64,000 bases of DNA from a bacterium (GTDB taxonomy: Bacteria > Desulfobacterota > DSWW01), in the NCBI GenBank assembly GCA_015486285.1, contig WFRX01000140.1, forward strand, positions 1,621 through 65,620, in the 5' to 3' direction. A model generated the notes under the pieces. That model was given only the letters and a program-made list of their open reading frames with translations. It was not told where the DNA came from and did not search any database. Each line of letters begins with the position of its first letter. Position 1 is the stretch's first letter. Positions 1 through 64,000 of the stretch are shown piece by piece. A program made the position numbers and the translations under genes.

Positions 1-380
1 ATAGCAGTCGTCGAAGATGACATCCCAGTCGTGGAGCTCCGTGTCCAGATCAAAGCCGAGATCGAGAAAGCGCGGGGTCCTTTCCGCATCCAGGGCGATC
101 CGGAACAATCGGGTCACCAGCTCCCGGTAGAGACCGCGGCCTATCCTGGGTCTCCCGGCAATCGAGTGTATGCGCGACCAGTCCCAGCCCGGCGGCAGGA
201 AGAATGCATACAGCTTGTCCAGGGTTTCTTCATAATCGCAAAGGTCGTTCCGACAGGAGCCCGAGACATCGAGGACCGTTTCGATGAATCGCCTGATGAA
301 GACCTCTTTGGCATCTTCTATTTTTTGGCTCATCCATTTCTCCTTCTCGTCCGACCGATCGTACGGACCGCCGGTCGCGC

Positions 381-1172
381 TCAGTCCAGACGGAACTCGG
401 CGACCACGGGCGTGTGGTCCGAGGGCTTGGGCTTGAGGCGGGGGGCGAGGTCGATGTAGGCGGCCGTGGACTTGTCCGCGAGGGGGCGGGTGGCCAGGAT
501 GTGGTCGATCCGCCAGCCGAGGCCCCGCTTCACACTGCTGGGCAGGCGGTAGTCGTAAAAGGAGTACTGCTTCGGCTCGGGGCGGTGCATGCGGAACACG
601 TCCACGAGGCCCCATTCCAGAACTTTCCGGTACACGCGGTCCACTTCCGGGTGAAAACAGACGTGTCCCAAAAGCCTCTTGGGATCGTACACATCGATCG
701 GCTCGGGCGCGTGGTTCAGGTCGCCGCACCAGAGCACGAGGTCCTCGGGCCGGTACAGGGCCTCGAAGTGTTCGCGAAGCCGTTCGAACCATCCGATCTT
801 GTACCGGAACTGCTCGTCCTCCTCGGAACGCCCCTGGGGGATGTAGGTGTTGACGATGGCGACACCCGACAGGACCCCGCGGATCATCCGGGGGCCCTCT
901 TCCGCGGGGCCGCCCTCGAAGCCGAAGGCGACCTGTTCGAGGGGGGCCCTGCTCACGATGGCCACGCCGTTCCACCGCTTCTGGCCCCGAAAGGCGACGT
1001 GAAAGCCCGCGGCCTCGAACTCGCCCGCCGGGAAATCCTTGTCCTCCACCTTGGTCTCCTGCAGGCAGAGCGCGTCCGGTTCGTGCTCCCGCAGCCAGTC
1101 GAGGAGGATCGGCATCCGGGACCGGACCGAGTTGACGTTGAAGGTGGCGACCTTGAAGGGTGCGGCGCTCAT
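381..1172 (-). CDS. xthA: Exodeoxyribonuclease III (AP endonuclease, EEP family)
   Basis: C-terminal 263 aa of ORF 381..1994 (MSAAPFKVATFNVNS...DHTPVVAEFRLD) matches exonuclease III throughout. The ATG at 1170-1172 overlaps the upstream gene's stop (ATGA). Confidence 0.85.
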   Translation of the reverse strand: MSAAPFKVATFNVNSVRSRMPILLDWLREHEPDALCLQETKVEDKDFPAGEFEAAGFHVAFRGQKRWNGVAIVSRAPLEQVAFGFEGGPAEEGPRMIRGVLSGVAIVNTYIPQGRSEEDEQFRYKIGWFERLREHFEALYRPEDLVLWCGDLNHAPEPIDVYDPKRLLGHVCFHPEVDRVYRKVLEWGLVDVFRMHRPEPKQYSFYDYRLPSSVKRGLGWRIDHILATRPLADKSTAAYIDLAPRLKPKPSDHTPVVAEFRLD

Positions 1173-2305
1173 GCTTCCTCGAGCTTCTGTTTCACTTCGG
1201 TCCGCTTTTCCTTGGGCCAGGCGGCGCAGATCACGCTCCGGCCGCCCATCACCTGGGTCATGCAGGCGTCGCAGTTGGTCCTGCAATGGATGATCTCCGC
1301 CTCCCTGCCCTCGCGCGCCTTGCGAACCCAGTCCGGGTCGGCCAGGATGACACGGGCCAGCCCGATCAGGTCGGCCCGGCCCTCCTCGAGGATCTTCTCC
1401 GCCAACGCCGGGTGGCTGATCCGGCCGGCGGTCATGACCGGTATCGACACGGCCTCCTTGATTCTTGCGGTCGGTTCCGCCATGTAGCCGTCCTGAGACG
1501 TCCGCTCGACCACCTCGGGCAGGAAAAAGGACTCGTAGGTGCCGCCCATGACGGAGAGATAGGCAACCCCTCCCTTCTCCAGGGCCTGCGCAACGGGCTG
1601 GTCCTCCGGGGGGCCGAACCCGCCGGGAAGCCATTCGTTCACAAGAAACCGGTATCCGACCGGGAAGCCCTCGCCGACCGCCTGCCGCGTGGCCTCGAGT
1701 ACCTCCAGGGGAAACCGGAGGCGCGCCTCCAGGGATCCCCCGTAGGCATCGGTGCGCTGATTGGTGCGCGGGGAGACGAAGGAGGCGAGCAGATACCCGG
1801 TGCCCCCGTGAAGCTCGACCATGTCGAAGCCCGCCTCCTTCACCCTGCGGGCCGCGGCGGCGTAAGCCTGGACGAATTCCCGGATTTCGGGGGCGGTCAG
1901 CTCCCGCGGCACCATGCCCGACACGTCGACCGGCGACGGCCCGACCGGCCCGCCGAGCATGTCGAACCGGCCCGGGTGGTTGATCTGGCAGCATGCCAGG
2001 GCCCCGCCCGCATGGACGGCCTCGGCGATCCGGGCGAGATCCTCGGTCGAGCCGTCTTGGTCGGCCCGGAGCATTCGGTGTGATCCCGCTTCCGAAACCT
2101 TGACCGCAACGCTCTCGACCACGACCATGGCCAGGCCGCTCGCCCCCATCATTCTATAATGCTCGATCAGGTAAGGGCTGGGACGGCCCCCTTCGGCGGC
2201 ATAGCCGGTATACAAGGGGGCCATGACAAGGCGGTTGGCGAGTTTCCCGCCGCCGACTTCGATGGGTGAAAACAGCTTGGGGTAACCTTCCTGTGCGGCC
2301 GCCAT
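1169..2305 (-). CDS. Old Yellow Enzyme-family NADH:flavin oxidoreductase (2,4-dienoyl-CoA-reductase-like N-domain) with C-terminal Cys cluster (HCRTNCDAC)
   Basis: MAAAQEGYPKLFSPIEVGGGKLANRLVMAPL... is a typical OYE N-terminus and FMN-barrel. Start chosen at the internal Met (cat at 2303-2305) with an AGGAG SD 8 nt upstream. Confidence 0.8.
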   Translation of the reverse strand: MAAAQEGYPKLFSPIEVGGGKLANRLVMAPLYTGYAAEGGRPSPYLIEHYRMMGASGLAMVVVESVAVKVSEAGSHRMLRADQDGSTEDLARIAEAVHAGGALACCQINHPGRFDMLGGPVGPSPVDVSGMVPRELTAPEIREFVQAYAAAARRVKEAGFDMVELHGGTGYLLASFVSPRTNQRTDAYGGSLEARLRFPLEVLEATRQAVGEGFPVGYRFLVNEWLPGGFGPPEDQPVAQALEKGGVAYLSVMGGTYESFFLPEVVERTSQDGYMAEPTARIKEAVSIPVMTAGRISHPALAEKILEEGRADLIGLARVILADPDWVRKAREGREAEIIHCRTNCDACMTQVMGGRSVICAAWPKEKRTEVKQKLEEA

Positions 2306-2591
2306 GACAGAACTCCTGTGGTGGATTTTCGTGGAAGATACGGGGCACACCATGCAGATGATTCACCCTAGCACCGACGTGAAGGCATGACAAGAAGCTT
2401 GTGCCCGCCTGCCGACCCAAGGCGATGCGCCAGGCAGGCCCCCGTGGGGAACAACGCCCCGCGGACGCCGAAGGAGTCTTCTCCCGGAACGGCCCTTGCT
2501 TCTGTCTATCCTATCGGATAATAATGAACGGGTTCGAAAACGGCGATGGTGCCGGTTGGCTGACTCTATCTTGGAGAAGGAGGGACATGCC

Positions 2592-3344
2592 ATGGCTGAA
2601 CCGAGCCTGCAGGACAGGACGTTCCATATCATCATGAAACGGATGGTGGAGACGGGGCAGGCGCCTCACTTCACGGAGATCGCGGCCGAACTGGGCGTGT
2701 CGCCCAAGGAAGGCCGAGATGCCCTTCACAAGCTCTTCTCCCTCCGGGGCGTTCCCGGCTGGCTCTACCCGAAGGGCGATACCGTCGTTTCCTTCGCCCC
2801 CTTCAACAACCTGCCGACCCAATACCGGATTACCATCGACGGGGAGCAGAAATGGTTCGGCCAGTGAGCTTTCGAGTCGCTGGCGGTCTGCTGGCTCTTT
2901 CCCGGTAAGACGGTACAGATCGATACGGTGTGCCTCGATTGCGGCGAGCCCATCCAGGTGAAGGTAAAGGACGGAAAGATCGAGTCCGCGGATCCGGAAG
3001 GGCTCGTGGGCTATGTCGCCCTCCCGGTCGGAAAGTGGATGCTCAACGCCCCCTACGCATGAAGCACCATGAACTTCTTCCGGTCGGAAGAACACGTTCG
3101 CAGGTGGGAAGGCTTCAACGAGAAGAAGATGGGCGGGGTCATCGCCCTGGGCGATCTGATGCGCGTCTTCTCCGGGCGCTACTTCAAGAGACGGCTCGAC
3201 CCGGACTGGGTCTCGCACATGAGCGAGTACATGGCCGAGATGCTCGCCTCCCTCGATACCCTCGAGAACGCGGGGGACTACTGGCGGATGTCGCGCCTGG
3301 AAAAAATTCTGTTTTCCCTGGCCATGAAGCTGGGGCTCGTGTAG
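2592..3344 (+). CDS. MerB-like (organomercurial lyase family) protein with two in-frame UGA codons (2865-2867, 3060-3062) at the positions of catalytic Cys96 and Cys159; putative double selenoprotein
   Basis: One continuous frame (phase 0) joins ORFs 2496..2867, the untracked stretch AFESLAVCWLFPGKTVQIDTVCLDCGEPIQVKV...NAPYA, and 3069..3344. By remembered MerB sequence, YRITIDGEQKWFGQ-U-AFESL aligns with YVFEIDDRRLYAW-C96-ALD (Asp99 becomes Glu), VCLDCGEPIQVKV with HCAATGAPVSLTV, PYA-U-STMNFFRS with FCC159HVHFFAS, and VRRWEGF with AEDWASK. SD GGAGAAGGAGGG precedes the ATG at 2592. Confidence 0.7.
2868..2895 (+). promoter_or_regulatory. SECIS-like hairpin after UGA-1: 11-nt spacer, stem GCUGGC/GCUGGC (6 bp, 2 G-U), apical loop GGUCU
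   Basis: Read directly: 2879-2884 GCTGGC, 2885-2889 GGTCT, 2890-2895 GCTGGC. Spacing and loop match the remembered E. coli fdhF minimal SECIS (11 nt after UGA, loop GGUCU). Confidence 0.55.
3063..3099 (+). promoter_or_regulatory. SECIS-like hairpin after UGA-2: 12-nt spacer, stem UUCUUCC/GGAAGAA (7 bp), loop GGUC, lower stem GAAC/GUUC with CAC bulge
   Basis: 3075-3081 TTCTTCC, 3082-3085 GGTC, 3086-3092 GGAAGAA; 3071-3074 GAAC pairs with 3096-3099 GTTC. Confidence 0.55.
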
Positions 3345-3409
3345 CACCCTGCCGGCGGGGTCGACGGCCGTCCCCGATTCCGCCGGCAGATATATACGAT
3401 ATTTTGTGT

Positions 3410-3427
3410 TCTCCTCCAAAATAATGG
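3410..3427 (+). promoter_or_regulatory. Putative activator site (imperfect palindrome CTCCAAAATAATGGATG) about 100 bp upstream of a sigma-54-type promoter
   Basis: Shares the CTCCAAAAT half-site with the perfect palindrome at 12902-12917, at the same distance from a near-identical promoter. Confidence 0.4.
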
Positions 3428-3524
3428 ATGTATTCTGGCCAGGCATATCTGAAATCTCCTCCCGCCGATTCGAGAAAAAACAGATCTTCCAGTCCCTTAC
3501 CGTCTCCTTGCCTTTGCGCGCCCT

Positions 3525-3540
3525 CTGGTATGAATCTTGA
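3525..3540 (+). promoter_or_regulatory. Sigma-54-type promoter candidate (CTCTGGTATGAATCTTGATAA; GG-N10-TTGA)
   Basis: -24 TGG and -12 TTG correctly spaced, -12 C replaced by A. 19 of 22 positions identical to the promoter at 13011-13032. Lies 45 bp upstream of the ABM gene. Confidence 0.45.
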
Positions 3541-3582
3541 TAATGCCCTGTCCCATGGGTCGGGAATGAAAGGGGCGCTGCG

Positions 3583-3966
3583 ATGATGGTACTGGCACTC
3601 CGCATGCGCGTGCAGCAGGGAAAGCGTGACGATCTGCTCCAAGTGGTGCGGCGCATGCTGGAACCGGACAGGCTGGCAAAGGGCTGCTTGAGCTACCACT
3701 TCTACCAGGACATTGAAGACCGTAATGCCTTCGTTTTCGTGGAGGAATGGGAGTCGCGGACGGATCTCGAGGACTACATCCGCACGGAGAGCTTCAGAAG
3801 GCTCCTGGCCGTGATGGATGTTTTGCGAGAGGCCCCGAAGCTCGATATCTACAAGGTATCCGAGACGGTCGGGATGGATTTCGTCGAGGCCGTGCTCGAA
3901 GATACGGCGGCAGGCAGGGGGACATTGCCGATTGAACCGACGACACAAGGGGGGCGCCGCGCATGA
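3583..3966 (+). CDS. ABM (antibiotic-biosynthesis-monooxygenase / Dabb-fold) domain protein
   Basis: LSYHFYQDIEDRNAFVFVEEWESRTDLEDYIRTESFRRLL resembles ABM/YgiN-like proteins. Its stop overlaps the next start (ATGA at 3963). Confidence 0.5.
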   Translation: MMVLALRMRVQQGKRDDLLQVVRRMLEPDRLAKGCLSYHFYQDIEDRNAFVFVEEWESRTDLEDYIRTESFRRLLAVMDVLREAPKLDIYKVSETVGMDFVEAVLEDTAAGRGTLPIEPTTQGGRRA

Positions 3967-5627
3967 GGATCAGGCTCAGAAGATGGGTGTTATGGCTGCT
4001 TGGGATCATTTTTCCCTGTCTCTTGTTCTCCCCGTTCCAGCGGGAAGCGGGGGCATTCTTCATCGATGACAAGGGCACGCTGCAGGTTTCGGCCAAGGTA
4101 CAGACCCGGGCGAGTTTTCGGCTCCAGGACGCGGACGGCTTTACCTCTCCGGACACGAAGGCGGGCGACCTGGTCCAATGGCGCAACCTGGGCCTCATCG
4201 AGATCAATCACGATCTGAGAGAGCTTACGAAGACGCTGGACATCCTTTGGCCGCTGAAAAAACTGGAGATTGACGCCCGCTACCATCTGGTGGGCCGGTT
4301 CATGTACGATGCCGTCTACGATATCGGCAGCGGCGGCTTCGGCGACGTCAAAGACGCGGATCCCGACAACATCGACAAATTCAAGCAGTCTTACGACCTG
4401 TGGGAATGCTATGCCGATTTTGTCCGAGGTCGCTGGTTTTTCCGCCTGGGCCGACAGAATCTCGCCTGGGGTGAAACCGACATCTTCCGCCTTCTCGACG
4501 GGATCAACCCGCTGGACAACACCTTCGGCGGCCCTTTCGAGGACCTGGACGACCGTCGGATTCCCCTCTGGATGCTGAAGGGTTCCTTCGATGTGGGGGA
4601 CGTAGGACCCTTTTCTTCCGTGGCGCTGGAAGGATTCTGGGTCCCCGGGTTCTGGGACGCCCGGGTAGCCCCTTTCGCGCCCCCGGGCACGCCTTACGCC
4701 GTGCCCTTGCCCGAGCTGTTCGTTCCCGCGCTTCGTATCGATACGCCGGACAAGAAGGGGTCCAACAGCAGGTGGGGGGTGCGCCTCTCAGGGATGGCGG
4801 GGCCCAACCTGAACTGGTCCATAGCCCATTACAAGACCTTCCTGGACCAGCCGGCCCTGCGGGCGGTGGTGGACCAGGGCCAGCTCACAGAAGTGGGGGG
4901 CGAAAAGCTGCTCACAAGCCTGGACGCCCTCACCCTGGAAGGCTCCTTCCCGAGCGTGCAGGTCACGGGCGCGAGCATGAGCTATTTTGACGCGGTGACC
5001 AACACGGTGTTTCGAGGGGAAGTCGCCTGGTTCTGGGACGAACCCGTCTTCATCCCGCAGGAGAATATGTCGCTTTTCTGGGGGCCTACCGTACCCTTGC
5101 CGCCCCCGGTGCTGGATCTGGCCGCCGAGTTGCTCGGGGTGGACATCCGGGATCTGGGCCTGGACGGGCTGCCCCTGAACCCGCAAAGCGGCCGGATCCC
5201 CGAGAAGGACATCCTGCGGTTCATGATCGGGCTGGACAAGCAAATCTGGATCCGGCCCTTGAACAAGGCGAGCATGTTTTTCCTGTCCATGCAGTACTTC
5301 GGCCAGTGGATTTCCGACTACGACGGTCGGATGGCACAGGCCGCCCCGATCTACCCGGATTATGTCGTGTTTCCCAAGGTGAAAGAGTACGAGAACACCA
5401 TCACCGCCATTGTGAACACGTATTACATGCAGGGAAATCTCGTGCCCCAACTGGCCGTGGCCTATGACCCGCGGGGAGCCTGGCTTGTGATGCCCCAGGT
5501 GAATGTCATCCACGGCCCGTGGCGGTTCATGGTTCAGTACAGCGCCATCGCAGGAAACTTCACCAACTTCGGCGTCCTGCGGGACCGAGACCAGATCAGC
5601 TTCATCCTGACGTACCTGCTGAGCTAG
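3963..5627 (+). CDS. DUF1302-family outer-membrane protein
   Basis: 554 aa with a signal-peptide-like N-terminus, an aromatic-rich beta-barrel-like sequence, and a DUF1329 partner immediately downstream. Confidence 0.6.
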   Translation: MRIRLRRWVLWLLGIIFPCLLFSPFQREAGAFFIDDKGTLQVSAKVQTRASFRLQDADGFTSPDTKAGDLVQWRNLGLIEINHDLRELTKTLDILWPLKKLEIDARYHLVGRFMYDAVYDIGSGGFGDVKDADPDNIDKFKQSYDLWECYADFVRGRWFFRLGRQNLAWGETDIFRLLDGINPLDNTFGGPFEDLDDRRIPLWMLKGSFDVGDVGPFSSVALEGFWVPGFWDARVAPFAPPGTPYAVPLPELFVPALRIDTPDKKGSNSRWGVRLSGMAGPNLNWSIAHYKTFLDQPALRAVVDQGQLTEVGGEKLLTSLDALTLEGSFPSVQVTGASMSYFDAVTNTVFRGEVAWFWDEPVFIPQENMSLFWGPTVPLPPPVLDLAAELLGVDIRDLGLDGLPLNPQSGRIPEKDILRFMIGLDKQIWIRPLNKASMFFLSMQYFGQWISDYDGRMAQAAPIYPDYVVFPKVKEYENTITAIVNTYYMQGNLVPQLAVAYDPRGAWLVMPQVNVIHGPWRFMVQYSAIAGNFTNFGVLRDRDQISFILTYLLS

Positions 5628-5682
5628 CCCGGCGGCGTACAAGGGAACGGAAATGACCCTGAAAATCCATCAGGAGGGAATC

Positions 5683-6996
5683 ATGAGGTTCGGAACGTAT
5701 GGGATCCGGTTTCTTGCATGCCTTTGCGCGCTCTTGTGTCTGGCCGCCTCCGCTTCCGCCGACGTGGCGCCGGGCGACACTGTGGACAAGACGAACTGGG
5801 AGAAGGTCCAGGGGATGGTGCCGGAGCCGGTCCTCAACTACGTGAAGAAAGGGGACCTGACCATCCATGTGGTCAATCTGGAATACGACCCCGCGGACTA
5901 CATGAGCATCTACGCCAAAGAATCCTTGGAGCCGAACAGGGGCAAATATGATCTGAACGACGACGGGATCGTCGTGGACGTCCAGAGCAGGAAGCTCCCG
6001 GATTTCATCGGGGGCATTCCCTTTCCGGAGATCGACCTGAACGATCCGAAGGCAGGGGCCAAGATCGTGACCAACCACTTCTACCAGACCTTTTCCCAGG
6101 GGAATGTAAAAATCCGAGACCAATTCCGCTGGATCGGCCGCGGCGGGCTGGAGCGGGTGGTCGAATCCAATTTCTGGCAGTATCCCATGGACGGCTATCC
6201 TCCCCGGAAGGCGGCGAAAAACAAGAACAAGGTGGAGCGGTATTCGATCATTCAGATCTTGGCCCCTTACGACATTGCAGGCACGAACATTCTGCTCTGG
6301 CGGTATCGTGACGCTCGTCCGGACAGCACCTTCGGGTACATCCCGGCCATTCGGAGGGTGCGCCGTATGAGCCCGTCGAACCGCTCCGATGCGTTCATCG
6401 GGTCCGACCTCTGTGTGGATGACGCCTGGACCTTCGACGGCAAGGTGTCCTCCTTCACGTGGAAGCTGGTGGGAAAGAAAGAAGGCCTGATCCCGTACGT
6501 GTTCAAGAAGGCCCAGCCGATTGTCAAGATCAGCGACGAAGCCGTTCAAACCACGAGACAAACCCATCGTTTGCAAATGAACTACGACGTGAAAGACGCG
6601 CAGAATGCACCCTGGTTTCCCTCGGAGAAGAACCCGCTGGCCTGGGTGAAACGGCCGGTGTATGTCGTCGAATTGACGGCCAAGGACCCCTACTACAATT
6701 ACGGGAAGATGTTTCTTTGGCTGGATGCGGGGAATCCCACCGCCGCCGTGTTCAAGACGATCTATGACCGTGCCGGCAAGTACTGGAAAAACGTATGGAT
6801 GGCCTGGACCGCCCTCGCAACGGAAGACAAGAGCGTGAAGTTGCTGGTTCCCGCGTACATGCTTGCTGCGGATGATCGCACGGACCATGCCACGATGCTC
6901 CAGGGTTTGTGCGAAGACTTCATCTATACCTACTTTGACGACTCCCAGACTGAAAGGGACTATTCCCTGGCCGGATTCCAGCGTCTGTCGAAATAG
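5683..6996 (+). CDS. DUF1329-family (LolA-like) outer-membrane/periplasmic protein
   Basis: Signal peptide MRFGTYGIRFLACLCALLCLAASASA; family resemblance and the usual pairing with DUF1302. Start at the internal ATG 5683 with a CAGGAGGG SD (the ORF track starts at 5653). Confidence 0.6.
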   Translation: MRFGTYGIRFLACLCALLCLAASASADVAPGDTVDKTNWEKVQGMVPEPVLNYVKKGDLTIHVVNLEYDPADYMSIYAKESLEPNRGKYDLNDDGIVVDVQSRKLPDFIGGIPFPEIDLNDPKAGAKIVTNHFYQTFSQGNVKIRDQFRWIGRGGLERVVESNFWQYPMDGYPPRKAAKNKNKVERYSIIQILAPYDIAGTNILLWRYRDARPDSTFGYIPAIRRVRRMSPSNRSDAFIGSDLCVDDAWTFDGKVSSFTWKLVGKKEGLIPYVFKKAQPIVKISDEAVQTTRQTHRLQMNYDVKDAQNAPWFPSEKNPLAWVKRPVYVVELTAKDPYYNYGKMFLWLDAGNPTAAVFKTIYDRAGKYWKNVWMAWTALATEDKSVKLLVPAYMLAADDRTDHATMLQGLCEDFIYTYFDDSQTERDYSLAGFQRLSK

Positions 6997-7023
6997 ATGG
7001 GAACCCGCGGAGGGGGCCAAGAC

Positions 7024-7368
7024 ATGGCTACCGTACGGATCGCGCCTGGAAACTGTAATTTTGAAACGCGGGTTTCCGTCGCGAAGATCGATAAACGGAG
7101 CTACAAGGTCGAGATCGAGAGCGCGTGCGAGCAGGTGAGCAGGCTGGGCGAAGGGATCCGCGAGTTGACGCTTCGCGATGTGCTTTGCCCCCCTTCGCTC
7201 TCCCCTTTGCTGGAGAAGGCGGGTGAGTGCAGGTTGCACGCCTCTTGTCCGGTTCCGGTGGGGATCCTCAAGGCCATGGAAGTGGAGGCCGGCCTCGCTT
7301 TGCCCATGGATGTCGTTATCCGGTTCGAGCGGTCCGCCGGGAAAGACGATCCCCCAAAAAAGAGCTGA
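7024..7368 (+). CDS. Small (114 aa) Cys-containing hypothetical protein immediately upstream of RACo
   Basis: ORF 6997..7368 has protein-like composition (MATVRIAPGNCNFETRVSVAKIDKRSYKVEIESACEQ...) and a GGAGGGGG SD 8 nt before the ATG at 7024. Confidence 0.45.
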   Translation: MATVRIAPGNCNFETRVSVAKIDKRSYKVEIESACEQVSRLGEGIRELTLRDVLCPPSLSPLLEKAGECRLHASCPVPVGILKAMEVEAGLALPMDVVIRFERSAGKDDPPKKS

Positions 7369-7399
7369 TCCGGAGCTGTGGAATAGAAGGAGGCGGAGC

Positions 7400-9358
7400 G
7401 TGGCGCACGACAAAGGAGAGGCAACCGTCATCTTTCAGCCTTCCGGCCGTAGAGGCCGGGTGGAGAAAGGAAAGAACCTCAAGGAGATCTCCGTCGGCCT
7501 CGGCGTGGACATCGAAGGGCTTTGCGGCGAGCAGGGGGTCTGCGGCAAGTGCAAGGTTCGCGTGGAGCAGGGATTCTTCGAGAAGTACGGGATCCAATCC
7601 GGCCCGGAGGCCCTCTCTCCCCTCACGGACACCGAGAGAGAGGCCCTGACGGCGCGCGAGTGCGAGCAGGGTTTCCGGCTGGCCTGTGTGGCCCAGGTCC
7701 TGGGCGACGTGGTGGTGTTCGTGCCGGAGGAGAGCCGCCTGGGCAAACAGGTGGTCCGCAAGGCGGGCCGGAAGCTGGACATCGCCCTCGACCCTGCTCT
7801 TCGGAAGTACACGGTGGAACTGCCCAAGGCGACCCTGGAGGACACGCTGGGCGACTGGGAGAGGCTGCAGGCGGCACTGCGGAAGACGCACGGCCTCGAT
7901 GGCGTAACGATCGACTACACTGCCCTCACCAGCCTGCAGGGCGCCATCCGGGAGGGCGACTGGCGGGCCACGGCCACGGTCTGGAGGGACCGGGAAGTCA
8001 TCCGGGTGACTCCCGGGGGGGAGGAGAAGGCCTACGGCGTGGCTGTCGATATCGGTACGACCACGGTCGCCGCCTATCTGTGCGATCTGTCGACCGGGGA
8101 GTTGACGGTTACCTCTTCCGCGATGAACCCCCAGGTGTCGTACGGCGAAGACGTGATGTCCCGCATCAGTTACACCCTCACCAACCCGGAGGGACTCGCG
8201 CAACTCAACCGGGCGATCATCCAGGGCCTGAACAGCCTGCTCGAGGAGCTGGCGGGGGAGGGCGGCATCCGCGCGGAAGACATCGAAGACCTGGTTGTCG
8301 TGGGCAACACCTGCATGCATCACCTCCTGCTGGGAATCGATCCCCGCTATATCGGCAAGGCGCCGTTTCCGCCGGCGCTGCACCACTCCATCGACTTGAA
8401 GGCGCGCGATCTCGGCTTGAAGATATGCCCCGGCGCCTATCTGCACGTCCTTCCGATCGAAGCGGGATTCGTCGGCGCGGACAATGTGGGCGTGCTCATC
8501 GCAGAGACGCCTTACGAGGAGGAGCAGGTCCGTCTCATCATCGACATCGGCACGAACGGAGAATTGATCCTGGGCAACCGGGAAAAGCTGGTCTCCTCCT
8601 CCTGTGCCACGGGGCCCGCCTTCGAGGGCGCCGAGATCAAGTACGGGATGCGGGCGGCTCCGGGCGCCATCGAGAAGATCGTAATCGACCGGGAGACCAA
8701 GGAGGTCCGCTTCCGGGTCATCGACAACGAAGCGTGGAACGATGAGGCGGACCATATCGGCGCCAAGGGGATCTGCGGCTCGGGCATCATCGATGCGGTC
8801 CCTCAGCTCTTCCTGGCCGGGATCATCGACCGCACGGGACGGTTCTCCAAGGACCTGGACACGCCCCGGTATCGCGTTACCGAGGAGGGCCCCGCCTTCG
8901 TCATCGCCTGGGCCCGGGAGACATCCATCGGCCAGGACATCGTGATCACCCAGGACGACATCCGGGCGATCCAGCTGGCCAAGGGCGCCATGTACGCAGG
9001 TGCGGTCATCATGATGCGGGCCTTCGGGGTCGAAAGGGTGGACGAAGTCATTCTGGCCGGCGCCTTCGGCAGCTACATCGACAGGGAATCGGCGGCCCTG
9101 CTGGGCCTGTTTCCGGACTGCCCCCTGGAGAAAATCCGTTCCGTGGGCAATGCCGCCGGCGACGGCGCGCGCATGGCGCTCCTGAACGTCGGGAAAAGGG
9201 CCGAGGCGGATGAATGGGCCAGACAGGTGGAATACCTCGAGCTGACCCTGGAAGCGGATTTCGAAAAACGCTTTACCCAGGCCATGTGGATTCCCCACAT
9301 GAAGGACAAGTTCCCCTCCTTGGAGCACCTGCTGCCCGGCAAGGGGAGAGGCAAGTAG
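7400..9358 (+). CDS. RACo-type reductive activator of corrinoid proteins (N-terminal 2Fe-2S ferredoxin + ASKHA/DUF4445 ATPase domain)
   Basis: CGEQGVCGKCKV...C ferredoxin motif, then ASKHA-like VDIGTTTVAAY..., IDIGTNGEL..., GSGIIDA motifs. GTG start at 7400 preceded by an AGGAGG SD; the ORF-track N-terminal extension is ignored. Confidence 0.8.
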   Translation: MAHDKGEATVIFQPSGRRGRVEKGKNLKEISVGLGVDIEGLCGEQGVCGKCKVRVEQGFFEKYGIQSGPEALSPLTDTEREALTARECEQGFRLACVAQVLGDVVVFVPEESRLGKQVVRKAGRKLDIALDPALRKYTVELPKATLEDTLGDWERLQAALRKTHGLDGVTIDYTALTSLQGAIREGDWRATATVWRDREVIRVTPGGEEKAYGVAVDIGTTTVAAYLCDLSTGELTVTSSAMNPQVSYGEDVMSRISYTLTNPEGLAQLNRAIIQGLNSLLEELAGEGGIRAEDIEDLVVVGNTCMHHLLLGIDPRYIGKAPFPPALHHSIDLKARDLGLKICPGAYLHVLPIEAGFVGADNVGVLIAETPYEEEQVRLIIDIGTNGELILGNREKLVSSSCATGPAFEGAEIKYGMRAAPGAIEKIVIDRETKEVRFRVIDNEAWNDEADHIGAKGICGSGIIDAVPQLFLAGIIDRTGRFSKDLDTPRYRVTEEGPAFVIAWARETSIGQDIVITQDDIRAIQLAKGAMYAGAVIMMRAFGVERVDEVILAGAFGSYIDRESAALLGLFPDCPLEKIRSVGNAAGDGARMALLNVGKRAEADEWARQVEYLELTLEADFEKRFTQAMWIPHMKDKFPSLEHLLPGKGRGK

Positions 9359-9423
9359 CAGCCGGGTATGCCCAACGGCTGGAAAGTAGACCGACATGAT
9401 CAGGATGAACTGCTTTCTTCGCC

Positions 9424-9460
9424 GACTTCCCAAAAAGTCCCATTTGCGGCGTTCGGCTTC
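9424..9460 (+). repeat. Copy 1 of a short intergenic repeat family (CCCAAAAAGTCCCATTTGCGGCGTTCGGCTTCATCC)
   Basis: Related copies at 18430-18463 and 24263-24296. Confidence 0.5.
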
Positions 9461-9737
9461 ATCCGTCGTCATTCAACGTACGGGAGGTACGCTTCACCGT
9501 TACATGGATCCCCTTATCCTGCGGAATTGTCGCCTGCGTTGCACCCGGAACTTTTTGAACAGCCTCCAAGAGCCACCTTGTGAACAGGCTCTCAGGCAGG
9601 TCCGGGGGGCCGCGCCCCGTGCTGATGACAACGGCACATGGATATGCCAGACTGCAAGGAGGTCGGGTTTGTAGGTTTGTATCGGTCGTCCGGCACGAAG
9701 GCGGCCTGCGACACCGGAAGACGAAAGCGCCACGGCC

Positions 9738-11333
9738 ATGGATGAGAACGCCGGTCACCTGCTCGAGGAACGACTGCGTTTCGAGCAATTGCTTTCCAAT
9801 CTTTCCGCGAAATTCGTCAACCTCCCTGCACATCGGGTGGACGCAGAGATCTCGAGCGGACTCCAGGAAATCGCGGTTTTTCTCAACGTAGACCGGGCTA
9901 TCTTGTGGGAGCGATCTCCTGAGGATGGACGCTTCCGTCCCATTCATTGGTGGGCCATACCGGGGGTTGATACGTTTCTTCCCGGTACAACGGAAGAAAA
10001 CTTCCCGTGGATTCTCGAACGTGTTTATCGAGGTGAGGCCACGATCATTACCCGGGTGGAAGACTTCCCGGCAGAGGCGGAAAAAGAGAGGCGTTGGGTG
10101 GAGGGGACAGGTGTGAAGTCGGGCATCGTGGTGCCGCTCATGGTAGAGGGATCCGTGGTCTCCCTGCTGGCGCTGCACGTCCATCGGAGCGGGCGGCACT
10201 GGACCCCTGAAATCGTACAGCGACTGCGCATGTTCGGGGAGGTGCTTCTCAACGCCCGGGAACGCAAGCGGGGAGAAGAAAGGCTCCGGCAGGCCTTCTC
10301 CGAGATCGAGCGGCTGAAACATCAGCTCGAGGTGGAAAACCGTTACCTCCGCGAAGAAATCGACCTCACCCACGAGCACAAGGAAATCGTCGGCAAGAGC
10401 CGGGCCATCCGGAGGGTCTTGCGCTCCGTGGAAAGGGTGGCCGGTACGGAATCCACGGTTCTCATCCTCGGTGAGACCGGCGCCGGGAAGGAAATGATCG
10501 CCTTTGCGATTCACAACATGAGTCCCAGAAGAGGCAGGCCTCTCGTAAAGGTGAATTGCGGCTCTTTGCCCACTACCTTGGTGGAGAGCGAACTGTTCGG
10601 CAGAGAAAAGGGGGCGTTCACGGGCGCCGTTTCGAGACAAACGGGGCGGTTCGAGGTCGCGGACGGCTCGTCGATTTTTCTCGACGAGATCGGGGAAATG
10701 CCCCTCGAGGCACAGACCAAGCTCCTGCGGGTGATCGAGGATGGTGAATTCGAGCGTTTGGGCAGCACGAAGACCATCAAAGTGGATGTCCGCGTCATCG
10801 CCTCCACGAACCGGGACCTGCTCCAGGCGGTTCGGAAAGGCGTCTTTCGGGAGGACCTCTATTATCGTTTGAATGTCTTCCCCATTGTCGTCCCCCCTCT
10901 TCGGGAACGCAGGGAAGACATCCCCCGGCTGGTGTGGCACTTCGTGAGAAGTTACGAGAAGAAAATGGGGAAGTCTATCGAGAAGATCCCGGAGAAAGAT
11001 ATGCAGGCCCTGCAAAGGCATGACTGGCCGGGCAACGTCCGGGAGCTGAAGAACGTGGTGGAACGGGCGATGATCCTGAACCGGGGGCCCATCTTCCGGT
11101 TGGAAATGGATGAGGCCAGAGCCCACACGGGGGGCCTGGGGAGAACCCTCCGGGAGATCGAGAAGCGGCACATCATGGACGTGTTGGTGGAGACCGGTTG
11201 GCGGGTGAGGGGCAAAGGCGGCGCGGCGGAGATTCTGGGCCTCAAGCCTACGACCCTGGAAGCCAGGATGCAGAAGCTCGGCATCCGGAGAAAGCGCGAA
11301 TCCTTGTCTTCCGCTGTGGAGACGCCCCGGTGA
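9738..11333 (+). CDS. Sigma-54-dependent transcriptional activator (GAF sensor domain + AAA+ sigma-54 interaction domain + Fis-type HTH)
   Basis: GAFTGA motif ([10 protein letters not shown]), Walker A GETGAGKE, the ESELFG motif, and a C-terminal HTH ([21 protein letters not shown]). Confidence 0.9.
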
Positions 11334-11429
11334 GGCCCCGGAAGCCAGGGGACAAGGCCCGCCAAAGCACTTGAGAGGGAGTCGAGTCCGGTCCGGAAGA
11401 CAGAAGGGCACTCAATAGGGGGAAAAGAG

Positions 11430-12779
11430 ATGGGCACACAGCCGACGAAAACCTTGCAAGCGGATGTGGTGATTGCAGGGTCCGGGCCGGGCGGGGCCAC
11501 CGTGGCCCGGGAGCTTTCCCGAAAGGGCAAGCGGGTGATCGTGTGCGAGGCGGGAAAGTACAGCAAGTGGCTCGGACACACCCTTTCCACCTTTTTCATG
11601 CTGGATCGGAAGGGGTTGAGCTTTTCCGAACAGGGGCAGTGGATCGTCTCGGGCCGGACGGCCGGCGGAGGCACGGTCGTCTATGGCGGTATGGCCTGGA
11701 AGCCTCCTGCCTGGTTCAAGGAGAAGTACGGCATCGACCTCTCCGCGGAGACCGATGAGTTCTACCAGGAGGTTTCAGCCGGTCCCCTGCCGGATTCACA
11801 CATCGGTCCCGCGTCCCGGAGGATCATGGAGGCGGCCCGCAAGACGGGCCTTGACTGGAAGCCGGCCGACCGCTTGATCCGTGCGGACAAGTGTAAGCCC
11901 GACTGTGATGCGTGTATGTCCGGATGTACGCGGGGCGCCAAGTGGACGGCCCGCGAGTTCCTGGACGAGGCCGTCGGCAACGGCGCGACCCTCCTGCTGC
12001 AAACAGAGGTGGAGCGGGTTCTGACAGAGTCCGGCGAGGCGATCGGTGTGCGGGCAATGGGGCCCGAGGGGCCGGTGGAGATCCTGGCGGATACGGTGGT
12101 CGTCTCGGCGGGCGGGTTCGGAACGCCCCGCATTCTGCAGAGGTCCGGGCTCTACGAGGCCGGCCGGGGATTTGCCGTCGATTTCGGGCGCTACGTGGGC
12201 GGTCTCTGTCCCGACCACACCCCGCGGACCGAGGTTCCCGCAACGACGGGTGTCGAGCTGTCCAAGGAAGGCATCATCCTGCTTGCAGGCACGCTCAAGG
12301 GGATCATGTACGGAGGGATGCTCGCCATTACCGGGCCCCGGGCCTGGGGCCGGTTGCCCGACGCTTTCCGGGCCGGGAAGGCCCTGGGAATCCTGATGAT
12401 GGTCCGAGACCGGGTCGAGGGGAGGATCAACCCGGAGGGCACCTTTTCCAAGCCGATCGACGAGGATTGCCGGGCCAAGCTCAACCAGGGGACCCTGATC
12501 GCCCAGGAGGTGCTCGAGGAGGCCGGCGTGAGGCGCAAGCAACAGACGGCCATGACCGTTTTCGCCGCCCACCAGGTGGCTTCCGTTCGAATCGGGGAGT
12601 TGCTGGACCAGAACTGCCAGACACCCATCAAGCGATGCTACTGCATGGATGCCAGCGTGATCCCCGAGGACTGGGGCCAGCCGCCCGTGGTCACCATCGT
12701 CGCCCTGGCCAAGAGGCTCGCCAAACATCTTGCCGTGGCCGTTGAGACGGAAGTCGCCGTACAAGAACCTGCTTCCTGA
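11430..12779 (+). CDS. GMC-family FAD-dependent oxidoreductase (short form)
   Basis: N-terminal Rossmann ADVVIAGSGPGGATVAREL and a GMC-like C-terminal region. Confidence 0.65.
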   Translation: MGTQPTKTLQADVVIAGSGPGGATVARELSRKGKRVIVCEAGKYSKWLGHTLSTFFMLDRKGLSFSEQGQWIVSGRTAGGGTVVYGGMAWKPPAWFKEKYGIDLSAETDEFYQEVSAGPLPDSHIGPASRRIMEAARKTGLDWKPADRLIRADKCKPDCDACMSGCTRGAKWTAREFLDEAVGNGATLLLQTEVERVLTESGEAIGVRAMGPEGPVEILADTVVVSAGGFGTPRILQRSGLYEAGRGFAVDFGRYVGGLCPDHTPRTEVPATTGVELSKEGIILLAGTLKGIMYGGMLAITGPRAWGRLPDAFRAGKALGILMMVRDRVEGRINPEGTFSKPIDEDCRAKLNQGTLIAQEVLEEAGVRRKQQTAMTVFAAHQVASVRIGELLDQNCQTPIKRCYCMDASVIPEDWGQPPVVTIVALAKRLAKHLAVAVETEVAVQEPAS

Positions 12780-12901
12780 GGAATCCCCGGCGGGTCATTT
12801 CCGTGAGCCTGCAGAGGGGGTTTGCGTGTCATGTTGGCTTCTTTTTCAAGCCATAGCGGGGACGGGTGTGTGGCGCGGGAACTCCAAGATGTTGGGACGG
12901 G

Positions 12902-12917
12902 CTCCAAAATTTTGGAG
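12902..12917 (+). promoter_or_regulatory. Perfect 16-bp palindrome CTCCAAAATTTTGGAG; putative sigma-54 activator site (UAS)
   Basis: Read directly. Lies about 100 bp upstream of the TGGCAC promoter. Confidence 0.5.
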
Positions 12918-13010
12918 GCCGTGCTTCCTTCCTGATCATCCCTTGCCGCGGGGGGCTGAAAAATACCGTATTGTTTTCGGCAGGTTAGGTCTTCATCCGC
13001 CTTGTCGCTT

Positions 13011-13032
13011 CTCTGGCACGACTCTTGAGAAG
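13011..13032 (+). promoter_or_regulatory. Sigma-54 promoter candidate (CTCTGGCACGACTCTTGAGAAGG; TGGCACG-N4-TTGA)
   Basis: -24 TGGCACG is perfect; -12 is TTGA instead of TTGC. Sits 90-110 bp upstream of the first methyltransferase gene; a sigma-54 activator gene is adjacent. Confidence 0.55.
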
Positions 13033-13120
13033 GAAGAATGGCCGGCAGCCGACCTTGTCCCGTTTCGGATGGAGCGGGAAGGTCGGGAATGAAACGGACT
13101 TTCATGGGGAGGGCTTACGG

Positions 13121-14203
13121 ATGGTCAGTTCAAGAGGGGGCATGAGTGAACTGGAACGGCTGGAGGCGCTGTTGAACCGGGAGCGGCCGGACCGGGTACC
13201 TATCTGGCCTCTATCCGCAGGATTCAGCATGCTGAACGGAGGGTATACGATCAATGACGTCTACACCGACGTCAGGATCTGCACGGATGCGCAGATTTGG
13301 GCCAACGAACAGTACGGCTGGGCCCCTGTCGTGCTCATTCCGGGCGCCCTTTCGGCATGGCCCGCCCTGGAATTCGGCGGGGACGTCAAGTTCCCCACCG
13401 GAGACTTTTCCCAGGCCCCGACGGTTGTGCGGCATCCGGTTCAGAGCGACGAGGAGATCCTCAACCTGAAGATTCCGGATCCCCTGGAAAATGCGGGCAC
13501 CATCCCCATGCAGCTTGCCGCGGTAGCCTATGCGCTGGAGCGCCAGCCAAGGGGTCTGCTGGTGGGCCTTCTTGTAGGCGGGCCCATGGAGATCGGCAGG
13601 GCGCTCGTCAGCATCGAGATGTTGGGCCGGATGATGTACAAAAAGCCGGACATGGTGCACAAGCTTTTCCGGTTTGCCACCGACTTCTCGATCGCCGTGG
13701 CCAAGCTGTGGACCGAGAAGTTCGACCCGGCGAGGATCTGCCCCTTCGTCGGAGGGCCCACCCACTCGAACCAGGTCATCTCGCCGAAGCATTTCAAGGA
13801 ATTTTGCCTCCCCTACGTCAAGGAAACGCATGCGGCCCTGCGGGAATTGGGCTACAAGCATTTCATGTTTCATCCCTGCGGGGAGCAGAACGAGAACCTC
13901 CCCTACTGGGCCGAGGCGGAGATGGGCGACCCCGGGATCATCAGCGTGGGGCACGAGATCGACCTGAGCAAGGTGGCCGAGTACTTCCCGGATCACATCG
14001 CCTTCGGGAACCTGGAGCCGGCCATCGTACAGACCCACAAGCCTCCCGAGGTCTACGAGGCGGTCCGGGATCTGGTGGCCAGGCACAAGGACATTCCCGG
14101 CGGCTACATCTTTTCGGTGGGCTGCGAGCTGCCGCCGAAGGCCTCGCCGGGCAGTGTCTGGGCCATGACCAAGGCGGTGGAAGATGCCGGCTGGTATACG
14201 TGA
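13121..14203 (+). CDS. Uroporphyrinogen-decarboxylase (URO-D/MtaA) family methyltransferase (corrinoid-dependent MT, copy 1)
   Basis: MtaA/CmuA-like TIM-barrel sequence (RVPIWP..., HPCGEQNENLPYW). Start at ATG 13121 with a GGGGAGGG SD; ATG 13142 is the alternative. Confidence 0.75.
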   Translation: MVSSRGGMSELERLEALLNRERPDRVPIWPLSAGFSMLNGGYTINDVYTDVRICTDAQIWANEQYGWAPVVLIPGALSAWPALEFGGDVKFPTGDFSQAPTVVRHPVQSDEEILNLKIPDPLENAGTIPMQLAAVAYALERQPRGLLVGLLVGGPMEIGRALVSIEMLGRMMYKKPDMVHKLFRFATDFSIAVAKLWTEKFDPARICPFVGGPTHSNQVISPKHFKEFCLPYVKETHAALRELGYKHFMFHPCGEQNENLPYWAEAEMGDPGIISVGHEIDLSKVAEYFPDHIAFGNLEPAIVQTHKPPEVYEAVRDLVARHKDIPGGYIFSVGCELPPKASPGSVWAMTKAVEDAGWYT

Positions 14204-14274
14204 CGAGCGAGCAGTTTCTGAGGAATAGACGTAAAGAACCCAACAAGCACCCGACAAGAAGAAGGAGACCGTTC

Positions 14275-14964
14275 ATGGCGAGCGAGGAGCGAACCAGGGA
14301 GATCCTGGAGGCACTGAAGGACTCGGTCAAGGATTTCGAGGAGGAAGAGGCGGTCAAGTGGGCCAAGATCGCGCTGGAAGAAGGAGTGGATCCCTTTCAG
14401 GCGACCATGGAGGGGCTGGCGGAAGGCATGATCATCGCGGGCGATCTTTACAACCAGAAGGAGTACTTCGTGCCGGAGCTGCTCATGTGCTCCGATGCCC
14501 TGTACGCGGGGCTGGAGGTGCTCAAGCCGGCCATCGAGGCCTCGGACCGGCAATCGGAGGTAAAGGGTTCGATTGTCGTGGGGGTGGTGGAAGGGGATGT
14601 GCATGACATCGGCAAGAATCTGGTGAAGATCATGTTCGAGGTGGCGGGCTGGACGGTGCACGATCTCGGCAAGGACGTGCCCCTGGAGAAGTTCGTGGAA
14701 GAGCAGATCCGGACCGACTGCGATGTGGTGGGGCTCTCCGCGCTGATGACCACCAGCATGCTGGGTATGCCGGAGGTGATCCGGAAGCTCAGGGAGAAGA
14801 ACCCGAAGGTGCGGATCCTGATCGGGGGCGCCCCGATCAACCCGGAGGTGGCCGAGAAGTACGGGGCCGACGGCTACGCCAAGACGGCCGGGACGGCGGT
14901 GGATGAGGCGATCCGGCTGCTGAAGATGTTGCGGGACGAGGAACAGGGCAAGCAGGCGGTCTGA
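14275..14964 (+). CDS. Corrinoid (B12-binding) protein, MtaC/MtbC-like
   Basis: B12-binding DxHxxG motif (GDVHDIGKN), a helical cap domain and a Rossmann-like B12 domain; GAAGGAGA SD. Confidence 0.85.
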   Translation: MASEERTREILEALKDSVKDFEEEEAVKWAKIALEEGVDPFQATMEGLAEGMIIAGDLYNQKEYFVPELLMCSDALYAGLEVLKPAIEASDRQSEVKGSIVVGVVEGDVHDIGKNLVKIMFEVAGWTVHDLGKDVPLEKFVEEQIRTDCDVVGLSALMTTSMLGMPEVIRKLREKNPKVRILIGGAPINPEVAEKYGADGYAKTAGTAVDEAIRLLKMLRDEEQGKQAV

Positions 14965-14994
14965 CAGGGCACGAGCAGGAGGGAGGTGTTTTCG

Positions 14995-16020
14995 ATGAAT
15001 TCCAGGGAACGGGCCTTGAAGGTCTTCAAGCGCGAGCCGGTCGACCGCATACCGGTCTTCAGCGGCTACGGGAACATTACGCTGCACGGGCTTGAGCAAC
15101 ATGGCTGGAATTTCTGCGAGATCCACACGGACGCGGAGAAGATGGCGCGGGTGGCCGCCACGAGCTACGAACTCTTCGGGTTCGAGTGTGCGGTGGTGCC
15201 TTTCGACATGGGGGTGGAGGCCGAGGTCCTCGGCAGCAAGGTCAACTATTACCCGCACCGTACGGATGTGGTCTACCCGACGATCGAGCAGCCGGCCGCG
15301 GAAACGGTGGACGATCTCCGGGTGGAGATGCCCGCCGACCTGGCCCATGCGGGACGGGTTCCCGTGGTCCGGGAGGCATTGGGCAAATTGAAGGAGCGGT
15401 TGGGTGAGGATGTGGTGATCGGCGCCTGGGTGCTGGGTCCTTACACGCAGACCGGCCAACTGGTGGACCTTTCCAATCTCTCCCGGGCGGCCTACAAGAA
15501 GCAGGGGCTGATGAACGAGATCCTGGAGAAGGTCTCTACCTTCCTGATCGAAGTGATCCGGCTCTACCGGGAGGCCGGGGCGGACTACATCACGATCCGC
15601 GAGATGGGGGCGGGGCCGGACATCCTGAGCCCGGCCATCTTCCGGAAACTGGTCAAGCCCCACTTGGAGCGTATCTTCTCGGAGATCGACTCACCGAAGG
15701 TGCTGCACATGTGCGGCGACACGAACATGATCATCGAACTTCTGGGGGACTGCGGGGCGGACGCGGTGAGTGTGGAGAACAAGAACGACGTGGCCGCGTC
15801 CCGGGCGAAGCTGGGTCCGGATGCGCTGATCTTCGGCGACATCGACGCTTACAACGTGCTGGTCAACGGCACGCCGGAGCAGGTGGCGGAAGCGGTCAAG
15901 GCCGCGATCGACAAGAGCGTCAACGCCCTCTGGCCCAGTTGCGACATCTGGCCCACGGCCCCCCCGGAAAACATGCGGGCCCTTATGGAAGCCGCGAGGC
16001 AATATGGAAAACGCGGCTGA
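14995..16020 (+). CDS. URO-D/MtaA-family methyltransferase (copy 2)
   Basis: RIPVFSGYGNITLHGLEQHG..., HMCGDTNMIIELL. ATG 14995 is 9 nt after an AGGAGGGAGG SD. Confidence 0.75.
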   Translation: MNSRERALKVFKREPVDRIPVFSGYGNITLHGLEQHGWNFCEIHTDAEKMARVAATSYELFGFECAVVPFDMGVEAEVLGSKVNYYPHRTDVVYPTIEQPAAETVDDLRVEMPADLAHAGRVPVVREALGKLKERLGEDVVIGAWVLGPYTQTGQLVDLSNLSRAAYKKQGLMNEILEKVSTFLIEVIRLYREAGADYITIREMGAGPDILSPAIFRKLVKPHLERIFSEIDSPKVLHMCGDTNMIIELLGDCGADAVSVENKNDVAASRAKLGPDALIFGDIDAYNVLVNGTPEQVAEAVKAAIDKSVNALWPSCDIWPTAPPENMRALMEAARQYGKRG

Positions 16021-16093
16021 GCTTCTGTAAGGAGGGTCCGAGGATCTGGATGGGTTTGGTGTGGATCACTTGACCATTGCGAAGGAAAACCAA

Positions 16094-17035
16094 ATGCTTC
16101 GATACCCGAAAGTGCAGCAAGTGGCCGAGATCGGGGGTCTCCGGGTCGGCGGCCAGCCGGGCGAGAATCCTCCCCTCCTGGTGGGAAACATGTTCCAGAA
16201 GGGGGATGCCCTGTTGAAGAGCCGGAAACAGGGCGAGTTTGACAGGGCCCGGGCGGAAGAACGTATCCGGGAGCTGGAAAGCGTTTCCCGTGAGACGGGC
16301 ATACCCGGTATGGTGGCGCTGGTGGCGAACACGGAAGAAGAAATCAAGGGCTACATCGACTTTGTCACCGACGTGACGGACATGCCCTTTGCCGTGGACA
16401 TCTGGCAGCAGGATGTCCGGCTCGCCGCGGCGCGCTATGTGGCCGAGATGGGCATGCAGGACAGGGTCCTGTACAACAGCATCACGCCCTGGGACAAAGA
16501 CATCGCGTCCCAGGTGTCGGAACTCAAGGAACTGGGCATCCGGCATGTGGTGATCCAGGCCTTTGACACGAACGACAAGACCTCCTCGGGCAGACTCACC
16601 TCCCTGGAGGCCCTGCTGCCTTCGGCTCAGAAGGGCGGATTCGCGAGCATCCTGGTGGATACGGCCGCCATGAACCTGCCCGCCATGGGGCTGTCGCTGA
16701 AGGCCAATCATCTCATCAAGGAGCGGCTCGGCCTGCCCGTGGGGTTCGCCCCGTCCAACGGAAGCTACATGTGGCGGAAGTCCGCGGAAGGGGATGCGAA
16801 AAAGAGGTTTCCCGCCGTGGATGCGGCGGCGCATGCCGTCTGCGCGCTCCTGAGCGATTTCCTCTTCTACGGGCCCATGTCCGGGACGTCCCGGGTGTTC
16901 GCCGCCGTCGGGGCGGCAAGCGCCATGACGGCCGCGTTGGCCTACGAGGAGACGGGCGCCCTGCCGGCGGGCGCGCATCCGCTCGGCGAGATGTTTCCGG
17001 ACGTCCTCGAACAGTTCCGTCAGGACTCTGCCTGA
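16094..17035 (+). CDS. MtrH-family (pterin-binding) methyltransferase: methyl-corrinoid:tetrahydrofolate/pterin methyltransferase
   Basis: VAEIGGLRVGGQPGENPPLLVGNMF is a typical MtrH/MT-II N-terminus. ATG 16094 has a GAAGGA SD; the track's GTG at 16061 is the alternative. Confidence 0.75.
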   Translation: MLRYPKVQQVAEIGGLRVGGQPGENPPLLVGNMFQKGDALLKSRKQGEFDRARAEERIRELESVSRETGIPGMVALVANTEEEIKGYIDFVTDVTDMPFAVDIWQQDVRLAAARYVAEMGMQDRVLYNSITPWDKDIASQVSELKELGIRHVVIQAFDTNDKTSSGRLTSLEALLPSAQKGGFASILVDTAAMNLPAMGLSLKANHLIKERLGLPVGFAPSNGSYMWRKSAEGDAKKRFPAVDAAAHAVCALLSDFLFYGPMSGTSRVFAAVGAASAMTAALAYEETGALPAGAHPLGEMFPDVLEQFRQDSA

Positions 17036-17196
17036 GGAACGAAATGTTCCTGCGTATATGACGGGGCTTTGCGTGCGTGCGCGTGTTGCTCGAGGATTGC
17101 AACGCCTTCAGGATATGTGTTAAACGCATGCATGCCGCTCACATTCCGGCAGCGGTTTCAAAACATCCGGAAGAGAGACGAAGGAGGATGGATCCA

Positions 17197-18420
17197 ATGA
17201 GAGAGTTACCCCCCCGCATGCAGGATCGACTTTACCACGATATGATTCTTCCCGAGGAAACCCTGGAGATTCGGGCCAAGGCGAGGGAGTTCGCGATCCG
17301 GGAGATCGCCCCGCGGGCCTACGAGATCGCCCACACCGAGGAAAGCCGGGAGAGCTTCGCCTGGGACATCTTCCGAAAATTGGCGGAAGAGGACTTCTTC
17401 AAGATCCCCTACCCGGCCGAGGTGGGGGGGCTCGGCTTGAAATATCCGTGCTGTGCGACGGTTGTCACGGTCGAGGAACTCGCCTACATGTCGAACAGCA
17501 TTGCAGCCGTCTATGACGTGCACTGCATCCTGGCCGGCCACGCCCTGGAATACGGCTCGGAACACATCCGGGAAAACTTCCTCCGGCCCATGACCACGGC
17601 CGAAAAGATCGGCTGCTTTGCCACCACCGAACCGATGGCCAGTTCCGACCTCTCCGCCCGCTCGGTGCAGACTCGGGGCAGACGAGAGGGAGACGTGTTC
17701 ATCGTCAGCGGACAGAAGCGCTTCATCACGAATTCCTGTGTGGCCGATTTCGTCACCGCCCTGGTCAACGTCGAGGGCAAGCTCTGCATGATGGTCATCG
17801 ATCTCCACACCGACGGCTGCCGCGTGGGGGAGCCGGATCGCAAGATGGGGAACAAGGGGCAGCTCACCTCGGATATCTACTTCGACGAGGTCGCTGTTCC
17901 CGTGGAGAACCTCATCAGCGACATGGGCAAAGGCCTTCACGTGGCCCTGGGCACACTCACGTACGGCCGCGTCGGGATTGCCGCCACAGGCGTCGGCATG
18001 GCCCAGTCCGCCTTCGACGAGTCGGTGGCCTACATGAAGGAGCGGGAGGCCTTCGGCAGGAAGATCGGCCAATACCAGTACTGGCAGTTCCGTATTGCGG
18101 AGCGGGCGATTCAGATCGAGAACGCCCGGAATCTCTATCTCAAGGCCGCTCTCAGGATGGATCAGGGGGTCGAGTTCCCCGAGCCGGAGGCCGGCGGAGC
18201 CAAGTACTATGCCACCGAATGCGCCGGCGACATGGCCAGGGATGCGGTCCAGATCTTCGGCGGGTACGGATTCATGCAGGAGTTGAGCCACGACAAATCC
18301 CATTACAAGGTCCAGGAGATCTTCCGGGATTTCAAGATCGCCGAGATCTACGAAGGAACGAACGAGATTCAACGCATGATCCTCGCCCGCACGATCTTCG
18401 GCAAGGACTTGACAGGTTAG
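17197..18420 (+). CDS. Acyl-CoA dehydrogenase
   Basis: Full-length ACAD fold: FFKIPYPAEVGGLGL, TEPMASSDLS, QIFGGYGFMQELSHDKSHYKVQEIFRDFKIAEIYEGTNEIQRMI. ATG 17197 is 9 nt after an AGGAGG SD. Confidence 0.9.
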   Translation: MRELPPRMQDRLYHDMILPEETLEIRAKAREFAIREIAPRAYEIAHTEESRESFAWDIFRKLAEEDFFKIPYPAEVGGLGLKYPCCATVVTVEELAYMSNSIAAVYDVHCILAGHALEYGSEHIRENFLRPMTTAEKIGCFATTEPMASSDLSARSVQTRGRREGDVFIVSGQKRFITNSCVADFVTALVNVEGKLCMMVIDLHTDGCRVGEPDRKMGNKGQLTSDIYFDEVAVPVENLISDMGKGLHVALGTLTYGRVGIAATGVGMAQSAFDESVAYMKEREAFGRKIGQYQYWQFRIAERAIQIENARNLYLKAALRMDQGVEFPEPEAGGAKYYATECAGDMARDAVQIFGGYGFMQELSHDKSHYKVQEIFRDFKIAEIYEGTNEIQRMILARTIFGKDLTG

Positions 18421-18429
18421 CAGACTGCC

Positions 18430-18463
18430 TCGAGAGCCCAATCCGCGGCGTTCGACTTCATCC
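18430..18463 (+). repeat. Copy 2 of the short repeat family (GAGCCCAATCCGCGGCGTTCGACTTCATCC)
   Basis: Shares GCGGCGTTCGNCTTCATCC with copy 1; about 25 bp upstream of the DUF1254 gene start. Confidence 0.45.
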
Positions 18464-18486
18464 CGCCGGCATGAGGAGAGAATGGT

Positions 18487-19578
18487 ATGCATAGAAAACT
18501 CAAGCAGACGGCACTGTGCCTCCTTGCCTGCGGAGCATTGGCGGGAGGACCGGTCTATGCCGCGGAATGCGAGAAGAGCTACTACAGCCCGAAATGGGAT
18601 GCGCAGCCGCCCACAGTCGATGTCTACAACTATGCAAGGGCGGAGACGGATACGCAATTCAAGGGATATGCGGACAAGTACAAGGCCTTTGGCAGGTTCG
18701 TACACGGCAGACAACCATACAGCGTAGAAAAACAGGTCACCCATAGCGGCAACAGGGATACCATTTACTCTTTCGGCCTCTTCGACCTTTCCAAGTCGCC
18801 GCTGACGATCACACTGCCCGAGCCCCATGGACGCTACATGTCCCTGATGCCGCTCTCTGAGAACCATGATGTCTATCCCGCTCTTTATGGACCCGGAACA
18901 TGGACATTCACCCGGGATGAAATCGGTACCCGGTACGCCATGTTCGCCCTCCGGACCTTTGCCGATCCCAACAGTGAAGAGGACATGAAGACAGCGCATA
19001 AGCTCCAGGATCTTGTCAAAGTGGAGCAGCGGGACAAGGGCGACCTGTCTGGTTTGAAAGATTGGGATCGCGAGGAAATGCTGAAACTTCGAAGGGCATT
19101 CAATACCCTCGGGAGTTCACTGTCGGACAGCTCCACCTTCTTCGGCGTCAAATGCGACAGGTCCTATCTGATGAATTGCATGGGGATCGCGGTGGGCTGG
19201 GGCGGCATGCAAAGGCGGGATGCTCTTTATATCCCCTCTCAAGTGCCCAAGAACGACGGAAAGACCGCGTATGTGCTGAATGTTCCGAAAGATGTCCCGG
19301 TGGACGGGTTCTGGTCCGTGACGGTTTACAACAAAGACCGTTTCATGGTTCCCAACAAGTACAACGCATACTCCTTCAACAACGTCACGGCCAAGAAGAA
19401 CCCGGACGGCGGCATCACGATCCATTTCGGAGGCGATCCCGCAGCGGGCAACTTCCTGCCGATCGTGGATGGATGGGTCTATATCGTAAGACTCTACAGG
19501 CCACGAAAATCGGTCTTGGACGGGACCTGGAAATTTCCTGCGGCAGTGCAAGCGAAGGGGCGGGAAGGACCCCGCTAA
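18487..19578 (+). CDS. Secreted DUF1254/DUF1214-domain protein
   Basis: Signal peptide MHRKLKQTALCLLACGALAGGPVYA and resemblance to the DUF1254+DUF1214 two-domain family. Codon usage is noticeably lower-GC than flanking genes. Confidence 0.5.
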   Translation: MHRKLKQTALCLLACGALAGGPVYAAECEKSYYSPKWDAQPPTVDVYNYARAETDTQFKGYADKYKAFGRFVHGRQPYSVEKQVTHSGNRDTIYSFGLFDLSKSPLTITLPEPHGRYMSLMPLSENHDVYPALYGPGTWTFTRDEIGTRYAMFALRTFADPNSEEDMKTAHKLQDLVKVEQRDKGDLSGLKDWDREEMLKLRRAFNTLGSSLSDSSTFFGVKCDRSYLMNCMGIAVGWGGMQRRDALYIPSQVPKNDGKTAYVLNVPKDVPVDGFWSVTVYNKDRFMVPNKYNAYSFNNVTAKKNPDGGITIHFGGDPAAGNFLPIVDGWVYIVRLYRPRKSVLDGTWKFPAAVQAKGREGPR

Positions 19579-19693
19579 GACGACGTCGGCGCGAAGAGTC
19601 TGCCCTGAGCCGAGTTTCTTCATTCGACGGTTGAGGGCGGACCGTTTCATTTTCAGGCTTTCGGCCGCCCGTCTTGTCGAGGACCTGCAGGGG

Positions 19694-20878
19694 TTACAGC
19701 CGCATCAGCAAGAGGGCCCGGATCTCCTCCCGGCTCAAGGGGACCGGGTTGTTCTTGTTGCCCGCGGTCCGGGCGATTGCGTCCAGGTCGGAGACGCGGA
19801 TCCCGTACCGGCTCAACCGGGGGATCGTGAGCGTCTCGGTCCACATGTCGATGGTCTCCATCAACCGATCGCAGAGGGAATCGAGGTCTTCCGGCCGGTA
19901 GTCCCTGCCGGTCACGAGGGCGCCGATCCGCGCATACTTCTCGAGGGCTGCAGCGTCTCCCTCGCCCTGCCCGCGAAGCTTTTTGACGGTGATCCGGGTC
20001 GCCGCGCCGACCAGTGTGCCGCAGACGACCCCGTGGGGAATGGAGAAGGCGCCGCCGATCGGCGAGGCGAGGCCGTGCACGATGCCCAGGCCCGCGTTGG
20101 CCAGGGTCACTCCCGACACGAGGGAGGCATACGCCATGGCCGCCCTCGTGTCGATGCTGTCCCCGCGTGTCGTGCAGGCCGGAATCAGGCTGTCCTTCAG
20201 ATGGGCGATCCCGCTGAAGGCCAGGGCATCGGTGACCGGCCCGGCCCGGGTGGACACGTAGGATTCGAGCAGCTGCGTAAATGCATCCATCCCGCAGGCC
20301 GCGGAGACCTCAGGAGGGCACGAAACCGCCAGCTCCGGGTCGACGACCGCCACGTCCGGGACGAAGCGATCATGGCGGATCGATTTCTTGAACCCCTGCG
20401 GGCCGACCTGGCTCAGCACCGCATTCTTGGTGGCCTCGCTGCCCGTGCCCGAGGTGGTCGGGACCGCCACGAAGGGGACCTTTTCTCCGTTGTGCGTTGC
20501 GGTTCCGATGCCTTCGAGAAAATCGTATACAGAAGCGTTCTGAGGCAGCATGGCGGAAACCGCCTTGCCCGCGTCTACAACGCTTCCCCCGCCCACAGCC
20601 AGGACGACCCGGATCCCCCGGTCCCGGAACCGGGATACGGTCTGATCCACGAAATCAGGAGAGGGCTCCCCCTTTACGGTTACGCGGGAAAAACGGATGG
20701 ATTCCTGTGCGAGCCCCTTGACGAGGGCGTCCCATTTCCCCGATCTCTCCAGGGAGGAGGCCCCCGTGACGACCAGGATGGGGTCGCCCATCTCCCTGAT
20801 GATCGCGCTGAGGCGACGGAACTCGCCGGCTCCGAATCGTATGGCGGGTACTCCGGAAAAGGTGAACGGTTGGATCAT
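19694..20878 (-). CDS. Iron-containing (group III) alcohol dehydrogenase
   Basis: GGGSVVDAGKA, a His-rich metal site (GIVHGLASPIGGAFSIPHGV); start at the internal ATG (cat 20876-20878) with a GGGAGAAG SD. Confidence 0.85.
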   Translation of the reverse strand: MIQPFTFSGVPAIRFGAGEFRRLSAIIREMGDPILVVTGASSLERSGKWDALVKGLAQESIRFSRVTVKGEPSPDFVDQTVSRFRDRGIRVVLAVGGGSVVDAGKAVSAMLPQNASVYDFLEGIGTATHNGEKVPFVAVPTTSGTGSEATKNAVLSQVGPQGFKKSIRHDRFVPDVAVVDPELAVSCPPEVSAACGMDAFTQLLESYVSTRAGPVTDALAFSGIAHLKDSLIPACTTRGDSIDTRAAMAYASLVSGVTLANAGLGIVHGLASPIGGAFSIPHGVVCGTLVGAATRITVKKLRGQGEGDAAALEKYARIGALVTGRDYRPEDLDSLCDRLMETIDMWTETLTIPRLSRYGIRVSDLDAIARTAGNKNNPVPLSREEIRALLLMRL

Positions 20879-21095
20879 GGCCGCTTCTCCCTGAACGAGG
20901 CTGTCGACAGATGGGTGCTTCCATAGTAGCGTCCTTGAAACAGATCGCAAACAGCCCGTTCTCGCCCGATATCCCTATCCTGTTTGCCATCCCCCCGGCG
21001 GACGGATATTCTGGTGCCGTCGCCTTTTTCGCTTTCCCTTGCGGGAAGAGTGCGGCACCGGATCCATCCGTTTGCAGCCCCACGAGGAGCCCCGT

Positions 21096-22325
21096 ATGCA
21101 GGTTACACCCGCCCACCGGACCCTGGCCGAGAAATTCGTGTTCCAGCAGGGCCGCCGGGACGCCTTCGTACCCGACTCGCTCCTGGACCTGGTCACCTTT
21201 CTGTATACCGAAGAAGAGGCGGAGATCGTCTCCGCCCTGGGGTTTGTCGGCCTTCCGGCGCGGGCCGTCGCGCGCAGGCTGAGGCGCCCTGTCCGGGAGG
21301 TGAGGCCGATCCTGGAATCCCTTGCCGACCGGTTCCTGATCGCGGGCCTTTCGTTGAAGGGCATCCAGGTCTACGGCCGCATGCCCCTTGCCCCGGGGGT
21401 CTTCGAGGCCCAGATGATCCGCAGCAAAGGGGAATTCGGCGAGTACTACAAGGAATTTTCCCGCCTCTTCGAGGCCTTCTACGAAGAGATCTGCACGTGG
21501 CTCAAGCCCAGGCTGGAGGGGAAAGACGTGCGCTTCGGCCGGATCATTCCGGTCCAGCAGTCCCTCGAGCATTCGCCCGGCATCAGCGTGATGGCCCTTG
21601 CCTCGGACAAATTTCTGGAGACGGTCGATCGGAACCACAGTTTCGCCCTGGTTCATGTGTGCAGCTGCCGGCACGAGGCGGATCTGCTCGGAAAGGGGTG
21701 CGGTAAGCCGAAGGACGTGTGCGCGGCCATGGGCCGGCTGGCGGACCTGGTCGTTGACAAGGGGATGGGCCGGAGGGTCTCGAAGGAGGAGTTCGTCGAC
21801 GCGAAGGTGCGAGCGGCCGACGCGGGGCTGGTGAACCTGGTCGACAACCTGGAAAACCCGCTCCAGGTGTGCTCGTGCTGCGGGTGCTGTTGCGGTGCCC
21901 TTCGCATCCTCAGCCGGTTCAACATCCCTACCATCATCGCGAAAAGCCACTTCGAGGCGGCGATCGACCCGGGCAAGTGCGTCGGCTGTGGTATCTGCGC
22001 GGAGGTCTGCCCCATGGACGCGATCACCCTGCAGAAGGCGACGCCGAGGGCGAGAAAGAAGAAAACGGCGGTGATCGATCCGGCCCGCTGCATCGGCTGC
22101 GGCCTGTGCGTGGTCAAGTGCGACAAACAGAGGGCGGTCTCACTTCGTGCGCGCGAAGACTACAAGCCGCCCGCAAAGAGCGTGGTGGAGTACACCTTGA
22201 ACCGGTATCTGGAGGTGAAAGGTGTCGAAAACCCGATCCTGGACAGGGTCGGGCTGGGCGTGAGCCGCCTGCTCGAAAAATACTCCCCCCTTCACGTTTC
22301 AGGGCCCGGGTACCGGCCGAAATAG
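21096..22325 (+). CDS. Fe-S cluster protein: two CxxCxxCxxxCP ferredoxin motifs plus an unusual Cys-rich CSCCGCCCG motif
   Basis: KCVGCGICAEVCP and RCIGCGLCVVKC dicluster motifs; VCSCCGCCCGALR upstream. ATG 21096 with a GAGGAG SD. Confidence 0.55.
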   Translation: MQVTPAHRTLAEKFVFQQGRRDAFVPDSLLDLVTFLYTEEEAEIVSALGFVGLPARAVARRLRRPVREVRPILESLADRFLIAGLSLKGIQVYGRMPLAPGVFEAQMIRSKGEFGEYYKEFSRLFEAFYEEICTWLKPRLEGKDVRFGRIIPVQQSLEHSPGISVMALASDKFLETVDRNHSFALVHVCSCRHEADLLGKGCGKPKDVCAAMGRLADLVVDKGMGRRVSKEEFVDAKVRAADAGLVNLVDNLENPLQVCSCCGCCCGALRILSRFNIPTIIAKSHFEAAIDPGKCVGCGICAEVCPMDAITLQKATPRARKKKTAVIDPARCIGCGLCVVKCDKQRAVSLRAREDYKPPAKSVVEYTLNRYLEVKGVENPILDRVGLGVSRLLEKYSPLHVSGPGYRPK

Positions 22326-22393
22326 GATCCGGCGGCCGGCTTCGGGAAGCATGCCGCGCAAAAGATGGATCGGCCGGAACACCTGCCCGCCGG

Positions 22394-23551
22394 TCAGGAA
22401 GGCCGGCTATAGAATTCCTGCACGGAGGCGACCACCCTGCCCGCGTCTTCGTCCGACATCTCGTAATAGAGCGGCAGCCTCAGCAGTCGGCCGCTCAAGT
22501 CTTCGGTTACGGCCAGATGTCCGGCCGTCCGCCCGTATCTTCTCCCGGCCGGCGAAGAATGAAGGGGCACATAGTGGATCACGGCCAGGATTCCGCAGGC
22601 GTCGAGGTGCTTGATGAGCCGCGTCCGCTCCTCCGTGGTGCGGGCAATCAGGTAGAAAAGATGGCCGTTGGCCACACTGTCGTTTTCCACCCATGGAAGC
22701 CGAACGAGCCCTGCCTCCTCGAGGGGGCGCAGGGAGCGGTGGTACAGGTCGAAGATGCGGCGCCTGGCGGCGATGATCTTTTCCGCCTGCTCGAGCTGGG
22801 CGAACAGGAAGGCCCCCACCAGTTCGCCGGGCAGGAAAGAGGATCCGATATCCACCCACGTGTAATGGTCCACCTCGCCCGCGAAGAACCGGCTCCGGTT
22901 CGTTCCCTTCTCGCGGATGACCTCGGCCCTTTCGACCAGCCGCGTATCGTTGACGAGCAGGGCCCCCCCTTCGCCGCTGATGATGTTTTTCGTCTCGTGG
23001 AAGCTCAGGCAGCCCAGGTGCCCGATGGTGCCGAGGCATCGACCCTGGTAGGTGGACAGCAGCGCCTGCGCCGCATCCTCGACCACCCACAAGCCGTGCC
23101 TCTCGGCGATTTCCATGATCACGTCCATGGCGCACGGTCCGCCCGCGTAATGCATGGGCACGACCGCCTTCGTCTTCGGCGTGATCGCCTTCTCCACCTG
23201 CTGCTCGTCCATGTTGAGGGTGTCGGGCCGGATGTCCACGAAAACGGGACACGCCCCGCGCAACACGAAGGCGTTGGCCGTGGAGACGAAGGTGAAAGAA
23301 GGCACGATGACTTCATCGCCGGGCTGGATGTCGCAGAGGATGGCGGCCATTTCGAGCGCGGCCGTGCATGAATGGGTCAGCAAGGCCCTGGCGCAGCCCA
23401 GGGTTCGCTCCAGCCATGCCTGGCATTGCTTCGAAAAGGGGCCGTCCCCGGCGAGGTGCGAGGAGGCCATGACCGCCTGGGCGATATAGTGCAGCTCCTT
23501 GCCGACCAGGAACGGTTTGTTGAAGGGGATCCTCGTTTCGTTCTTTTTCAG
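22394..23551 (-). CDS. DegT/DnrJ/EryC1/StrS-family sugar aminotransferase (WecE/ArnB-like, makes a nucleotide-4-amino-4,6-dideoxy- or 4-amino-pentose sugar)
   Basis: Near-colinear match to remembered E. coli WecE (IPFNKPF..., LLTHSCTAALEMAA, GDEVIVPSFTFVSTANAFVLRGA, HETKNIISGEGGALLVND, REKGTNRS). No in-frame ATG/GTG/TTG before IPFNKPF; a CTG at 23549-23551 sits 5 nt after a GGGAGGA SD (start uncertain). Confidence 0.75.
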   Translation of the reverse strand: MKKNETRIPFNKPFLVGKELHYIAQAVMASSHLAGDGPFSKQCQAWLERTLGCARALLTHSCTAALEMAAILCDIQPGDEVIVPSFTFVSTANAFVLRGACPVFVDIRPDTLNMDEQQVEKAITPKTKAVVPMHYAGGPCAMDVIMEIAERHGLWVVEDAAQALLSTYQGRCLGTIGHLGCLSFHETKNIISGEGGALLVNDTRLVERAEVIREKGTNRSRFFAGEVDHYTWVDIGSSFLPGELVGAFLFAQLEQAEKIIAARRRIFDLYHRSLRPLEEAGLVRLPWVENDSVANGHLFYLIARTTEERTRLIKHLDACGILAVIHYVPLHSSPAGRRYGRTAGHLAVTEDLSGRLLRLPLYYEMSDEDAGRVVASVQEFYSRPS

Positions 23552-23583
23552 GGTGTCCTCCCGGTCTCCTCGATACGCGGATT

Positions 23584-24237
23584 TCAGTCGTCGAAGGACA
23601 GCGTCTTCTTGACGACGGCCGGAACACCGGCGATCAGCGCATGGTCCGGCACGTCTTTCGTAACGACGGATCCCGCGGCGGTCTGCACGTTCATGCCGAC
23701 GCGGACCCCGTCGATGCAGGTCGTGTTGATGCCGAGAAAACAACACGGACCGATTTCGGTATGTCCGGCAAGGTTTACGGCCGGTGCGCAGAATGTATGG
23801 GCCCCGATCGTCACATGATGCGAGACGAAGCACCGGGAAGACAGGAGCACGTTCTCCCCGACACGGGCATGCATGTCGATCGTGCAGTCGACCAGCACGA
23901 TCGATCCCTCCTTGAGAAGGGCGGACTTCTCCACGTACGAGCTTGGGTGTACGAATGTGGCGATCGGAACGCCCCGTTCCTTCAGGGCCGCATAGATCTC
24001 CCTGCGGAATTTCCTCTGTTTGTATCCGACAGCGATCGCCACGGCGTCGAAGGCCCCTTTCCCGAACGCCGCCGGGATGTCTTTCGCCCCGCCGAGGACG
24101 GGCCTGTCATGCTTGAGCGCGCCCGCTGCCTCGAAATCGTCGAACATGCCGACGATGCTCGCGAATCCGGTCTCTTCAAAATAGTAGATCAGGCGATCAC
24201 TCAGCTCGCCCGACCCCACCATGGCAATCTTCTGCAT
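23584..24237 (-). CDS. Hexapeptide-repeat (left-handed beta-helix) sugar N-acetyltransferase, NeuD/PglD family
   Basis: N-terminal Rossmann-like MVGSGELSDRL plus C-terminal hexapeptide repeats, in a sugar-modification context. Confidence 0.7.
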   Translation of the reverse strand: MQKIAMVGSGELSDRLIYYFEETGFASIVGMFDDFEAAGALKHDRPVLGGAKDIPAAFGKGAFDAVAIAVGYKQRKFRREIYAALKERGVPIATFVHPSSYVEKSALLKEGSIVLVDCTIDMHARVGENVLLSSRCFVSHHVTIGAHTFCAPAVNLAGHTEIGPCCFLGINTTCIDGVRVGMNVQTAAGSVVTKDVPDHALIAGVPAVVKKTLSFDD

Positions 24238-24262
24238 ACGTTCCCTGCTTTACGAGGCCGCC

Positions 24263-24296
24263 CCAAAAGTCCCATCTGCGGCTGAATCGGCTTGGA
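24263..24296 (+). repeat. Copy 3 of the short repeat family (CCCCAAAAGTCCCATCTGCGGCTGAATCGGCTTGG), fused to the left arm of the palindromic element
   Basis: 19-nt identity (CAAAAGTCCCATYTGCGGC) with copy 1. Confidence 0.45.
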
Positions 24297-24475
24297 AAGA
24301 TCGCTGTGGTTCCATGCGGTACTCGAGTGATTCCGTGCAGTCCGGGGTGCCGTCGGAGATTTGCGCCGGGCGACTTCGGGGGAGGGAGAGACGGAGCCCA
24401 AGCAAATCGGAGACGGGATCCCGGACTGCACGGAACGGCAAGCTTCCTGTGAAACATAGCGATCTTTCCAAGCCG
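24286..24475. repeat. About 190-bp nested palindromic (long-hairpin) intergenic element between the GT2 and acetyltransferase genes
   Basis: Outer arms ATCGGCTTGGAAAGATCGCT (24286-24305) / TAGCGATCTTTCCAAGCCGCGAT (24453-24475). Inner arms TTCCGTGCAGTCCGGG (24338-24353) / CCCGGACTGCACGGAA (24417-24432). Further partial symmetry around 24380. Small artefactual ORFs on both strands in the track reflect the symmetry. Confidence 0.6.
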
Positions 24476-24480
24476 CGATG

Positions 24481-25410
24481 CTAGACATCTTTTTCCCGGA
24501 TCAGGTACTGCGGCGCCTGGTTCACCTCCTGAATGATGCGCAGAAGATACTCTCCGATGATGCCGAGCGAAAACATGACGGCCCCCGAAAAGAACAGGAG
24601 GAGAAGAACAAGGGTCATCCACCCGGGCACGGTGATGCGCCCCAGGAAGAAGAGCGTCAAGTAATATCCGCCGAGGGCGAAGGCGATGAACATGCTCAGA
24701 AGCCCCATGAAAAACACCCCTTTCAGGGGAAGGGTGCTGTGATACAGCACGCCGTGAAGGAAGTGCCGGGCGAGCTTTCCCGCCGTGTAGGTCGTTCTTC
24801 CGTGGGGGCGCGGGAGATGCTCTACGGTGATGTTTCCGATCTTGTCCGTTATTTGCAGGATCAGCAGGCCCACCGCGGGGTTCGGTGTGCGCATGTGGAG
24901 GAGGTTTTCGATCACGGCCCGCCGAATGATCCGGAAATTGCTCATTTGAAACACCGGATCCTGCTTGAACATCATGGAAACGAGTCGGCGGTACGCAAAG
25001 CTCCCCGCATTTCTCACCCGGGACTGTTTCCTGGTTGCCGGTGTTCCGCAGACCATGTCGAGCCCTGTCCGGCGAATCTCCTCGATCAATCTCGGGATCT
25101 CCTCGGGCGGGTTCTGAAGGTCATCATCGATCGTGACGACATACTCTCCGGAAGCGAAAGAAAAGCCGCACATGAGGGCGTTGTGCTGCCCGAAATTTCT
25201 CGTGAGCCTGACGATTTTCACCCGCTTGTCCTGCTCACGCAGCGATTGCATGACCTCCCAGCTCGAGTCCCCGCCCCCGTCCTCCACGAGGATCAGCTCG
25301 TAATCGCCCCGCACGCCTTCCAGCGCCTTGTCGATGCGTTCATAGAGTTCCCGCAAGGACCGTTCGCTCTTGTAAACCGGTACAACGATGGAATAGAGCG
25401 CTTCGCTCAC
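24481..25410 (-). CDS. GT2-family polyprenyl-phosphate sugar transferase (ArnC/GtrB/DPM1-like) with C-terminal TM helices
   Basis: YSIVVPVYKSE...LVEDGGGD...TIDDDLQNPPEEI GT-A motifs plus two C-terminal TM segments. GTG start overlapping the Kce stop. Confidence 0.8.
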   Translation of the reverse strand: MSEALYSIVVPVYKSERSLRELYERIDKALEGVRGDYELILVEDGGGDSSWEVMQSLREQDKRVKIVRLTRNFGQHNALMCGFSFASGEYVVTIDDDLQNPPEEIPRLIEEIRRTGLDMVCGTPATRKQSRVRNAGSFAYRRLVSMMFKQDPVFQMSNFRIIRRAVIENLLHMRTPNPAVGLLILQITDKIGNITVEHLPRPHGRTTYTAGKLARHFLHGVLYHSTLPLKGVFFMGLLSMFIAFALGGYYLTLFFLGRITVPGWMTLVLLLLFFSGAVMFSLGIIGEYLLRIIQEVNQAPQYLIREKDV

Positions 25411-26246
25411 GATGCCAACCCCAGGCGTTCTCTTGTCGTTCTTATGCCGGCGGGCCGCCTCCCCATGGCTTTCGCGATGTCGAGCACCCGTTCGATGAGA
25501 TCCCGGTTGGAAGCCGGCCGCGTCCGATCTTCATCGTACCATATGTTGTCTTCCAGCCCCACCCGTACACCGCCGCCCGCGACGATGGCCATGGCGTTCA
25601 TTCGCAGCTGCGAATCGCCCACACCCCCTACGGACCAGATCGCGCCTTCCGGCAGATCATTGATCATAAGGCCCAGAGAAAGCATGTTGGCCTGCGCACA
25701 CGCGATGTTCCCCAAAATCAAATTGAAATAATAGGGCGGTTTGAGCCATCCCTTCCGGATCAGGTACTTCGCATAATTGATCATCCCGAGATCGAAAACT
25801 TCCAGCTCCGGTCGGATGCCCTTGTCCATCATCTTCCTGGCCAGGGCCTGAATCATCTCCGGGCTGTTCACGCTCGCCTGCTTGTTGAAATTGAGCGAAC
25901 TGAGCGTCAGGCTTCCGAAATCCGGCTTCAACCCGCCCGCCAGGTCCAGGGCCTCGGAGCGCTGCTCGAACTCGAAGAAATTCCTGCCGCTCGTCGAAAC
26001 GCTGATCACCAGGTCCTTGTGGCTGGAACGAATGCCGCTGATGATCGCGGCGTACACCTCTTTCTTGTAGGTCGGAAGGCCGGTTGCCGGGTCCCGGGCA
26101 TGAAGGTGAACCATGTTCACGCCCATCTCCGCGACCTCGTTCACCTGCTCGACGATTTCTTCGGGCGTAACCGGCACCTTGGATGTCGTCTCCTTGGTCG
26201 GGATCATGCCCGTGGGCGTGAAATTGATGATCAGATCTTTCTTCAT
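25407..26246 (-). CDS. BKACE-family (3-keto-5-aminohexanoate cleavage enzyme-like, DUF849) protein
   Basis: TIM-barrel Kce-like sequence (MKKDLIINFTPTGM..., VHLHARDP, GVRVGLEDN). Start at internal ATG 26246 overlapping the WbqC stop. Confidence 0.6.
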   Translation of the reverse strand: MKKDLIINFTPTGMIPTKETTSKVPVTPEEIVEQVNEVAEMGVNMVHLHARDPATGLPTYKKEVYAAIISGIRSSHKDLVISVSTSGRNFFEFEQRSEALDLAGGLKPDFGSLTLSSLNFNKQASVNSPEMIQALARKMMDKGIRPELEVFDLGMINYAKYLIRKGWLKPPYYFNLILGNIACAQANMLSLGLMINDLPEGAIWSVGGVGDSQLRMNAMAIVAGGGVRVGLEDNIWYDEDRTRPASNRDLIERVLDIAKAMGRRPAGIRTTRERLGLAS

Positions 26247-26986
26247 GCCCGAGCGCCTCCTTCCCGGCCCCTCGAGGGGGATGGAAAACTCAACATGCAC
26301 TCCTTCGCCCCTTCCGGCCCCTTGTTCAGGATCAGATCGAGGATGCTCACCTCATGGATGAAAGGGGGAGAGAAGAGCTGATCATATTCCGGATATCCTC
26401 CGTAGTCCATCCAGTTCACGCGGATCCCCTGCTCCCGGAACAGGCCTTCGTCCAGGTAGGCCTTTGCCGCGGGGCCGGAAAGATACTCCGTAGCTCCGGC
26501 CTGCAGGCAGAGGTGGACCAGGCGCCCGGTCTTCCCCTCCACCGCCGGCCCGTAGTCCATGGACCAGCTCAACCGTGTTCGTATGCCGAGCAGGTCGGCG
26601 ATGGCCCGCAGGAAGAGAGCGTTGATCCTGCTCAGGTGCGTTTCCTCTTCGCATTCCGAGTACAGGCTTTGCAGCAGGGGGCGCAAGGGCTCGAAATGGG
26701 GGGCCCGCGCATAATTCCTGCAAAGGGACTTCCAGTGCCTGACGGGCCACCTCCTGTCGCTCACCACGACGTCCCGGATCTCCTGACCGTACCGGCCTTT
26801 CGTCTTCACGGGGATGGTCAACCAGACGGCGCCCCCCGGCGTCTTGATCCGATTTCGGTTCCGCCATCCGCGCGGAGAGTATTGGACATCATCGTAGAGG
26901 ATAAACTCGTCTACTTTGTTGATGAGGTCGAAATATCCCTTCCATGGGATATAGCATGATTGAACGATCGCTACACATTTTCCCAT
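26243..26986 (-). CDS. WbqC-like family protein (polysaccharide-cluster protein of unknown function)
   Basis: MGKCVAIVQSCYIPWKGYFDLI... resembles WbqC. The long GC-rich N-terminal extension in the track is ignored; the ATG is at 26984-26986. Confidence 0.6.
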   Translation of the reverse strand: MGKCVAIVQSCYIPWKGYFDLINKVDEFILYDDVQYSPRGWRNRNRIKTPGGAVWLTIPVKTKGRYGQEIRDVVVSDRRWPVRHWKSLCRNYARAPHFEPLRPLLQSLYSECEEETHLSRINALFLRAIADLLGIRTRLSWSMDYGPAVEGKTGRLVHLCLQAGATEYLSGPAAKAYLDEGLFREQGIRVNWMDYGGYPEYDQLFSPPFIHEVSILDLILNKGPEGAKECMLSFPSPSRGREGGARA

Positions 26987-26997
26987 CCGTTCGCCTG

Positions 26998-28785
26998 TCA
27001 GTCTTTTCCGTCCCGTTGGAGATGCGGCGGCCCGAGCCGCCTGTCCAGCCAGGCGGAAGCATCCTGAACCCTGGTTCGCTGATTCGGGCATTTGAATCGT
27101 TCCCGCATGCCCGCCAGTATCCTGCGGGCGCTCCGCCAGTCCCGGATCCTTGCAGCGAAGTCGAAAACGAACAGGGCCTGTGTGATATTCCGGACTTTTT
27201 CCAGGCCCCGTCCCCTGCGAGGAACGCCCCGCGGCAGGGTCACATCCTTGCGGGCAAAGACCGCGGCCGCGGGGCCGTAGAAAGCGAGCTTCCAGTCCGG
27301 GGCGTGCAGAAACCAGCCGATCAGGCCCCGGCACTCATAGCGTACACAGCAGACCTGAAAGGGGAAGTCCCGCAAGAAGGCCCGGACCCTGACCCCCGAA
27401 TGAAAGGCCCCGTACCGGTCGAGCCACGCCTTGAACGGAAACTGGCGGGGATCGATCATCACCTTCTCTTCAGGCCACAGCGCCCAGAGCAGGTAGCCCC
27501 CGCTGCCGTAATCGTTTCCCAGCCGGTAGCGGGGGAGGTGGCTCCGGATGAAGTCCGCCGCTTCCACCGGATTCTGGTAGGAGATACCGAAGCCGCACCA
27601 TCTCGAACCGTAGGGTTTGCAGACGGCGTCGAAGCATGCGCGGGCTCCGAAAAAGACGCACGCCAGAAGGATCAAACCGCCCAGGGCGGAGGCCGGGAGG
27701 CGGCCGTCCGGCCGGAATCCCCGAGGCCTGCGAGCCAGGAGATGGACCGCGCTCAGGGAAAAGACCGGCGCCCAGTAATAGGTCGCCCGCAGGAAGCGGG
27801 TGAACAGGAAGGCGAAGGCCAGGTTGGTCAGGAGGATCGCGTAGTCGGGACGCGGATGTTTCGTCCTGTGCGCCATCAGGCTCAGCAGGATCAGACCGGC
27901 CGCGGCCAGGTAGCTCGCGTAATGAAAGTGTGCCGCCCGCGGGTCCAGCGTGGACATATAGGCCTCGATGACCTTGAAGTATCCTTCCTGTGTATGGACG
28001 AGCAGGGAGGAGACGAGATGGGCGGGATATCGCCAGCCATAGGGGGTTACGAATATCGCGAGGCCGCTCAGGACAAGGGCGGAGAAGAACGGGGGCCGCA
28101 CGGCGGCCGGGATGGCCGCTTCGGGCGTGAAAAGCAGGTTCAGCGCCTCCCCGATCCCCATCACGAGGAAAAAGACCGCACCGAAAATGAAGCCGCCGTG
28201 GCTGTTGACCCACAGGAGCATGAGAGCGGGCAAGAGCCAGCAGGTACGCCGGGCCCTGTTTCCGCCCCCTTTGATCCGCAGCCAGGCGAGCACGGTAAGG
28301 GTCATGAATACATAGGAAAAGATCTCCGGCTTGATGTAGGCCGCGTTCTGCGACATGAGCACGCCGAGCAGGCAGATCAACCACGTCAGGGGATGTCCGG
28401 CAACCCCGAGCCGCCGGGCCAGGAGGTAGACGGCCAGCACAAAGATCAAGAGGCATGCATACCGGAAGGCAAACAGGGCGGGAAGGCCTCCCGCCGCGTG
28501 GAGGAGATACAGGAAGATCTCGGAAAGCCATGCGCAATAGACGGCGGCATTCTCGGCGGGCGTCCAGGTGAATGCGGTGTGGTCCGGGATGAGGGTCCGA
28601 TGCTCGATCAGGTAGCGCCCATACGCCATCTGCCACCAGAGATCCCCGTCCCGCACAGGCTCCGCATAGCGTATGCCCAGGGTCAACAGCACCACCAACC
28701 CGAGGGCCCAGGGCCAGACCCGGTGCCACTGTCTCTTGTCTGCCCGCGCCACGCCGTCCGCGGAGGCCGCCGGAATTCGCTTCAT
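26998..28785 (-). CDS. Multi-pass membrane glycosyltransferase, GT-C fold (ArnT/PMT, COG1807-like)
   Basis: 595 aa with about 11-13 TM segments; sits next to ArnC-like and ArnB-like genes. Start ATG 28783-28785 overlaps the stop of the upstream antiporter gene (ATGA). ORF 26998..30195 in the track is a fusion artefact across three genes. Confidence 0.55.
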   Translation of the reverse strand: MKRIPAASADGVARADKRQWHRVWPWALGLVVLLTLGIRYAEPVRDGDLWWQMAYGRYLIEHRTLIPDHTAFTWTPAENAAVYCAWLSEIFLYLLHAAGGLPALFAFRYACLLIFVLAVYLLARRLGVAGHPLTWLICLLGVLMSQNAAYIKPEIFSYVFMTLTVLAWLRIKGGGNRARRTCWLLPALMLLWVNSHGGFIFGAVFFLVMGIGEALNLLFTPEAAIPAAVRPPFFSALVLSGLAIFVTPYGWRYPAHLVSSLLVHTQEGYFKVIEAYMSTLDPRAAHFHYASYLAAAGLILLSLMAHRTKHPRPDYAILLTNLAFAFLFTRFLRATYYWAPVFSLSAVHLLARRPRGFRPDGRLPASALGGLILLACVFFGARACFDAVCKPYGSRWCGFGISYQNPVEAADFIRSHLPRYRLGNDYGSGGYLLWALWPEEKVMIDPRQFPFKAWLDRYGAFHSGVRVRAFLRDFPFQVCCVRYECRGLIGWFLHAPDWKLAFYGPAAAVFARKDVTLPRGVPRRGRGLEKVRNITQALFVFDFAARIRDWRSARRILAGMRERFKCPNQRTRVQDASAWLDRRLGPPHLQRDGKD

Positions 28786-30134
28786 CAACGCCCTCCGCCT
28801 GGAAGCTTCTGTGCCGTCCCCCTTGCCTCCCCGCTCTGCTCGAGAGCGAACTTGAACGCGATGGGGCCGATGATCTGATTGATCACAATGACCGCGAGCA
28901 GAAGGGTGAACAGGATCTCGCCCCCTTCCGGAAACCGCCGGGGAATGAGGCCGGCCAGGCCGATCGAGACGCCCGCCTGGGTAATGAAGCTCATGCCGTA
29001 GAGATTGCGCGTCTTGAAGGGGGCCCGGAGAAGCGCGAGCACGGAATGACACGCGATGAAGACGCCTGCGATCCGAATGCCCGCATAGAGTATCGCCACC
29101 TTCCACATCGCCCTGAGGGCATCCAGATCGAGATCCGTGCCGGCCAGGGCGAAGAAGACGACAAAGATCGGCAGGAAGGAGCGGTTGATGGTTGTCTCGT
29201 AGAAGGCTCCCTTTCCGAAAAGGTTCCGGAGAAAGAAGCCCGCGCTCATGCAGATCAGAAGCGGCTCCAGGTGCAGGGGGAGGCCGGCCATGATCGCGGA
29301 CTGCTCGGACAGGGCCTGCGAGAGCCTCGTGACCAGGAAGGCGACGCACAACAGGAAAAAGATTCCCTCCCTGCGGATCACCGTGACGTAGCCGCTCATG
29401 AACCACGCCAGGAAGAGGCCGAGCAGAAGAGAAAGGAAGAACTCGGCGGGTATCCGGAGCCAGAGGCCGCCGGTGTGGGCGGGCACGCCGGCTTCGGCGG
29501 CGCCCGCCAGGGCGAGAAACAGGGAAAAGAGCATGATGACCAGGATGTCCATGACCACCGTCACGCACAGTACGGACTCGGAGAAGTCCCCTGCCGCCCT
29601 GCACTCCTTGATGACCGCCAGGGTCGACGACGGAGAGCGTGCGATCGCCAGCGTGCCGAGCAGCGCCGCCAGGACGATCTTTTGCGCCGCCGGCAGGGCC
29701 GGCAGAGACCCGACGCGGGGAAGGGCGAAATAGAGAAAGGCGAAGATCGCACAGAAGACCGTTAACGGCACGACGACGATCAGGCCGGACAGGAGCCTCC
29801 ACTGCCGTTTCAGATTCTGTGTGCGGAGTTCGAGGCCCGCCGAAAGGGCGATAAAGGCCAGGGCGAGTTCGTCGATGAAACGGAGGGACGCCACCGACTC
29901 GGGAGAGAAGTATCCCAGGACATCGGGCCCGAGGAGGATGCCGGCGAAAAGGTATCCGGTAAGCCTCGGCAATCGGATCCTCGCCGTCCACTCGCCGAAG
30001 AGGTACGCGGCAAGCAGCAGAAAGCCGAAGTTCAAGGTGAGCTGTACTTCCGTGAGCGAGAAGGCGTGCGGAAAGGCCTTCAAGAGAAGTCCCTGCAGCA
30101 GCACCAGAACGGACAATACGAACAGATGGGTCAT
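28785..30134 (-). CDS. Cation:proton antiporter (CPA/Na+-H+ exchanger family), copy 2
   Basis: Polytopic membrane protein with a CPA-like fold and a GxxLGPxxLG-like N-terminus (LFAGILLGPDVLG). ATG at 30132-30134. Confidence 0.7.
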   Translation of the reverse strand: MTHLFVLSVLVLLQGLLLKAFPHAFSLTEVQLTLNFGFLLLAAYLFGEWTARIRLPRLTGYLFAGILLGPDVLGYFSPESVASLRFIDELALAFIALSAGLELRTQNLKRQWRLLSGLIVVVPLTVFCAIFAFLYFALPRVGSLPALPAAQKIVLAALLGTLAIARSPSSTLAVIKECRAAGDFSESVLCVTVVMDILVIMLFSLFLALAGAAEAGVPAHTGGLWLRIPAEFFLSLLLGLFLAWFMSGYVTVIRREGIFFLLCVAFLVTRLSQALSEQSAIMAGLPLHLEPLLICMSAGFFLRNLFGKGAFYETTINRSFLPIFVVFFALAGTDLDLDALRAMWKVAILYAGIRIAGVFIACHSVLALLRAPFKTRNLYGMSFITQAGVSIGLAGLIPRRFPEGGEILFTLLLAVIVINQIIGPIAFKFALEQSGEARGTAQKLPGGGR

Positions 30135-31339
30135 GTTTCTTTCGTGACATAGGCCAGCCCGAAGGGGCTGAGCACTTCGTTGAAAAGGATGGCAAGGAGC
30201 AGCACGGAAAAGGTCATGTTCAACAGGAGCGGAGGCGAAGGCCCTGCAATCCACAGATGAAAGTGAACGGCCAGTGCCGCCCCGATGCCCGCCTGGGAGG
30301 TGAGGCCCCAGCCGAGCGCATGAGCGCGCGGGTACGCCGGGTCGCGGAAGACCCGTCCGAGGAACATCGCCCCGGCGGCGCCCTGCGAAAGGGCGCGTAT
30401 CGCGACGTAGGCCAGGGCAAGCAGGACGGCAAGAGGGGCGCCGATCCTGAGATAGGCGCCCGCGATCATCAGGAAGATCAGATACAGGGGCCGCTCGATG
30501 CGCATCAGCAGATGGAAGGTCTCATCGCTTTTCAGGCTGAAATTGGCCAGAACCGCCCCGGCGATGAGGTGGATGAGAAGCGGTGAGACGCCGAGCAGGT
30601 AGGCCGCGCCGCCTCCGAACAGGACCAGCCCGATGACGATCAGGACCTTGTCCGCCTCCCCGAGGCGAGCCCGAAAGAGCATCAGCAGCAGGAGCCCCAT
30701 GAGGGTCCCGAGCAGGAGGCTGAAGGCCAGTTTTTCGAGAGGCGGGAGCGAAAGGCCGAATCCCCCCCCGGCGGGCTGGTGGAACCCGATGAGAACGCCG
30801 AAAAGAACGATGGCGATTACGTCGTTGATGCTGGCGACGAACTGCAGCACGATGCCCAGGGGACGCTTCTGTTTCGATGCCTGCTGCATCCAGAGCGCCA
30901 TCGACGTTTGGCCGGTACAGAGGGCCGTCACGGCGAGCACGGAAACGGCGAGGCCGAGATGCGGATCGGCCGGAAACCAGACACGCAGCAGGGCGTGGAG
31001 CCCTGCCGACACGAACAGGAGGAGGAAGCATCCGTACAGGAGGATCCAGAGATAGCTCGCTCGTCCGAACATCCGGAGGGCCTTCCCCTCCAGCTGAATG
31101 CCTGCGAGCAGCCCGATCCACCCGAGTCCGACGATCAGGAAAGGGCGCGCCCGCTCGAGGGTGGCGGGGTCCAGAACGCCGAGAAAGGAGTCGCCCAGCA
31201 GATAGCCCACCAGGAGGAACTCCGTTCCGGTCAGGAAGAAAAACCTCCCGGCCCGGGAAGGGAGGAGCTTCACAAAGCTCTTCCGATGGCCCGCGAGGGC
31301 GAGGATGGCGAGGAACAGGATGCCTGCTATCGTCTTCAA
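30131..31339 (-). CDS. Cation:proton antiporter (CPA family), copy 1
   Basis: 402-aa polytopic membrane protein resembling Na+/H+ exchangers. TTG start at 31337-31339 with a GAGGTGG SD. Confidence 0.65.
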   Translation of the reverse strand: MKTIAGILFLAILALAGHRKSFVKLLPSRAGRFFFLTGTEFLLVGYLLGDSFLGVLDPATLERARPFLIVGLGWIGLLAGIQLEGKALRMFGRASYLWILLYGCFLLLFVSAGLHALLRVWFPADPHLGLAVSVLAVTALCTGQTSMALWMQQASKQKRPLGIVLQFVASINDVIAIVLFGVLIGFHQPAGGGFGLSLPPLEKLAFSLLLGTLMGLLLLMLFRARLGEADKVLIVIGLVLFGGGAAYLLGVSPLLIHLIAGAVLANFSLKSDETFHLLMRIERPLYLIFLMIAGAYLRIGAPLAVLLALAYVAIRALSQGAAGAMFLGRVFRDPAYPRAHALGWGLTSQAGIGAALAVHFHLWIAGPSPPLLLNMTFSVLLLAILFNEVLSPFGLAYVTKET

Positions 31340-31385
31340 ACCGCCACCTCTCGAGGCACACGAATGGACTCGCCGGGAGGGGTTC

Positions 31386-31733
31386 TCAATCCCCCAACGT
31401 CTCCGGTCCCGGACCGATGAGATGTTCCACAGGCAACGTGAAAAGAATCCCTCGTTTCCCGTTCTCGATCCCCCCCACGGTCAGATCGATGGTGGCCAGG
31501 GCCTGTTGGAGCAACTCTTGGTCCCTGATTACGGAGAGGATGATCTTGTTGTAAGGCTTCGATCCCTTCAAGATGGAACGAAACCCGGCGAAGATCGGTA
31601 TTTCCTGGCTCAGGAACTGCAACATGCCGACGCTATCCAGGATGGATGCCCCGGGAACGCCGATCTCCAGGAGCGCCTCGAGCACTTCCGTGAGATACCG
31701 GTCTTCATTCAGGATGTATACGAGGGCCCACAT
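31386..31733 (-). CDS. PII-like (GlnB-fold, DUF190/COG1993-type) small regulatory protein
   Basis: 115 aa with a ferredoxin-like PII fold signature (ILNEDRYLTEVLEALLEIGVPGASILDSVG...); found with transporters. Confidence 0.5.
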   Translation of the reverse strand: MWALVYILNEDRYLTEVLEALLEIGVPGASILDSVGMLQFLSQEIPIFAGFRSILKGSKPYNKIILSVIRDQELLQQALATIDLTVGGIENGKRGILFTLPVEHLIGPGPETLGD

Positions 31734-31738
31734 GCCGC

Positions 31739-32206
31739 CTACGACTCCCTCTTGCCTTCTCTTTCACGCAGGAGCCGGTAGACCTGTTCCTTCGTGGATG
31801 CCTTCCAGAGGGCGTCGACGAAACGCTCATCCCGCAGGATGCGCCCGAGGGTGGCCAGGGCGCCGAGGGAAAGCCCGGGCGTGTCCGGATCGCCGAACAG
31901 ACCGATGAGCACCACGACCGGCTTGCCGTCCACGGAGTCGAAGGGGATCGGTTGCTTGAGGGTGGCGACGTAGACGTGCAGGCCCTTGATCCCCGGGACG
32001 AGGGTGTGGGGAACCCCGACGGCGTTTCCGATGCCGGTACTCATCGTCTCCTCCCGCTCGAAAAGCTTGTCCCGAAGGGTCTCCTGCGGGATGCCGATAC
32101 CGCTTTGGGCGACCGCCAGGGCAAGCCACTCCAGGGCCGCCTCCTTCGAGTCGAGGGGACAGCGGATGTAGATGTGTTCCGGATTCAGATACCGGACGAG
32201 CGCCAA
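31739..32206 (-). CDS. PTS EIIA(Ntr)-type (fructose/mannitol-family EIIA, PtsN-like) regulatory protein
   Basis: EIIA-2 fold with a conserved His region (GIGNAVGVPH). TTG start with a GGGAGGA SD. Confidence 0.65.
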   Translation of the reverse strand: MALVRYLNPEHIYIRCPLDSKEAALEWLALAVAQSGIGIPQETLRDKLFEREETMSTGIGNAVGVPHTLVPGIKGLHVYVATLKQPIPFDSVDGKPVVVLIGLFGDPDTPGLSLGALATLGRILRDERFVDALWKASTKEQVYRLLREREGKRES

Positions 32207-32218
32207 GCCGGTCCTCCC

Positions 32219-32728
32219 TCAATCCTCGACGAGAATGAACTGCTCGATATCCCGAACCGAGCCAATGCGTTTTTCCCTCCAGACGGGTTCGAATTTGAGT
32301 CCGATCCTGATCTTGGACTCGTCGTCGATCGGGAAATAATGCTGAAACACGGTGTCCGCCCCTTCGAACTGGAAGAAACCGTATCCGAAAGGAACAGGCC
32401 TCAGGTCCCCGGTCTCGGGATCGATGTAAGGGAACCGGATGATGGTGTAGGTTTCCAGGGTGGCGCGCGGGCCTACCTCGACCTCTTCCTCCATCTTGGT
32501 GAAGCACGGCGCGCAAACCTCGCGGGGCGGAACGTAGACCTTGCCGCATTTCGGGCAGCGGATCCCGACAAACCGCTTGTTCTTCTGCATCTCCTCCAGG
32601 AATCGGCTCCCGTAACGACCGACACTGTACAGGAACGGCTGTACCGCCTCCTTTGCCGAGTGAATGGTCAGGAGATCTTCTTTTTGAAGCTCTTGTTCCT
32701 TTGAGCTTTTCTTTTCCGTCGGGCTCAT
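32219..32728 (-). CDS. DUF35 Zn-ribbon/OB-fold protein (thiolase-associated scaffold)
   Basis: CPKCGKVYVPPREVCAPC zinc ribbon followed by an OB fold. Confidence 0.75.
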   Translation of the reverse strand: MSPTEKKSSKEQELQKEDLLTIHSAKEAVQPFLYSVGRYGSRFLEEMQKNKRFVGIRCPKCGKVYVPPREVCAPCFTKMEEEVEVGPRATLETYTIIRFPYIDPETGDLRPVPFGYGFFQFEGADTVFQHYFPIDDESKIRIGLKFEPVWREKRIGSVRDIEQFILVED

Positions 32729-32742
32729 GGTCCACCCCTCCT

Positions 32743-33906
32743 CTATTCAGGCTTCTTCTTTCCGTAAGCCAGCGTATCCGTCCACAGGCAGCCTCCAAAC
32801 CCGGTCGCGACCCCCAGGTTCACGTCCGGCACCTGCCTGTCCCCGGCCTTCCCCTGGATCTGCAGGGCGATCTCCGCGGACCGGATCAGGGCGGTAGCGC
32901 CGATGCAGTTCGTGGAGATCACACCCCCTGACGGGTTGATCGGAAGCGCCCCTCCCAGATCGGTCACGCCGTCCCAGACCAGCCGGGGGCCTTCCCCCTT
33001 CTTGGCGAGCCCCATGTCCTCGATCCAGATCAGGCCCGCCCAGGAAAAGGGCTGGTACAGCTCGATCACGTCGATTTCCTTGAGCGGCTCCTTGATGCCC
33101 ACCTTTCTGTAAAGCTCCTGAGAGGCCCGTGCCATGGAGAACAGGGCGCCTCCGGAAAAGTCGGCATCACTTACATAGCTGTACATGTGGCGGCTTGCCA
33201 CGCCGAGCACCCAGGCCGGCTGAGGGCAGAGCTTTTCGGCGATTCCCTCGGCGGCATAGACAACGGCGCAGGCGCCGTCCGTTCTCGGACACATGTCCAG
33301 CAGGCAGACCGGGTCCGCCAGCATGGGGGAAGCGAGCACCTCTTCGATGGTGACCTCCTTGCGCAGGTGTGCGTGCGGATTCAGGCAGGCGTGGCGCCGG
33401 TCCCTCACCGAAACGCGGGCGGCGTCCTTGGGCGTGGCCCCGTACATGTCCATATAGGACTGTGCCGTAACGGCCAGGCCGGCGATGGCCCCCGCGAAAA
33501 AGGGCCGGTCCCAGATCGGGTCGAAGGCGGTGTTGATGGCGCCCGTGGTATCGGACTCGGAGTTCTTCTCCCAACCGATGACGAGCACCTTGTCAAAGGC
33601 GCCCGAGGCGACCATGTGGTATCCCGCGATCGCCAGGGTGCTTCCGGTGGTTCCGCCCGTTGTAAGCTTCATGGTGGGCTTCATGAACCCGCCGGACCCG
33701 TCCACGCTCCAGCAGTCCACATAGTTGATCCCTTCGAAGTGGTCCATGTTTCCGATGACCACGGCATCGATGTCGTCGATCGTGAGTTCCCCGTCCTCCA
33801 GACAGCGGGTCACCGCCTCGTTGATGATCTCCTGACCGTTCACGTCCCGCCGAATCGAACGGTGGTGGGTTTGACCAGTTGCTACGATTGCCGCTCTTCT
33901 TGCCAT
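32743..33906 (-). CDS. Thiolase-like protein (SCP-x/DUF35-associated thiolase), copy 2
   Basis: MARRAAIVATGQT..., NPSGG..., and a thiolase C-terminal domain. ATG at 33904-33906. Confidence 0.75.
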   Translation of the reverse strand: MARRAAIVATGQTHHRSIRRDVNGQEIINEAVTRCLEDGELTIDDIDAVVIGNMDHFEGINYVDCWSVDGSGGFMKPTMKLTTGGTTGSTLAIAGYHMVASGAFDKVLVIGWEKNSESDTTGAINTAFDPIWDRPFFAGAIAGLAVTAQSYMDMYGATPKDAARVSVRDRRHACLNPHAHLRKEVTIEEVLASPMLADPVCLLDMCPRTDGACAVVYAAEGIAEKLCPQPAWVLGVASRHMYSYVSDADFSGGALFSMARASQELYRKVGIKEPLKEIDVIELYQPFSWAGLIWIEDMGLAKKGEGPRLVWDGVTDLGGALPINPSGGVISTNCIGATALIRSAEIALQIQGKAGDRQVPDVNLGVATGFGGCLWTDTLAYGKKKPE

Positions 33907-33917
33907 ATCGTCACCCC

Positions 33918-35063
33918 CTATTCTTTCCCGAGGATCCAGACGCAGTGCGACTGGCCGGCGACCCCGTTGACGCCGTGCGCCAGGGCCGTCCGCACGTCCT
34001 TGTCCACCTGCATGTCTCCCGCCTCCCCACGTATCTGGCGGACCGCCTCCGCGATCCGGATGAGTCCCGCAGCGATCACCGGATGAGATGCCAGGAGCCC
34101 GCCGGAAGGGTTGACCGGGATATCGCCCGTTTTCCCGGTGGCCCCGGATTCGGCAAGCTTTCCGCCTCCTCCCTGCTCGCACAGCCCGAGGCCCTCGGTC
34201 CACATGAGCTCCTGATACGAAAACGCGTCGTAGACCTCGGCCACATCGATCTCCTTGCGGGGGTCCGAGATGCCCGCCGCGGCATAGGCCTTTTTCGCCG
34301 CTTTTTCCAGGGCGGAGTATTCGGCCAGATCGCGGTCGCCCAGGAGATAGTTGTCCATGCAGAAGGAAACGCCCTTGATCCATGCCGGCTTCCCGCCGAT
34401 CTTCCTGGCTCTGTCTTCGTTGGCAATGACGACCGCCACGGCTCCGTCCGAAACGGGAGAGCAGTCGTAGAGCTTCAGGGGATCGCAGATCATCCGGGAG
34501 CCCATCACATCCTCGACCGACAGGTCCAGATGCAGGTGCGCGTTCGGGTTGCCCAAAGCGTTTCGATGGTTCTTCGAGCTTACGACCGCGCATTGTTCCT
34601 CGGAGATGTTGTGTCGGTCCATGTACCTCCGGGCTTGCAGCGCACAGGCGGAAACCATGTCGAGGCCGAGGCTGCGCACATAGATCGGGTCGAAGGCGGC
34701 ATTCGTGATGTAGGCGGAGATGCTCTCCGAGCCCTTTGAGTAGGCAGTGACCAGGGTCGTACCGTAGTGTCCGGACAGGCAGCGGCACATCCCGTAAAAC
34801 GCCCCGAACGCTCCGTCTCCCTCGACACAGGAGATGTTCCGGTCCCAGCAGCCGCTCACATCTCCTGTGGCCATGGAGGCGATGGTGCGGCCGTCCCAGA
34901 AATCGTTCGAGGTCGTGATGACGTTGTCGATGTCGTCGATCGTGATGCCGGCATCCTCCAGGGCGGCGACGACGGCGGGATACACCAGCTCAGGGTAATT
35001 GAACTCCTTGAACCGGCCTGCTGCCTTGGTCTGCCCGATGCCGACGATAGCGGCTCTTTCCAT
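33918..35063 (-). CDS. Thiolase-like protein (SCP-x type), copy 1
   Basis: MERAAIVGIGQTK..., VNPSGGLLASHPVIAAGL. ATG at 35061-35063. Confidence 0.75.
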   Translation of the reverse strand: MERAAIVGIGQTKAAGRFKEFNYPELVYPAVVAALEDAGITIDDIDNVITTSNDFWDGRTIASMATGDVSGCWDRNISCVEGDGAFGAFYGMCRCLSGHYGTTLVTAYSKGSESISAYITNAAFDPIYVRSLGLDMVSACALQARRYMDRHNISEEQCAVVSSKNHRNALGNPNAHLHLDLSVEDVMGSRMICDPLKLYDCSPVSDGAVAVVIANEDRARKIGGKPAWIKGVSFCMDNYLLGDRDLAEYSALEKAAKKAYAAAGISDPRKEIDVAEVYDAFSYQELMWTEGLGLCEQGGGGKLAESGATGKTGDIPVNPSGGLLASHPVIAAGLIRIAEAVRQIRGEAGDMQVDKDVRTALAHGVNGVAGQSHCVWILGKE

Positions 35064-35128
35064 TTGGCACCTCACTGTTCGTTCGTTGGTCGATGGCGTG
35101 AAGCGGTTCCGGCGATTCCCCGGGGGAC

Positions 35129-35587
35129 TCAAACCGGCTTGAAGTGCTCGACATCCAGAATCTTGCCCGTTCGCTCTTCGGCGAAGACGGCCTTCACCCG
35201 CATGCCCGCGCGGACCGCGCCGGGCTCGATCTCGCCCAGGAGGTGAACCAGTCCCGTGTCCGCGCCGTCGAGCCTGATCACGGCATACACAAAGGGCGGT
35301 TTCAGCGGCATGATGCCCGTATCCCGCCTCGCGACCGTGAAGGTTTCTATGACTCCCTCGTCGGAGACGTCCACCCAGTCTCCGGTCTCCACGAAGCAGT
35401 ACGGGCAGACCTTCCGGGGAGGCATGAGCACCTTGGCGCACTTGGGACATTTCTTGCCCAGGAATTTCTTCTCGTTTTTCAAGGTGAGCAGGAAACGACT
35501 GGCGGTCTCGCCCGCCTGCCAGGCATAGGGCACCTTGATCTGGCTCTCGTAGACCCGTGGTTCCACACTTTCCCAGACGTTCGACAT
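35129..35587 (-). CDS. DUF35 Zn-ribbon/OB-fold protein
   Basis: CPKCAKVLMPPRKVCPYC zinc ribbon followed by an OB fold. Confidence 0.75.
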   Translation of the reverse strand: MSNVWESVEPRVYESQIKVPYAWQAGETASRFLLTLKNEKKFLGKKCPKCAKVLMPPRKVCPYCFVETGDWVDVSDEGVIETFTVARRDTGIMPLKPPFVYAVIRLDGADTGLVHLLGEIEPGAVRAGMRVKAVFAEERTGKILDVEHFKPV

Positions 35588-35798
35588 CTCTACCCTCCGC
35601 TCGGTTGGTTTTGTATTGCAGGGATATTTCTATTTGAAAGCACTGTAACAAATGGAATAGGTTATCGAGGAACGAGGGAGTCGGCACACGGATGCTTAGG
35701 GTTAGTGTTACTTACCCAAGCTACACCCTTTTCCGGGTTTTTTCAAGAAGAACAAACGGAACAGTGAAGGGCGAAACCCCTGCTCGCAGGCCGTCGCG

Positions 35799-36572
35799 TC
35801 ACGGAGCGTTGGTGTTCCCGCTGAAATCGAATCGAAGGGCGATCTCGACGAATACGAAGGGCTCCGTTCCGGTGAAGAACGAGTTGTCCGACCCCACCGA
35901 CTCTCCGTTGACCTTGAGGTTCATGTCCTCGTAATACCCGAAAAAGTTGTAATGGAAGCCGGTGCTGAAATCCAGGGACACATCGGAAGCGATGTCGTAG
36001 CGAATTCCGCCCTCGATCCCGCCCCCCACGGACATGATGATTCCCCAGGGGTCCATGTCGACCGAGAGGGCCTCCTGTTGGAACGATTCGGATTTCTGGT
36101 CGACGTAGTCGACGTTGAGGCGTACGGAAGGCCCCACCCAGACCCGCATCCTGTCGGTTCGGACGATGCCGAACCCATAGGCATATTTGGCGGCGAAGCC
36201 GTATCCGGTCGCGTCGTACAGGTTGGAAGCCATGTCATCGAACCCGACACCGATTCCGCCCAGGTCCGGGGCGCCGCTCATGCCGTCAAAATGGGTGACC
36301 GCAATGTCCACCCCGAAGTTGAACCGCCAGCCGAAGCGGTCTTCCGGAGTCGATGCGCTGTCGTATAGATACCCGAAGGTGAAGTGGTCGTGCATGAGGT
36401 CGATATCCAGGCCCTTGAACTCGGGCGCGATGTCTTTCACGGCATCGGGCACCCCGATCGAAGGCCATCCCCGCCCCCACCCGTAGAATCCGTAGCCCTC
36501 GCCGGAGGCCCCGGCCGGGAGCAGCAGGAGCGCTGCGATCACCCCCCAAACCCAGCGTGTTCGTCTTTTCAT
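35799..36572 (-). CDS. Outer-membrane beta-barrel protein (porin-like, signal peptide)
   Basis: Signal peptide plus alternating aromatic/Gly beta-strand pattern, ending in F/Y-rich strands. Confidence 0.55.
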   Translation of the reverse strand: MKRRTRWVWGVIAALLLLPAGASGEGYGFYGWGRGWPSIGVPDAVKDIAPEFKGLDIDLMHDHFTFGYLYDSASTPEDRFGWRFNFGVDIAVTHFDGMSGAPDLGGIGVGFDDMASNLYDATGYGFAAKYAYGFGIVRTDRMRVWVGPSVRLNVDYVDQKSESFQQEALSVDMDPWGIIMSVGGGIEGGIRYDIASDVSLDFSTGFHYNFFGYYEDMNLKVNGESVGSDNSFFTGTEPFVFVEIALRFDFSGNTNAP

Positions 36573-36651
36573 CTCGGGTTTCCTCGCATGGTGACGCTCG
36601 CATTATTCATGCCCTCTGACGGCCTGTCAATCCCGCATGGCCGGGCTCCTT

Positions 36652-38082
36652 TCAGCCCTGTTCGCCGATGGTGTGCAGCTTCAACAGGTTGGCGATGCCT
36701 CCGATCCCCAGCGGGATCCCGGCCACGACAGCGACCTGTCCCCCTTTCTTCACCAGCCGTTCCCGAAGGAGCTGTTCCTCCATGGCTTGTATCATGGCCT
36801 CCGTGTGCTTCTTGAGCGGCAGGATCCTTGCGATGACCCCCCAGTACAGGCAGAGCCGCCTTTGCACCGCGGGATCGTGCGTGAAGGCGATGATGGGCAC
36901 CGAAGGCCTGTGCTTGGAGACCAGGCCGGCGGTAAAGCCGGACTGGGTGAAGGCGCAGATCGCCGTGAGCCCGAGGCTGTCCGCGGCGGTACACGCCGCG
37001 AGGCTGATCGCATCCGGCATCCCGGTGGCCGGCTTGTACCGGGAAGGGGCCGTGTGGACGCCCGACGGGAAGGCCTTCTCGGTCTCCCGGGCGATCCGGT
37101 CCATCATCCGGACGGCACCGAGCGGATACCGGCCCACGGAGGTCTCCTCCGAGAGCATGATCGCATCGGTTCCGTCGAGGATGGCGTTGGCCACGTCCGA
37201 GGTCTCGGCCCGGGTGGGCCGTGCGTGCTCGGTCATGGACTCGAGCATCTGCGTGGCCGTGATGACCCATTTGTTTCGTTCGTTCGCCATCCGGATGATC
37301 CGTTTCTGGGCCATGGGTACCTTCTCCGGCGAAAGCTCGACGCCCAGATCCCCACGGGCGACCATGACGCCGTCGGAGGCGTCCAGGATCGCCTCGAGAT
37401 CTTCAAGGGCCTGCGGCTTTTCGATCTTCGAGATGACCGGTATGTCCGTGCCCCGGGCCTTCAGCCTCTTCTTCAATGCGCGGACATCCTTCCCGCTCCG
37501 GACGAAGGAGAGGGCCATGTAGTCGACCCCCATCTCGATTCCGAATTCGAGGTCTTCCCGGTCCTTCCTGGTCAGGCTCGGCAGGGCGGTTTTCACGCCG
37601 GGAAGGTTGACCCCCTTGTGCTCGCCCAGGGTGCCTCCCGTGATGACCCGGCAGAGCAGGTCCGACCCCTTCCTGGATAGCACCTCGAGTTCCATTTCGC
37701 CGTCCGCGAGCAGGATCCGTTGGCCCCGGGTCAATTCTTCCGCGATCCGCCGGTAGCTCACCGGGATGATCCCCTGCTTTCCGAGGACCTTGCCGGGGGT
37801 TACGATCCACTCCTCCCGGGCCCCCAGAACCACGGATCCTCCCTCGAAGCGTCCCGTCCGGATCTTCGGGCCCTGCAGGTCCTGGAGGACGGCCACGGGC
37901 CTCGCGAGCCTTTCCGACAGGGAGCGGATCGCGAGGAGAACCTTCTTGTGCTCTTCGTGCGTTCCGTGTGAGAAGTTCAGTCGCGCCACGTTCATCCCGG
38001 CGAGGATGAGCCTTTTGAGCATGTCCCGGGAAGCGCTGGCCGGGCCGATGGTACAGACGATCTTGGTCTTCCGTGTTTTCAT
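36652..38082 (-). CDS. pyk: Pyruvate kinase
   Basis: MKTRKTKIVCTIGPAS...NVARLNFSHG...; full-length match. Confidence 0.95.
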   Translation of the reverse strand: MKTRKTKIVCTIGPASASRDMLKRLILAGMNVARLNFSHGTHEEHKKVLLAIRSLSERLARPVAVLQDLQGPKIRTGRFEGGSVVLGAREEWIVTPGKVLGKQGIIPVSYRRIAEELTRGQRILLADGEMELEVLSRKGSDLLCRVITGGTLGEHKGVNLPGVKTALPSLTRKDREDLEFGIEMGVDYMALSFVRSGKDVRALKKRLKARGTDIPVISKIEKPQALEDLEAILDASDGVMVARGDLGVELSPEKVPMAQKRIIRMANERNKWVITATQMLESMTEHARPTRAETSDVANAILDGTDAIMLSEETSVGRYPLGAVRMMDRIARETEKAFPSGVHTAPSRYKPATGMPDAISLAACTAADSLGLTAICAFTQSGFTAGLVSKHRPSVPIIAFTHDPAVQRRLCLYWGVIARILPLKKHTEAMIQAMEEQLLRERLVKKGGQVAVVAGIPLGIGGIANLLKLHTIGEQG

Positions 38083-38094
38083 GAGAACCTCCTA

Positions 38095-40743
38095 TCAGGG
38101 CAGGACCGTTTCCGGGAATCCGGGCGGGTAGGCCCGGTGGCTCTCCGCATGGGCCTCCACGTCCTTCCGGAGTACCCAGAGCGGGTGGTTTCGATTGGCG
38201 AGCCAGAGCGGGAGCTGGTCCGCGAAGTGCGCGTCCCCGGCGTGCCCGCTCTGTCCTCCGGCGAGGACGTTATAGGTCCTCCACTCGCCCTCTTTCATCT
38301 CCACGCAGAACCGAAAGGCCGGTCCGTCCCCCTGGTTGTATGGCAGGGTCTGTATTTCGCCGTCGGCAGTGACGATCGGGTATTCCGCCGGGTCCACACT
38401 GTGCTGCCCGCCGTCGTTCTCGAAATAGCCCTGGCTCAGGTCGTCCCAGACCGCGTGCGTGAATTTCTTCCGGTGCACCGCTCCCCACCGCCAGGATTCC
38501 ATCGGGCGGTCCGGTCCGAAGAAGGCGGCGAGCTGCCCCACGGCCCCTTCCAGGGAGGCGACCATCTGGTCGTCCGCCGTCTCCACCCGGTTCGGGGTCT
38601 TGACGTCATCGAAGTAGTCCTTCCCGTTGTGCGGCCCTCGCCCGGCCAGCCAGGCGCTCAGGTCGCGCCCCACGAGCTGCGAGAGGAAAGGGGCGGTGAG
38701 CCCGAGAAACAGGGAAGGGATGTCGTCGTGAATCGTATTGTATGCCAGGTGTGTGTACCAGACGCTGAACAGGGTCGAGGCCGGGCTGTCCAGGTCGAAA
38801 CGCTTGTTCCAGGACTCGAGGATTTCGAGGGCTCGGCAGGAGGGGGAATCCGGTTGTCCGCAGATTCGGTCCCGGTTTTCAAAAAGGCGGGGAAGCAGGT
38901 CATCTGCCAGCACCGCGTAATCGTCCGTCTGCAGTTCGATCAGGTCCTCCAGCCGGATCGGCCCGTCCGCCTTCATCGCCTCGATCCGCTGCGTGATTCG
39001 CCAGGCCCTGGTGCCCAGGTCGAAAAAATGCCCGTAATAGGCATCGTCGTTCAGCGGATCGTTGTCCAGGGTCTGGTCGCTGATCGTGTTGTTCGCGGTG
39101 ACCACATAGCCCTTGGGCGGATTCAGGGTTTGGGGCTGGGCCGACAAGGGAAGGAATCCCTGCCATTCATGGGCGCCGTTGCCGGGCAGGGGGAGATAGG
39201 GCGGGAAGGCCTTGACGCTGTCGGCCCGGATCGGGTAGGGCCCCGCGGTCATGTGGCCGATGTTCCCGGAGGAGTCGGCAAACACCCAGTTCATCACCCC
39301 GCTGTTGAAGTACCGCAGCGCCTCCATGGCCTCCTGGACGGTTCCGGCCTCGAAAACGCCCCTCAGGGCCAAAAGGTCCGTGGTCTGCTCTGAGAAACCG
39401 GGCCAGCGGGCCGAGTAGACCAGCCCGAAGAACTCCATGAGAGACGCGATATCCTCGGGCAGAAGGTCGATCAGGATCGGCCCGTGATGGGGCACCCACC
39501 GTACCGTCCGGGTGACCTCGGACGTGTCATCCAGGCCCCCGCCCTCGGCGCGGACGAGGATCTTCTCCGGGTAGATGTCGAGGGGAACCCACTTGTCCCT
39601 GAACAGCACGCTCTTCCTGTCCCGCGACAGCTTTTCCCGGTACAGGTCGGTCACGTCGCCGAATCCGTTCGTCAGGCCCCAGGCCACCCTGGCGGTGTGG
39701 CCGATCAGGACCAGCGGCGCCCCGGGGACGGTGTTTCCGATCGCCCCGACTTCATCCCGGCTGAGGTCCACGATGTGGGTGGACACCATGGTGGAGGGAT
39801 AGTCCAGGTTCATGTGCGGGTCGTTGCACAGGATGCACGCGCCGCTGTCGGTCAGGTCGTCGTCGACCACCCAATTGTTGCTTCCCTGGGTCATGCCCCA
39901 GTCGGGTCCGCCGAAGGCGCGCCCGAGACGGTCCGCCATCATCCTGAGGCCCTCGGCAATCCTCCGGCGCGTTGTCTCGTCCGGGGGCGCGCCGGCCAGC
40001 AGGTCCCGGGCCTCTTGCAGCCGGGCGCTCCGGGCCGTTGCGCCGCCGAAATCCAGTGTGGGAGAAGGCTCGAGGATGTACGTCGGCCGCATGGGCTGAA
40101 ACCGCATCAGCTCGTCAAAGTCGTCGGCCATCAGGATCCGGCCCAGGAAGATGAACATCTCCAGCTCGCCCTGGAAGCTCTGCAGGAAGATTTGCGCCTT
40201 GGCCACGGCGACCACGTCCCGCGCCTCCCACGGGGCGGGCCAGTAGCCCGGGTCGATCCGGTCGAACTCGAGGGGGCGAACCGCGCCGTTCCGGCCCGCC
40301 TTCATGTCCTCTATGTAGGCGTTCACCCCGTTGCAGAAGGACTGGATCAGGACCATGCTTTCCGGGAATCGCCTTTCCAGCCAGGCCAGGTTGGCCTCGG
40401 CGAGCCGCCGGAAGCCGAAGATCCGCTTCGTCATGTCGTCTTCCAGGAACGCCTTGCCGTACACCTCCGCCTGGGTTCCATAGATGAAGCGCCGCAGGTG
40501 ATCCATGTGGAAGATGCGGTCCCGGGCCATTTCGTAGCCCTGCATGAAGACCATGTCTCCCCGGTTCCGGGCATAGATATGGGGGATGCCCCACTCGTCG
40601 CGGTATACATCCACCGATTGACCGAGGGCCTCCACCGGCCGGTCGGAGATCCCGGTGTCCTTCGTTTTGTCATCGTCGGAACACCCGAGCACAAAGATAC
40701 AGGCCAGGAGAGTCAAGGCAGTGAACAGACTTCTTCCTTTCAT
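38095..40743 (-). CDS. Penicillin-amidase (S45, Ntn-hydrolase) family acylase lipoprotein (PvdQ/AHL-acylase-like)
   Basis: Lipoprotein signal MKGRSLFTALTLLACIFVLGC|SDD; an S45-family sequence with the nucleophile region GSNNWVV. Confidence 0.8.
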   Translation of the reverse strand: MKGRSLFTALTLLACIFVLGCSDDDKTKDTGISDRPVEALGQSVDVYRDEWGIPHIYARNRGDMVFMQGYEMARDRIFHMDHLRRFIYGTQAEVYGKAFLEDDMTKRIFGFRRLAEANLAWLERRFPESMVLIQSFCNGVNAYIEDMKAGRNGAVRPLEFDRIDPGYWPAPWEARDVVAVAKAQIFLQSFQGELEMFIFLGRILMADDFDELMRFQPMRPTYILEPSPTLDFGGATARSARLQEARDLLAGAPPDETTRRRIAEGLRMMADRLGRAFGGPDWGMTQGSNNWVVDDDLTDSGACILCNDPHMNLDYPSTMVSTHIVDLSRDEVGAIGNTVPGAPLVLIGHTARVAWGLTNGFGDVTDLYREKLSRDRKSVLFRDKWVPLDIYPEKILVRAEGGGLDDTSEVTRTVRWVPHHGPILIDLLPEDIASLMEFFGLVYSARWPGFSEQTTDLLALRGVFEAGTVQEAMEALRYFNSGVMNWVFADSSGNIGHMTAGPYPIRADSVKAFPPYLPLPGNGAHEWQGFLPLSAQPQTLNPPKGYVVTANNTISDQTLDNDPLNDDAYYGHFFDLGTRAWRITQRIEAMKADGPIRLEDLIELQTDDYAVLADDLLPRLFENRDRICGQPDSPSCRALEILESWNKRFDLDSPASTLFSVWYTHLAYNTIHDDIPSLFLGLTAPFLSQLVGRDLSAWLAGRGPHNGKDYFDDVKTPNRVETADDQMVASLEGAVGQLAAFFGPDRPMESWRWGAVHRKKFTHAVWDDLSQGYFENDGGQHSVDPAEYPIVTADGEIQTLPYNQGDGPAFRFCVEMKEGEWRTYNVLAGGQSGHAGDAHFADQLPLWLANRNHPLWVLRKDVEAHAESHRAYPPGFPETVLP

Positions 40744-41600
40744 CCCGGCACCCCCTGCACGTAATGTTCGGTCAATGCCTCTTTCAGGTATTCGAAGGCG
40801 GCATCCACATCGTCGAAGAACCGGAAGATGCCCAGATCGTCCTCGCTGATGGTGCCTGCCTCGACGAGGGCCTCGAAGTTGATGACCCGGCGCCAGTATT
40901 CGGTCCCATAGATGATGATGGGCATGAACTTCTTCGTTTTTTTCGTCTGCACGAGGGTGAGCAGCTCGAACAGCTCGTCCAGGGTTCCGAAGCCGCCGGG
41001 GAAGGCGACCAGGGCCTTGGCCAGGTAGAAGAGCCAGAACTTCCGGATAAAGAAATAGTGAAACTCGAACGACAGGTCCCGGCTCTGGTAGTGGTTCGGC
41101 ACTTGTTCCATCGGGAGGCTGATGTTCAGCCCGATCGAGGTGCCCCCGGCCTTCCTGGCCCCCCGGTTCGCGGCCTCCATGATGCCGCCGCCTCCTCCCG
41201 AGCAGATCAGGAAGCGCTTCTTCTTGTCTCGAAGACCCAGCGACCAGCGGGTGAGCTTTTCCGCCAGCTTCACGGCGTCCTCGTAATAGTGCGACATCTT
41301 GAGATCCCTTCTCGCCCGTTCGCATTGCCGGAGGAGGGTTCGGGGAGGCCTTTCCTTCTGTGCGGCCCGCTTCTCCAGTTCTCGCAGGTTCTTTCGCGCC
41401 TCCGCGCGCGGCAGGGTGCGGGCGGATCCGAAAAACACGATCGTGTTGCGGACGTGATTCTTTTCGAAACGGGAGGCCGGTTCCAGGAACTCGGACAGTA
41501 CGCGCACGATCCGTCCCTCGGGCGAGGTCAGGAAGTCGAGATTCTTGTAGGCCTTCTGCGGCCAACCCACAGATCTTTGTGACGAGCGCTTCTTTGCCAT
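40740..41600 (-). CDS. LOG-family (TIGR00730, Rossmann-fold nucleotide-binding, cytokinin-riboside-5'-monophosphate phosphoribohydrolase-like) protein
   Basis: PGGFGTLDELFE and GGGGIMEAANRGA motifs. Stop overlaps the acylase start (ATGA). Confidence 0.7.
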   Translation of the reverse strand: MAKKRSSQRSVGWPQKAYKNLDFLTSPEGRIVRVLSEFLEPASRFEKNHVRNTIVFFGSARTLPRAEARKNLRELEKRAAQKERPPRTLLRQCERARRDLKMSHYYEDAVKLAEKLTRWSLGLRDKKKRFLICSGGGGGIMEAANRGARKAGGTSIGLNISLPMEQVPNHYQSRDLSFEFHYFFIRKFWLFYLAKALVAFPGGFGTLDELFELLTLVQTKKTKKFMPIIIYGTEYWRRVINFEALVEAGTISEDDLGIFRFFDDVDAAFEYLKEALTEHYVQGVPG

Positions 41601-41816
41601 TTGTTTTCCTTACGGGCTCGCCCGCCGGGCGGAGAGGTTCTGTCGAGAAAAGGCTCGGGCCGTGATGGGCAGTGACGGGTGCGGCTTCAAATCGGTGACG
41701 CCCGGCTTGGAATGATTGTGAGAAAACGGTATGAATGGAAGTGTACTATATGAGTTTTACGGGCGACGCGCAACCCGGTACGCTCCTGAACCGCACATTC
41801 CTCTCCCTGGATCCGC

Positions 41817-42929
41817 ATGAAGAATACCCGCCCCCGGGAAACGACCGAGCGCCGCATCCTTCATGGTCTTGCCCTTGAATGGGAGACAGCGCTGTGGGTC
41901 CTGGACGATGCGCGCAGCCGGCGGATGCGTGCCCCCCTGTTCAGCCTCCGGGACTACCGCAGGACCTGGGGCGCCTGGTCCCGGGAGAGGCGCGAAATCT
42001 CCTTGAGCCGGGACCTCGTCCTTCATCACTCCTGGGATGCGGTGCGCGAGGTGCTTCACCACGAGATGGCCCATCAGCTTGCCGAAGAGGTCCTGGGCGC
42101 CGGACGGGAGGTCCCCCACGGCCCTGTCTTCCGTGAGGCCTGCCGCCTGTTGCGGGCCAATCCGAAGGCGTCGGGAAGCTATGCGCCCCTGGATGAGCGG
42201 AAGGACCGGGACCCTTGCGCCGCGGAAGACAGGACGGCCCGCCGGGTCCGAAAGCTTCTGGCCCTGGCGCAGAGCCCGAATCGCCACGAGGCCGAGATCT
42301 CGATGGCCAAGGCCCATGAGCTGATCGAGCGACACAACCTCCAGGTACTCGACCAGGATCGAAGCAGGGATTTTGCGAGCGTCTTCCTGGGGCGGCCGGC
42401 CCTGCGCCACCCGCGTGAGGAATACGCCCTCGCCGACCTGCTGCAGGAGTTCTATTTCGTGCAGGGGATCTGGGTCCCCGCCTGTGTGCTGGACAAGGGC
42501 AAGATGGGGAGGGTGCTCGAGATCAGCGGCACATGGCAGAACGTCAGGCTTGCCTCCTATGTCTATGATTTCGTATGCCGGTTCATCGAGGCGAGGTGGG
42601 GGGCATACAACGAGGGGAAGGGGAGGAGGCGACGCCGGAAGAGCGACTACGCAGTGGGCGTCATCGAGGGCTTCCGATCGAAGCTCGTCTCAGGAAGCGC
42701 ACGAAAGAAGCCGGGCAGCAGGGCGAAGGAGGTCATCCGGCTGCGGGACCCTCTTCTGGAGAAATACGTGGCCCGCCGGTACCCGCGTACCGTGAACGTA
42801 AAACGAAATATATCCGGGGGGGACGAAAAGGTGGTGTCCGACGGAAGGGAGGCGGGCAGAAGGCTCGTGATTCACAAGGGCATCAGCGAGCGAAGAGGCA
42901 GCCGGACCCGGCTGCTCCCGGACCGTTGA
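41817..42929 (+). CDS. SprT-like zinc-metallopeptidase domain protein with DUF2786-like region
   Basis: HEMAHQ zincin motif; RKLLALAQSPNRHEAEISMAKAHELIERHNL resembles DUF2786. Confidence 0.5.
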   Translation: MKNTRPRETTERRILHGLALEWETALWVLDDARSRRMRAPLFSLRDYRRTWGAWSRERREISLSRDLVLHHSWDAVREVLHHEMAHQLAEEVLGAGREVPHGPVFREACRLLRANPKASGSYAPLDERKDRDPCAAEDRTARRVRKLLALAQSPNRHEAEISMAKAHELIERHNLQVLDQDRSRDFASVFLGRPALRHPREEYALADLLQEFYFVQGIWVPACVLDKGKMGRVLEISGTWQNVRLASYVYDFVCRFIEARWGAYNEGKGRRRRRKSDYAVGVIEGFRSKLVSGSARKKPGSRAKEVIRLRDPLLEKYVARRYPRTVNVKRNISGGDEKVVSDGREAGRRLVIHKGISERRGSRTRLLPDR

Positions 42930-43001
42930 CATCCTTCCTGGCCCACCGTATGTTTTGTAATGACCGGTTGGTCCTAAAATAGACGGGGAAGGGAACAGGC
43001 T

Positions 43002-45242
43002 GTGAGCGACTGGAAAAAGACGAGCTGTGTGCTGTGTGCGCAGAACTGCGGGCTGGAGGTCAGGGTCGAGGCGGGCCGCATCGTCAAGGTGCGGCCGGAC
43101 AGGGAGAACCCGAGGAGCCGGGGCTATGCGTGCCGCAAGGGGATGAACGTAGCCTACTACCAGCACCACGCGCAGCGGCTCACCCATCCCCTCAAGCGCG
43201 TGGGGGATGCCTTCCGGGCGGTTTCCTGGGACCAGGCCCTCGATGAGATCGCCTCCCGGCTGATCCGGATCGTGGACGAACATGGGCCGCGCGCCTTCGC
43301 CTACATGGGCGGCGGCGGGCAGGGGTGCCATTTCGAGGCCGCCTTCGGGGCGGCCCTGCTGCGGGGGATGGGCTCCCGGTACCACTACAATCCGATCGCC
43401 CAGGAGTTGACCGGCCTGTTCTGGGTGAACGGCCGGGGCCTCGGAAAGCAGTACCTCAGCACCATCCCGGACGATCGTGAGACCGACATGCTCCTGGCCA
43501 TCGGGTGGAACGGATGGATGAGTCACCAGATGCCCCAGGCCCGGAGACACCTGAAGCGGATATCGGACGATCCGGGCAAGCTCCTCGTGGTCGTCGACCC
43601 CCGGAAGAGCGAGACCGCCCGGCGGGCCGACATCCACTTGCCCATACGGGTCGGTACCGACGCCCTCTTCACCCGCGCCGTGATCGCCATCGTCCTGCAG
43701 GAAGGGTGGGAGAATCGGGAGTACCTCGCGAACCATGTGAGCGGGTTCGAGGCCATCCGCTCCTGGTTCGCCGATTTCGACGCGAAGGCCGCCCTCGAGG
43801 TGTGCGAACTCGACTATGAAACGGTCCGCGAGGTGGCCCGTCTCTTCGCGACGAGGAAGTCCTCGATGCACGCCGACCTCGGCATCCTCATGAACCGGCA
43901 CAGCACGGTCACCTCCTACCTGGAGCTGATCCTGATGGCCGTCTGCGGCCGGATCGGGGTGCCGGGCGGCAACGTCATCCCCGGTACGATCATGGCCATG
44001 GGATCGCACTCGGACGAGCGGGATCCGAAGACCTGGCGCACCGCCACCACGGACATTCCCGCCATCATGGGCTACTTCCCGCCGAACGTCATGCCCGAGG
44101 AGATCCTGGCGGACGCCCCGGACCGGCTGCGGGCGGTCCTGGTGAGCGGGGCGAATCCGCTTCGCTCTTACGCGGATACCACGGCATACGAGAAGGCCTT
44201 CGCCGGGCTCGACCTGCTGGTGACCTTCGAGGTCGCCATGTCCGAAACGGCCGCCCTGTCTCACTACGTCCTGCCGGTGCGGAGCGGGTTCGAGAAATGG
44301 GACGGCACCTTCTTCCCGTGGACCTATCCGGAGGTCTATTTCCAGATGCGCCGCCCCGTGGTCGACCCGGTGGGAGAGCCCCTGGAAGAGGGCGAGGTTT
44401 ATACCGGCCTGGCCGAGAGGCTCGGCCTGCTGCCCAGGATCCCGGCCTCCCTCACGGCGGCCGCCGGGGGCGAGCGATCCGAATTTCTCGCCGCCCTGAT
44501 GGCCCTTCTGCAGGAACATCCGGAGGCGGCGACGGTGACCCCCTTCATCCTGGCGAAGACCCTCGGGCCCCGGCTGGGCTCGACCCATCTGGCGGCCCTC
44601 TGGGGGCTGCTGCAGACCGCCCCGCCCGTCTTTCGCGAGAACGCGGCCCGTGCCGGGTTTCAGCCGGGGCCGAACATGGTGGAGGAGATCTTTCAGGCGG
44701 TTCTGGATCATCCGGAGGGGCTCTGGGTCGGCAAGGTCGATCCGGCGGACAACCTGAAGTCCCTGAAGACCGGGGACGGCAGGGTGCAGGTGCACATCCC
44801 GGAGCTGGCCGATTGGGTGCGGAGCATCCGGCCGGAGACCGAGATCGAGGCGTTGCGCCGGGATGAGCAGTACCCGCTGATCCTGATGGCGGGCAGGCAC
44901 ATGGACATGAACGCCAACACGTTGATGAGGGACCCGGCCTGGAACGAGGGCCGCCGGGCCTGCACCCTGGCCATGCATCCGGAGGATGCCTCGGCCCTGG
45001 ACCTCGAAGACGGACAGATGGCCCGGGTGACGACCGAAGCCGGCAGCGGGATCGTGGAAGTCGAGGTGACGGAGACGGCCAAGGCGGGCCATGTGGTCAT
45101 CCCCCATGGCTTCGGCCTCGACTACGGAGGCGAAACCTACGGGATCAACGTGAACCGCCTGGCCAAGGGCACCCACCGGGACCGCCTGGCCGCCACGCCC
45201 CTCCACCGGTATGTGCCCTGCCGGGTGGAGCCTGCGAGCTGA
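43002..45242 (+). CDS. Molybdopterin (bis-MGD) oxidoreductase, DMSO-reductase superfamily catalytic subunit (Cys-type, no in-frame stop)
   Basis: N-terminal 4Fe-4S motif CVLCAQNCGLEV...C, MopB domains and a C-terminal MopB_CT-like barrel. Confidence 0.8.
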   Translation: MSDWKKTSCVLCAQNCGLEVRVEAGRIVKVRPDRENPRSRGYACRKGMNVAYYQHHAQRLTHPLKRVGDAFRAVSWDQALDEIASRLIRIVDEHGPRAFAYMGGGGQGCHFEAAFGAALLRGMGSRYHYNPIAQELTGLFWVNGRGLGKQYLSTIPDDRETDMLLAIGWNGWMSHQMPQARRHLKRISDDPGKLLVVVDPRKSETARRADIHLPIRVGTDALFTRAVIAIVLQEGWENREYLANHVSGFEAIRSWFADFDAKAALEVCELDYETVREVARLFATRKSSMHADLGILMNRHSTVTSYLELILMAVCGRIGVPGGNVIPGTIMAMGSHSDERDPKTWRTATTDIPAIMGYFPPNVMPEEILADAPDRLRAVLVSGANPLRSYADTTAYEKAFAGLDLLVTFEVAMSETAALSHYVLPVRSGFEKWDGTFFPWTYPEVYFQMRRPVVDPVGEPLEEGEVYTGLAERLGLLPRIPASLTAAAGGERSEFLAALMALLQEHPEAATVTPFILAKTLGPRLGSTHLAALWGLLQTAPPVFRENAARAGFQPGPNMVEEIFQAVLDHPEGLWVGKVDPADNLKSLKTGDGRVQVHIPELADWVRSIRPETEIEALRRDEQYPLILMAGRHMDMNANTLMRDPAWNEGRRACTLAMHPEDASALDLEDGQMARVTTEAGSGIVEVEVTETAKAGHVVIPHGFGLDYGGETYGINVNRLAKGTHRDRLAATPLHRYVPCRVEPAS

Positions 45243-45292
45243 ACCGACCGTCCGGCGGAATGGCCTGTTTTTGACGGGAAGAGGGGGACAGG

Positions 45293-45814
45293 ATGAGCGA
45301 ATGGGATTTTCAAGAAGAATTCAGGGAATTGAAGAAGATGATTCCTCCGGAATCGATCTTGTCGGTCATACGGTCCCTGTATTTTCAAACCGCGTGGGAG
45401 CTTCCCGGGGAATTGATCCGGGCAGGCGTGGACCCGGATCTCGTCTGGGGCCTGCAATTGAAAATCGCCGGGAGGACGGGCATCCAGGGCGGCAAAGCGG
45501 TCAAGGCCTTTGCGTTGCCGGGGAAAAACGAGCTGGAACGGCTTGTTAAAGGCATGATGTTTGCGGCCTTCAACATGGGCCAGGCATCTTCCGTGCGGTT
45601 CCTGGACGAACACGAATGCGAGCTGACGTTCAAGGATAACTGTGGACACGGCTTGAGGATGAAGAAGTATGGCCTGCCCTTTGTCTGCAGCCAGTGGTGT
45701 GAGGTCCATTTCACGGCGGAATTGAACGAACTGGATCCGAGGGCGCGACTGACCTTTGTAGAGGGGCTGCCGCAGGGAAAAGATTGCTGCAGGTTCCGGA
45801 TTGGTTTGAAATAA
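45293..45814 (+). CDS. Hypothetical Cys-containing protein (possibly ATC-hydrolase-like, PF14196-like)
   Basis: Protein-like composition, lower GC. Its 3' end overlaps the convergent gene by about 100 bp, so the extent is uncertain. Confidence 0.35.
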   Translation: MSEWDFQEEFRELKKMIPPESILSVIRSLYFQTAWELPGELIRAGVDPDLVWGLQLKIAGRTGIQGGKAVKAFALPGKNELERLVKGMMFAAFNMGQASSVRFLDEHECELTFKDNCGHGLRMKKYGLPFVCSQWCEVHFTAELNELDPRARLTFVEGLPQGKDCCRFRIGLK

Positions 45815-47021
45815 CCGTGGGCACGAAGTCCGCCCATTCGGCGTTCCCCTCAACGAAGTCTCCAAGCCATTGGGCAAGATCCGCGTTCGGGGCGCCGGAA
45901 ACCCGGATCCGGGGATTTCCCGGCATGGTTTTCCAGAATACGTGCCAGGTGCGGTAATTCACCCAGTCGAGCCGGCCCAGCCTCTCGAAGGTTCCATCCA
46001 CATAAAAAACGCGGGCATTGGAGACCTGGCGGAGGTCGTCGGCCACCTCGGCCAGGCCTTCCATAAACCGGCTCTCCGGAATCGTGAGCGGCAACAGGCC
46101 CGGAAACCCGAAGGAGAGCATGGAGCGCACGACCGAGTCGGCCACGCTGGAATCCAGGGCGAACCGGCCCGCCGGATGCCTTTCCAGATCAAACCGGAAC
46201 ACGCTGTCGAAACGACCGTCGCCGCACGCATTCCCGCAATCCGGCGGCGTGTTGCGGTCGTGCTTCCAGGCCTGGAGCCAGAGCTGCTGGAGTCGGTCGG
46301 TCATCGTGTCCGGCCCGAAGGGGACAGCCGAGTCGGCGTACAGGTATACCGGCGTGGCCCCGAAGGCGGACTGTGTCCGGTCATAGTTCCAGATGGCCCC
46401 GTACCCGCCTGCGCTGCTCCCGGCAAGGATGACGTGGCCGGGTTCGGGGAAGGCCTCGACAATCCTGTCCAGGAAGAGGCCGTAGTTCCTGTAGCCCACA
46501 TGGAACATCCGGTGACCGTCCGCGTATGTCGCCACTGTGTCCCCTGTATGCATGTCGCCGGTGCAGTAGGGGACGAAAACCATGTCATGGTTCCGGAAGG
46601 GATTGGCCGCGATGTGCCGGTCGAAGTAGCCGAAGTGTCCTGCTTCCGCGGCAGAGGCCGCGATTGCCGCCCAGTCCGGCGGACCGAAGCCATCGATATA
46701 GCCGGCCAATATGCCGCTCTCGCAGGTCAACTGGTTCCAGCACGCCCCGCCTCCGGTCATGAAGATCAGAAGACCTTCAGGATCTCGAGCGGCCTTATTC
46801 ACGACCAGGCCGGTCGCCTCCGGGTTCTGACCGCACCGGGTCCCGTCTACGGTCACCCACGTCCAGGCTTCATCCCTGGGCACGGCCTGGATGGAAGGGC
46901 TCGAGCGGACAGGCCCGTTTGGGGTGGAAATCTCCTCCAGCGAATCAGGCCCGTGATCCGAACCGCAACCCAGGGGGCACAAGAGGAGCCAGAAAAGGGA
47001 GATAAACAGGATACGCTTCAT
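45711..47021 (-). CDS. Pectin-acetylesterase/Notum-like (PAE family) lipoprotein hydrolase
   Basis: Lipobox LLLCPLGC|GSD; GGGACW, CTGDMHTGD, SAGG motifs. C-terminal extent uncertain. Confidence 0.55.
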   Translation of the reverse strand: MKRILFISLFWLLLCPLGCGSDHGPDSLEEISTPNGPVRSSPSIQAVPRDEAWTWVTVDGTRCGQNPEATGLVVNKAARDPEGLLIFMTGGGACWNQLTCESGILAGYIDGFGPPDWAAIAASAAEAGHFGYFDRHIAANPFRNHDMVFVPYCTGDMHTGDTVATYADGHRMFHVGYRNYGLFLDRIVEAFPEPGHVILAGSSAGGYGAIWNYDRTQSAFGATPVYLYADSAVPFGPDTMTDRLQQLWLQAWKHDRNTPPDCGNACGDGRFDSVFRFDLERHPAGRFALDSSVADSVVRSMLSFGFPGLLPLTIPESRFMEGLAEVADDLRQVSNARVFYVDGTFERLGRLDWVNYRTWHVFWKTMPGNPRIRVSGAPNADLAQWLGDFVEGNAEWADFVPTVISNQSGTCSNLFPAAAPLQRSVAPSDPVRSIPP

Positions 47022-47223
47022 AAACCTCCCTCTATCGTTTCCGCAACATCTTAGCCCACCGGCCCCGGAAGGGGCAACCGACAGGGTGGGCAGGGAGTCG
47101 TTGACGGAGGGGTGGGCAGAGGTGGTATGGTTCGAAAGAATCTCTTCGGGAGACGACCGATGGGCGAGAACGAGCCGGGGGCATCCTTGTGCCCGGTGGA
47201 GATTGTGAAGAAGGAGGAATGCG

Positions 47224-48117
47224 ATGAAAGCGGCCGCAAGACGGCAAGGCCCGACGAACCCGGCTGACAGCCGATCCCGCAGTCCACGGCGGTTCCCCGC
47301 CGCGGGCCCCGGCGGATCCGCCCGCCCCGGAAACCGCCCGATCAGGCCATGGACCCTTTGCCCGGGCCGGCCCCGGGTCCGGATCCTCGATCCCTGGGCC
47401 TGGGTCCTGTTCCTTGCGGTGATCCTCTCCCCGCTCTCCTCGCGGGCCGGGGAACCCGCTTTCCTCTCCTTCGATCACCCCCGGATGGTCGATTTCGACC
47501 TCTCTTTCAAGCGGTACATCAAGGCCCTCAAGGGTAAGCCGGACGCGGCCAAGTCCCTGGCCGCCCTGGAGACGGCCGAGGCCAAGTGGAATGCCCTTGC
47601 GGACCGGATCCCGAAGGGGGCGGAGAGGGTGCGGGCGAGGGCGGAGGCGGTCCGGGCAATGCTCCTGCTCGCCGAGGCCCGGCTCCGGCTGGACGAGACG
47701 GGCGAGGCCCTGGAACTCTCCGTCCCCATCCGTTCGGAGATCTACCTGCTCCACGAAGAGACCGGCACGCTCACCGCGGAAGACCGGATGATCTATTTCC
47801 ACAACGGGCTCCTCCACCGGGCCGAGCCCCTCATCGCCGCGGGAAGATACGCGGAGTTGGAGGCGTTGATTCCACGGATGGAGAAGGCCGCGGCCGGCTT
47901 CGAGAAGCCGCCGGCGGGGGTCGGCGACGGGAAAGAGGAATACCGCCTCCGATACCATGCCTTGCGGGAGGCCTTGAGCGCCTATGCCGCCGCGATTCGT
48001 GAGGCCAACCGGTACGTGGACCCGGAATTCGGTTCCGCCATGCTGCGCAGGAGGCTCGAAGGGGCTCAGCGGGCCGTGCATCAGAGGTTCGGGGCCCTCT
48101 ACCTCGGTTTCCCCTGA
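47224..48117 (+). CDS. Hypothetical (probably secreted) protein; true start likely downstream of 47224
   Basis: Second half has protein-like composition (KRYIKALKGKPDAAKSLAALETAEAKW...). The N-terminal part of the ORF is GC-rich and probably non-coding; no clear start codon. Confidence 0.35.
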   Translation: MKAAARRQGPTNPADSRSRSPRRFPAAGPGGSARPGNRPIRPWTLCPGRPRVRILDPWAWVLFLAVILSPLSSRAGEPAFLSFDHPRMVDFDLSFKRYIKALKGKPDAAKSLAALETAEAKWNALADRIPKGAERVRARAEAVRAMLLLAEARLRLDETGEALELSVPIRSEIYLLHEETGTLTAEDRMIYFHNGLLHRAEPLIAAGRYAELEALIPRMEKAAAGFEKPPAGVGDGKEEYRLRYHALREALSAYAAAIREANRYVDPEFGSAMLRRRLEGAQRAVHQRFGALYLGFP

Positions 48118-48200
48118 GGCACCGTCCCGGGAGGGCGATCCCTTATTTCTTCAGCCCTTTGTTCCGATGATGAAGGGAAACAGGCTACGGGAGATGTGCA

Positions 48201-48362
48201 ATGCAAAGGCTCTGCATTCTCGTCGGCATGACGCTCCTGGGCTGGGTGGGCTGGTGGCTTGGGGCGCATGAGGGGTTCATGACCGCCTTCCTTGTGAGCG
48301 GCGCAGGCAGCTTTCTGGGGGTTTACCTCGGTTGGCGTGTCCACCGCGATTACCTGGACTGA
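48201..48362 (+). CDS. Small (53 aa) putative membrane protein MQRLCILVGMTLLGWVGWWLGAHEGFMTAFLVSGAGSFLGVYLGWRVHRDYLD
   Basis: Not in the ORF track (under 60 aa). GGGAGA SD 7 nt upstream; two hydrophobic helices. Confidence 0.4.
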   Translation: MQRLCILVGMTLLGWVGWWLGAHEGFMTAFLVSGAGSFLGVYLGWRVHRDYLD

Positions 48363-48414
48363 CATTCGTCATGGGTCGGCGAACCCCGCCGGGGAGGAGG
48401 CGTCAGAGCAGAAG

Positions 48415-49152
48415 ATGAAGACGAAGAACTGTCGGCGGTTCGCCGTCCTGAAAGCGGGGACGGCCAACCCCGGGACCCGAGCGAGGCTGGGCGACTATGG
48501 CGAACGGTTCATCTCCCTGCTCTCGGAGCCGGGGGAGACCTGGCATGTCTACGACGTGGAACACGGGATCTTTCCCGAGAATGTCTCCCGGTACGACGGG
48601 TTTGTGGTTACGGGGAGCCGCTATTCGGCGTATGAGGACAGGCCGTGGATCCGGCGGCTTCTCGACCTGGTGCGCGGAATTCACGAGCGCTCGATTCGGC
48701 TGGTCGGGGTATGTTTCGGCCACCAGGCCATCGCTCTGGCACTGGGGGGAGATGTCGGACTCAACCCGAAGGGCTGGGACATCGGACTGATAGAATGGAC
48801 GCTCACCGAGGCGGCAAGGGGGCTGGCGTCCTTCCGGCAGGCACCGGACCCGGTCCGGATCCTGGTGAGCCACATGGATGTGGTCACACGCCTGCCGGAG
48901 GGGGCCGTGCGCCTTGCCTGGAGTGATCGGACGGAAGTTGAGGCCTTCGCCGTCGGCTCGTCCGTGCTCTCCATGCAGGGGCACCCGGAATACGACAGCG
49001 GCGCCGTCGAGGAGATCATTGAGCTGCTGAGCGGCCAATCGGTCCTGCCGGCCGATCGGGCCGAGGAGGGGCGGGCGTCCCTCGCCGGGGAGCCCCACAA
49101 CGCCTTTTTGCGAAATCTGTTGAAGCGATGCCTTCGGGGAGCCGGCTTGTGA
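48415..49152 (+). CDS. Class-I glutamine amidotransferase-like (GATase1) protein
   Basis: LVGVCFGHQAIA (Cys nucleophile elbow) and a GHPEYD His region. ATG 48415 with a GGAGGAGG SD. Confidence 0.7.
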   Translation: MKTKNCRRFAVLKAGTANPGTRARLGDYGERFISLLSEPGETWHVYDVEHGIFPENVSRYDGFVVTGSRYSAYEDRPWIRRLLDLVRGIHERSIRLVGVCFGHQAIALALGGDVGLNPKGWDIGLIEWTLTEAARGLASFRQAPDPVRILVSHMDVVTRLPEGAVRLAWSDRTEVEAFAVGSSVLSMQGHPEYDSGAVEEIIELLSGQSVLPADRAEEGRASLAGEPHNAFLRNLLKRCLRGAGL

Positions 49153-49244
49153 CGGGCAGGGCGGCGGCTCTCTTCCTGTCTTGAAAGCAGCGGAGCGATC
49201 TCCTATATTCGTGAAAAGGATCGGATCCGCGTGGAGCTTTTTCG

Positions 49245-49877
49245 ATGTTGATGGAAGAACTCAGGAATATGCTGAAGAAGCGGAAGTACCGGGGCTACAG
49301 CTACGGGTACGTTCTCAGATCGTTTCTGCATATCTTCCTGTATGACTGTGTGCGCTTTATCCCGTCGCCCATCGGGGAACTTTTTCGCTACCTGGAGCTG
49401 AAGATCTTCTGCAAGAAGATCGAGTCGATCTGGATTCGGGCGGGTACGGCCTTCTTCTTCCCGGAGAACATCTCCATCGGCCGGGGCGTCTCGATCAACG
49501 ACAATGTCTTCATCAACGGCGCAGGCGGCTTCGAGATCCAGGACGGCAGCGGTATCGCTTACGGGACGGCCGTTATTTCCGAGGATCACGAGATAGGCGA
49601 CCCGCGTATTCCGATCCGGGAGCAGCCGAAGATCCCGGCAAAGGTCACCATCGAGAAGCAGGTCTGGGTGGCGGCGAACTGCACCATCCTGAAGGGGGTG
49701 ACCATCGGAGAGGGCAGCGTGGTGGCGGCGGGATCGGTAGTGACGAGATCGGTGCCGCCTTACAGCATCGTGGGCGGAAACCCTGCCCGGGTCATGCGGA
49801 AGCGAAAGCTGCCGGAAGGCGAAGACGGTGGGCCCGGCCCAGGGATCGGGGATCGGGATTCCGCCCCCGACCCCTGA
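49245..49877 (+). CDS. Hexapeptide-repeat acetyltransferase (WcaF/maltose-O-acetyltransferase-like)
   Basis: Left-handed beta-helix repeats (IGRGVSINDNVFI, VWVAANCTILKGVTIGEGSVVAAGSVV); AT-richer codon usage. Confidence 0.7.
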   Translation: MLMEELRNMLKKRKYRGYSYGYVLRSFLHIFLYDCVRFIPSPIGELFRYLELKIFCKKIESIWIRAGTAFFFPENISIGRGVSINDNVFINGAGGFEIQDGSGIAYGTAVISEDHEIGDPRIPIREQPKIPAKVTIEKQVWVAANCTILKGVTIGEGSVVAAGSVVTRSVPPYSIVGGNPARVMRKRKLPEGEDGGPGPGIGDRDSAPDP

Positions 49878-49888
49878 GGAGGGTTCCG

Positions 49889-50707
49889 TTACGCGGATGC
49901 CATGTGGACCGTGGTCTGCGGGAACGGGATCTCGATGCCCTTTTCGTCGAAGACTTCTTTGATCTTGCGTGTCACATCGAATTTCACATTCCAGTAATCC
50001 GCCGCCTTGACCCAGGGGCGAACCACGAAATTGACGCTGGAATCGGCCAGCTCGGACACGGCAATCTGCGGGGGCGGATCGGCCAGGACCCTCTCGTCCT
50101 GTTTCAGGATCTCCGCAATGGTTTCATAGGCCAGCTGGATCGATGAGCCGTAACCGATCCCGATGACGAGATCCACCCGTCGGGTTTCGTTGGCCGAGAA
50201 GTTCTTGATAATGTCTCCGTAGAGCTTGCTGTTGGGCACGATGATCTGAACGTTGTCCGGGGTGGCCAGGATGGTGGTGAACAGATGGATGTCTTTCACC
50301 GCGCCGAGGACGCCTGCCGCGTCGATTACGTCGCCGACTCGAAAGGGGCGGAACGCGAGGATCAGGACGCCGGCGGCGAAGTTGGATAGGGACCCCTGCA
50401 GGGCAAAGCCGACGGCGAAGCCTGCGGCGCCTAGAACGGCTACGAAGGAAGCGGTCTGGATGCCGAATTTCGCCAGCGCGGCCAGGACGGCGAAGGTCAG
50501 TACCAGGATGTAGGTCAGACTGCCTGCGAACGAGACGATGGCCGGGTCCGCCTTCCCTTTCTCGAGCAGCCTCTTTACCACGCTGCGGAAAATCCCGGCG
50601 GCGATCCGTCCGACGATGAGGATGATGATTGCGCCGATGATCTGCAGACCGTAAGTGGTGGCGAAGTTCAACAGTTGATCGATAACGGGCTTTATCTCCA
50701 TTTCCAT
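49889..50707 (-). CDS. Small-conductance mechanosensitive channel (MscS family)
   Basis: Three TM helices plus an MscS beta-domain (FRVGDVID...DNVQIIVPNSKL). Confidence 0.85.
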   Translation of the reverse strand: MEMEIKPVIDQLLNFATTYGLQIIGAIIILIVGRIAAGIFRSVVKRLLEKGKADPAIVSFAGSLTYILVLTFAVLAALAKFGIQTASFVAVLGAAGFAVGFALQGSLSNFAAGVLILAFRPFRVGDVIDAAGVLGAVKDIHLFTTILATPDNVQIIVPNSKLYGDIIKNFSANETRRVDLVIGIGYGSSIQLAYETIAEILKQDERVLADPPPQIAVSELADSSVNFVVRPWVKAADYWNVKFDVTRKIKEVFDEKGIEIPFPQTTVHMASA

Positions 50708-50728
50708 GACGAGCCTCCTTGGGAACGG

Positions 50729-51832
50729 TTACAGGTTGAAATTGTAGCCCAGGCCGAAGATAAGCGCCGTGTCGGTCTTGTCGAATCCGGGAGACGGCTT
50801 GTTGTCGTAGGTGACGTTTGCCTGGAAGCTGGTGTAGAAGTCCTTCAGGACCGTAAACCGAATGCCCTGCTCGGTACGCAGATTCATGTCCGCAAAGTCC
50901 TCGAGGCTGAAGTAGCCCTCCTGGTAGTGGAACAGGGAAATCTTGTCCGGGATGACCTGGTAGTCGAAATTGATGGACCAGCGGCCGCCGGCGTAGCTGT
51001 TGTCGTCGGCGATCCGGAAATTCTCGTCCACGTACGAGATGCCGAGTTCAGTACTCAGCTTTGTCCGGTCGCTGTGGAAGAACTGGTAACCGACTCCCCC
51101 GCCGATCGTGCTTCGCAGGTTCAGGTCCTTGAACGGATTGTATTCGAAGTATGTATTGGCATACACATAGAGCTTCTCCGTGGTGAAGAAGTCGTACTTG
51201 ACAGACCCGCCGGCCTCCCGTGCGGTGACATCGTCGTCGTTCTCCGCGTAGTACCATCTTCCCCGGACGGTCAGGCGCTGTCGTTTGCTCCTTGCCACGA
51301 AATAGCCCGAAAGGTTCCCGCTCGTCGTGTCCGTGTTCCCGGTCAGGTAGGAAACGCCCGCCTGGACGTTCCCCTCATAGGTGACGGCCGGCACCACGGC
51401 CGGGTTGATGTCCGTGATCAGGGCCGTTTCCTCTACCGGGACGGGCCCTGCCGATTGCGTCACGACCTGCAGCGTCCCCTCTTCATTCACCTGGAGGTTT
51501 CCCTTCAGGCGCGTGCCGTCCGACAAGACCACCTCCACCGGGGCATCGGACCGGAGGGTCTTGACGGCGCTCCAGTCGATCTCCAGGGCGGCGTTGTACG
51601 GGGTTTTGATGGTGAGCTTGCCTTCCTTGAGGGTGAGGATTGTTCCGGTGATCACATCCCCGTTTGCCATGGTCACTTCATCCGCCTGTGCCGCCAGGCA
51701 GGGAGCCAGGAAAAGCAAGAGGATGCCGAGGGTGACGACGGCTCGGATGTGCCCCTCCCCTTTTCCCGTGCTCCCGTGGGCGAGGCAGACGCTGCCCCTC
51801 CGTACGTTCCCCGGTCTCGCTGCTCTTGCCAT
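50729..51832 (-). CDS. DUF481-family outer-membrane beta-barrel protein (start uncertain)
   Basis: Signal-peptide-like LGILLLFLAPCLAAQA and a DUF481-like beta-strand repeat pattern ending in YNFNL. Confidence 0.55.
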   Translation of the reverse strand: MARAARPGNVRRGSVCLAHGSTGKGEGHIRAVVTLGILLLFLAPCLAAQADEVTMANGDVITGTILTLKEGKLTIKTPYNAALEIDWSAVKTLRSDAPVEVVLSDGTRLKGNLQVNEEGTLQVVTQSAGPVPVEETALITDINPAVVPAVTYEGNVQAGVSYLTGNTDTTSGNLSGYFVARSKRQRLTVRGRWYYAENDDDVTAREAGGSVKYDFFTTEKLYVYANTYFEYNPFKDLNLRSTIGGGVGYQFFHSDRTKLSTELGISYVDENFRIADDNSYAGGRWSINFDYQVIPDKISLFHYQEGYFSLEDFADMNLRTEQGIRFTVLKDFYTSFQANVTYDNKPSPGFDKTDTALIFGLGYNFNL

Positions 51833-52185
51833 CTTTTTCCCCCTTTCCCTTGTTGCAGCCTCTATTTGCCATTCTCCTTTTTACCGCAGTATGCCGGGTC
51901 CTGCGGGCCCGGCCTTACGATCCCTGCCGAATGCGGCGGCGGACAGGCTACAACAAGCTGAAAAATTAGTAAAGAATACTGTTACTGATCTGTATCCGTA
52001 TGCCCAATGAGGGTGTCGATAAACGGAGCATCTCCCCCTTTCCGTCGTCCCCGAGCAGGCGGGGACCCCTTGGCTTCCGGGGCTCAGGGATGACGGCAAA
52101 CAGGCATTTTTCGACATCCTCCAATTGGGGGCCGGTTACATGGAAGCGGGAAGGATCGAGCCCGTAACAGAAGACACACTCAGGC

Positions 52186-52225
52186 AATAAAAAAGCGGTG
52201 AAACCGTCCCTCCCGGTTTCACCGC
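52186..52225 (-). terminator. Rho-independent terminator downstream of tRNA-Glu
   Basis: Perfect 12-bp stem GCGGTGAAACCG / CGGTTTCACCGC (52195-52206 / 52214-52225), loop TCCCTCC, followed on the minus strand by UUUUUUAUU (plus 52186-52194 AATAAAAAA). Confidence 0.8.
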
Positions 52226-52241
52226 CTGATCCTGCAAAAAA

Positions 52242-52319
52242 TGGCGTCCCCAACCGGATTCGAACCGGTGTTGCCGCCGTGAAAGGGCGGTGTCCTTGGC
52301 CAGGCTAGACGATGGGGAC
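52242..52319 (-). tRNA. tRNA-Glu (anticodon UUC)
   Basis: Minus-strand sequence GTCCCCATCGTCTAGCCTGGCC...CCGCC-CTTTCAC-GGCGG...GGTTCGAATCCGGTTGGGGACGCCA; 7-bp acceptor stem, loop CUUUCAC. Confidence 0.85.
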
Positions 52320-52383
52320 GTCTGGTGACTGCGCTATACGAAAAAGATGGAGTGCTCGACCCCTGTTTTCCCTGAGGTCCGGC

Positions 52384-52459
52384 TGGTGGGCCGTGCTGGA
52401 CTCGAACCAGCGGCTCTCTGCTTAAAAGGCAGATACTCTACCGACTGAGTTAACGGCCC
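52384..52459 (-). tRNA. tRNA-Lys (anticodon UUU)
   Basis: GGGCCGTTAACTCAGTCGGTAGAG...TCTGC-CTTTTAA-GCAGA...GGTTCGAGTCCAGCACGGCCCACCA. Confidence 0.85.
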
Positions 52460-52532
52460 TGTCCCTTAAACTTTTACATTGTACGGCTTTGGGTGGTGAA
52501 TTGCAAGGTTCGACCGGACAGCCGCTTTCAGC

Positions 52533-53831
52533 TCACGTTTCGAAAGGATTTTCGACGATGATGCTCTGCTCTCTCTGCGGCCCTACGGACATGAGAAAGA
52601 ACGGAACCCCCAGGAGCGTTTCGAGCCTCCGGACGTACCGGATCGCGTTTCCCGGCAGGTCTTCCAGGCGGCGGGCGTCCCGGATATCCTCTTGCCACCC
52701 CGGCATCTCTTCGTAGATCGGCTTTGCCCGTTCCACCTGCCGGATGTCCGCCGGAAATTCCGTGAGCCGCTTCCTGCCCACCCGGTAGCCTGTGCAGATC
52801 CGGAGCGGATCGAGGCCCGTGAGGGTGTCGAGCTTGGTCAGGGCGAGACCGGTGAATCCGTTGACCCTCACTCCATACCGTCCTACCACGGCGTCGAACC
52901 AGCCGCACCGCCTGGGCCTGCCCGTTGTGGCGCCGTATTCCGCGCCCTCGCGGCGAAGGTGCCCGCCCACCGCATCCTGGAGCTCCGTGGGAAACGGCCC
53001 TCCCCCGACACGGGTCGTATACGCCTTGATTACGCCGACGATTTCCTGGAGGAAGTAGGGCGCGATGCCGCAGCCGGCCAGCACGCCCCCAACCCCTGCG
53101 TTGGAAGAGGTAACAAACGGGTACGTGCCGTGATCGATGTCGAGCATAATGCCCTGGGCCCCCTCGAAGAGGATCTTTTTCCCCTTCAGCAGCAGGTCCT
53201 CCAAGAGCAGGGAGACGTCCGTTACGTAACGTTTCAGGCGCTTCGCATACCCGAGATACTCCTTCCGGACGGCGGCGAAAGAGAAGCCCGGCTGCTTCAA
53301 AACGTGTTTCAGGTAGGCGTTCTTTTCCTTGAGCACGGCCCGAAGCCTTTCCGCGAAGACCTCCTCGTCGAGGAGATCGACGAACCGGATACCGGCGCGG
53401 GTCGCCTTGTCTTCATAGGCCGGTCCGATACCCCTTCCGGTGGTCCCGATCTTGCCCTGCTTGCTCTTCGCCCCCTCCCGGGCGGAGTCGATCCTGCGAT
53501 GGTAGGGCATGATGATGTGCGCCCTCTCGCTGATAAAGAAATTTTTCGACGTAAGCTTGATGCCCCTCCCGGCAAGGCCTTCCATTTCCTGCAGGAGTAC
53601 CGCCGGGTCCACAACCATGCCGTTCCCGAGAACCCCCACTTTATCCTTGTGGAGGATGCCGGATGGAATCAGATGCAGGATCGTTTTTTCGCCTCGAACG
53701 ACGATCGTGTGGCCTGCATTGTTGCCGCCTGCGTAGCGGACGATAACGTTCGCCTGCTGCGCAAAAAAATCGACCACCTTCCCCTTGCCTTCATCTCCCC
53801 ACTGGGCACCTGCGACGACAACACTGTTCAT
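52533..53831 (-). CDS. purA: Adenylosuccinate synthetase
   Basis: MNSVVVAGAQWGDEGKGKVVD...; full-length match. Confidence 0.95.
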   Translation of the reverse strand: MNSVVVAGAQWGDEGKGKVVDFFAQQANVIVRYAGGNNAGHTIVVRGEKTILHLIPSGILHKDKVGVLGNGMVVDPAVLLQEMEGLAGRGIKLTSKNFFISERAHIIMPYHRRIDSAREGAKSKQGKIGTTGRGIGPAYEDKATRAGIRFVDLLDEEVFAERLRAVLKEKNAYLKHVLKQPGFSFAAVRKEYLGYAKRLKRYVTDVSLLLEDLLLKGKKILFEGAQGIMLDIDHGTYPFVTSSNAGVGGVLAGCGIAPYFLQEIVGVIKAYTTRVGGGPFPTELQDAVGGHLRREGAEYGATTGRPRRCGWFDAVVGRYGVRVNGFTGLALTKLDTLTGLDPLRICTGYRVGRKRLTEFPADIRQVERAKPIYEEMPGWQEDIRDARRLEDLPGNAIRYVRRLETLLGVPFFLMSVGPQREQSIIVENPFET

Positions 53832-53929
53832 TCGATTTTCTCCTGCGAGTCGTGGAGACTTCCCATGTCTCAGACGTTTGGGCGCAAAGGGTGCGGATCC
53901 TTCTGAAGAGGCCGGCTGGAAACGAGGGC

Positions 53930-55528
53930 CTAGTCCAGGGTAATCTGCTTGATGGAAAGAATATTCGGAAGCCGTACGGCCTGTTCCAGGACCTCCCTGG
54001 GGACCGACGCGTCCACGTTGATCAGGGCAACCGCCCTTCCCCCCGCCTGGTCCCGGCCGAGATGGAACCCTGCGATGTTGATATCGTTCTTTCCAAGCAG
54101 GACGCCGAGAGATCCGATGATGCCCGGCTTGTCCAGGTTTTCCATAATGAGCATGTGGCCCTCGAGGACGGCCTCCACAAAGTACTGGTTCATGCGCACC
54201 AGCCGCGGCGGACCGTCTTTTCCGAAGACGGCGCCTGTGAGGTTGTACTCGTCCGAACCGGATCGGAAGGTAATACTCACCTTGTTCGTGAAGTTCACGT
54301 CCCGCCTGGACGTCCCCTCCGTGACGTGAATGCCTTGGGCCTCCGCGATCAGAGGCGCATTGACGTAGTTGACCGTTTCCTCTTCGCGCATCGGTTCGAG
54401 GATGCCCTTCAAGAGGGCCACGGTCAGCGGCTTCGATTCATAATCGGCCAGCCCGCCGGAGTACTCCACGCGCACCTCTTCCAGGGGCCCGGGAACCATC
54501 TGGCTGTACAGGCTGCCGAGCCTCTCGCACAGCCGGATGTATGGACGCAGCAGGGGCAGGCTCTCCCTGCTCACGGACGGGACATTGACCGCATTGCGGA
54601 TCAGGCCCCTGGTCAGATAATCGGTGATCTGTTCGGCCACGGCTACGGCCACGTTCTCCTGCGCCTCCGCCGTGGACGCCCCCAGGTGGGGCGTGCAGAT
54701 CACGTTGTCGAGGGCCAGGAGGGGGTTTCCCTTCGGCGGTTCGGTCTCGAAGACGTCCAGGGCGGCGCCGGCCACCTTCCTGCTTTCCAGCGCCTCGAGC
54801 AGTGCCTGCTCATTCACGATTCCGCCCCGGGCGCAGTGAACCAGCATGACCCCGGCCTTCATCTTGGAGAAGGCCTCCTTGTCGACCAGATGGTGCGTAC
54901 TCTCGTTGAGCGGCACATGTACCGTGATGTAATCGGAGCGGGCGAGCAATTCATCGAGGGAGACGGCCTCCACCCCCTTCTTCTGGGCCTGTTCGGCCGT
55001 GAGATAGGGATCGTACGCGATGACGTCCATTTTCATGCCCTTGGCCCGGTCCGCGACCACGCTGCCGATCTGGCCGAGGCCGAGGACGCCCAAGGTCTTG
55101 TGGTAGAGTTCCCGCCCCTGAAACTTCTTCTTTTCCCACTTGCCCGCCTTCAGCGAGGCACACGCCTGGGGAATGTTGCGGGCCAGGGAGCAGAGCATGG
55201 AAAGGGCGTGCTCGGCGGTGGTGACCGTGTTGCCTCCCGGTGTGTTCATGACGGCGATCCCCCGCCGGGTCGCCGCCTCGATGTCGATATTATCCAGGCC
55301 GGTCCCCGCTCTGCCGACCACCTTCAGGCGATCGGCCTTCTCGATCAGATCCGCCGTAACCTTGGTCCGGCTCCTGACGACAAGGGCGTCGAAGTCCTTC
55401 AGGGACTCCGCAAGCCCTTCGGCCGTGATTTCATGGTCCACCACGGTCTCGATTTCCGGTGTCTTCTGGAAGATTTCGACTCCCCTGGGGGAGAGGTTGT
55501 CGGTGACCAGTACGCGATAGCTGCTCAT
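53930..55528 (-). CDS. serA: D-3-phosphoglycerate dehydrogenase (with ASB and ACT domains)
   Basis: 2-hydroxyacid dehydrogenase core GLGQIGSVVADRA..., a catalytic His/Glu region, and a C-terminal ACT domain (IAGFHLGRDQAGG). Confidence 0.9.
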   Translation of the reverse strand: MSSYRVLVTDNLSPRGVEIFQKTPEIETVVDHEITAEGLAESLKDFDALVVRSRTKVTADLIEKADRLKVVGRAGTGLDNIDIEAATRRGIAVMNTPGGNTVTTAEHALSMLCSLARNIPQACASLKAGKWEKKKFQGRELYHKTLGVLGLGQIGSVVADRAKGMKMDVIAYDPYLTAEQAQKKGVEAVSLDELLARSDYITVHVPLNESTHHLVDKEAFSKMKAGVMLVHCARGGIVNEQALLEALESRKVAGAALDVFETEPPKGNPLLALDNVICTPHLGASTAEAQENVAVAVAEQITDYLTRGLIRNAVNVPSVSRESLPLLRPYIRLCERLGSLYSQMVPGPLEEVRVEYSGGLADYESKPLTVALLKGILEPMREEETVNYVNAPLIAEAQGIHVTEGTSRRDVNFTNKVSITFRSGSDEYNLTGAVFGKDGPPRLVRMNQYFVEAVLEGHMLIMENLDKPGIIGSLGVLLGKNDINIAGFHLGRDQAGGRAVALINVDASVPREVLEQAVRLPNILSIKQITLD

Positions 55529-55548
55529 GTTCAGTCCTTTTTTACCCG

Positions 55549-56688
55549 CTACGAAGCCAGAATCTCCAAGGCGGCCTTGACCGATGCGCCCGTCTCGACG
55601 GGAAAGCCCAGATCCCGGAGAACGAACTCGAGGGCCGCCAATCCGCTGATGATGTCATACGTGTTCACGTACCCCATGTGTGAGATACGGATGATCTTTC
55701 CCTTGAGGTGGGCCTGGCCGCCGGCGACGGCCACGCCGTATTTCTCGCGGATCAGCGAGGGGATCTTCGCCCCGTCGATCCCTTCCGGGACCTTGATCGC
55801 CGTACACGCATCACTCGGTGCTTCCGGGGCGAGCAGCTCGAGGCCCAGGGCCCTTACGCCCGCCCGGGTGGCGCGGGCAAGCTTGTCGGTTCGGGCAAAC
55901 AGATTTTCGAGGCCTTCTTCTTTGATCCGCGCCAGGGATGCCTGCAACCCGATGATCAACGAGACGGAAGATGTGTAGGCGGTCTGGTTCTTGGCGAGAT
56001 TCTTTTTCTCCTTGGCGAAATCGAAATAGTACTTCGGAAGGTTCGACTCTTTTACGAAGCGCCAGGCCTTTTCGCTCAGAGACGCGAAGGCGAGCCCGGG
56101 GGGCAGCATCAGCGCCTTCTGGGATCCGGTGACGACCACATCGAGGTTCCACGCGTCTGTCGGGAGGTCGAATACACCGAGAGCGGTGATTGCATCCACG
56201 ACAATGACCGTATTTTCCCGCGCGGCGACAAGCGCGGCGATCTCACGGACCGGATGGCGAACGCCGGTGGAGGTCTCTGAGGCCTGGAGGAAGACCGCCC
56301 GGGCGTCCGGGTTCCGATCCAGCACGGTTCGCACCTCTTCTGGATCCACGGCCTTGCCCCATTCCACGTCGATGGGGATCGCCTCCACGCCGTAAGCCTC
56401 GCAGATTTCGGTCCACCGCTCGCCGAATTTCCCCGCCTGCACCACGATCGCCTTGTCGCCTCTTGAAAGAAGATTGACGACAGAGCCTTCCATGGCGCCT
56501 GTGCCGGTGGAGGCCAGGATCAGTACATCGTTCCCGGTCTGAAAAAGGTATTTCAGGTCTTCCTTGACCTCCTCGACAACGGCCCGGAAAGGCTCGTGCC
56601 GATGGTGGATGATGGGCCTGGCCATGGCCTCGAGCACATCTTCCGGGACCGGTGTGGGGCCGGGCGTGAGCAGCAGTGTTTTCTTCAT
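55549..56688 (-). CDS. Class-V aminotransferase (serine-pyruvate/phosphoserine aminotransferase type)
   Basis: PLP-dependent fold-type I with TGSQKAL (Lys); adjacent to serA, suggesting a role in serine biosynthesis. Confidence 0.75.
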   Translation of the reverse strand: MKKTLLLTPGPTPVPEDVLEAMARPIIHHRHEPFRAVVEEVKEDLKYLFQTGNDVLILASTGTGAMEGSVVNLLSRGDKAIVVQAGKFGERWTEICEAYGVEAIPIDVEWGKAVDPEEVRTVLDRNPDARAVFLQASETSTGVRHPVREIAALVAARENTVIVVDAITALGVFDLPTDAWNLDVVVTGSQKALMLPPGLAFASLSEKAWRFVKESNLPKYYFDFAKEKKNLAKNQTAYTSSVSLIIGLQASLARIKEEGLENLFARTDKLARATRAGVRALGLELLAPEAPSDACTAIKVPEGIDGAKIPSLIREKYGVAVAGGQAHLKGKIIRISHMGYVNTYDIISGLAALEFVLRDLGFPVETGASVKAALEILAS

Positions 56689-56842
56689 GGCATTTCCTTT
56701 ATCGCCTTACCGGGGGGGCTGATAAACGTGGGGACGGGGCCTCACGAGGGCCGAGCTTTATAGCTTTAGCACGGGTCGCAGAAATTGTCAATTATACAGC
56801 GCAGTTAGCCCCAGTTACCCCGTTCCGGAGAAGAAAAAGATT

Positions 56843-56871
56843 TGACATGGGCGTCGAGATTCTGGAAAATG
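56843..56871 (+). promoter_or_regulatory. Sigma-70-like promoter candidate TTGACA-N17-GAAAAT
   Basis: In the AT-rich region upstream of the roadblock gene. Confidence 0.35.
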
Positions 56872-56927
56872 GAATCGTATTTGTTTGGTTAAAATTCGAA
56901 AGGTCTGCCCGAGCAAGGAGAAATGCC

Positions 56928-57290
56928 ATGCGAAGCGAAGAGATTCAACAAGCCCTGGAGAAGCTCAAGGCCTCTTCCTCGGACATCGAGGCCGCCGCAC
57001 TGGTCAGCCAGGAGGGATTCATCATCGCCTCGGTTCTGTCTGAAAATCTGGACGAGGAGCGCGTTGCAGCCCTCACCGCGGCGTTTCAGGGCCTCGCCGA
57101 ACGCTGTGGCGAGGAACTGGGCAAAGGAAAACCCCGCCAGTTCTTCCTGCAAGCGGATCTGGGCTACATCGTCGTGATGGAAGTGAGTCAGGATGCCTGC
57201 CTCACGGTACTCTCCAGCCGGTTCGGCAAGCCGGGCATGCTGTTGCTCGATATGCGAAAAGGCGCGGAGCAGGTGCGCGCGCTGCTTTAG
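56928..57290 (+). CDS. Roadblock/LC7 (MglB-like) domain protein
   Basis: 120 aa; IEAAALVSQEGFIIASV... roadblock signature. AAGGAG SD. Confidence 0.65.
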   Translation: MRSEEIQQALEKLKASSSDIEAAALVSQEGFIIASVLSENLDEERVAALTAAFQGLAERCGEELGKGKPRQFFLQADLGYIVVMEVSQDACLTVLSSRFGKPGMLLLDMRKGAEQVRALL

Positions 57291-57745
57291 AGAACGAGGC
57301 GCTGGAGCCCCCTTTTTTTTCGCGTCCTCACGAGGCGGGAAGGGTGTGACGAAACCGGTCGATTTTGCGCTCCCTCAAGGGACTTCCGGCCCCTGAGGAG
57401 GCACATCCTCCGTTTCCTCAGGGCCGGTCGACTGCTGCCGCCGGGCCCGAAAATAAAGAAAGGCGGCGGTCGAGCCGTAGACCAGGACCAGCAGCAAGAG
57501 GATGACATACCCCTTATCCATCGCGTCCACTCCTTTGGCCAGGTATCTGAACCATTGGTACATGCCCCTTGTGCAAAGCCTGCAGGCCCCGGAACAGGAT
57601 GAGCCGCGGCACCCGGCTTGTTCCCCTGTTCAATAGCCCAACCGACCCGGGGAGGTCAACTCGGCGGCCTTCCCTGCCGGCCCGGGTTCAGCGGTCGCCC
57701 CTTTCTTGCTGTTGTGCTAGATTCGGAGAAGAGGGGGGAATTTCG

Positions 57746-58222
57746 GTGAAGGCGGCTCGCCTGCACGATCCTTCATGGCTCGAGCGAACCATGCACGAGG
57801 CCCTGCGCCTGGCGTCCCGGGCCGAACAGCTCGGCGAAGTGCCTGTCGGGGCCGTCGTGGTCCGCGAGGGACGAATCATCGGACGAGGGCACAATCATCC
57901 TCTAGGGACCGGGGACCCGACGGCCCATGCGGAGATCATCGCACTCCGGGAGGCGGCCCGGACGGAGGGCAACTACCGACTCCCGGGGGCGCACCTCTTC
58001 GTTACCCTGGAGCCCTGCCTGATGTGCGCGGGAGCATGTCTGCATGCAAGGATTCAGACCCTTGTGTTCGGGGCGAGGGACCCCAAGACGGGCGCGGTCC
58101 GCTCCCTGTCGCGGGTGCTCGACGACCCGAGGCACAACCACCGGATCGAAATCGTGGAGGGCGTCCTCGCAGGAGAGTGCGGCGAGAAGGTCCGGGCGTT
58201 TTTCCGGAAGCGAAGGGCTTGA
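57746..58222 (+). CDS. tadA: tRNA-specific adenosine deaminase
   Basis: HAEIIALREAA, PCLMCAGA (CDA zinc motifs). GTG start 57746 with a GAGGGGGG SD. Confidence 0.85.
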   Translation: MKAARLHDPSWLERTMHEALRLASRAEQLGEVPVGAVVVREGRIIGRGHNHPLGTGDPTAHAEIIALREAARTEGNYRLPGAHLFVTLEPCLMCAGACLHARIQTLVFGARDPKTGAVRSLSRVLDDPRHNHRIEIVEGVLAGECGEKVRAFFRKRRA

Positions 58223-58303
58223 GGGCGGTCTGCTTGCAGATGTCGGCGCATTCTTGTACATATTGAGGAGTGTCGAAAAACACCCTGGACAGCCGATCCG
58301 TGC

Positions 58304-58393
58304 GGAGAGATGGCCGAGAGGTCGAAGGCGGCTGACTCGAAATCAGCTGTACCGCTTGCGGTACCGGGGGTTCGAATCCCTCTCTCTCCGCCA
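58304..58393 (+). tRNA. tRNA-Ser (anticodon CGA)
   Basis: GGAGAGATGGCCGAG...GCTGA-CTCGAAA-TCAGC, long variable arm, ...GGTTCGAATCCCTCTCTCTCCGCCA. Confidence 0.85.
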
Positions 58394-58396
58394 ATT

Positions 58397-58960
58397 TCAC
58401 CCATCCGAACCCATAACGCATGATTCGATTGCTGCGGCCAGGGTTTCCGGAGACGGCGTATCGCTGACATGTTTTCCGTAGTACGAGAACGCAATGGTCT
58501 GATTCGCGGCAACAATAAAAGCAGCCGGTAGCTGTGTTTCCTTGCCTTCGAATCTTCCATGAGCAAACCCACGGAAGGTTGCCTTTATCGCTGCGATCAA
58601 ACCAGCCGGATGCAGATATTTGAAGACCCCGCCGGGCTCGACATGATACAGCTTGAATACATCCGCATCGGGATCACACACGATGGTGAAAGGCCAGTCT
58701 TCCTGTTCACAAAGAGAAGCAATGGTGGCGGGAGGGCTTTGTAAAACAACAAAAACCGTTGCTTTCTTCTGATCGAAGAGTTCGATTTTCTTTTTGAGAT
58801 CGACCATCTCCATCCGGCAGACCGGACACCCGAAATAACGCAAAAAAACCACCGCCGCCGGCCTGTTCCCTATGGTTTCATAAAAAACCTGGTCGCTTTT
58901 CCAGGGGGAGTCATAGCGAAAATCCGGGGCCTTGTCTCCAGGCTTCAATTTCTGATTCAT
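58397..58960 (-). CDS. Peroxiredoxin/redoxin (AhpC-TSA family, CxxC type)
   Basis: FLRYFGCPVCRME motif and a thioredoxin fold. Lower-GC region. ATG at 58958-58960 with a GAGAGAGGA SD. Confidence 0.8.
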   Translation of the reverse strand: MNQKLKPGDKAPDFRYDSPWKSDQVFYETIGNRPAAVVFLRYFGCPVCRMEMVDLKKKIELFDQKKATVFVVLQSPPATIASLCEQEDWPFTIVCDPDADVFKLYHVEPGGVFKYLHPAGLIAAIKATFRGFAHGRFEGKETQLPAAFIVAANQTIAFSYYGKHVSDTPSPETLAAAIESCVMGSDG

Positions 58961-59164
58961 TGGGCTGTTTCCTCTCTCGCTCTTCAACGAAGCTTCATTG
59001 ATCGTATATATATTATATGAGCCGGCATCAGCAATTGCTACAGGCCCCCTGGAAAAGTCGGTTTTTGTCAAACTTGTCACGAAACGGTAGAATAACCCAG
59101 GATTTTTATGAGTTGGCCGCTTAGCTGTTTCCGTCTTCGCCCGGGATTTCAGGAGTAAGACGAT

Positions 59165-59323
59165 ATGGAGAGACAATCCACGATCTCCGAGCTCTGGGAG
59201 TTCCTGAGGACCCGAAAACGCTTCTGGCTGGCCCCGATCGTCCTGGTGCTTATCCTTTTGAGCGCGCTCATTTTCTTCACCGAGGGCAGCTCTGTTGCCC
59301 CCTTCATCTACGCCCTGTTCTAG
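59165..59323 (+). CDS. Conserved 52-aa mini-protein MERQSTISELWEFLRTRKRFWLAPIVLVLILLSALIFFTEGSSVAPFIYALF (single TM, C-terminal APFIYxLF)
   Basis: Not in the ORF track; AGGAG SD 9 nt upstream. I recognise the motif as a widespread tiny-protein family (name not recalled). Confidence 0.5.
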   Translation: MERQSTISELWEFLRTRKRFWLAPIVLVLILLSALIFFTEGSSVAPFIYALF

Positions 59324-59719
59324 GGATTGAACTTTTTGCGGCCGCGGATGTCTCACTATTGCAAGATGCCGCAAAATCAGGTTTTTCCCTCTCCCTGCAC
59401 CGAACATCCTTGCTGAATCCATCGTGCTTTGTGTAGGGAGAGGGGATTCTTTCTCTACTTGAGACCTCCCGGCAGGACTTCCTCCACAGTCGCTCCCAGG
59501 TACATTTCCAGTCAGAATCCTGACGCGGGCCATACAAATTTGTAACCTCGATCGGAAACGGTGCCGCCGGAGAACTTCCGAGAGACCAAAAAACGTTTGA
59601 AAAACACAGGGATACATATTGGCCCTTCCCCGGGATGTCGAATCCTCCCCGTGGCATAGCCCTTGCACAAAAGGCAGGCGCAAGAAAGAACCCCCCAACG
59701 CCAGGTGAGGGCCCTCTAG

Positions 59720-61600
59720 ATGAATACACCGAAGAAACGCTCCGGGATCCGCCACCTTCTGTTGTATGGTATTCTCGGGATTTTTCTCCTGACAGGCGCT
59801 GCACAGGTCCAATCCGCCATCTATACGAATCACCCGCGGCTTTCGTTCGCGTGGGGCGAAGCGTCCGGCTCGGTGGATCACTATAACGTCTATCTTTCCG
59901 TGGACGGTCAGCCTTTCGAGTTGCTCGAGCAGGCCGACGAATGCGGTTGCCAGGTGGCCGCGGACGACGCAAGCACCTATGTAATCCAGGTTGAGGCGGA
60001 GGATGCCGCCGGCCGGGTGGGGCCCATGTCCGACCCCTCGGAGCCGATCGTGGTATTCCTGAACGGGAGCGCGGATGACACCGATGGGGACGGGATGTCG
60101 AATGACTGGGAGGCCTTGTACGGCCTGAATCCCTTTGCCCCGAACGATGCGGACGGAGACCTGGATCACGACGGCTCCACGAACCGCGACGAATTCGACC
60201 GTCAGACCGATCCGACGGACGCGGATTCTGATGATGACGGGGTTTCGGACGGCCAGGACCCCTACCCCCTCGATCCTCTCGACGGGAACAGCAGGCCGGT
60301 GGCCGACGCGGGTGACGATCAAGAGCTGGACCCCACGGTGGTAACCCTGGACGGCTCCGGCAGCCGTGATCCGGACGGCGACCTCTTGAGCTATACCTGG
60401 ACCCGGAAAGAGGGGCCGGAAGTGGCCCTCTCCGACGATCACGCCCCGCAGCCCTCCTTCCTGGGAAGGGAATCGGGCGCATATCGATTCGCACTCGTTG
60501 TCCACGATGGACACCTTGCCAGCCTCCCCGATGAGGTGACCGTGACGATCCGGAATGTAGCCCCTGCCGCCGATGCGGGCGAGGACCTCGAAGGGGTGGT
60601 TGGAGCCGAGGCGACCCTGGACGGAAGCGGGTCGGTGGACCCGAACGGGGATCCGCTCAGTTTTGCCTGGACCCAGACCGAGGGCGTTCCGGTCTCCCTG
60701 AGGGGCGCGCATAACGAAACGGCCGCGTTTACCCCCGAGACGCAGGGCGTATATGTCTTCCAGCTCGTCACCTTTGACGGCCGCCTCTACAGCTCCCCCG
60801 ACGAGGTCCGCGTAACCGTGAACGGCCCTTCCAACCACGTGCCGATCGCGGATGCGGGTGCGGACCGGACCGTGACCGCAGGGGATGCGGTCGAGTTGAA
60901 CGGATCGGACAGTTCGGATCCCGACGGGGATGCCCTGTCGTATACATGGTCACAGGTTGGCGGGCCCAGCCCGGTCGTACTCAAAGGGGCCGGCAGCCCG
61001 CAGGCCCGCTTCAAGGCCCCCGGTCCCGGCCTCTATGAATTCGAGCTTGTCGTTAGTGACGGCCAGGTTGCAAGCCTGCCGGACCGTGTGACGGTGACCG
61101 TGGAAAGCCCGGCAAATCAGGCGCCTGTGGCCGTTATCGCGGGGTTGGACCCCGTACATGCAGGAGACTGGGTCACCCTGGACGGGACGGACAGCTTTGA
61201 TCCGGACCAGGATACGTTGACCTACAGATGGTCGCAGACAGGCGGTCCCCAGGTTATGCTGGAAGACGCGGATCAGGCTATGGCGGGATTCTACGCCGTG
61301 GCCGAGGGAACCGTGACGTTCGAACTCGTGGTCGACGACGGCAGAGCTTCCAGCGTTCCCGCATCTATCGGGGTGCAGGTACTCCCCGGCAACCCCAGTG
61401 GGGCGAAGGCCCCGGCCGGGTCTTCCGAGAGGCAGGCCGATTCGGGCGGCGGGGGAGGCGGTTGTTCCGTCGGCCTGGGGGGAAGCCCTCAACATGAGGT
61501 GAACGCGACGGATATCGGATACCTGCTCACCCTCTTCCTGCCGGCCATCGGCGCCCTGATGTACCAGAAGAGGAAATACGGGAGAGGCAGGAGGGGATGA
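59720..61600 (+). CDS. Secreted repeat protein: signal peptide, Ca-binding TSP3-like Asp repeats, four PKD/REJ-like repeats of about 85-90 aa, and a C-terminal Gly-rich-Cys + TM + basic-tail anchor
   Basis: Repeats ADAG-D...TLDGSGS-DPDGD-LSYTWTQ..G..V.L...F....G.Y.F.LVV.DG...S.PD.V.V occur four times. C-terminus SGGGGGGCSVGLGG...IGYLLTLFLPAIGALMYQKRKYGRGRRG. Confidence 0.7.
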   Translation: MNTPKKRSGIRHLLLYGILGIFLLTGAAQVQSAIYTNHPRLSFAWGEASGSVDHYNVYLSVDGQPFELLEQADECGCQVAADDASTYVIQVEAEDAAGRVGPMSDPSEPIVVFLNGSADDTDGDGMSNDWEALYGLNPFAPNDADGDLDHDGSTNRDEFDRQTDPTDADSDDDGVSDGQDPYPLDPLDGNSRPVADAGDDQELDPTVVTLDGSGSRDPDGDLLSYTWTRKEGPEVALSDDHAPQPSFLGRESGAYRFALVVHDGHLASLPDEVTVTIRNVAPAADAGEDLEGVVGAEATLDGSGSVDPNGDPLSFAWTQTEGVPVSLRGAHNETAAFTPETQGVYVFQLVTFDGRLYSSPDEVRVTVNGPSNHVPIADAGADRTVTAGDAVELNGSDSSDPDGDALSYTWSQVGGPSPVVLKGAGSPQARFKAPGPGLYEFELVVSDGQVASLPDRVTVTVESPANQAPVAVIAGLDPVHAGDWVTLDGTDSFDPDQDTLTYRWSQTGGPQVMLEDADQAMAGFYAVAEGTVTFELVVDDGRASSVPASIGVQVLPGNPSGAKAPAGSSERQADSGGGGGGCSVGLGGSPQHEVNATDIGYLLTLFLPAIGALMYQKRKYGRGRRG

Positions 61601-61798
61601 AGGGATAAGGTTCGTTTTCAAAAGGGGACAGGATGCTCAAGGGCCTGCCGGTATGCGATTCCGGCGGGCCTCGTTTTTGGATCCGCCCGCAACTCCTCCC
61701 GTTCGAGCACCCTCCGCCGGCCGCCCCGCGGTTGTCTTTTCCCCTGCGGCCGAATAGAATTCTCCTGAGAAGGGACCACGCTGCAGCAGGAGGGGAGG

Positions 61799-62431
61799 AT
61801 GGCCTTTCGGTGCTACCACCATCCGGACAGGGAAGCCGCGGGAACTTGCTGTTACTGCGACCGTGCGTTGTGCGGGGAATGTCTCGCCACGAACAAAGAA
61901 GGCAAGGTCTTCTGCAGGAGAGAAGAGGAGTGTCTCGATTACCAGGACGGGCTCTTGTCTGCAGGCGAGGCGGTGTCTCCGATCGTCGCCCTTCTGGTCG
62001 ACGAGCGCACTCTCGACGCGCAGATGAAAAGGCTCGCGGATATTCTGGACGAACTCGGTGAACTCGAGGGCGTGCTCGCTGATTTGGAAGCGGATGGGGA
62101 GAGCGGGGGGGTGTCCCCGGCTATGGCAGAGGGCCCCCCACCCTTCGAAAGGGACCCGAGAATTCCAGGTTTTTGTGCCTGCAAACTGGCGGAAGAGGCC
62201 GCCGCACTCTTGAACCTGATCTCGTTTCGGGCGGATTTTCTGTGTGCGGAGTCGGCGCTCTCCGGGGGGGATGCGCTGCAGGAGAGGGCCCGGGAAGTAC
62301 AGGCCTTTCTCGAGCGGGAAGCGGCGCCGAAGATCCGCGGGCATCTGGATCGAGCCGGGCCGTACGTCGGCGGGGATGGGGCGGAACTCCTGGCGTCCCT
62401 GGAGCGGCGGAACCGCCAAAACGAGCCCTGA
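61799..62431 (+). CDS. Hypothetical protein with N-terminal B-box-like zinc ribbon (CYHHPDREAAGTCCYCDRALCGEC)
   Basis: Cys/His pattern typical of a small zinc finger, then a Glu/Ala-rich helical region. Confidence 0.5.
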   Translation: MAFRCYHHPDREAAGTCCYCDRALCGECLATNKEGKVFCRREEECLDYQDGLLSAGEAVSPIVALLVDERTLDAQMKRLADILDELGELEGVLADLEADGESGGVSPAMAEGPPPFERDPRIPGFCACKLAEEAAALLNLISFRADFLCAESALSGGDALQERAREVQAFLEREAAPKIRGHLDRAGPYVGGDGAELLASLERRNRQNEP

Positions 62432-62443
62432 GCGGGCAAGGAG

Positions 62444-62998
62444 GTGGAACCCATGTCTTCCGAGGCCGGCCGCAAGGATCCGGCGGAGGAATCGTTCGTT
62501 GTCCAGGACGGTGTGCGCTGCCCGACCCGGGCGCCCTGGTCCGCCCGGGTCAGTACGCTGACGAGCTTGACGTTTGTCCCGCTTATCCTGCTTGGGTTCT
62601 ACGTCCTCGTCCAGACAAGCGTGGTCAAGCTGCTCGTCTGGCTGCTGCTGTTTGGATGTGTCGCTTATCCGCTTCGATATCTGGTCTGTGCCCGATGCCC
62701 CTATTACGGCCAGAGGTGTTCGACCCTGTTTGGAGTGACCGTACCCAGGATGTTTAAAAAACAAGAGGGGAAATCGATGCGTCTGGGCCTGTGGCTCGAT
62801 GTAGTTTTTTCCCTCCTGCTTCTGCTCATTCCACTGCCGGATGTCTGGCGGCTTGGAGGTTTTCTGCTGCTCCTCCTCTGGGTGGGGACTTTCGCCTTGC
62901 TTATGGGCACGATTACGCGCATAGCCTGCTCGGTCTGTCCCCTCACCTTCTGCCCGATCGGCCGCGCGGGACGAGCCCTCTGGAGCAGGGTGCCGTGA
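62444..62998 (+). CDS. Hypothetical 4-TM membrane protein with two Cys clusters (CARCPYYGQRC; CSVCPLTFCP)
   Basis: Hydrophobic segments and Cys motifs; no confident family assignment. Confidence 0.45.
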   Translation: MEPMSSEAGRKDPAEESFVVQDGVRCPTRAPWSARVSTLTSLTFVPLILLGFYVLVQTSVVKLLVWLLLFGCVAYPLRYLVCARCPYYGQRCSTLFGVTVPRMFKKQEGKSMRLGLWLDVVFSLLLLLIPLPDVWRLGGFLLLLLWVGTFALLMGTITRIACSVCPLTFCPIGRAGRALWSRVP

Positions 62999-63066
62999 CT
63001 CTGGGTCCATGGCTCGGGCCGTGCTCTTTACAAGAGCGGCCCGAATCTCTTAACATAGCGCCAAGT

Positions 63067-63161
63067 GGAGAGATGTCCGAGCTGGCCGAAGGAGCACGAT
63101 TGGAAATCGTGTAGGCGGCCTCAAAGCCGCCTCGAGGGTTCGAATCCCTCTCTCTCCGCCA
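63067..63161 (+). tRNA. tRNA-Ser (anticodon GGA)
   Basis: GGAGAGATGTCCGAG...CACGA-TTGGAAA-TCGTG, long variable arm, ...GGTTCGAATCCCTCTCTCTCCGCCA. Confidence 0.85.
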
Positions 63162-63182
63162 CTCTCTTTGGTTTCAAGGAAA

Positions 63183-63465
63183 AGCTTGGCCGTGCTAGAC
63201 GGGGAATTAGCGGTGCCCTTTACCCGAAATCCGCTTATGCGGGGTCGAATCCCCTTTTGAGGCGCCTGTCTGGTAGGGGCCTGAGCGCAAAGGGCAAAGT
63301 TGAGAACCGGGACCCACGCAACAGATGGCTGCCGAACCCCGCCAGGTCCGGAAGGAAGCAACGGTAGGCAGTTTCGTCTGTGTGCCGTGGAATCTCCTGG
63401 TTTGATTTGTCCTTCTCGTTTCCGCCCTGTTGGACGGTGTCGAAATCGGGTGCATGGCCAAGCCC
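63183..63465 (+). ncRNA. ffs: Signal recognition particle RNA, long (Bacillus-type) form with 5' Alu domain
   Basis: Domain-IV core CCAGGTCCGGAAGGAAGCAACGG at 63342-63364. The 5' region GCCGTGCTAGACGGGGAATTAGCGGTGCCC...GGGGTCGAATCCCC resembles the Bacillus scRNA Alu domain as I remember it. Terminal helix 63184-63191 GCTTGGCC pairs with 63456-63463 GGCCAAGC, followed by TTTTTTT. The gene lies immediately upstream of dnaX. Confidence 0.75.
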
Positions 63466-63703
63466 TTTTTTTGTCCGGAGCAAGCCCGCGGAGGGAGTCT
63501 GATGCAGTCGGCGCCGTGCGGGCGACGGCGAAGGGATCAGTTTGAAAGGACAAAGGGCGCAGGCCCCGTGCCCGCTGGCGGGCCCGGGTTCGAGTAAGCA
63601 GCGTTTCTCCCACGTTCCCCGTTCGCCTCGTTCGATTTTGCCGAACCGGTGATTCTTCCAGGCTTGACGCAGGGAACATAGATGTTCTGATGAAAGGGGC
63701 TCA

Positions 63704-64000
63704 ATGTCCTATCTTGTCCTGGCCCGAAAGTGGCGGCCCCGAACCTTTGACAAGATGGTGGGCCAGGAGTTTATCGCCCGCACACTCAAGAACGCGGTCA
63801 AGACCGACCACGTGGCCCATGCCTTCCTGTTTTCCGGCTCCCGCGGCGTGGGCAAGACGTCGGCGGCGCGCATCCTGGCCAAATGCCTGAATTGTGACGG
63901 AGGTCCCAAACCGGAGCCCTGCAACGAATGTTCCTCGTGCCGGGAGATCGACGAGGGCCGGAGCCTGGATGTCTACGAGATCGACGGGGCCTCGAATACG
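63704..64000 (+). CDS. dnaX: DNA polymerase III subunit gamma/tau (5' partial; continues beyond window)
   Basis: MSYLVLARKWRPRTFDKMVGQEF...HAFLFSGSRGVGKTSAARILAKCLNC (Walker A and clamp-loader Zn-module start). Confidence 0.9.
   Translation, partial: MSYLVLARKWRPRTFDKMVGQEFIARTLKNAVKTDHVAHAFLFSGSRGVGKTSAARILAKCLNCDGGPKPEPCNECSSCREIDEGRSLDVYEIDGASNT

Follow-up and report, generated by a model that had tools for sequence, protein, structure and literature searches.

A probable composite gene run in a Thermodesulfobacteriota clade: three modules, one of them a predicted envelope amino-sugar glycosylation system

The 64,000-nt stretch of DNA analysed here, referred to as the window, carries a run of 14 minus-strand genes that extends from 35587 to 22394 (~13 kb), as delimited by open reading frames, codon-usage scoring and HMM coverage. 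A first-pass annotation had described the same co-directional run but ended it at 23551, which is just the start codon of the aminotransferase gene that continues to 22394. Its family calls were all upheld by HMM, fold or transitive homology, with Pfam confirming two DUF35 proteins, two thiolases, PTS_EIIA_2, two Na_H_Exchanger proteins, WbqC, BKACE, GT2, hexapeptide/NeuD and DegT. From upstream to downstream, the features are as follows.

35129–35587, minus: DUF35a, 152 aa, zinc ribbon and OB-fold (Pfam OB_ChsH2_C 2.3e-14, zf-ChsH2 1.4e-9); 65-nt gap to ThlA
33918–35063, minus: ThlA, 381 aa, SCP-x-type thiolase-like (Pfam Thiolase_C_1 7e-40); 11-nt gap to ThlB
32743–33906, minus: ThlB, 387 aa, thiolase-like paralogue of ThlA (Pfam); 14-nt gap to DUF35b
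32219–32728, minus: DUF35b, 169 aa (Pfam zf-ChsH2 and OB_ChsH2_C); 12-nt gap to EIIA
31739–32206, minus: EIIA-2 family regulatory protein, 155 aa, TTG start (Pfam PTS_EIIA_2 5.4e-27); 5-nt gap to PII-like
31386–31733, minus: PII-like small protein, 115 aa (transitive homology); 46-nt gap to CPA1
30131–31339, minus: CPA1 cation:proton antiporter, 402 aa (Pfam Na_H_Exchanger 4e-8, profile positions 22–364 of 375); 4-nt ATGA overlap with CPA2 at 30131–30134
28785–30134, minus: CPA2 cation:proton antiporter, 449 aa (Pfam Na_H_Exchanger 1.4e-17); 1-nt TGATG overlap with GT-C at 28785
26998–28785, minus: MP595, predicted GT-C-fold membrane glycosyltransferase, 595 aa (predicted fold); 11-nt gap to WbqC
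26243–26986, minus: WbqC-family protein, 247 aa (Pfam), predicted ATP-dependent carboxylate/amino-acid:aminosugar ligase; 4-nt ATGA overlap with BKACE at 26243–26246
25407–26246, minus: BKACE-family enzyme, 279 aa (Pfam BKACE 2.5e-83; full-length match to Kce structures); 4-nt GTGA overlap with GT2 at 25407–25410
24481–25410, minus: GT2 polyprenyl-phosphate sugar synthase, ArnC/GtrB-like, 309 aa, GTG start (Pfam Glycos_transf_2 4e-32); 243-nt gap to NeuD, containing the palindrome
24288–24475, minus: imperfect palindrome of inverted repeats, 188 nt, between GT2 and NeuD
23584–24237, minus: NeuD/PglB/VioB-type sugar N-acyltransferase, 217 aa (Pfam Hexapep and PglD_N); 32-nt gap to DegT
22394–23551, minus: WecE-type dTDP-4-keto-6-deoxyhexose 4-aminotransferase (DegT), 385 aa, CTG start; last gene in the run

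Four junctions are overlaps of 1 to 4 nt, five are gaps of 5 to 14 nt, and the remaining gaps measure 65, 46, 243 and 32 nt. Six junctions had been called overlaps, of which those at 30131, 28785, 26243 and 25407 stand, whereas 5 nt separate the genes at 31733 and 11 nt those at 26986; that annotation also left the 65- and 46-nt gaps unrecorded. Overlaps of 1 and 4 nt between start and stop codons are frequent in bacterial operons, and the packing of the run is therefore not statistically unusual. Downstream of the aminotransferase lies a convergent plus-strand Fer4 gene (21096–22325). At the other end, DUF35a is preceded by a 211-bp AT-richer gap, and the same strand runs on to 41570 with unrelated OMP-like, pyruvate kinase, penicillin amidase and LOG-family genes, so that co-directionality is insufficient to delimit an operon. 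Consensus scans returned promoter-like sites (5 observed, 3.1 expected from shuffles) and terminator-like sites (22 observed, 15 expected) near shuffle level.

Module 1 (35587–32219), ordered DUF35-thiolase-thiolase-DUF35, is a predicted heteromeric thiolase-like enzyme that would cleave or form acyl-CoA C–C bonds. ThlA matches NCBIfam 'thiolase domain-containing' models with scores under their cutoffs, and ThlB, 36% identical to it, has Thr at the position of ThlA Cys81 in a pairwise alignment. Module 2 (32206–28785) is a self-contained ion-transport cassette in which EIIA-2 and PII-like proteins are predicted to regulate a pair of CPA antiporters. The EIIA protein retains the histidine motif GIGNAVGVPH. 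Pfam gives no direct match for the PII-like protein; its homologues (42–52% identity) carry PF00543, P-II (E 0.023) is its best-scoring sequence in the PDB, and its gene is invariably paired with EIIA in the loci examined. The CPA2 antiporter matches the CPA2 subfamily weakly. Elsewhere, EIIA-PII-CPA-CPA is present without thiolase or glycosylation genes (L091), EIIA-PII is accompanied by a ClC channel (L090), and the EIIA domain is joined to a CPA antiporter in a CPA-Usp-EIIA fusion (L006).

Module 3 (28785–22394) contains the sugar-pathway enzymes. Whether its aminotransferase belongs to the WecE or the ArnB clade was decided by HMM scores, which exceed the cutoffs of the WecE equivalog NF008687 (599.6 bits, cutoff 375) and of TIGR02379 (570.2 bits, cutoff 434.85). 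ArnB, a member of the previously proposed "ArnB/ArnC/ArnT-like trio", was rejected at 213.9 bits against a cutoff of 631. As a WecE equivalog, the enzyme points to a dTDP-4-amino-4,6-dideoxyhexose and not Ara4N. Its CTG start and the Shine-Dalgarno sequence before it are conserved in four genomes. GT2 residues 6–306 align with structures of ArnC (E 3e-42) and GtrB sll0501 (E 1.4e-41). The NeuD-type protein scores 157.8 bits against TIGR03570 (NCBIfam cutoff 160.8), and the BKACE protein scores 240.9 bits against the Kce equivalog, under its cutoff of 382. The predicted fold of WbqC is BshC-like, BshC being an ATP-dependent amino-acid:aminosugar ligase, and this fold together with unreviewed annotation suggests that WbqC is a ligase of the same kind acting on an amino sugar.

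The GT-C protein MP595 has no HMM matches, so that neither GT83 nor GT39, the two families between which it was to be assigned, fits, while the GT-C fold itself is borne out by its predicted structure. None of 19 family members shows a sequence relation to ArnT, GT83 or PMT_2, and by predicted structure MP595 stands no further from STT3, PglB, PMT and DPY19, which are protein glycosylation enzymes, than from ArnT. The first external loop carries invariant Asp residues. The family comprises 300 cluster representatives at E ≤ 1e-30, rising to 2742 at the looser E ≤ 1e-10, and its proteins often terminate in TPR repeats. MP595 represents a membrane enzyme family without annotation in any database, and module 3 a widespread, uncharacterised predicted envelope amino-sugar system.

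The palindrome between GT2 and NeuD folds as RNA with an MFE of -118.7 kcal/mol (z -6.3) and has no match in Rfam. Its 21-mer core is found in at least 120 metagenome contigs, and the copies share a median of 67% identity in the core and 21% in the flanks. The "palindromic element" noted earlier is a single member of a dispersed repeat family that has inserted at this site. It resembles REP/BIME-type palindromes and MITEs in being ~190 nt long, intergenic and present in many copies whose core is conserved while the flanks are unrelated, but it is longer than E. coli REP and has no Rfam family.

Gene-neighbourhood conservation, suggested earlier as a check on the cluster, was examined in a census of 80 GTDB loci with a GT-C homologue, 75 of which are distant (below 65% identity). 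In the distant loci the neighbours include DegT (37 loci), GT2 (29), NeuD (13), WbqC (6) and BKACE (3), and 19 of the 37 DegT proteins share 55% identity or more with the WecE of the window. The co-occurrence of GT-C, DegT and GT2 spans phyla. GT-C, WbqC and BKACE stand alone as a core trio in L008, and in Eisenbacteria, as in other distant genomes, BKACE is found together with the genes for WbqC and GT-C. In unrelated genomes WbqC immediately precedes a ~310-aa GT2, with DegT, hexapeptide transferase, LPG_synthase_TM and large membrane proteins nearby. By comparison, CPA1, CPA2, EIIA, PII, ThlA, ThlB and both DUF35 genes are found in 0/75 distant loci, even at E ≤ 0.01. All three modules adjoin in each of five clade genomes (the window, L010, L011/L006, L012 and L017), in which GT-C identity is just 67–72%; as a synteny control, these close relatives were seen to retain the unrelated OMP-like, Fer4 and Fe-ADH genes that flank the run as well. 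Adjacency of the modules is limited to close relatives, and only module 3 genes recur in distant loci. It is probable, at roughly 0.65, that the run consists of three independently conserved modules lying side by side in one Thermodesulfobacteriota clade (Syntrophobacteria-like MAGs).

The border between modules 2 and 3 is informative. At the CPA2/GT-C position the genomes of relatives carry two further elements, an ATP-grasp gene and a spacer of 230 bp that contains a promoter-like site. In the 14-kb region of L004, the best sigma-70-like site (10/12 matches) falls within the spacer upstream of the GT-C gene. The 1-nt CPA2/GT-C overlap is a derived state, and the glycosylation genes were probably joined to the antiporter transcript by a deletion in the window's genome. 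Co-transcription in this genome, also across this overlap, is likely on sequence grounds because the 12-nt DUF35b/EIIA gap and the -1 nt at CPA2/GT-C leave no room for a promoter. The ATP-grasp, 588-aa and LPG_synthase_TM genes present in L004, L006 and L012 are missing from the window, as they are from many distant GT-C loci, and the window has no candidate flippase. Every clade genome places an EIIA-bearing CPA antiporter between DUF35b and the ATP-grasp gene, and the version in L006 and L011 has no detectable antiporter similarity to the other. Selection could have kept an EIIA-bearing antiporter in this slot.

Its family assignments predict that module 3 carries out periplasmic glycosylation in the manner of the Arn and Gtr systems. 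The WecE-type enzyme would take dTDP-4-keto-6-deoxyglucose, the product of RmlA and RmlB (whose genes lie elsewhere), and aminate it to dTDP-4-amino-4,6-dideoxyhexose. The 4-amino group would then be acylated, with the BshC-like ligase WbqC adding an amino acid or carboxylic acid and the NeuD/VioB-type transferase contributing an acetyl group. As BKACE interconverts β-keto acids and acyl-CoAs, it may supply or reshape the acid for the acyl group. The ArnC/GtrB-like GT2 would load the sugar onto undecaprenyl phosphate at the cytoplasmic face and, after flipping, the 595-aa GT-C enzyme would move it, on the outer side of the inner membrane, to an envelope acceptor. The order of the steps, the nature of the acyl group, the use of a dTDP-sugar by the GT2 and the acceptor are our inferences; to our knowledge, the ArnC/GtrB-type enzymes characterised so far take their sugar from UDP or GDP and not from dTDP. 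The outline of the earlier proposal, an N-acylated 4-amino sugar on undecaprenyl phosphate, agrees with the GT2 alignments, the GT-C fold and the cross-phylum co-occurrence, but the identities ArnB, GT83 and GT39 do not survive. Similarly, a thiolase/BKACE source for the acyl group is plausible for BKACE, which travels with WbqC and GT-C, but finds no support for the thiolases, given their absence from the 75 loci.

The first-pass annotation had read the antiporters and glycosylation genes as one operon. Taken as a functional unit and extended to the thiolases, this would mean that all act jointly, for example in an envelope/ion-homeostasis stress response, or with thiolase/DUF35 passing acetoacetyl units to BKACE for the acyl group. 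Close spacing and overlaps do cross module borders in the window, adjacency is retained in four related genomes, and the slot filled in L006 and L011 by a non-homologous EIIA-bearing CPA antiporter fits such a role, as would the acetoacetate and acetyl-CoA that established enzymology makes common to thiolase and BKACE chemistry. However, such integration is unlikely given the 0/75 count for the antiporter, EIIA, PII, thiolase and DUF35 genes, the occurrence of module 2 alone, the equally syntenic unrelated flanks of the clade and the spacer, with its promoter-like site, before the GT-C gene of relatives.

Alternatively, module 3 may be an ArnT-like modification of lipid A or LPS core that places a cationic or N-acylated 4-amino sugar on lipid A phosphates, lipid A being among the acceptors named in the first-pass annotation. 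The ArnC-like GT2 and the 4-amino sugar chemistry would suit this role, but we consider it doubtful, since all 19 MP595 family members lack a relation to ArnT, GT83 and PMT_2, the predicted structure is at least as near to the protein-glycosylating enzymes, counterparts of ArnA, ArnD and ArnE/F are absent, and N-acylation would abolish the positive charge on which Ara4N function rests. It is more improbable still that the window's module 3 is a decaying remnant whose product is no longer made, as might be suspected from the loss of three genes and the gain of a repeat between GT2 and NeuD. The seven genes that remain are all intact, GC3 is coding-type at 0.64–0.78 (on longest ORFs, several with non-coding 5′ extensions), codon-usage scores are positive after start trimming, Shine-Dalgarno sequences are present and the overlaps precise. 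Moreover, the deletions are clean and leave no pseudogene fragments, the accessory genes are missing from many distant loci as well, and L012 has a complete cluster despite the same repeat at the same site. The reading of three independently conserved modules is preferred.

With its histidine-motif EIIA-2 and PII-like genes directly upstream of ion transporters, module 2 recalls the control of K+ transport by PtsN (EIIA-Ntr) and PII-like transporter regulators (GlnK-AmtB, SbtB-SbtA). It differs in that its EIIA scores under the PtsN equivalog cutoffs and forms with the PII-like gene a fixed two-gene cassette, attached to CPA pairs or a ClC channel; we know of no description of this cassette. 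WbqC, whose predicted fold is BshC-like, may be compared with BshC and MshC, the cysteine:aminosugar ligases of bacillithiol and mycothiol synthesis, although it has no detectable sequence similarity to them and is half the size of BshC.

The Arn pathway (ArnB/ArnA/ArnC/ArnD/ArnEF/ArnT), which decorates lipid A with L-Ara4N, shares with module 3 a sugar 4-aminotransferase, N-acylation ahead of lipid loading, an ArnC-like GT2 for the polyprenyl-phosphate sugar and a GT-C enzyme for periplasmic transfer. In module 3, however, the aminotransferase is of the WecE type, the sugar would be a dTDP-linked 4-amino-4,6-dideoxyhexose in place of a UDP-pentose, ArnA, ArnD and ArnE/F homologues are absent, the GT-C enzyme has no sequence similarity to ArnT/GT83, and WbqC and BKACE have no Arn counterpart. 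Gtr-type three-component systems (GtrA/GtrB/GtrC in O-antigen glucosylation; CsbB/GtcA/YfhO in teichoic acid glycosylation) have in common a GtrB-like GT2 with a polytopic GT-C, a pairing that recurs across genomes. Unlike these, the window has no GtrA- or GtcA-type flippase (relatives have an MprF-like LPG_synthase_TM protein that it lacks), the predicted donor is a modified amino-deoxyhexose for which dedicated biosynthetic genes are present, and the GT-C family is different.

In dTDP-Qui4N O-antigen pathways, cytoplasmic glycosyltransferases build the sugar into a Wzx/Wzy O-unit. Those for dTDP-Qui4N(N-acetylglycyl), in E. coli O121, S. dysenteriae 7 and S. oneidensis, share with module 3 the trio of WecE/VioA-type aminotransferase, WbqC and NeuD/VioB-type acetyltransferase. 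WbqC adjoining dTDP-Qui4N genes is annotated as a putative glycine transferase (PMC7253198), and N-acetylglycine is present, amide-linked, in O121 (PMC7685785). What sets module 3 apart from these pathways is the link of its genes to a GT2 of the polyprenyl-phosphate type and to a GT-C enzyme, together with the extra BKACE.

A first-pass annotation had read the minus-strand genes from 35587 to 23551 as one operon combining thiolases, ion antiporters and an Arn-like aminosugar glycosylation module. The co-directional run exists and is largely as described, except at its lower limit, since 23551 is the start codon of the aminotransferase gene, whose body reaches 22394. Fourteen minus-strand genes were placed between 35587 and 22394 by combining HMM coverage with GC3 and with codon-usage scoring trained on the region. 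Long spurious open reading frames are common in the window because its G+C content is about 62%.

Features of the gene run (window coordinates)
35587 to 22394, minus strand: 14 genes in the order DUF35a, ThlA, ThlB, DUF35b, EIIA, 115-aa protein, CPA1, CPA2, MP595, WbqC, BKACE, GT2, [243-nt gap], NeuD-like, DegT
33918-35063, minus strand: ThlA, thiolase-like
32743-33906, minus strand: ThlB, thiolase-like
26998-28785, minus strand: MP595, 595-aa GT-C protein
24288-24475: 188-nt imperfect hairpin between GT2 and NeuD-like
23551 to 22394, minus strand: DegT, WecE-type aminotransferase

When the junctions were recomputed, there were four true overlaps: CPA1/CPA2 (ATGA), CPA2/MP595 (TGATG, 1 nt), WbqC/BKACE (ATGA) and BKACE/GT2 (GTGA). 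Four of the six overlaps originally proposed are therefore real, and those at 31733 and 26986 are short gaps. The other junctions are gaps of 65, 11, 14, 12, 5, 46, 11, 243 and 32 nt, in gene order. This spacing would permit a single transcript from 35587 to 22394, possibly excepting the 243-nt gap that holds the palindrome and the 65- and 46-nt gaps. Consensus scans of the cluster for promoters and terminators gave counts near shuffle expectation, and the search for an intrinsic terminator yielded no credible candidate, as the minus-strand terminator-like matches all lie inside coding sequence at about the number expected from shuffling. A convergent Fer4 gene lies beyond the aminotransferase end at 22394. 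Upstream, the same strand continues to 41570 with an OMP-like gene, pyruvate kinase, penicillin amidase and a LOG-family gene; these genes are unrelated to the cluster, and co-directionality alone is therefore insufficient to define a unit. The OMP-like gene (35799-36572) also stands upstream of DUF35a in the close relatives L006, L011 and L012, and in the window it is preceded by a near-consensus sigma-70-type promoter (TTGACA-17-AATAAT, 11/12) at 36602-36630 on the minus strand.

The gene content was borne out by Pfam, with two DUF35, two thiolase-like, one PTS_EIIA_2, two Na_H_Exchanger, WbqC (E 2e-75), BKACE, Glycos_transf_2, hexapeptide/PglD_N and DegT matches. The aminotransferase scores 599.6 bits against the WecE equivalog NF008687 (cutoff 375; model positions 1-374/375) and 570.2 bits against TIGR02379 (cutoff 434.85). 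Its score against the ArnB equivalog NF008658 is 213.9 bits, where 631 is needed, and this NCBIfam comparison speaks against the ArnB-type assignment that had been considered. By sequence, the enzyme is assigned as a WecE/VioA dTDP-4-amino-4,6-dideoxyhexose transaminase with either the Fuc4N or the Qui4N configuration at C4. A CTG start preceded by a Shine-Dalgarno sequence is apparent for its gene at window 23551 (minus strand) and, in the compared loci, at about 12008 in L004, 16796 in L006 and 16937 in L012. All four genomes keep this start, and none has an ATG, GTG or TTG in frame ahead of the conserved RIPFNKPF motif; public calls begin at an internal ATG, giving 358 aa and omitting 27 residues that correspond to the beginning of the WecE model.

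The GT2 enzyme resembles ArnC and PgfS and scores under both NCBIfam equivalog cutoffs (169.6 bits against ArnC, cutoff 529). Residues 6-306 align to ArnC structures (E 3e-42) and to GtrB sll0501 (1.4e-41) among PDB sequences, and there are two hydrophobic C-terminal segments. This full-length alignment places it with the membrane-anchored GtrB/ArnC/DPMS-type synthases, and it is predicted to be of the same enzyme class as ArnC and not its orthologue. The NeuD-like acyltransferase reaches 157.8 bits against TIGR03570 (NeuD/PglB/VioB; cutoff 160.8, positions 2-201/202). BKACE matches PF05853 over positions 2-274/274 (280 bits, cutoff 24.8, E 2.5e-83) and aligns full length to Kce structures in the PDB; it is not the Kce equivalog (240.9 bits, cutoff 382). 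EIIA matches the generic PTS_EIIA_2 domain at 95 bits and falls under the PtsN equivalogs (TIGR01419, 58.4 bits, cutoff 138.7; NF008145, 55 bits, cutoff 221). The 115-aa protein has no Pfam match at E <= 0.01, including PF00543. The PF00543 domain is found in homologues at 42-52% identity, and P-II is the protein's best match in the PDB (E 0.023, nearly full length), which makes "PII-like" a reasonable provisional name. ThlA and ThlB are 36% identical, and ThlB carries Thr at the position of ThlA Cys81, in the region holding the thiolase nucleophile. This suggests that only one of the two subunits is catalytic and that each is paired with its own DUF35 protein.

Whether these genes belong together was judged from their neighbourhoods in other genomes. 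A family-alignment scan of one genome per GTDB species gave 80 loci with an MP595 homologue, from Thermodesulfobacteriota, Verrucomicrobiota, Nitrospirota, Pseudomonadota, Eisenbacteria, Vulcanimicrobiota and others, and all window proteins were compared with these by tblastn. The whole three-module arrangement recurs in the four closest loci, L010, L011, L012 and L017 (MP595 identity 67-72%).

Window genes found near MP595 homologues in the 75 distant loci
DegT: 37/75; 19 of them with 55% or more identity to the window WecE, often as direct neighbours
GT2: 29/75, within 10 kb
NeuD: 13/75
WbqC: 6/75
BKACE: 3/75
CPA1, CPA2, EIIA, PII-like, ThlA, ThlB, DUF35a, DUF35b: 0/75 each

DegT or GT2 lies within 10 kb of the MP595 homologue in 44 of the 75 distant loci, many of them on truncated contigs, and the genes for GT2 and the GT-C enzyme are linked across genomes (29/75). 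One distant genome, L008, retains only MP595-WbqC-BKACE. In a search begun from WbqC homologues, unrelated genomes were found to carry a GT2 of about 310 aa directly 3' of WbqC, with DegT, a hexapeptide transferase, an LPG_synthase_TM protein and large membrane proteins nearby, one of the latter having PMT_2 and TPR domains. The pairing of WbqC with GT2 and the co-occurrence with MP595 thus mark the glycosylation module as a recurrent cassette. No gene of the thiolase or antiporter modules was detected near the 75 distant homologues, even at E <= 0.01 without a coverage filter. The linkage of antiporters to glycosylation genes is limited to close relatives, and the gene set is not kept together beyond them. 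Adjacency throughout that clade could be taken as proof of functional linkage; this was rejected, as the unrelated flanking OMP-like, Fer4 and Fe-ADH genes are common to the clade and equally conserved, and the three-module adjacency is therefore explained by general synteny. On these comparisons a unified operon acting as a functional system is not supported.

The locus L004 offers a probable explanation for why the modules touch in the window. There, CPA2 and the MP595 gene are separated by a PylC-like ATP-grasp gene and then a 230-bp spacer. The best sigma-70-like match of the 14-kb L004 region (TCGACA-17-TATGAT, 10/12; a consensus match only) lies in that spacer, 43 nt before the MP595 start. 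The window has neither the ATP-grasp gene nor the spacer, and the start codon of MP595 shares a nucleotide with the stop codon of CPA2. Three glycosylation-cluster genes of close relatives are missing from the window in all, encoding the PylC-like ATP-grasp protein, a 588-aa membrane protein with no Pfam match and an LPG_synthase_TM (MprF-like) protein. Their sites are 28785, 23552-23583 and 22326-22393 in the window versus 3818-4975, 10189-11955 and 13149-14141 in L004. No pseudogene remnants were found at the three window sites, and the losses are clean. The antiporter/glycosylation junction is probably an operon fusion by deletion and not a conserved functional design.

The antiporter module, for its part, is autonomous, judging by its neighbourhoods. 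In locus L091 (9537-13040) the EIIA-PII-CPA-CPA set stands alone between unrelated genes, and in L090 (2167-5017), from a Calditrichia MAG, an EIIA-PII pair stands ahead of a ClC channel that has CBS domains. PII-like homologues are always preceded by an EIIA gene, and the two are best described, by gene order, as a fixed two-gene cassette before differing ion transporters. In L006 (6289-8763) and L011, the slot between DUF35b and the ATP-grasp gene holds a single 824-aa CPA-Usp-EIIA fusion, which supports a role for the EIIA domain in regulating the antiporter. BLAST detects no similarity between this fusion and either CPA1 or CPA2. The same slot is thus filled by a four-gene cassette in the window (28785-32206) and by the fusion in L006 and L011, with dissimilar antiporters and an EIIA domain in both; it is curious that one slot should hold two dissimilar CPA systems, and selection or a replacement hot spot are possible readings.

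The hairpin in the 243-nt gap folds with an RNA minimum free energy of -118.7 kcal/mol (z -6.3). It has no Rfam match at permissive thresholds, and a second copy was sought in the window and not found. A homologous element occupies the same site in L012 (14195-14440), its core identical over 41 and 24 nt and its outer arms differing in sequence yet still pairing, while L010, L011 and L006 have only gaps of 30-45 nt there. At least 120 metagenome contigs contain an exact match to its 21-mer core, GATTTGCTTGGGCTCCGTCTC, often where the contig ends. Ninety-nine full-length copies from 98 of those contigs, aligned together with the window and L012 copies, have a median identity to the window copy of 67% in the core and 21% in the flanks, and all fold strongly. 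The family is about 190-200 nt long and dispersed, with a conserved core and unrelated flanks. Since the copies share their core and not their flanks, the palindrome is taken to be one member of a dispersed REP- or MITE-like family and not a regulatory structure dedicated to the cluster. By analogy with the intercistronic REP elements of E. coli, it may still alter how stable the mRNA segments on its two sides are relative to each other.

The central member of the glycosylation cassette, MP595, has no Pfam or NCBIfam matches. Among 19 aligned relatives, no GT-C Pfam model matched even at E <= 1, the only hits being C-terminal TPR repeats, which are absent from MP595 itself and present at the end of most relatives. 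The family profile likewise matched only TPR proteins among PDB sequences. Assignment to GT83 or GT39 by HMM had been proposed as a check; neither family matched, so HMMs cannot decide the matter. A confident AlphaFold model built with the family alignment (pLDDT 85.4, pTM 0.87) gave STT3 and PglB as the top Foldseek matches (E 1e-7 to 1e-5, TM about 0.5), followed by DPY19, AftD and ArnT. Invariant residues of the family include D48, in RDGDLWW, and D68-H69, in the loop after the first transmembrane helix, and these would sit where GT-C enzymes keep their catalytic acid. A further invariant segment is R421-x-G-N-D-Y-x-x-G-G-Y-L-L-W. MP595 thereby has both a GT-C fold and, in its first external loop, an acidic residue that is conserved. 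On the strength of the model, it is predicted to be a GT-C enzyme from a family without database annotation. At E <= 1e-30 this family numbers 300 cluster representatives (50% identity), and the looser E <= 1e-10 brings the number to 2742. The idea that the 588-aa protein found in relatives is a paralogue of MP595 was rejected (hhalign probability 0.4%).

From the family and fold assignments of the glycosylation module, we infer the following pathway. The WecE-type enzyme would convert dTDP-4-keto-6-deoxyglucose to dTDP-4-amino-4,6-dideoxyhexose. RmlA and RmlB were not seen among the scanned window genes, all of them beyond the first 18 kb and including ten sampled between 47 and 62 kb. The wbqC gene of S. 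oneidensis is annotated as a putative glycine transferase beside dTDP-Qui4N genes (PMC7253198), and E. coli O121 has an amide-linked N-acetylglycine (PMC7685785). On these grounds WbqC is proposed to be a BshC-like ATP-dependent ligase that would acylate the 4-amino group of the sugar. A full-text literature search found no functional study of WbqC (PF08889), of BshC with WbqC or of BKACE with a glycosyltransferase. BKACE enzymes exchange a beta-keto acid and acetyl-CoA for acetoacetate and an acyl-CoA. Because its gene overlaps both the WbqC and GT2 genes by 4 nt, BKACE could, speculatively, supply or reshape the acid used by WbqC. The NeuD/VioB-type enzyme would place an acetyl group on the sugar amine or on that of an attached amino acid, GT2 would load the product onto undecaprenyl phosphate, and MP595 would transfer the lipid-linked sugar outside the membrane. 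Lipid A or a surface glycoconjugate had been suggested as the acceptor; the STT3/PMT/DPY19-like fold of the model and the TPR tails that most relatives carry are at least as suggestive of proteins as of lipid A. Taken together, it is possible that MP595 founds a large unannotated GT-C family using an undescribed lipid-linked donor, perhaps in a new bacterial protein-glycosylation system, a tentative reading to which we give about a 30% chance. The donor would be undecaprenyl-phosphate N-(aminoacyl or beta-ketoacyl)-4-amino-4,6-dideoxyhexose, built from a dTDP-sugar with the BshC-like ligase WbqC and BKACE, and the acceptors may be periplasmic or surface proteins, in view of the STT3/PMT-like fold and of the TPR repeats at the end of most members.

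Elsewhere, the window carries a large-type bacterial SRP RNA (176 bits) and four tRNA genes, with sites listed at 63190-63457, 52245-52459, 58304-58390 and 63067-63158. At about 9700-18400, the L001 annotation of the identical contig records MtrH, two URO-D-like genes and a B12-binding protein beside an acyl-CoA dehydrogenase. This set looks like a corrinoid-dependent methyltransferase system of the O-demethylase type, which would fit an anaerobic lifestyle.

The analysis removes the misleading reading of antiporters and glycosylation genes as one working system, and the cluster illustrates how deletion between neighbouring units can create an apparent operon. The analysis also singles out a cassette, conserved across several phyla, of a WecE-type aminotransferase, WbqC, an ArnC/GtrB-like GT2 and a GT-C enzyme of an unannotated family. 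This cassette is widespread and uncharacterised, and it brings a mechanistic lead for the long-uncharacterised WbqC family that can be tested, namely ATP-dependent ligation on a 4-amino sugar. If it is confirmed, the envelope glycobiology of mostly uncultured anaerobes would gain both a new GT-C family and a new lipid-linked sugar donor. The EIIA and PII-like cassette before CPA or ClC transporters is a second, smaller lead on the regulation of ion transport.

The Arn-like logic of the first-pass annotation holds as an analogy and fails as membership. Where the Arn pathway has ArnB, the window has a WecE equivalog, and where it has ArnT, a GT83 enzyme, the window has MP595, which shows no sequence relation to ArnT and does not qualify as one. 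Counterparts of ArnA, ArnD and ArnE/F (formyltransferase/decarboxylase, deformylase and small multidrug-resistance-type flippase) are absent from the 14 genes. No dedicated flippase for a lipid-linked sugar was found in the window, whereas its relatives encode, after DegT, the LPG_synthase_TM protein, a candidate for this role. What the window shares with systems of the Gtr, Arn and CsbB-YfhO kind is a membrane-anchored GT2 synthase, a GT-C transferase and the linkage of the two across genomes.

Follow-up and report, generated by a model that had tools for sequence, protein, structure and literature searches.

A long hairpin between glycosyltransferase and acetyltransferase genes is probably a copy of a dispersed, REPIN/MITE-like palindromic repeat of uncultured Syntrophobacteria and Thermodesulfobacteriota

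What fills the wide gap between two neighbouring genes of a polysaccharide-modification operon, and does it serve that operon? The window analysed here, a 64-kb stretch of bacterial DNA (64,000 nucleotides, to which all positions refer), carries on its minus strand a GT2 gene (24481-25410; ORF list and PF00535 match) followed by a hexapeptide/PglD-type acetyltransferase gene (23584-24237; ORF list and domain match), and a first-pass annotation that had named a GT2 and a NeuD-type acetyltransferase gene at these places was confirmed in both assignments. The acetyltransferase ATG lies at 24235-24237 on the minus strand (ORF list) and is preceded on that strand by a Shine-Dalgarno-like AGGGAA at 24241-24246. 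The spacer between the two genes is 243 nt long and is filled by a hairpin, which had been described as breaking an otherwise tightly overlapping operon. The GT2 gene overlaps the preceding gene by 4 nt (25407-25410), which makes the 243-nt gap exceptional in this stretch of the cluster; the acetyltransferase-DegT gap further along the cluster measures about 113 nt.

When the 243-nt spacer was folded, one long hairpin was obtained on either strand. Its energy was -118.7 kcal/mol on the operon (minus) strand, with a z-score of -6.3, and -124.8 kcal/mol on the plus strand, with a z-score of -6.5; none of 200 shuffles folded as well. The hairpin proposed in the annotation is therefore stable on the operon strand. 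It is imperfect, 188 nt long (24288-24475) and symmetrical about position 24381 or thereabouts, close to the centre first given as about 24380. On the minus strand, the 5' arm of the outer stem (24451-24475) begins 5 nt past the GT2 stop codon and pairs with a 3' arm at 24288-24312; these arms, located by inverted-repeat search and folding, are 25 nt long and 92% complementary. The inner stem, supported by inverted repeats and covariation, is formed on the same strand by a 5' arm at 24402-24435, which comprises the covarying helix and the start of the apical module, and a 3' arm at 24331-24364, both 34 nt long and 85% complementary to each other. Both pairs of arms thus lie where they had been placed.

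Alignment of 44 copies of the repeat family described below, termed family B, extended the element slightly beyond the hairpin. The full copy occupies about 204 bp (24281-24484, minus strand) and runs from a 5' CTAG to a degenerate 3' terminus (..GATTCAG), so that the hairpin as annotated stands, whereas the element to which it belongs also includes a CTAG with the GT2 stop. The stop codon TAG itself (24481-24483, minus strand) is the 5' tag of the element and lies 75 nt before the conserved core, the most frequent spacing in the family, and the acetyltransferase AGGGAA/ATG follows about 43 nt downstream of the element. At the top of the hairpin, a conserved apical module, GATTTGCTTGGGCTCCGTCTCTCCCTCCCCCGAAGTCGCCCGGCGCAAATC (24358-24408, minus strand), corresponds to invariant or near-invariant alignment columns and is common to both arm architectures of the family. 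It encloses the apical loop UCCGUCUCUCCCUCCCCCGAAGUC (24372-24395, minus strand; fold and consensus structure), which is C/U-rich on the operon strand and G/A-rich on the opposite strand. A covariance model of family B matched the window at 24329-24438 on the minus strand with 118 bits.

The element is non-coding, with median open lengths of 55, 58 and 70 codons in the three frames after the stop codon. A coding extension or stop-codon readthrough, including readthrough of the pyrrolysine type, was rejected because the frame after the stop was no more open than the other two. An intrinsic terminator consists of a GC-rich hairpin followed immediately by a U-tract. The consensus 3' end of family B, ..CCCACTnG, has no T-run and so does not have this form, and a promoter/terminator consensus scan returned no site within 24281-24484.

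The hairpin had also been held to share its terminus with a small intergenic repeat family. This part of the annotation had to be given up, as the motif at 24261-24282 is the solo end of a separate neighbour, family A. The solo terminal repeat, GAGGCCGCCCCAAAAGTCCCATCTGCGGC, lies at 24254-24282 on the plus strand and matches the left end of full family A copies at four loci (L004, L005, L053 and L056). The recurrences on which the claim was based are real. The segment CCCCAAAAGTCCCATCTGCGGC, reported at 9424-9460, was found at 9429-9450 with 2 mismatches (0 expected by chance), and a full-length family A copy occupies 9422-9567 on the plus strand (nhmmer match 9428-9566). The more diverged recurrence at 18430-18463 is related through the adjoining GCGGCGTTCGRCTTCATCC segment, and a left-end fragment of family A (18420-18463, plus strand) begins there at the TAG stop of the ORF 17077-18420. 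Family A elements are about 125-150 nt long, have inverted ends (GGAGGCTGTTCAAAAAGTCCCATCTGC... / ...GCATCTGGAACTTTTTGAACAGCCTCC, or a CAGGCCG variant) and were present in 22 copies in 1.34 Mb of loci. Their 5' ends directly followed a stop codon in 15 of 18 cases (TAG in 12), and their 3' ends had no consistent flank. Family A thus resembles family B in its stop-codon habit and differs from it in sequence.

An exact 20-mer from the apex of the hairpin (24389-24408) was used as a probe for further copies. It detected 64 loci in a one-genome-per-species collection, with 36 in the Syntrophobacteria MAG JAQYVQ01 (hereafter J), 24 in the Thermodesulfobacteriota MAG CAYZMM01 (hereafter C, the genome of locus L010) and one in each of four further MAGs, and it matched at least 120 metagenome contigs. 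The mobile-repeat reading of the first-pass annotation had supposed that the element would not be unique, and it proved to be dispersed; the window holds one copy, a repeat search and the covariance model having found no second in the 64 kb. The same 20-mer gave no match in viral contigs, and a phage origin was rejected on this result. Many contigs start or stop inside the element, as expected of a repeat, and family B explains why assemblies of MAGs from this lineage often break. Additional copies with one to four core mismatches were found in the flanks of the 20-mer loci. The invariance of the 20-mer is partly built in by the exact-match search, since these bystander copies carry their one to four mismatches there; even so, the bystanders, which were found without the probe, keep most of the apical module, and their apex is much better conserved than their arms.

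The copies follow dozens of unrelated genes, among them genes for kinases, acyl-CoA ligases, aldehyde ferredoxin oxidoreductase and Ni superoxide dismutase, and at one locus (L184) nearly all spacers of a catabolic cluster contain one, giving a gene-repeat-gene-repeat layout. This distribution bears on whether the hairpin is a cis-regulator specific to the GT2/acetyltransferase sugar-modification cluster, that is, an attenuator, riboswitch or processing site, a reading that would suit a very stable hairpin placed within an operon. However, the spread of the family behind so many unrelated genes contradicts it, the orthologous operons of close relatives lack the element, and Rfam 15 gave no match at the gathering threshold in the whole window; at E values up to 10, the region yielded only microRNA-precursor noise (14 bits against a 66-bit cutoff). 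A control element of this operon is, on these grounds, extremely improbable, and the odd 243-bp gap is better annotated as the site of a passenger repeat than as a dedicated regulator.

The termini of family B were defined from the 44-copy alignment. The 5' consensus is CTAGnGGnnnGAC..GGAAAT.. (also CTAGnGGnnnGAC..GGAAATnTCGCTATGTTTC), and the 3' end is its complement, ..TTnCCnGTCGnCCCnCTnG. Between them, over a total of about 205 bp, lie a poorly paired middle segment, an inner helix of 23 bp, a 3+3 internal loop and the apical module, which is composed in order of GATTTGCTTGGGC, a C-rich loop and GCCCGGCRCAAATC. In this alignment, the outer arms are moderately conserved and the C-rich apical module is highly conserved. 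Counted as the nucleotides between the two core halves, the apical loop falls into a 15-nt class ('CGAAG' type, to which the window copy belongs) and an 18-nt class ('CTACAAAG' type); other versions carry nested palindromic insertions of 22, about 55 or about 114 nt, and loop insertions held in common mark subfamilies. A second, shorter architecture of about 115 bp combines unrelated arms with the same apical module. Truncated, decayed and internally deleted copies exist and are common, and one internal-deletion derivative, at L184, has CTAG at both ends. The possibility that the core is a young insertion into older, 'empty' hairpins was rejected, because the only coreless copies (at L130 and L184) are internal-deletion derivatives.

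Orthologous loci were reached via the acetyltransferase protein. Three metagenome contigs of the same strain have a spacer identical to that of the window. At L010 (75% acetyltransferase identity), the spacer contains a homologous hairpin whose apex is identical to that of the window copy and whose arms differ but stay complementary. The spacer at L008 and L009 (76%) is 43 bp long and contains no element. At L004 (82%), it contains a different element of about 125 nt, which belongs to family A, and the same family A element is present at L005-L007 (79%), so that L004-L007 carry a full-length family A copy in the GT2-acetyltransferase spacer instead of family B. Orthologous spacers are therefore not a conserved, non-repetitive sequence; they are empty or hold family A or family B, depending on the relative. 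Filled and empty sites were also seen in the comparisons L061/L063 and L058/L049. Among the loci compared, no filled/empty pair of spacers could be aligned cleanly, and in the target-duplication test the CTAG or TA at both copy ends was indistinguishable from the end of the inverted repeat.

Of 61 copies in a genome-derived set, 45 have their 5' terminus at the end of an ORF that runs on the strand of the core pattern, compared with 4 in the reverse orientation. Counted under a different ORF criterion, 26 of 48 copies of this set have a stop codon 74-76 nt ahead of the core; 32 of 61 copies in an independent metagenome set, among the matches listed, show the same register. The mirror-image test at the 3' end of the metagenome set, again among the matches listed, was flat, with at most 2 copies at any single distance. 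In the register of 72-78 nt, the stop is TAG in 27 of 38 copies (metagenome set, matches listed), against a background TAG frequency of 38% in long ORFs of the same loci. The 5' tag reads NTAG in 47% of copies, most often CTAG (22 of 76) and then TTAG (8) and ATAG (5); on the complementary strand, the 3' end reads CNAG, apparently a CTAG that has decayed. Two independent sets agree on an orientation lock of 16:1 or more relative to the upstream gene. Divergent (promoter) spacers contain almost no copies, a single one having been found in such a context. These counts show that the TAG of the element acts as the stop of the upstream gene and that the copies keep a fixed orientation with respect to it. 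A replication-strand cause was rejected, because the GC skew of the pattern strand was positive at 70 loci and negative at 45, and orientation follows the neighbouring gene far more strongly.

Taken together, these results make it probable that the hairpin is a copy of family B, a dispersed, non-coding, REPIN/MITE-like mobile palindromic repeat of uncultured Syntrophobacteria and Thermodesulfobacteriota. The label 'MITE-type mobile palindromic repeat' given in the first-pass annotation fits in that the element is small (about 204 bp, under a limit of roughly 300 bp) and non-coding, has inverted termini and is dispersed in tens of copies per genome with differences in presence and absence. It does not fit in orientation, as insertion in either direction would be expected of a classical MITE, and the copies lie overwhelmingly in one.

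The mode of movement was considered in the light of the same features. A classical MITE moved by a DDE transposase of the IS630/Tc1 or IS5 type would be cut and pasted into TA or CTAG with target duplication, and the hairpin would be a by-product of its long terminal inverted repeats. The ends speak for such a model: the inverted termini reach CTAG at both ends (5' CTAG in 22 of 76 copies), the 3' CNAG resembles a decayed CTAG, the deletion derivative at L184 has preserved CTAG at either end, and in its length of about 205 bp, its lack of coding capacity and its copy number the family resembles typical MITEs, Chunjie of Geobacter among them (PMC10969869). The conserved part is in the wrong place for it, however, since the centre and not the termini is most conserved, and the short subfamily combines the same centre with different termini. 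Family A adds a further difficulty, with a stop codon at the 5' end (15/18) and no matching sequence at the 3' end. In 1.4 Mb of loci, no full-length element with these ends was present, and a search for a parent insertion sequence with the same termini found no arm motif far from a core, deletion derivatives aside. Symmetric cut-and-paste insertion is expected to give both orientations, and a ratio of at least 16:1 was observed. The classical DDE-MITE model thus fits the CTAG...CTAG ends but neither the orientation lock nor the conserved centre, and we regard it as quite unlikely.

The 44-copy alignment was further used to examine the stem. In the inner helix, 93.8% of cells are paired, and 22 of the 23 pairs have changes on both sides; one pair, for example, is UA in 14 copies, GC in 13, CG in 12 and AU in 4, with a single mismatch. 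The covariation score of the inner helix was 0.279, compared with 0.119 for column shuffles (0 of 500 reached the observed value) and about 0.07 for slid partners. The two apical helices are invariant. These results show that the stem has stayed paired while both of its sides changed. The counts of mismatches on the mRNA-sense strand are less readily interpreted. Among 117 distinct copies, A.C mismatches in the inner stem outnumber G.U pairs (87 versus 42), an excess that is confounded by founder effects, and the whole arms show no asymmetry (171 G.U versus 188 A.C). An excess of A.C over G.U is the opposite of what is usual for a selected sense-strand RNA helix. Reading the folding strand from these counts was given up, the whole arms being symmetric and the inner-stem excess being confounded. 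A comparison of the free energies of the two strands is likewise confounded, by the invariant G-rich loop.

Copies at orthologous sites allowed the stems to be followed between genomes. J shares at least 8 occupied sites with C (or CAVORA), with flanking genes 73-86% identical, and about 0.25 shared J/C sites would be expected by chance. The stems of these copies are more than 90% paired and differ by 35 two-sided, pair-preserving changes and 18 broken pairs. Compensatory evolution in place would account for the many double changes, but this explanation was not retained, because orthologous arms resemble each other no more than those of random J x C pairs do; the inner arms score 0.727 at orthologous sites and 0.721 in random pairs, the outer arms 0.583 and 0.576. 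As the orthologous arms are no more alike than random ones, evolution in place is inseparable from replacement or re-insertion at the same stop codons.

The same observations are among the grounds for supposing that family B, once mobile, is now a structured RNA of the 3'-UTR or intercistronic region under host selection, in which the long stem would present the invariant C-rich, anti-Shine-Dalgarno-like loop to a protein, ribosomes or RNAs. The loop would then set mRNA stability, termination or translation of the neighbouring genes. Sites held in common across flanks of such divergence, the paired stems with their two-sided changes, an apical module whose conservation far exceeds that of the arms, also beyond the probe region and among copies detected independently of the probe, the strict orientation lock relative to transcription with divergent spacers nearly free of copies, and the series of copies in the L184 cluster all favour domestication. 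Against this, A.C exceeds G.U on the sense strand, replacement or re-insertion of arms no more alike than random could mimic compensatory change, and decayed, truncated and internally deleted copies are common; moreover, close relatives lack the element at this locus, and there is no Rfam match. A domesticated RNA is accordingly a possible but unlikely explanation.

The gene-repeat-gene-repeat layout at L184, and an imperfect palindrome placed right 3' of an ORF in fixed orientation with variable paired arms, also recall integron attC-like recombination sites. The attC boundary consensus is RYYYAAC / GTTRRRY, and cassette arrays lie beside intI. This consensus is absent from the termini of family B, the neighbours are ordinary syntenic metabolic genes rather than cassettes, and no integrase was present among the loci examined. 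The alternative of a DNA-level protein-binding site, such as a BIME-like site for gyrase or IHF, does not by itself predict the orientation lock. Whether as recombination site or as binding site, an origin of this kind is highly improbable.

The reading we prefer, a mobile repeat carried as a passenger, can be set out as a sequence of steps. By analogy with GTAG REPs and their RAYT enzymes, family B would spread as DNA, most likely as a folded single strand set down beside a TAG in a strand-specific manner, and the conserved apex may be the recognition site for the mobilising enzyme or some host factor. Only the TAGs of stop codons and intergenic DNA would be harmless landing sites, and those of stop codons would fix the orientation. 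Strand-specific insertion beside TAG would in this way account for both the stop-codon anchoring and the orientation lock, with no need of a host function. A crude regular-expression scan of 1.4 Mb of loci, a weak test, found no RAYT/HUH-Y motif. Other points also tell against the model: the arms are not small REP-type palindromes, the tag is mostly CTAG, and orientation tracks the adjacent gene much more closely than it tracks replication, which known single-strand transposons follow. In the window, the copy would be a passenger in the GT2-acetyltransferase operon that either landed on the TAG stop codon of the GT2 gene or now provides it.

A passenger of this kind may still affect the transcript. 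Because the element sits inside an operon, the polycistronic RNA should contain its stem of about 90 bp. On this reading, the element would be co-transcribed and form an imperfect stem starting 5 nt past the UAG, which might serve as a 3' stem-loop for the GT2 cistron, acting as an exonuclease barrier and/or as an RNase III or attenuation site, and might thereby partly uncouple expression of the GT2 and acetyltransferase genes. Such an effect on the transcript is plausible by analogy with Correia, ERIC and REP/BIME elements (PMC2229807, PMC10969869, PMC3049150), although the excess of A.C over G.U in the inner stem speaks against it.

A broader interpretation would treat families A and B together as undescribed, stop-codon-seeking, orientation-locked mobile hairpins, in which the selected unit is the C-rich apical module carried on interchangeable, covarying stems. 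They would be moved by a strand-specific enzyme that uses TAG as a landing mark, or would have been domesticated as a genome-wide 3'-UTR module controlling mRNA ends. We put this forward tentatively, as an unlikely possibility; the orientation lock, the apex common to two arm types and the reversed wobble asymmetry do not call for a new category on present evidence. The combination of a near-absolute stop-codon orientation lock with a conserved apex on freely covarying stems nevertheless makes family B a useful test case, which bears on whether such repeats persist through how they move or through what their transcripts do.

No family matching family B was found in the literature searched, nor does one appear in a paper on 'multicopy nucleotide sequences' of Geobacter (PMC2700814). 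Family B thus appears to be undescribed, yet it belongs to the well-known REP/REPIN/MITE kind, to which it adds a well-delimited family from an uncultured lineage of sediment bacteria related to sulfate reducers. The family comes with a covariance model, is built on two arm architectures and has family A as its sister.

A REP unit is a palindrome of 20-40 nt with a GTAG or CGTC tag, and a REPIN consists of two inverted units around a spacer; REPINs are mobilised by RAYT (IS200/IS605-like Y1) transposases. The likeness to family B is considerable. Both carry a tetranucleotide tag ending in TAG at the outer end or ends (in family B, in 47% of copies at the 5' end), which often supplies the stop of the flanking ORF, and both lie near the 3' end of the upstream ORF, between genes of the same direction or convergent genes; family B is likewise extragenic and rare in divergent spacers. 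In both, two inverted arms and a conserved spacer form one large stem-loop. For REPs these features are documented: a terminal GTAG frequently provides the TAG stop, the repeats sit near the 3' end of the ORF before them, and dimers arranged head to head, whose spacers are conserved, are able to form a single large stem-loop; RAYT nucleases cut REPs at the tag, on single-stranded DNA (PMC3733652). Tens to hundreds of copies and long persistence are shared as well (PMC3733652), and REPIN-RAYT systems persist for a very long time (10.1101/2022.05.22.493013). In contrast to REPs, the arms of family B are about 75 nt long and not self-complementary, so that only the whole element is palindromic. 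In place of GTAG, family B has an NTAG tag in which the first base is mostly C. Its conservation is concentrated in a structured apex of 51 nt common to two unrelated arm types, and the orientation lock is stronger than that reported for REP dimers in the literature found.

Correia (NEMIS) elements of Neisseria and ERIC/YPAL elements of enterobacteria are, like family B, imperfect palindromes of 100-200 bp beside or between genes. In transcripts that include them, Correia and ERIC elements form long hairpins, which RNase III cuts or which make an RNase E site accessible, and the effect of ERIC depends on its orientation (PMC2229807, PMC10969869). They share no sequence similarity with family B, insert at TA in both orientations and are best conserved at their termini. 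Chunjie of Geobacter uraniireducens shares with family B a host of deltaproteobacterial grade and a length of about 178-235 bp, and is known from 38 full and 57 partial copies, one inside an operon (PMC10969869). By its description, it differs in having clear terminal and direct repeats and recent activity, with neither stop-codon anchoring nor a conserved apex reported. The SPRITE, BOX and RUP repeats of Streptococcus pneumoniae are also small structured repeats enriched downstream of genes, and SPRITE, which sits close to where coding sequences end, may have been recruited as a terminator (PMC3049150). These repeats only mirror the coding-strand bias (~60%), whereas family B is GC-rich and has no U-tract. 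The closest known relatives of family B are GTAG-tagged REP head-to-head dimers and REPINs on the one hand and co-transcribed MITEs such as Correia and ERIC on the other.

In the inner stem of the dispersed palindromic repeat family B (window copy at 24281-24484 on the minus strand), mismatches were counted across 117 copies at positions equivalent to window 24411-24433 and 24333-24355. On the mRNA-sense strand, A.C mismatches numbered 87 versus 42 G.U wobble pairs. This excess is the opposite of the pattern of a selected sense RNA helix, and it is also opposite to the expected deamination bias. In some copies, small extra palindromes were nested in the apical loop, invariably inserted at one position, following CCCCCTACAA. 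The inserts were approximately 114 nt in comparison loci L016, L043, L045, and L096, approximately 55 nt in L079 and L183, and 22 nt in L015, L038, L041, L057, L065, and L073; the arms of the six copies with the 22-nt insert differed from one another as much as those of any others. The apical loop is either an insertion hotspot or the target of a third mini-element.

A second palindromic repeat, family A, is approximately 125-150 nt long and unrelated in sequence to family B. A stop codon directly preceded 15 of 18 family A 5' ends, a starting point that family B also favors. Family A matches were located on the plus strand of the window at 9422-9567, 18420-18463, and 24254-24282, and at L004:4856-5029 and L005:9840-10000. 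In closer relatives, family A occupies the spacer between the GT2 and acetyltransferase genes instead of the family B hairpin. In the orthologous loci L004-L010, an ORF of 588 aa without a Pfam match lies between the acetyltransferase and DegT aminotransferase genes, and an LPG_synthase_TM gene follows DegT. The window has neither of these genes, and its acetyltransferase-DegT gap is 113 nt (23471-23583). Elsewhere, the window encodes a full-length SRP RNA of the "large" bacterial type (63190-63457, plus strand, 176 bits) and four tRNA genes (52245-52459, minus strand; 58304-58390 and 63067-63158, plus strand).

Metagenome contigs often begin or end within a family B element (L003 at position 1 and numerous contigs among L076-L195, such as L082, L087, L097, L102, and L149), indicating that the family is a recurrent source of assembly breaks in this lineage. 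Single copies were detected in MAGs labelled as other proteobacterial classes, Alphaproteobacteria (L046, CAVOZJ01) and Gammaproteobacteria (L054, CAWJPQ01); mis-binning, mislabelling, and horizontal transfer are possible explanations.

The metagenome contig L184 contains a seven-gene catabolic cluster (2750-11795) encoding two acyl-CoA ligases, a hydrolase, an acyl-CoA dehydrogenase, a ferredoxin, an aldehyde ferredoxin oxidoreductase, and an SCP2 protein. Family B copies, in full, internally deleted, or truncated form, are present in four of the six spacers between these genes. This gene-repeat-gene arrangement is similar to that of REP/BIME-rich operons.

Follow-up and report, generated by a model that had tools for sequence, protein, structure and literature searches.

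A conserved EIIA/PII-like gene pair beside cation/proton transporter genes, and its probable association with a two-protomer NapA-like exchanger

Four adjacent genes in a 64,000-nucleotide stretch of bacterial DNA (here, the window), all on the minus strand and within 28785-32206, raise the question of whether a PTS EIIA protein and a PII-fold protein jointly control the two cation/proton exchangers encoded beside them. An earlier note made from the sequence alone proposed that they constitute a nitrogen-PTS/PII-gated transport module, and did not recognise the arrangement as described; we likewise found no description of it in the literature searched. The genes, and two sites within them, are as follows:

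31739..32206, minus strand: EIIA gene, 155 aa, TTG start, encoding a stand-alone PTS_EIIA_2 domain protein
32006..32008, minus strand: codon of EIIA His67 (GVPH motif), a His predicted to be phosphorylated and shared by all 79 EIIAs with a PII-like partner
31386..31733, minus strand: PII-like gene, 115 aa, starting 5 nt after the EIIA stop
31551..31628, minus strand: T-loop of the PII-like protein, approximately residues 36-61, motif GM..[FI]L..[ED][IV]P[IL]FA.F[RK]
30131..31339, minus strand: CPA-1 gene, 402 aa, TTG start, encoding a NapA-like exchanger protomer, divergent and lacking a soluble domain
28785..30134, minus strand: CPA-2 gene, 449 aa, ATG at 30134, encoding a second NapA-like protomer

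The start of CPA-2 is likely the ATG at 30134 and not the longest-ORF start at 30254, because its homologues are 441-463 aa long and an N-terminal Met is nearly invariant at this position. This ATG overlaps the CPA-1 stop as ATGA (a 4-nt overlap), in agreement with the overlapping antiporter genes originally proposed. The gap of only 5 nt between EIIA and the PII-like gene makes translational coupling of these two plausible, and a Shine-Dalgarno-like GAGGGAGG lies upstream of the EIIA TTG start. The suggestion that the regulators are translationally coupled to the antiporters is reasonable within each pair of genes but not across the pairs, where there is a 46-nt gap between the PII-like gene and CPA-1. 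The four genes are part of a longer same-strand string, with the stop of a DUF35 gene 12 nt upstream of EIIA and a 595-aa membrane-protein gene overlapping the CPA-2 stop by 1 nt, and no promoter or terminator setting them apart from these neighbours was found in the window. The flanking genes vary between loci, and the unit therefore ends at EIIA, PII-like, CPA-1 and CPA-2.

The EIIA matches Pfam PTS_EIIA_2 (PF00359; E=5e-27, 95 bits against a cutoff of 27) over residues 6-148 of 155. It is rejected as a PtsN equivalog, with 58.4 bits against 138.7 for TIGR01419 and 55 bits against 221 for NF008145, and it is also below the equivalog cutoffs of FruA and others. The designation as a PtsN-type EIIA of the nitrogen PTS is thus too specific, although the protein does belong to PTS_EIIA_2 and does have a phosphorylation-site His. 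This His67, whose absence would have told against the earlier proposal, is 100% conserved among the partner EIIAs, and we take it to be the counterpart of His73 of E. coli PtsN, with which it aligns. A second conserved His of the EIIA family, kept in 94% of sequences, is Ser113 in the window protein and its clade. The usual operon partners of PtsN are rpoN, hpf, rapZ and npr; the rpoN-hpf-ptsN-rapZ-npr context is absent here, where EIIA is flanked by the DUF35 and PII-like genes, and, among the families identified, it is absent from the related loci too. Neither the window nor about 100 related loci yielded an HPr or NPr ORF; HprK and HPr/NPr lineages have been reported in delta-proteobacteria and spirochaetes (PMC2405797).

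The PII-like protein is below the cutoff for Pfam P-II (PF00543; E=0.012, 16.4 bits against 25). The concern that this ORF could be a mis-call is allayed by its membership of a conserved family and by a PII fold supported by AF2, Foldseek and hhalign. Its homologues form 79 clusters, the distant ones carrying PF00543, and the family has 593 representatives at E<=1e-10, in at least 285 GTDB species and about 600 protein clusters at 50% identity. The AF2 monomer model (pLDDT 82) has a ferredoxin-like beta-alpha-beta-beta-alpha-beta topology (E2-8, H11-23, E30-33, loop/helices 34-55, E63-69, H72-85, E95-101); its top Foldseek matches are all GlnB, GlnK, GlnZ or SbtB (probability 1.00, target-normalised TM up to 0.81), and hhalign against GlnB gives a probability of 84% and E=7e-6. 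The T-loop for which the earlier note had advised a search is present, long and highly conserved. No other segment is as well conserved between the clades linked to CPA and to Mrp genes; D33, G36, M37, P46, F48, A49 and G50 are invariant in this region (alignment A1), which AF2 models as two short helices with moderate confidence (pLDDT 65-77). The canonical GlnB residue set for ATP, ADP and 2-oxoglutarate (R38, Q39, K58, G87-D88-G89-K90, R101, R103) is incomplete in the family: it retains an equivalent of K58 (K63) together with the B-loop glycines, but has I or L at the position of K90, non-conserved residues opposite R38 and Q39, and no C-terminal Arg pair. Ligand binding is uncertain because K90, R38 and Q39 are missing. 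Assignment to the SbtB type was rejected, as the neighbours are CPA genes and the C-terminus (GPGPETLGD) has no Cys and no CGPxGC redox loop.

Both exchangers match Pfam Na_H_Exchanger (PF00999, cutoff 26.2 bits), CPA-1 with E=4e-8 and 32.9 bits and CPA-2 with E=2e-17 and 63.6 bits. CPA-1 is highly divergent; it shares 23% identity with CPA-2, and hhalign relates the two with a probability of 99.6%. The best solved-structure match for both family profiles is NapA of Thermus thermophilus, a CPA2 Na+/H+ antiporter (PDB 4BWZ, 5BZ2), and the match is a very distant one, obtained with profiles only (CPA-1 to 5bz2 with E=5e-5, CPA-2 with E=4e-8); the single sequences gave no match. The alignment is colinear over ~340 residues. 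NapA D156-D157 aligns with N172-D173 in CPA-1 and M195-D196 in CPA-2, such that the D-D motif of TM5 is N-D and M-D respectively, and the TM5 carboxylate (NapA D157, NhaA D164) corresponds to D173 in the window CPA-1 and D196 in CPA-2. D196 and R354 are invariant in 28 CPA-2 sequences and R315 is invariant in CPA-1, with the invariant Arg about one helical turn from the position of NapA K305. In other CPA-1 clades the TM5 Asp is one residue earlier, or absent as in locus L058. A Kef-type CPA2 assignment was rejected, CPA-2 scoring 44.8 bits where the TIGR00932 cutoff is 238 and CPA-1 giving no match; CPA-1 and CPA-2 are membrane-only proteins without a soluble domain, and KTN/RCK is absent from both and from their partners. 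NapA is a homodimer, whereas two different protomers are encoded in tandem here, and the CPA-1 and CPA-2 genes invariably occur together, the stop codon of the first overlapping the start codon of the second. We note that homologues of CPA-2 are annotated as 'KefB' by JGI.

The conserved core is the EIIA/PII-like pair, which is the constant element across loci. A search with only the PII-like protein retrieved 92 loci, of which 82 have an EIIA on the same strand within 700 nt at E<=1e-5, and two (L015, L036) have a weaker one (E<=1e-3). Five of the remainder are at contig ends, and only L058, L078 and L079 are truly without EIIA, which puts EIIA next to the PII-like gene in about 84 of the 87 loci that allow a test. 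The order is EIIA then PII-like in 15 loci and the reverse in 63, mostly with gaps of -4 to +12 nt. At least five representative protein clusters in several lineages are EIIA-PII fusion polypeptides of 274-289 aa, one of which (P0152) is present on 5 contigs, and the fusion genes directly adjoin Na_H_Exchanger genes. An AF2 model of a natural fusion shows no confident inter-domain packing (pTM 0.61, T-loop pLDDT 68-76).

The pair is linked to three unrelated ion/proton transporter families in several bacterial phyla: it precedes CPA-1/CPA-2 in Thermodesulfobacteriota, a complete Mrp operon (MnhE-F-G-MbhD-MnhB-MnhC-MnhD) in ~60 Spirochaetota loci including cultured Gracilinema caldarium, and a CLC/CBS protein in Calditrichia. 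The four-gene neighbourhood is itself strongly conserved, recurring in L001, L013, L014, L049, L054 and L098-L103, and without EIIA in L058; CPA-1 and CPA-2 are downstream of the regulators in L001, L013, L014 and L058 and convergent to the pair in L049 and L054. In a reciprocal test, all three CPA-2 homologues picked without reference to PII (39-42% identity) carry the pair, with CPA-1 followed by CPA-2 and the EIIA then PII-like genes convergent to them. This conservation across loci places the EIIA/PII-like/CPA arrangement far beyond chance. The original proposal of a dual-regulator cation-transport module is supported, apart from the over-specific 'nitrogen PTS', and the findings go further in that the pair recurs beside Mrp and CLC as well as CPA transporters. 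The recurrence beside unrelated exchanger families points to an apparently undescribed control of ion/pH balance.

The four genes probably form one functional unit, in which an in-trans EIIA and PII-like sensor would control a CPA-1/CPA-2 heterodimer. The transporter is probably a heterodimer of divergent NapA-like cation/proton exchangers that, having no built-in cytoplasmic regulatory domain, would be controlled post-translationally by a sensor of two proteins acting in trans: a stand-alone PTS EIIA presumably phosphorylated on His67, and a protein of PII fold whose T-loop is long and conserved. The two sensor proteins most likely form a complex, and the pair may integrate the PTS phosphorylation state (PEP/pyruvate or carbon/nitrogen status) with a small-molecule signal at the PII-like trimer. 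The sensor complex could then attach to the exchanger from the cytoplasmic side, for which GlnK-AmtB and SbtB-SbtA would be precedents, and activate or silence its H+-coupled cation exchange according to these signals; a plausible purpose is to prevent a futile loss of proton motive force in an energy-poor cell. We infer regulation of transport by the pair, and likewise the protein-protein contacts, the phosphodonor, the ligand, the sign of regulation and the cation transported. Because PII proteins form trimers but CPA exchangers form dimers, CPA-1/CPA-2 would not accommodate a symmetric 'plug' of the kind seen in AmtB or SbtA.

The alternative that survives best, and which we consider unlikely, is that the pair is a general cytoplasmic signalling module, acting on a kinase, a second messenger or gene expression, and is co-transcribed with transporters responding to the same stimulus without gating them directly. 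The pair does occur without a transporter nearby, beside a Ser/Thr kinase in L008-L010 and among unrelated genes in L031, L061, L072 and L084; class III nucleotide cyclases adjoin it in L004, L026-L028 and L054, cNMP-binding proteins adjoin it in L098-L100 and L103, and a fusion of PII-like with PilZ exists. The T-loop is also the same whatever transporter follows, which argues for a contact with EIIA or a common ligand and not with the transporter. However, in ~70 of ~90 loci the pair is directly beside H+-coupled transporters of the three unrelated families, the adjacency persists in convergent orientation where co-transcription is impossible, EIIA-PII fusions are wedged between exchanger genes, and no output domain, whether for DNA binding or for catalysis, is present in EIIA or the PII-like protein. 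It is very improbable that the two proteins are instead constitutive structural or assembly subunits for transporter folding or stability, as opposed to signal-dependent regulators. The tight operon coupling, the existence of fusions and the divergence of CPA-1, which could need a partner, would suit such a role, but the same two soluble proteins accompany machines as different as a CPA dimer, CLC and the Mrp complex with its 7 subunits, other Mrp and CPA systems are known to function without such subunits, and the invariant phospho-acceptor His and the PII signalling fold point to signalling. That the adjacency in the window is incidental, with EIIA and PII-like belonging with the upstream thiolase/DUF35 genes or being ordinary PtsN/GlnB paralogues, can be dismissed as scarcely credible: the DUF35 gene is close and no promoter-like site lies between it and EIIA, but no other locus examined is flanked by thiolase/DUF35 genes, the link to transporters is seen again in other phyla, EIIA is under the PtsN equivalog cutoffs, and the PII-like protein is under the Pfam P-II cutoff and lacks the GlnB signature residues.

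Control of the exchanger by the EIIA/PII-like pair has partial parallels in several characterised systems. SbtB is a cyanobacterial PII-like protein gating the Na+/HCO3- symporter SbtA, and the T-loops of SbtB and GlnK insert into the cytoplasmic cleft of their transporters (PMC8352866). The window protein resembles both in being a small PII-fold protein with a long T-loop encoded beside a secondary transporter, and in its Foldseek matches to them. It differs in its target, a dimeric CPA pair (Mrp or CLC in relatives) in place of SbtA or AmtB, which a trimer would have to engage; in its near-constant and sometimes fused EIIA partner, which SbtB and GlnK do not have; in the absence of the C-terminal CGPxGC R-loop of SbtB; and in its missing canonical nucleotide and 2-OG residues. 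A broader reading, which we offer as a real if tentative possibility, is that the pair is an unrecognised widespread complex physically joining the PTS phosphorelay to a PII-type sensor and gating H+-coupled CPA, Mrp and CLC transporters, with CPA-1/CPA-2 to our knowledge the first obligate heterodimeric CPA antiporter.

In E. coli, EIIA(Ntr)/PtsN regulates K+ transport via TrkA and KdpD, and the EIIA described here is similar in being a stand-alone PTS_EIIA_2 protein with a conserved phospho-His, a link to monovalent cations and no sugar permease. Unlike that of PtsN, its gene lies with those of its presumed target and of a PII-like partner, and the protein has Ser in place of the second His, and whereas TrkA and KdpD are bound via soluble domains, CPA-1 and CPA-2 have none. 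In the Kef/Kht-type CPA2 systems (KefC-KefF, KhtU-KhtT and the c-di-AMP-binding CpaA) a CPA exchanger likewise shares an operon with a cytoplasmic ligand-sensing module, which there sets its activity, but the candidate regulators here are an EIIA and a PII-fold protein and not KTN/RCK. LacS-type systems offer a case in which an EIIA domain modulates a non-PTS secondary transporter according to its phosphorylation by the PTS (reviewed in PMC10710835). The LacS domain is of the EIIA(Glc) class and is fused to the transporter itself, whereas the EIIA here belongs to the Fru/Mtl/Ntr class, stands alone or is joined to the PII-like protein in one polypeptide, and accompanies a transporter that moves ions.

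The minus strand of the window carries four genes in succession, encoding an EIIA protein, a PII-like protein and two cation/proton exchangers (CPA-1 and CPA-2), as seen in the ORF listing and by direct reading of the sequence.

Genes of the four-gene unit (Pfam cutoff for Na_H_Exchanger, 26.2 bits)
32206-31739, minus strand: EIIA, 155 aa; TTG start with GAGGGAGG ahead of it; PTS_EIIA_2, 95 bits (Pfam)
31733-31386, minus strand: PII-like, 115 aa; ATG 5 nt past the EIIA stop
31339-30131, minus strand: CPA-1, 402 aa; TTG start 46 nt past the PII-like stop; Na_H_Exchanger, 32.9 bits
30134-28785, minus strand: CPA-2, 449 aa; ATG at 30134 overlapping the CPA-1 stop as ATGA; Na_H_Exchanger, 63.6 bits

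The earlier note reported EIIA, PII-fold and two antiporter genes here, an observation that is confirmed with slight correction of the coordinates. The longest ORF for CPA-2 begins at 30254, and this start was rejected because homologues favour the ATG at 30134. The same note took the regulators to be translationally coupled to the antiporters; the 5 nt spacing of EIIA and PII-like and the ATGA overlap of CPA-1 and CPA-2 are as expected for coupling within each pair of genes, but the 46 nt gap between PII-like and CPA-1 is not. A scan of positions 24000-38500 revealed no consensus promoter or terminator delimiting the four genes (counts were within about 1.4 sd of shuffled controls), the sole strong promoter-like site in this interval being at 36630-36602, and an Rfam scan of the whole window identified no RNA families in or beside the module.

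As the genes on either side otherwise vary from locus to locus, the conserved unit consists of these four alone. Directly upstream of EIIA and co-directional with it are two tandem pairs of DUF35/ChsH2-like (zinc ribbon plus OB fold) and thiolase-like genes (32219-35587, minus strand), with the stop of a DUF35/ChsH2-like gene 12 nt upstream of EIIA. Such an arrangement is typical of thiolase-DUF35 complexes; these genes were not seen at the other loci examined and look unrelated to the module. On the other side is a gene coding for a 595-aa membrane protein (26998-28785, minus strand; six crude hydropathy segments and no Pfam match), its ATG overlapping the CPA-2 stop by 1 nt (TGATG). This gene was rejected as a fifth member because the closest relative (locus L013, 69% identity) is alone in conserving it, and there it lies about 1.4 kb off.

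A phosphorylatable His is present in EIIA as His67 (GVPH, codon 32008-32006), the predicted phosphorylation site, and is invariant in 79/79 EIIAs that adjoin a PII-like gene; conservation of Arg51 is 92%. The second conserved His of the EIIA family, present in 94% of sequences, is replaced by Ser113 in the window protein and by Ser or Lys in the nearest CPA-linked EIIAs, and is retained in other CPA-linked EIIAs. The description of this protein as PtsN-type has to be dropped, because it scores far under every NCBIfam equivalog cutoff (PtsN 58.4 bits vs 138.7, and 55 vs 221), and it thus resembles PtsN without being a member of that group. Searches of the window and of the fetched loci with HPr sequences of B. 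subtilis and E. coli gave no match to an HPr-like ORF.

The PII-like ORF is genuine, with homologues in 79 clusters (E≤1e-3) and a PII fold in its structural model. The Pfam P-II match to the 115-aa ORF is sub-threshold (E=0.012), and distant homologues (42-52% identity) carry precomputed PF00543 annotations, with two NCBI records named 'P-II family nitrogen regulator'. A profile built from 28 members, run against 1.84 billion cluster representatives, matches 1253 of them at E≤1e-3, of which 593 reach E≤1e-10. The AF2 model (pLDDT 82) has the beta-alpha-beta-beta-alpha-beta order of PII, and its top Foldseek matches in the PDB are all GlnB, GlnK, GlnZ or SbtB (probability 1.00). Alignment by hhalign to E. 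coli GlnB has a probability of 84% (E=7e-6), and in it the equivalent of K58 (N62-K63) and the B-loop glycines are retained, I or L takes the place of K90, and nothing conserved stands opposite R38 and Q39. With K90, R38 and Q39 unmatched, we regard this as a distinct PII-like family and not a GlnB/GlnK orthologue. The expected T-loop was found (approximately residues 36-61) and is the best-conserved segment of the protein, with D33, G36, M37, P46, F48, A49 and G50 invariant in the family alignment; AF2 models it as two short helices with moderate confidence. Two clusters have fusions of other types, PII-like with PilZ, a c-di-GMP receptor domain (P0197, 405 aa), and a PrmC-type methyltransferase with PII-like (P0122, 422 aa), the latter of which may be a gene-calling artefact.

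A scan with the PII-like profile, using one genome per GTDB species, found a relative in at least 285 species, and the best 80 loci were fetched. These are mostly from Spirochaetota, with others from Thermodesulfobacteriota, Ca. Sumerlaeota, Ca. Aerophobetes and Ca. Vecturithrix; loci from Calditrichia came from contig look-ups. The Spirochaetota carriers include the cultured Breznakiella homolactica RmG30 (complete genome), Alkalispirochaeta alkalica DSM 8900 (type-strain genome), and a MAG of the cultured species Gracilinema caldarium. Among 92 loci reached through PII-like alone, 82 have a same-strand EIIA gene within 700 nt (E≤1e-5), and the remaining ten comprise two with weaker EIIA matches, five at contig ends, and three that truly lack EIIA (L058, L078 and L079). 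Two of these three, L078 and L079 (bacterium UASB270/Ca. Vecturithrix), have PII-like directly before an Mrp operon, and EIIA is therefore either dispensable or encoded elsewhere in some lineages. EIIA precedes PII-like at 15 loci (Thermodesulfobacteriota, Calditrichia and a few others) and follows it at 63 (Spirochaetota), with estimated gaps mostly of -4 to +12 nt. Furthermore, the two are fused in five clusters (P0149, P0152, P0185, P0224 and P0227; 274-289 aa), with PTS_EIIA_2 N-terminal and PII-like C-terminal, and the P0152 fusion was found on five contigs. Adjacency in both gene orders together with the fusions is strong comparative evidence that EIIA and PII-like act together.

Conservation of the neighbourhood extends to transporters, as the pair recurs beside ion/proton transporters across lineages. 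In Thermodesulfobacteriota-type loci these are CPA-1 followed by CPA-2, co-directional with the pair in L001, L013, L014 and L058, and convergent with it in L049 and L054. About 60 spirochaete-type loci have genes for MnhE, MrpF, MnhG, MnhB and MnhC directly after the pair; one example is Gracilinema caldarium, with the string PII, EIIA, MnhE, MrpF, MnhG, MbhD, MbhE/MnhB, NuoK-like and Proton_antipo_M. In Calditrichia an ORF of 84 aa and a gene encoding a Voltage_CLC+CBS protein come after the pair. The fusions are similarly placed, with a 400-aa Na_H_Exchanger gene 11 nt after P0152 (L094) and P0149 lying between two Na_H_Exchanger genes (L096). There are two types of departure. One lineage (L008-L010) has a Ser/Thr kinase gene with a PEGA domain after the pair, no transporter, and a second, divergent EIIA gene just upstream; four other loci (L031, L061, L072 and L084) have unrelated downstream genes. 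In a reciprocal test, all three of the CPA-2 homologues chosen (P0300, P0344 and P0320; 39-42% identity), picked only for their long contigs from about 1000 CPA-2 homologue clusters, carry a convergent EIIA-then-PII pair; CPA-1 (403-407 aa) precedes CPA-2 in each, and the 3' end of the pair overlaps the 3' end of CPA-2. The link between pair and transporter thus outlasts a rearrangement that makes co-transcription impossible.

In the Calditrichia loci (L002, L005-L007 and L011-L012) there is in every case a divergent glutamine-dependent NAD synthetase gene (CN_hydrolase plus NAD_synthase, about 580 aa) beside the pair, upstream of EIIA. One paper reports nadE to be often linked to PII genes, with PII regulating NadE-Gln (PMC7196632), and the NAD synthetase may therefore be a second target of the PII-like protein in Calditrichia.

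CPA-1 and CPA-2 are 23% identical and colinear over about 400 residues (hhalign probability 99.6%), and these sequence comparisons identify them as ancient paralogues. By phmmer score each locus has one gene cleanly of each type, CPA-1 is always first, and the stop and start usually overlap. Single-sequence phmmer searches of the two against PDB sequences gave no matches, and family profiles match only Thermus thermophilus NapA (E=4e-8 for CPA-2 and E=5e-5 for CPA-1). The equivalents of NapA D156-D157 are N172-D173 in CPA-1 and M195-D196 in CPA-2, and an invariant Arg (R315 in CPA-1, R354 in CPA-2) lies about one turn from NapA K305. The TM5 Asp is invariant in CPA-2 (D196, 28 sequences), and its position in CPA-1 is clade-dependent, with N-D or H-D in the window clade, D-G, D-D or D-A elsewhere, and N-P in L058 (3833-5101), where it is absent. 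Given this shifting carboxylate, the CPA-1 protomer may in certain lineages be degenerate or have no transport function. The tandem genes suggest a heteromeric CPA exchanger; the sole solved-structure match found here, NapA, is a single-gene protein and so offers no example of one. The two proteins are membrane-only and lack a KTN/RCK domain, and we infer a heterodimeric exchanger that would be regulated in trans.

Precedents for the control of transport by such proteins are established. EIIA(Ntr) acts on TrkA and KdpD. In both GlnK-AmtB and SbtB-SbtA the T-loop inserts into a cleft of the transporter (PMC8352866), and an EIIA domain controls LacS (PMC10710835). The earlier note proposed a nitrogen-PTS/PII-gated monovalent-cation transport module, and every computational test that it put forward backs this interpretation; the reading with most support is a sensor complex, made up of EIIA and PII-like, that would control H+-coupled ion exchange post-translationally. 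A simple plug model has to be qualified on two counts. One is a mismatch in symmetry, PII being trimeric and CPA exchangers dimeric. The other is that the T-loop is conserved whether CPA, Mrp, CLC or kinase genes follow, and it may therefore contact EIIA, the constant partner, or a ligand, instead of the variable transporter. An AF2 model of the natural fusion P0152 was made from an alignment with five further EIIA+PII rows (four fusions and a concatenation of the window proteins), the EIIA of the window, and 27 rows of PII alone. Both domains are well folded in it, but the pTM is only 0.61, the pLDDT of the T-loop did not rise (68-76) and there is no confident packing between the EIIA and PII domains, a result that speaks neither for nor against a contact of the T-loop with EIIA.

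Several loci have genes related to cyclic nucleotides near the pair. In spirochaete loci L004 and L026-L028 it is preceded by a gene for a HAMP class III nucleotide cyclase, which has a Cytochrome_P460-like gene after it; one such cyclase gene lies beside the CPA genes in L054, and a stand-alone 171-aa cNMP_binding protein gene precedes EIIA in the convergent CPA loci L098-L100 and L103. Together with the PilZ fusion these neighbours may hint, weakly, at the ligand or second input signal.

The earlier note did not recognise the arrangement as described, and we likewise found no matching account of the EIIA and PII-like pair, with or without antiporters, in the full-text literature searched, whose scope takes in little of the subscription journals. 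The module would work like known pairs of PII-like proteins or EIIAs with transporters. However, it belongs to none of the named families: its EIIA fails the equivalog cutoffs of PtsN; the PII-like protein scores below the Pfam P-II cutoff and does not have the ligand residues of GlnB; there is neither the SbtA context nor the R-loop of SbtB-SbtA; and the exchangers fail the Kef/CPA2 subfamily criteria. Among trans-acting PII and PTS regulators of transporters, the new element is the obligate coupling of two signalling families. The regulatory PTS and the PII proteins rank among the most widespread metabolic signalling systems of bacteria and have been studied as separate circuits; a conserved operon pairing of an EIIA and a PII-fold protein, and their fusion, would physically and directly join the two. 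Through its association with Na+(K+)/H+ exchangers, Mrp complexes and a CLC protein, the pair would offer a general way for metabolic state to govern ion and pH homeostasis and the spending of the proton-motive force; to our knowledge, little is known of what regulates Mrp antiporters, or CPA exchangers that have no RCK domain. The presence of the module in the cultured spirochaetes Gracilinema caldarium, Breznakiella homolactica RmG30 and Alkalispirochaeta alkalica DSM 8900 makes the proposed function directly testable.

We note three other features of the window. The plus-strand AT skew is high across 28001-32000 (+0.28 and +0.21, vs |0.12| or less elsewhere in the window), probably because the minus strand codes there for hydrophobic membrane proteins, whose codons are T-rich. 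A 1156-aa penicillin-amidase-family protein is encoded at 38095-41565 (minus strand), and with its Pfam domain at residues 318-1137 and about 300 residues preceding it, there is either an internal true start or an unusual N-terminal extension. Finally, a large SRP RNA of bacterial type (176 bits) is encoded along with four tRNAs, with listed positions at 63190-63457 (plus), 52245-52459 (minus), 58304-58390 (plus) and 63067-63158 (plus); these genes have no relation to the module and confirm that the context is a bacterial chromosome.
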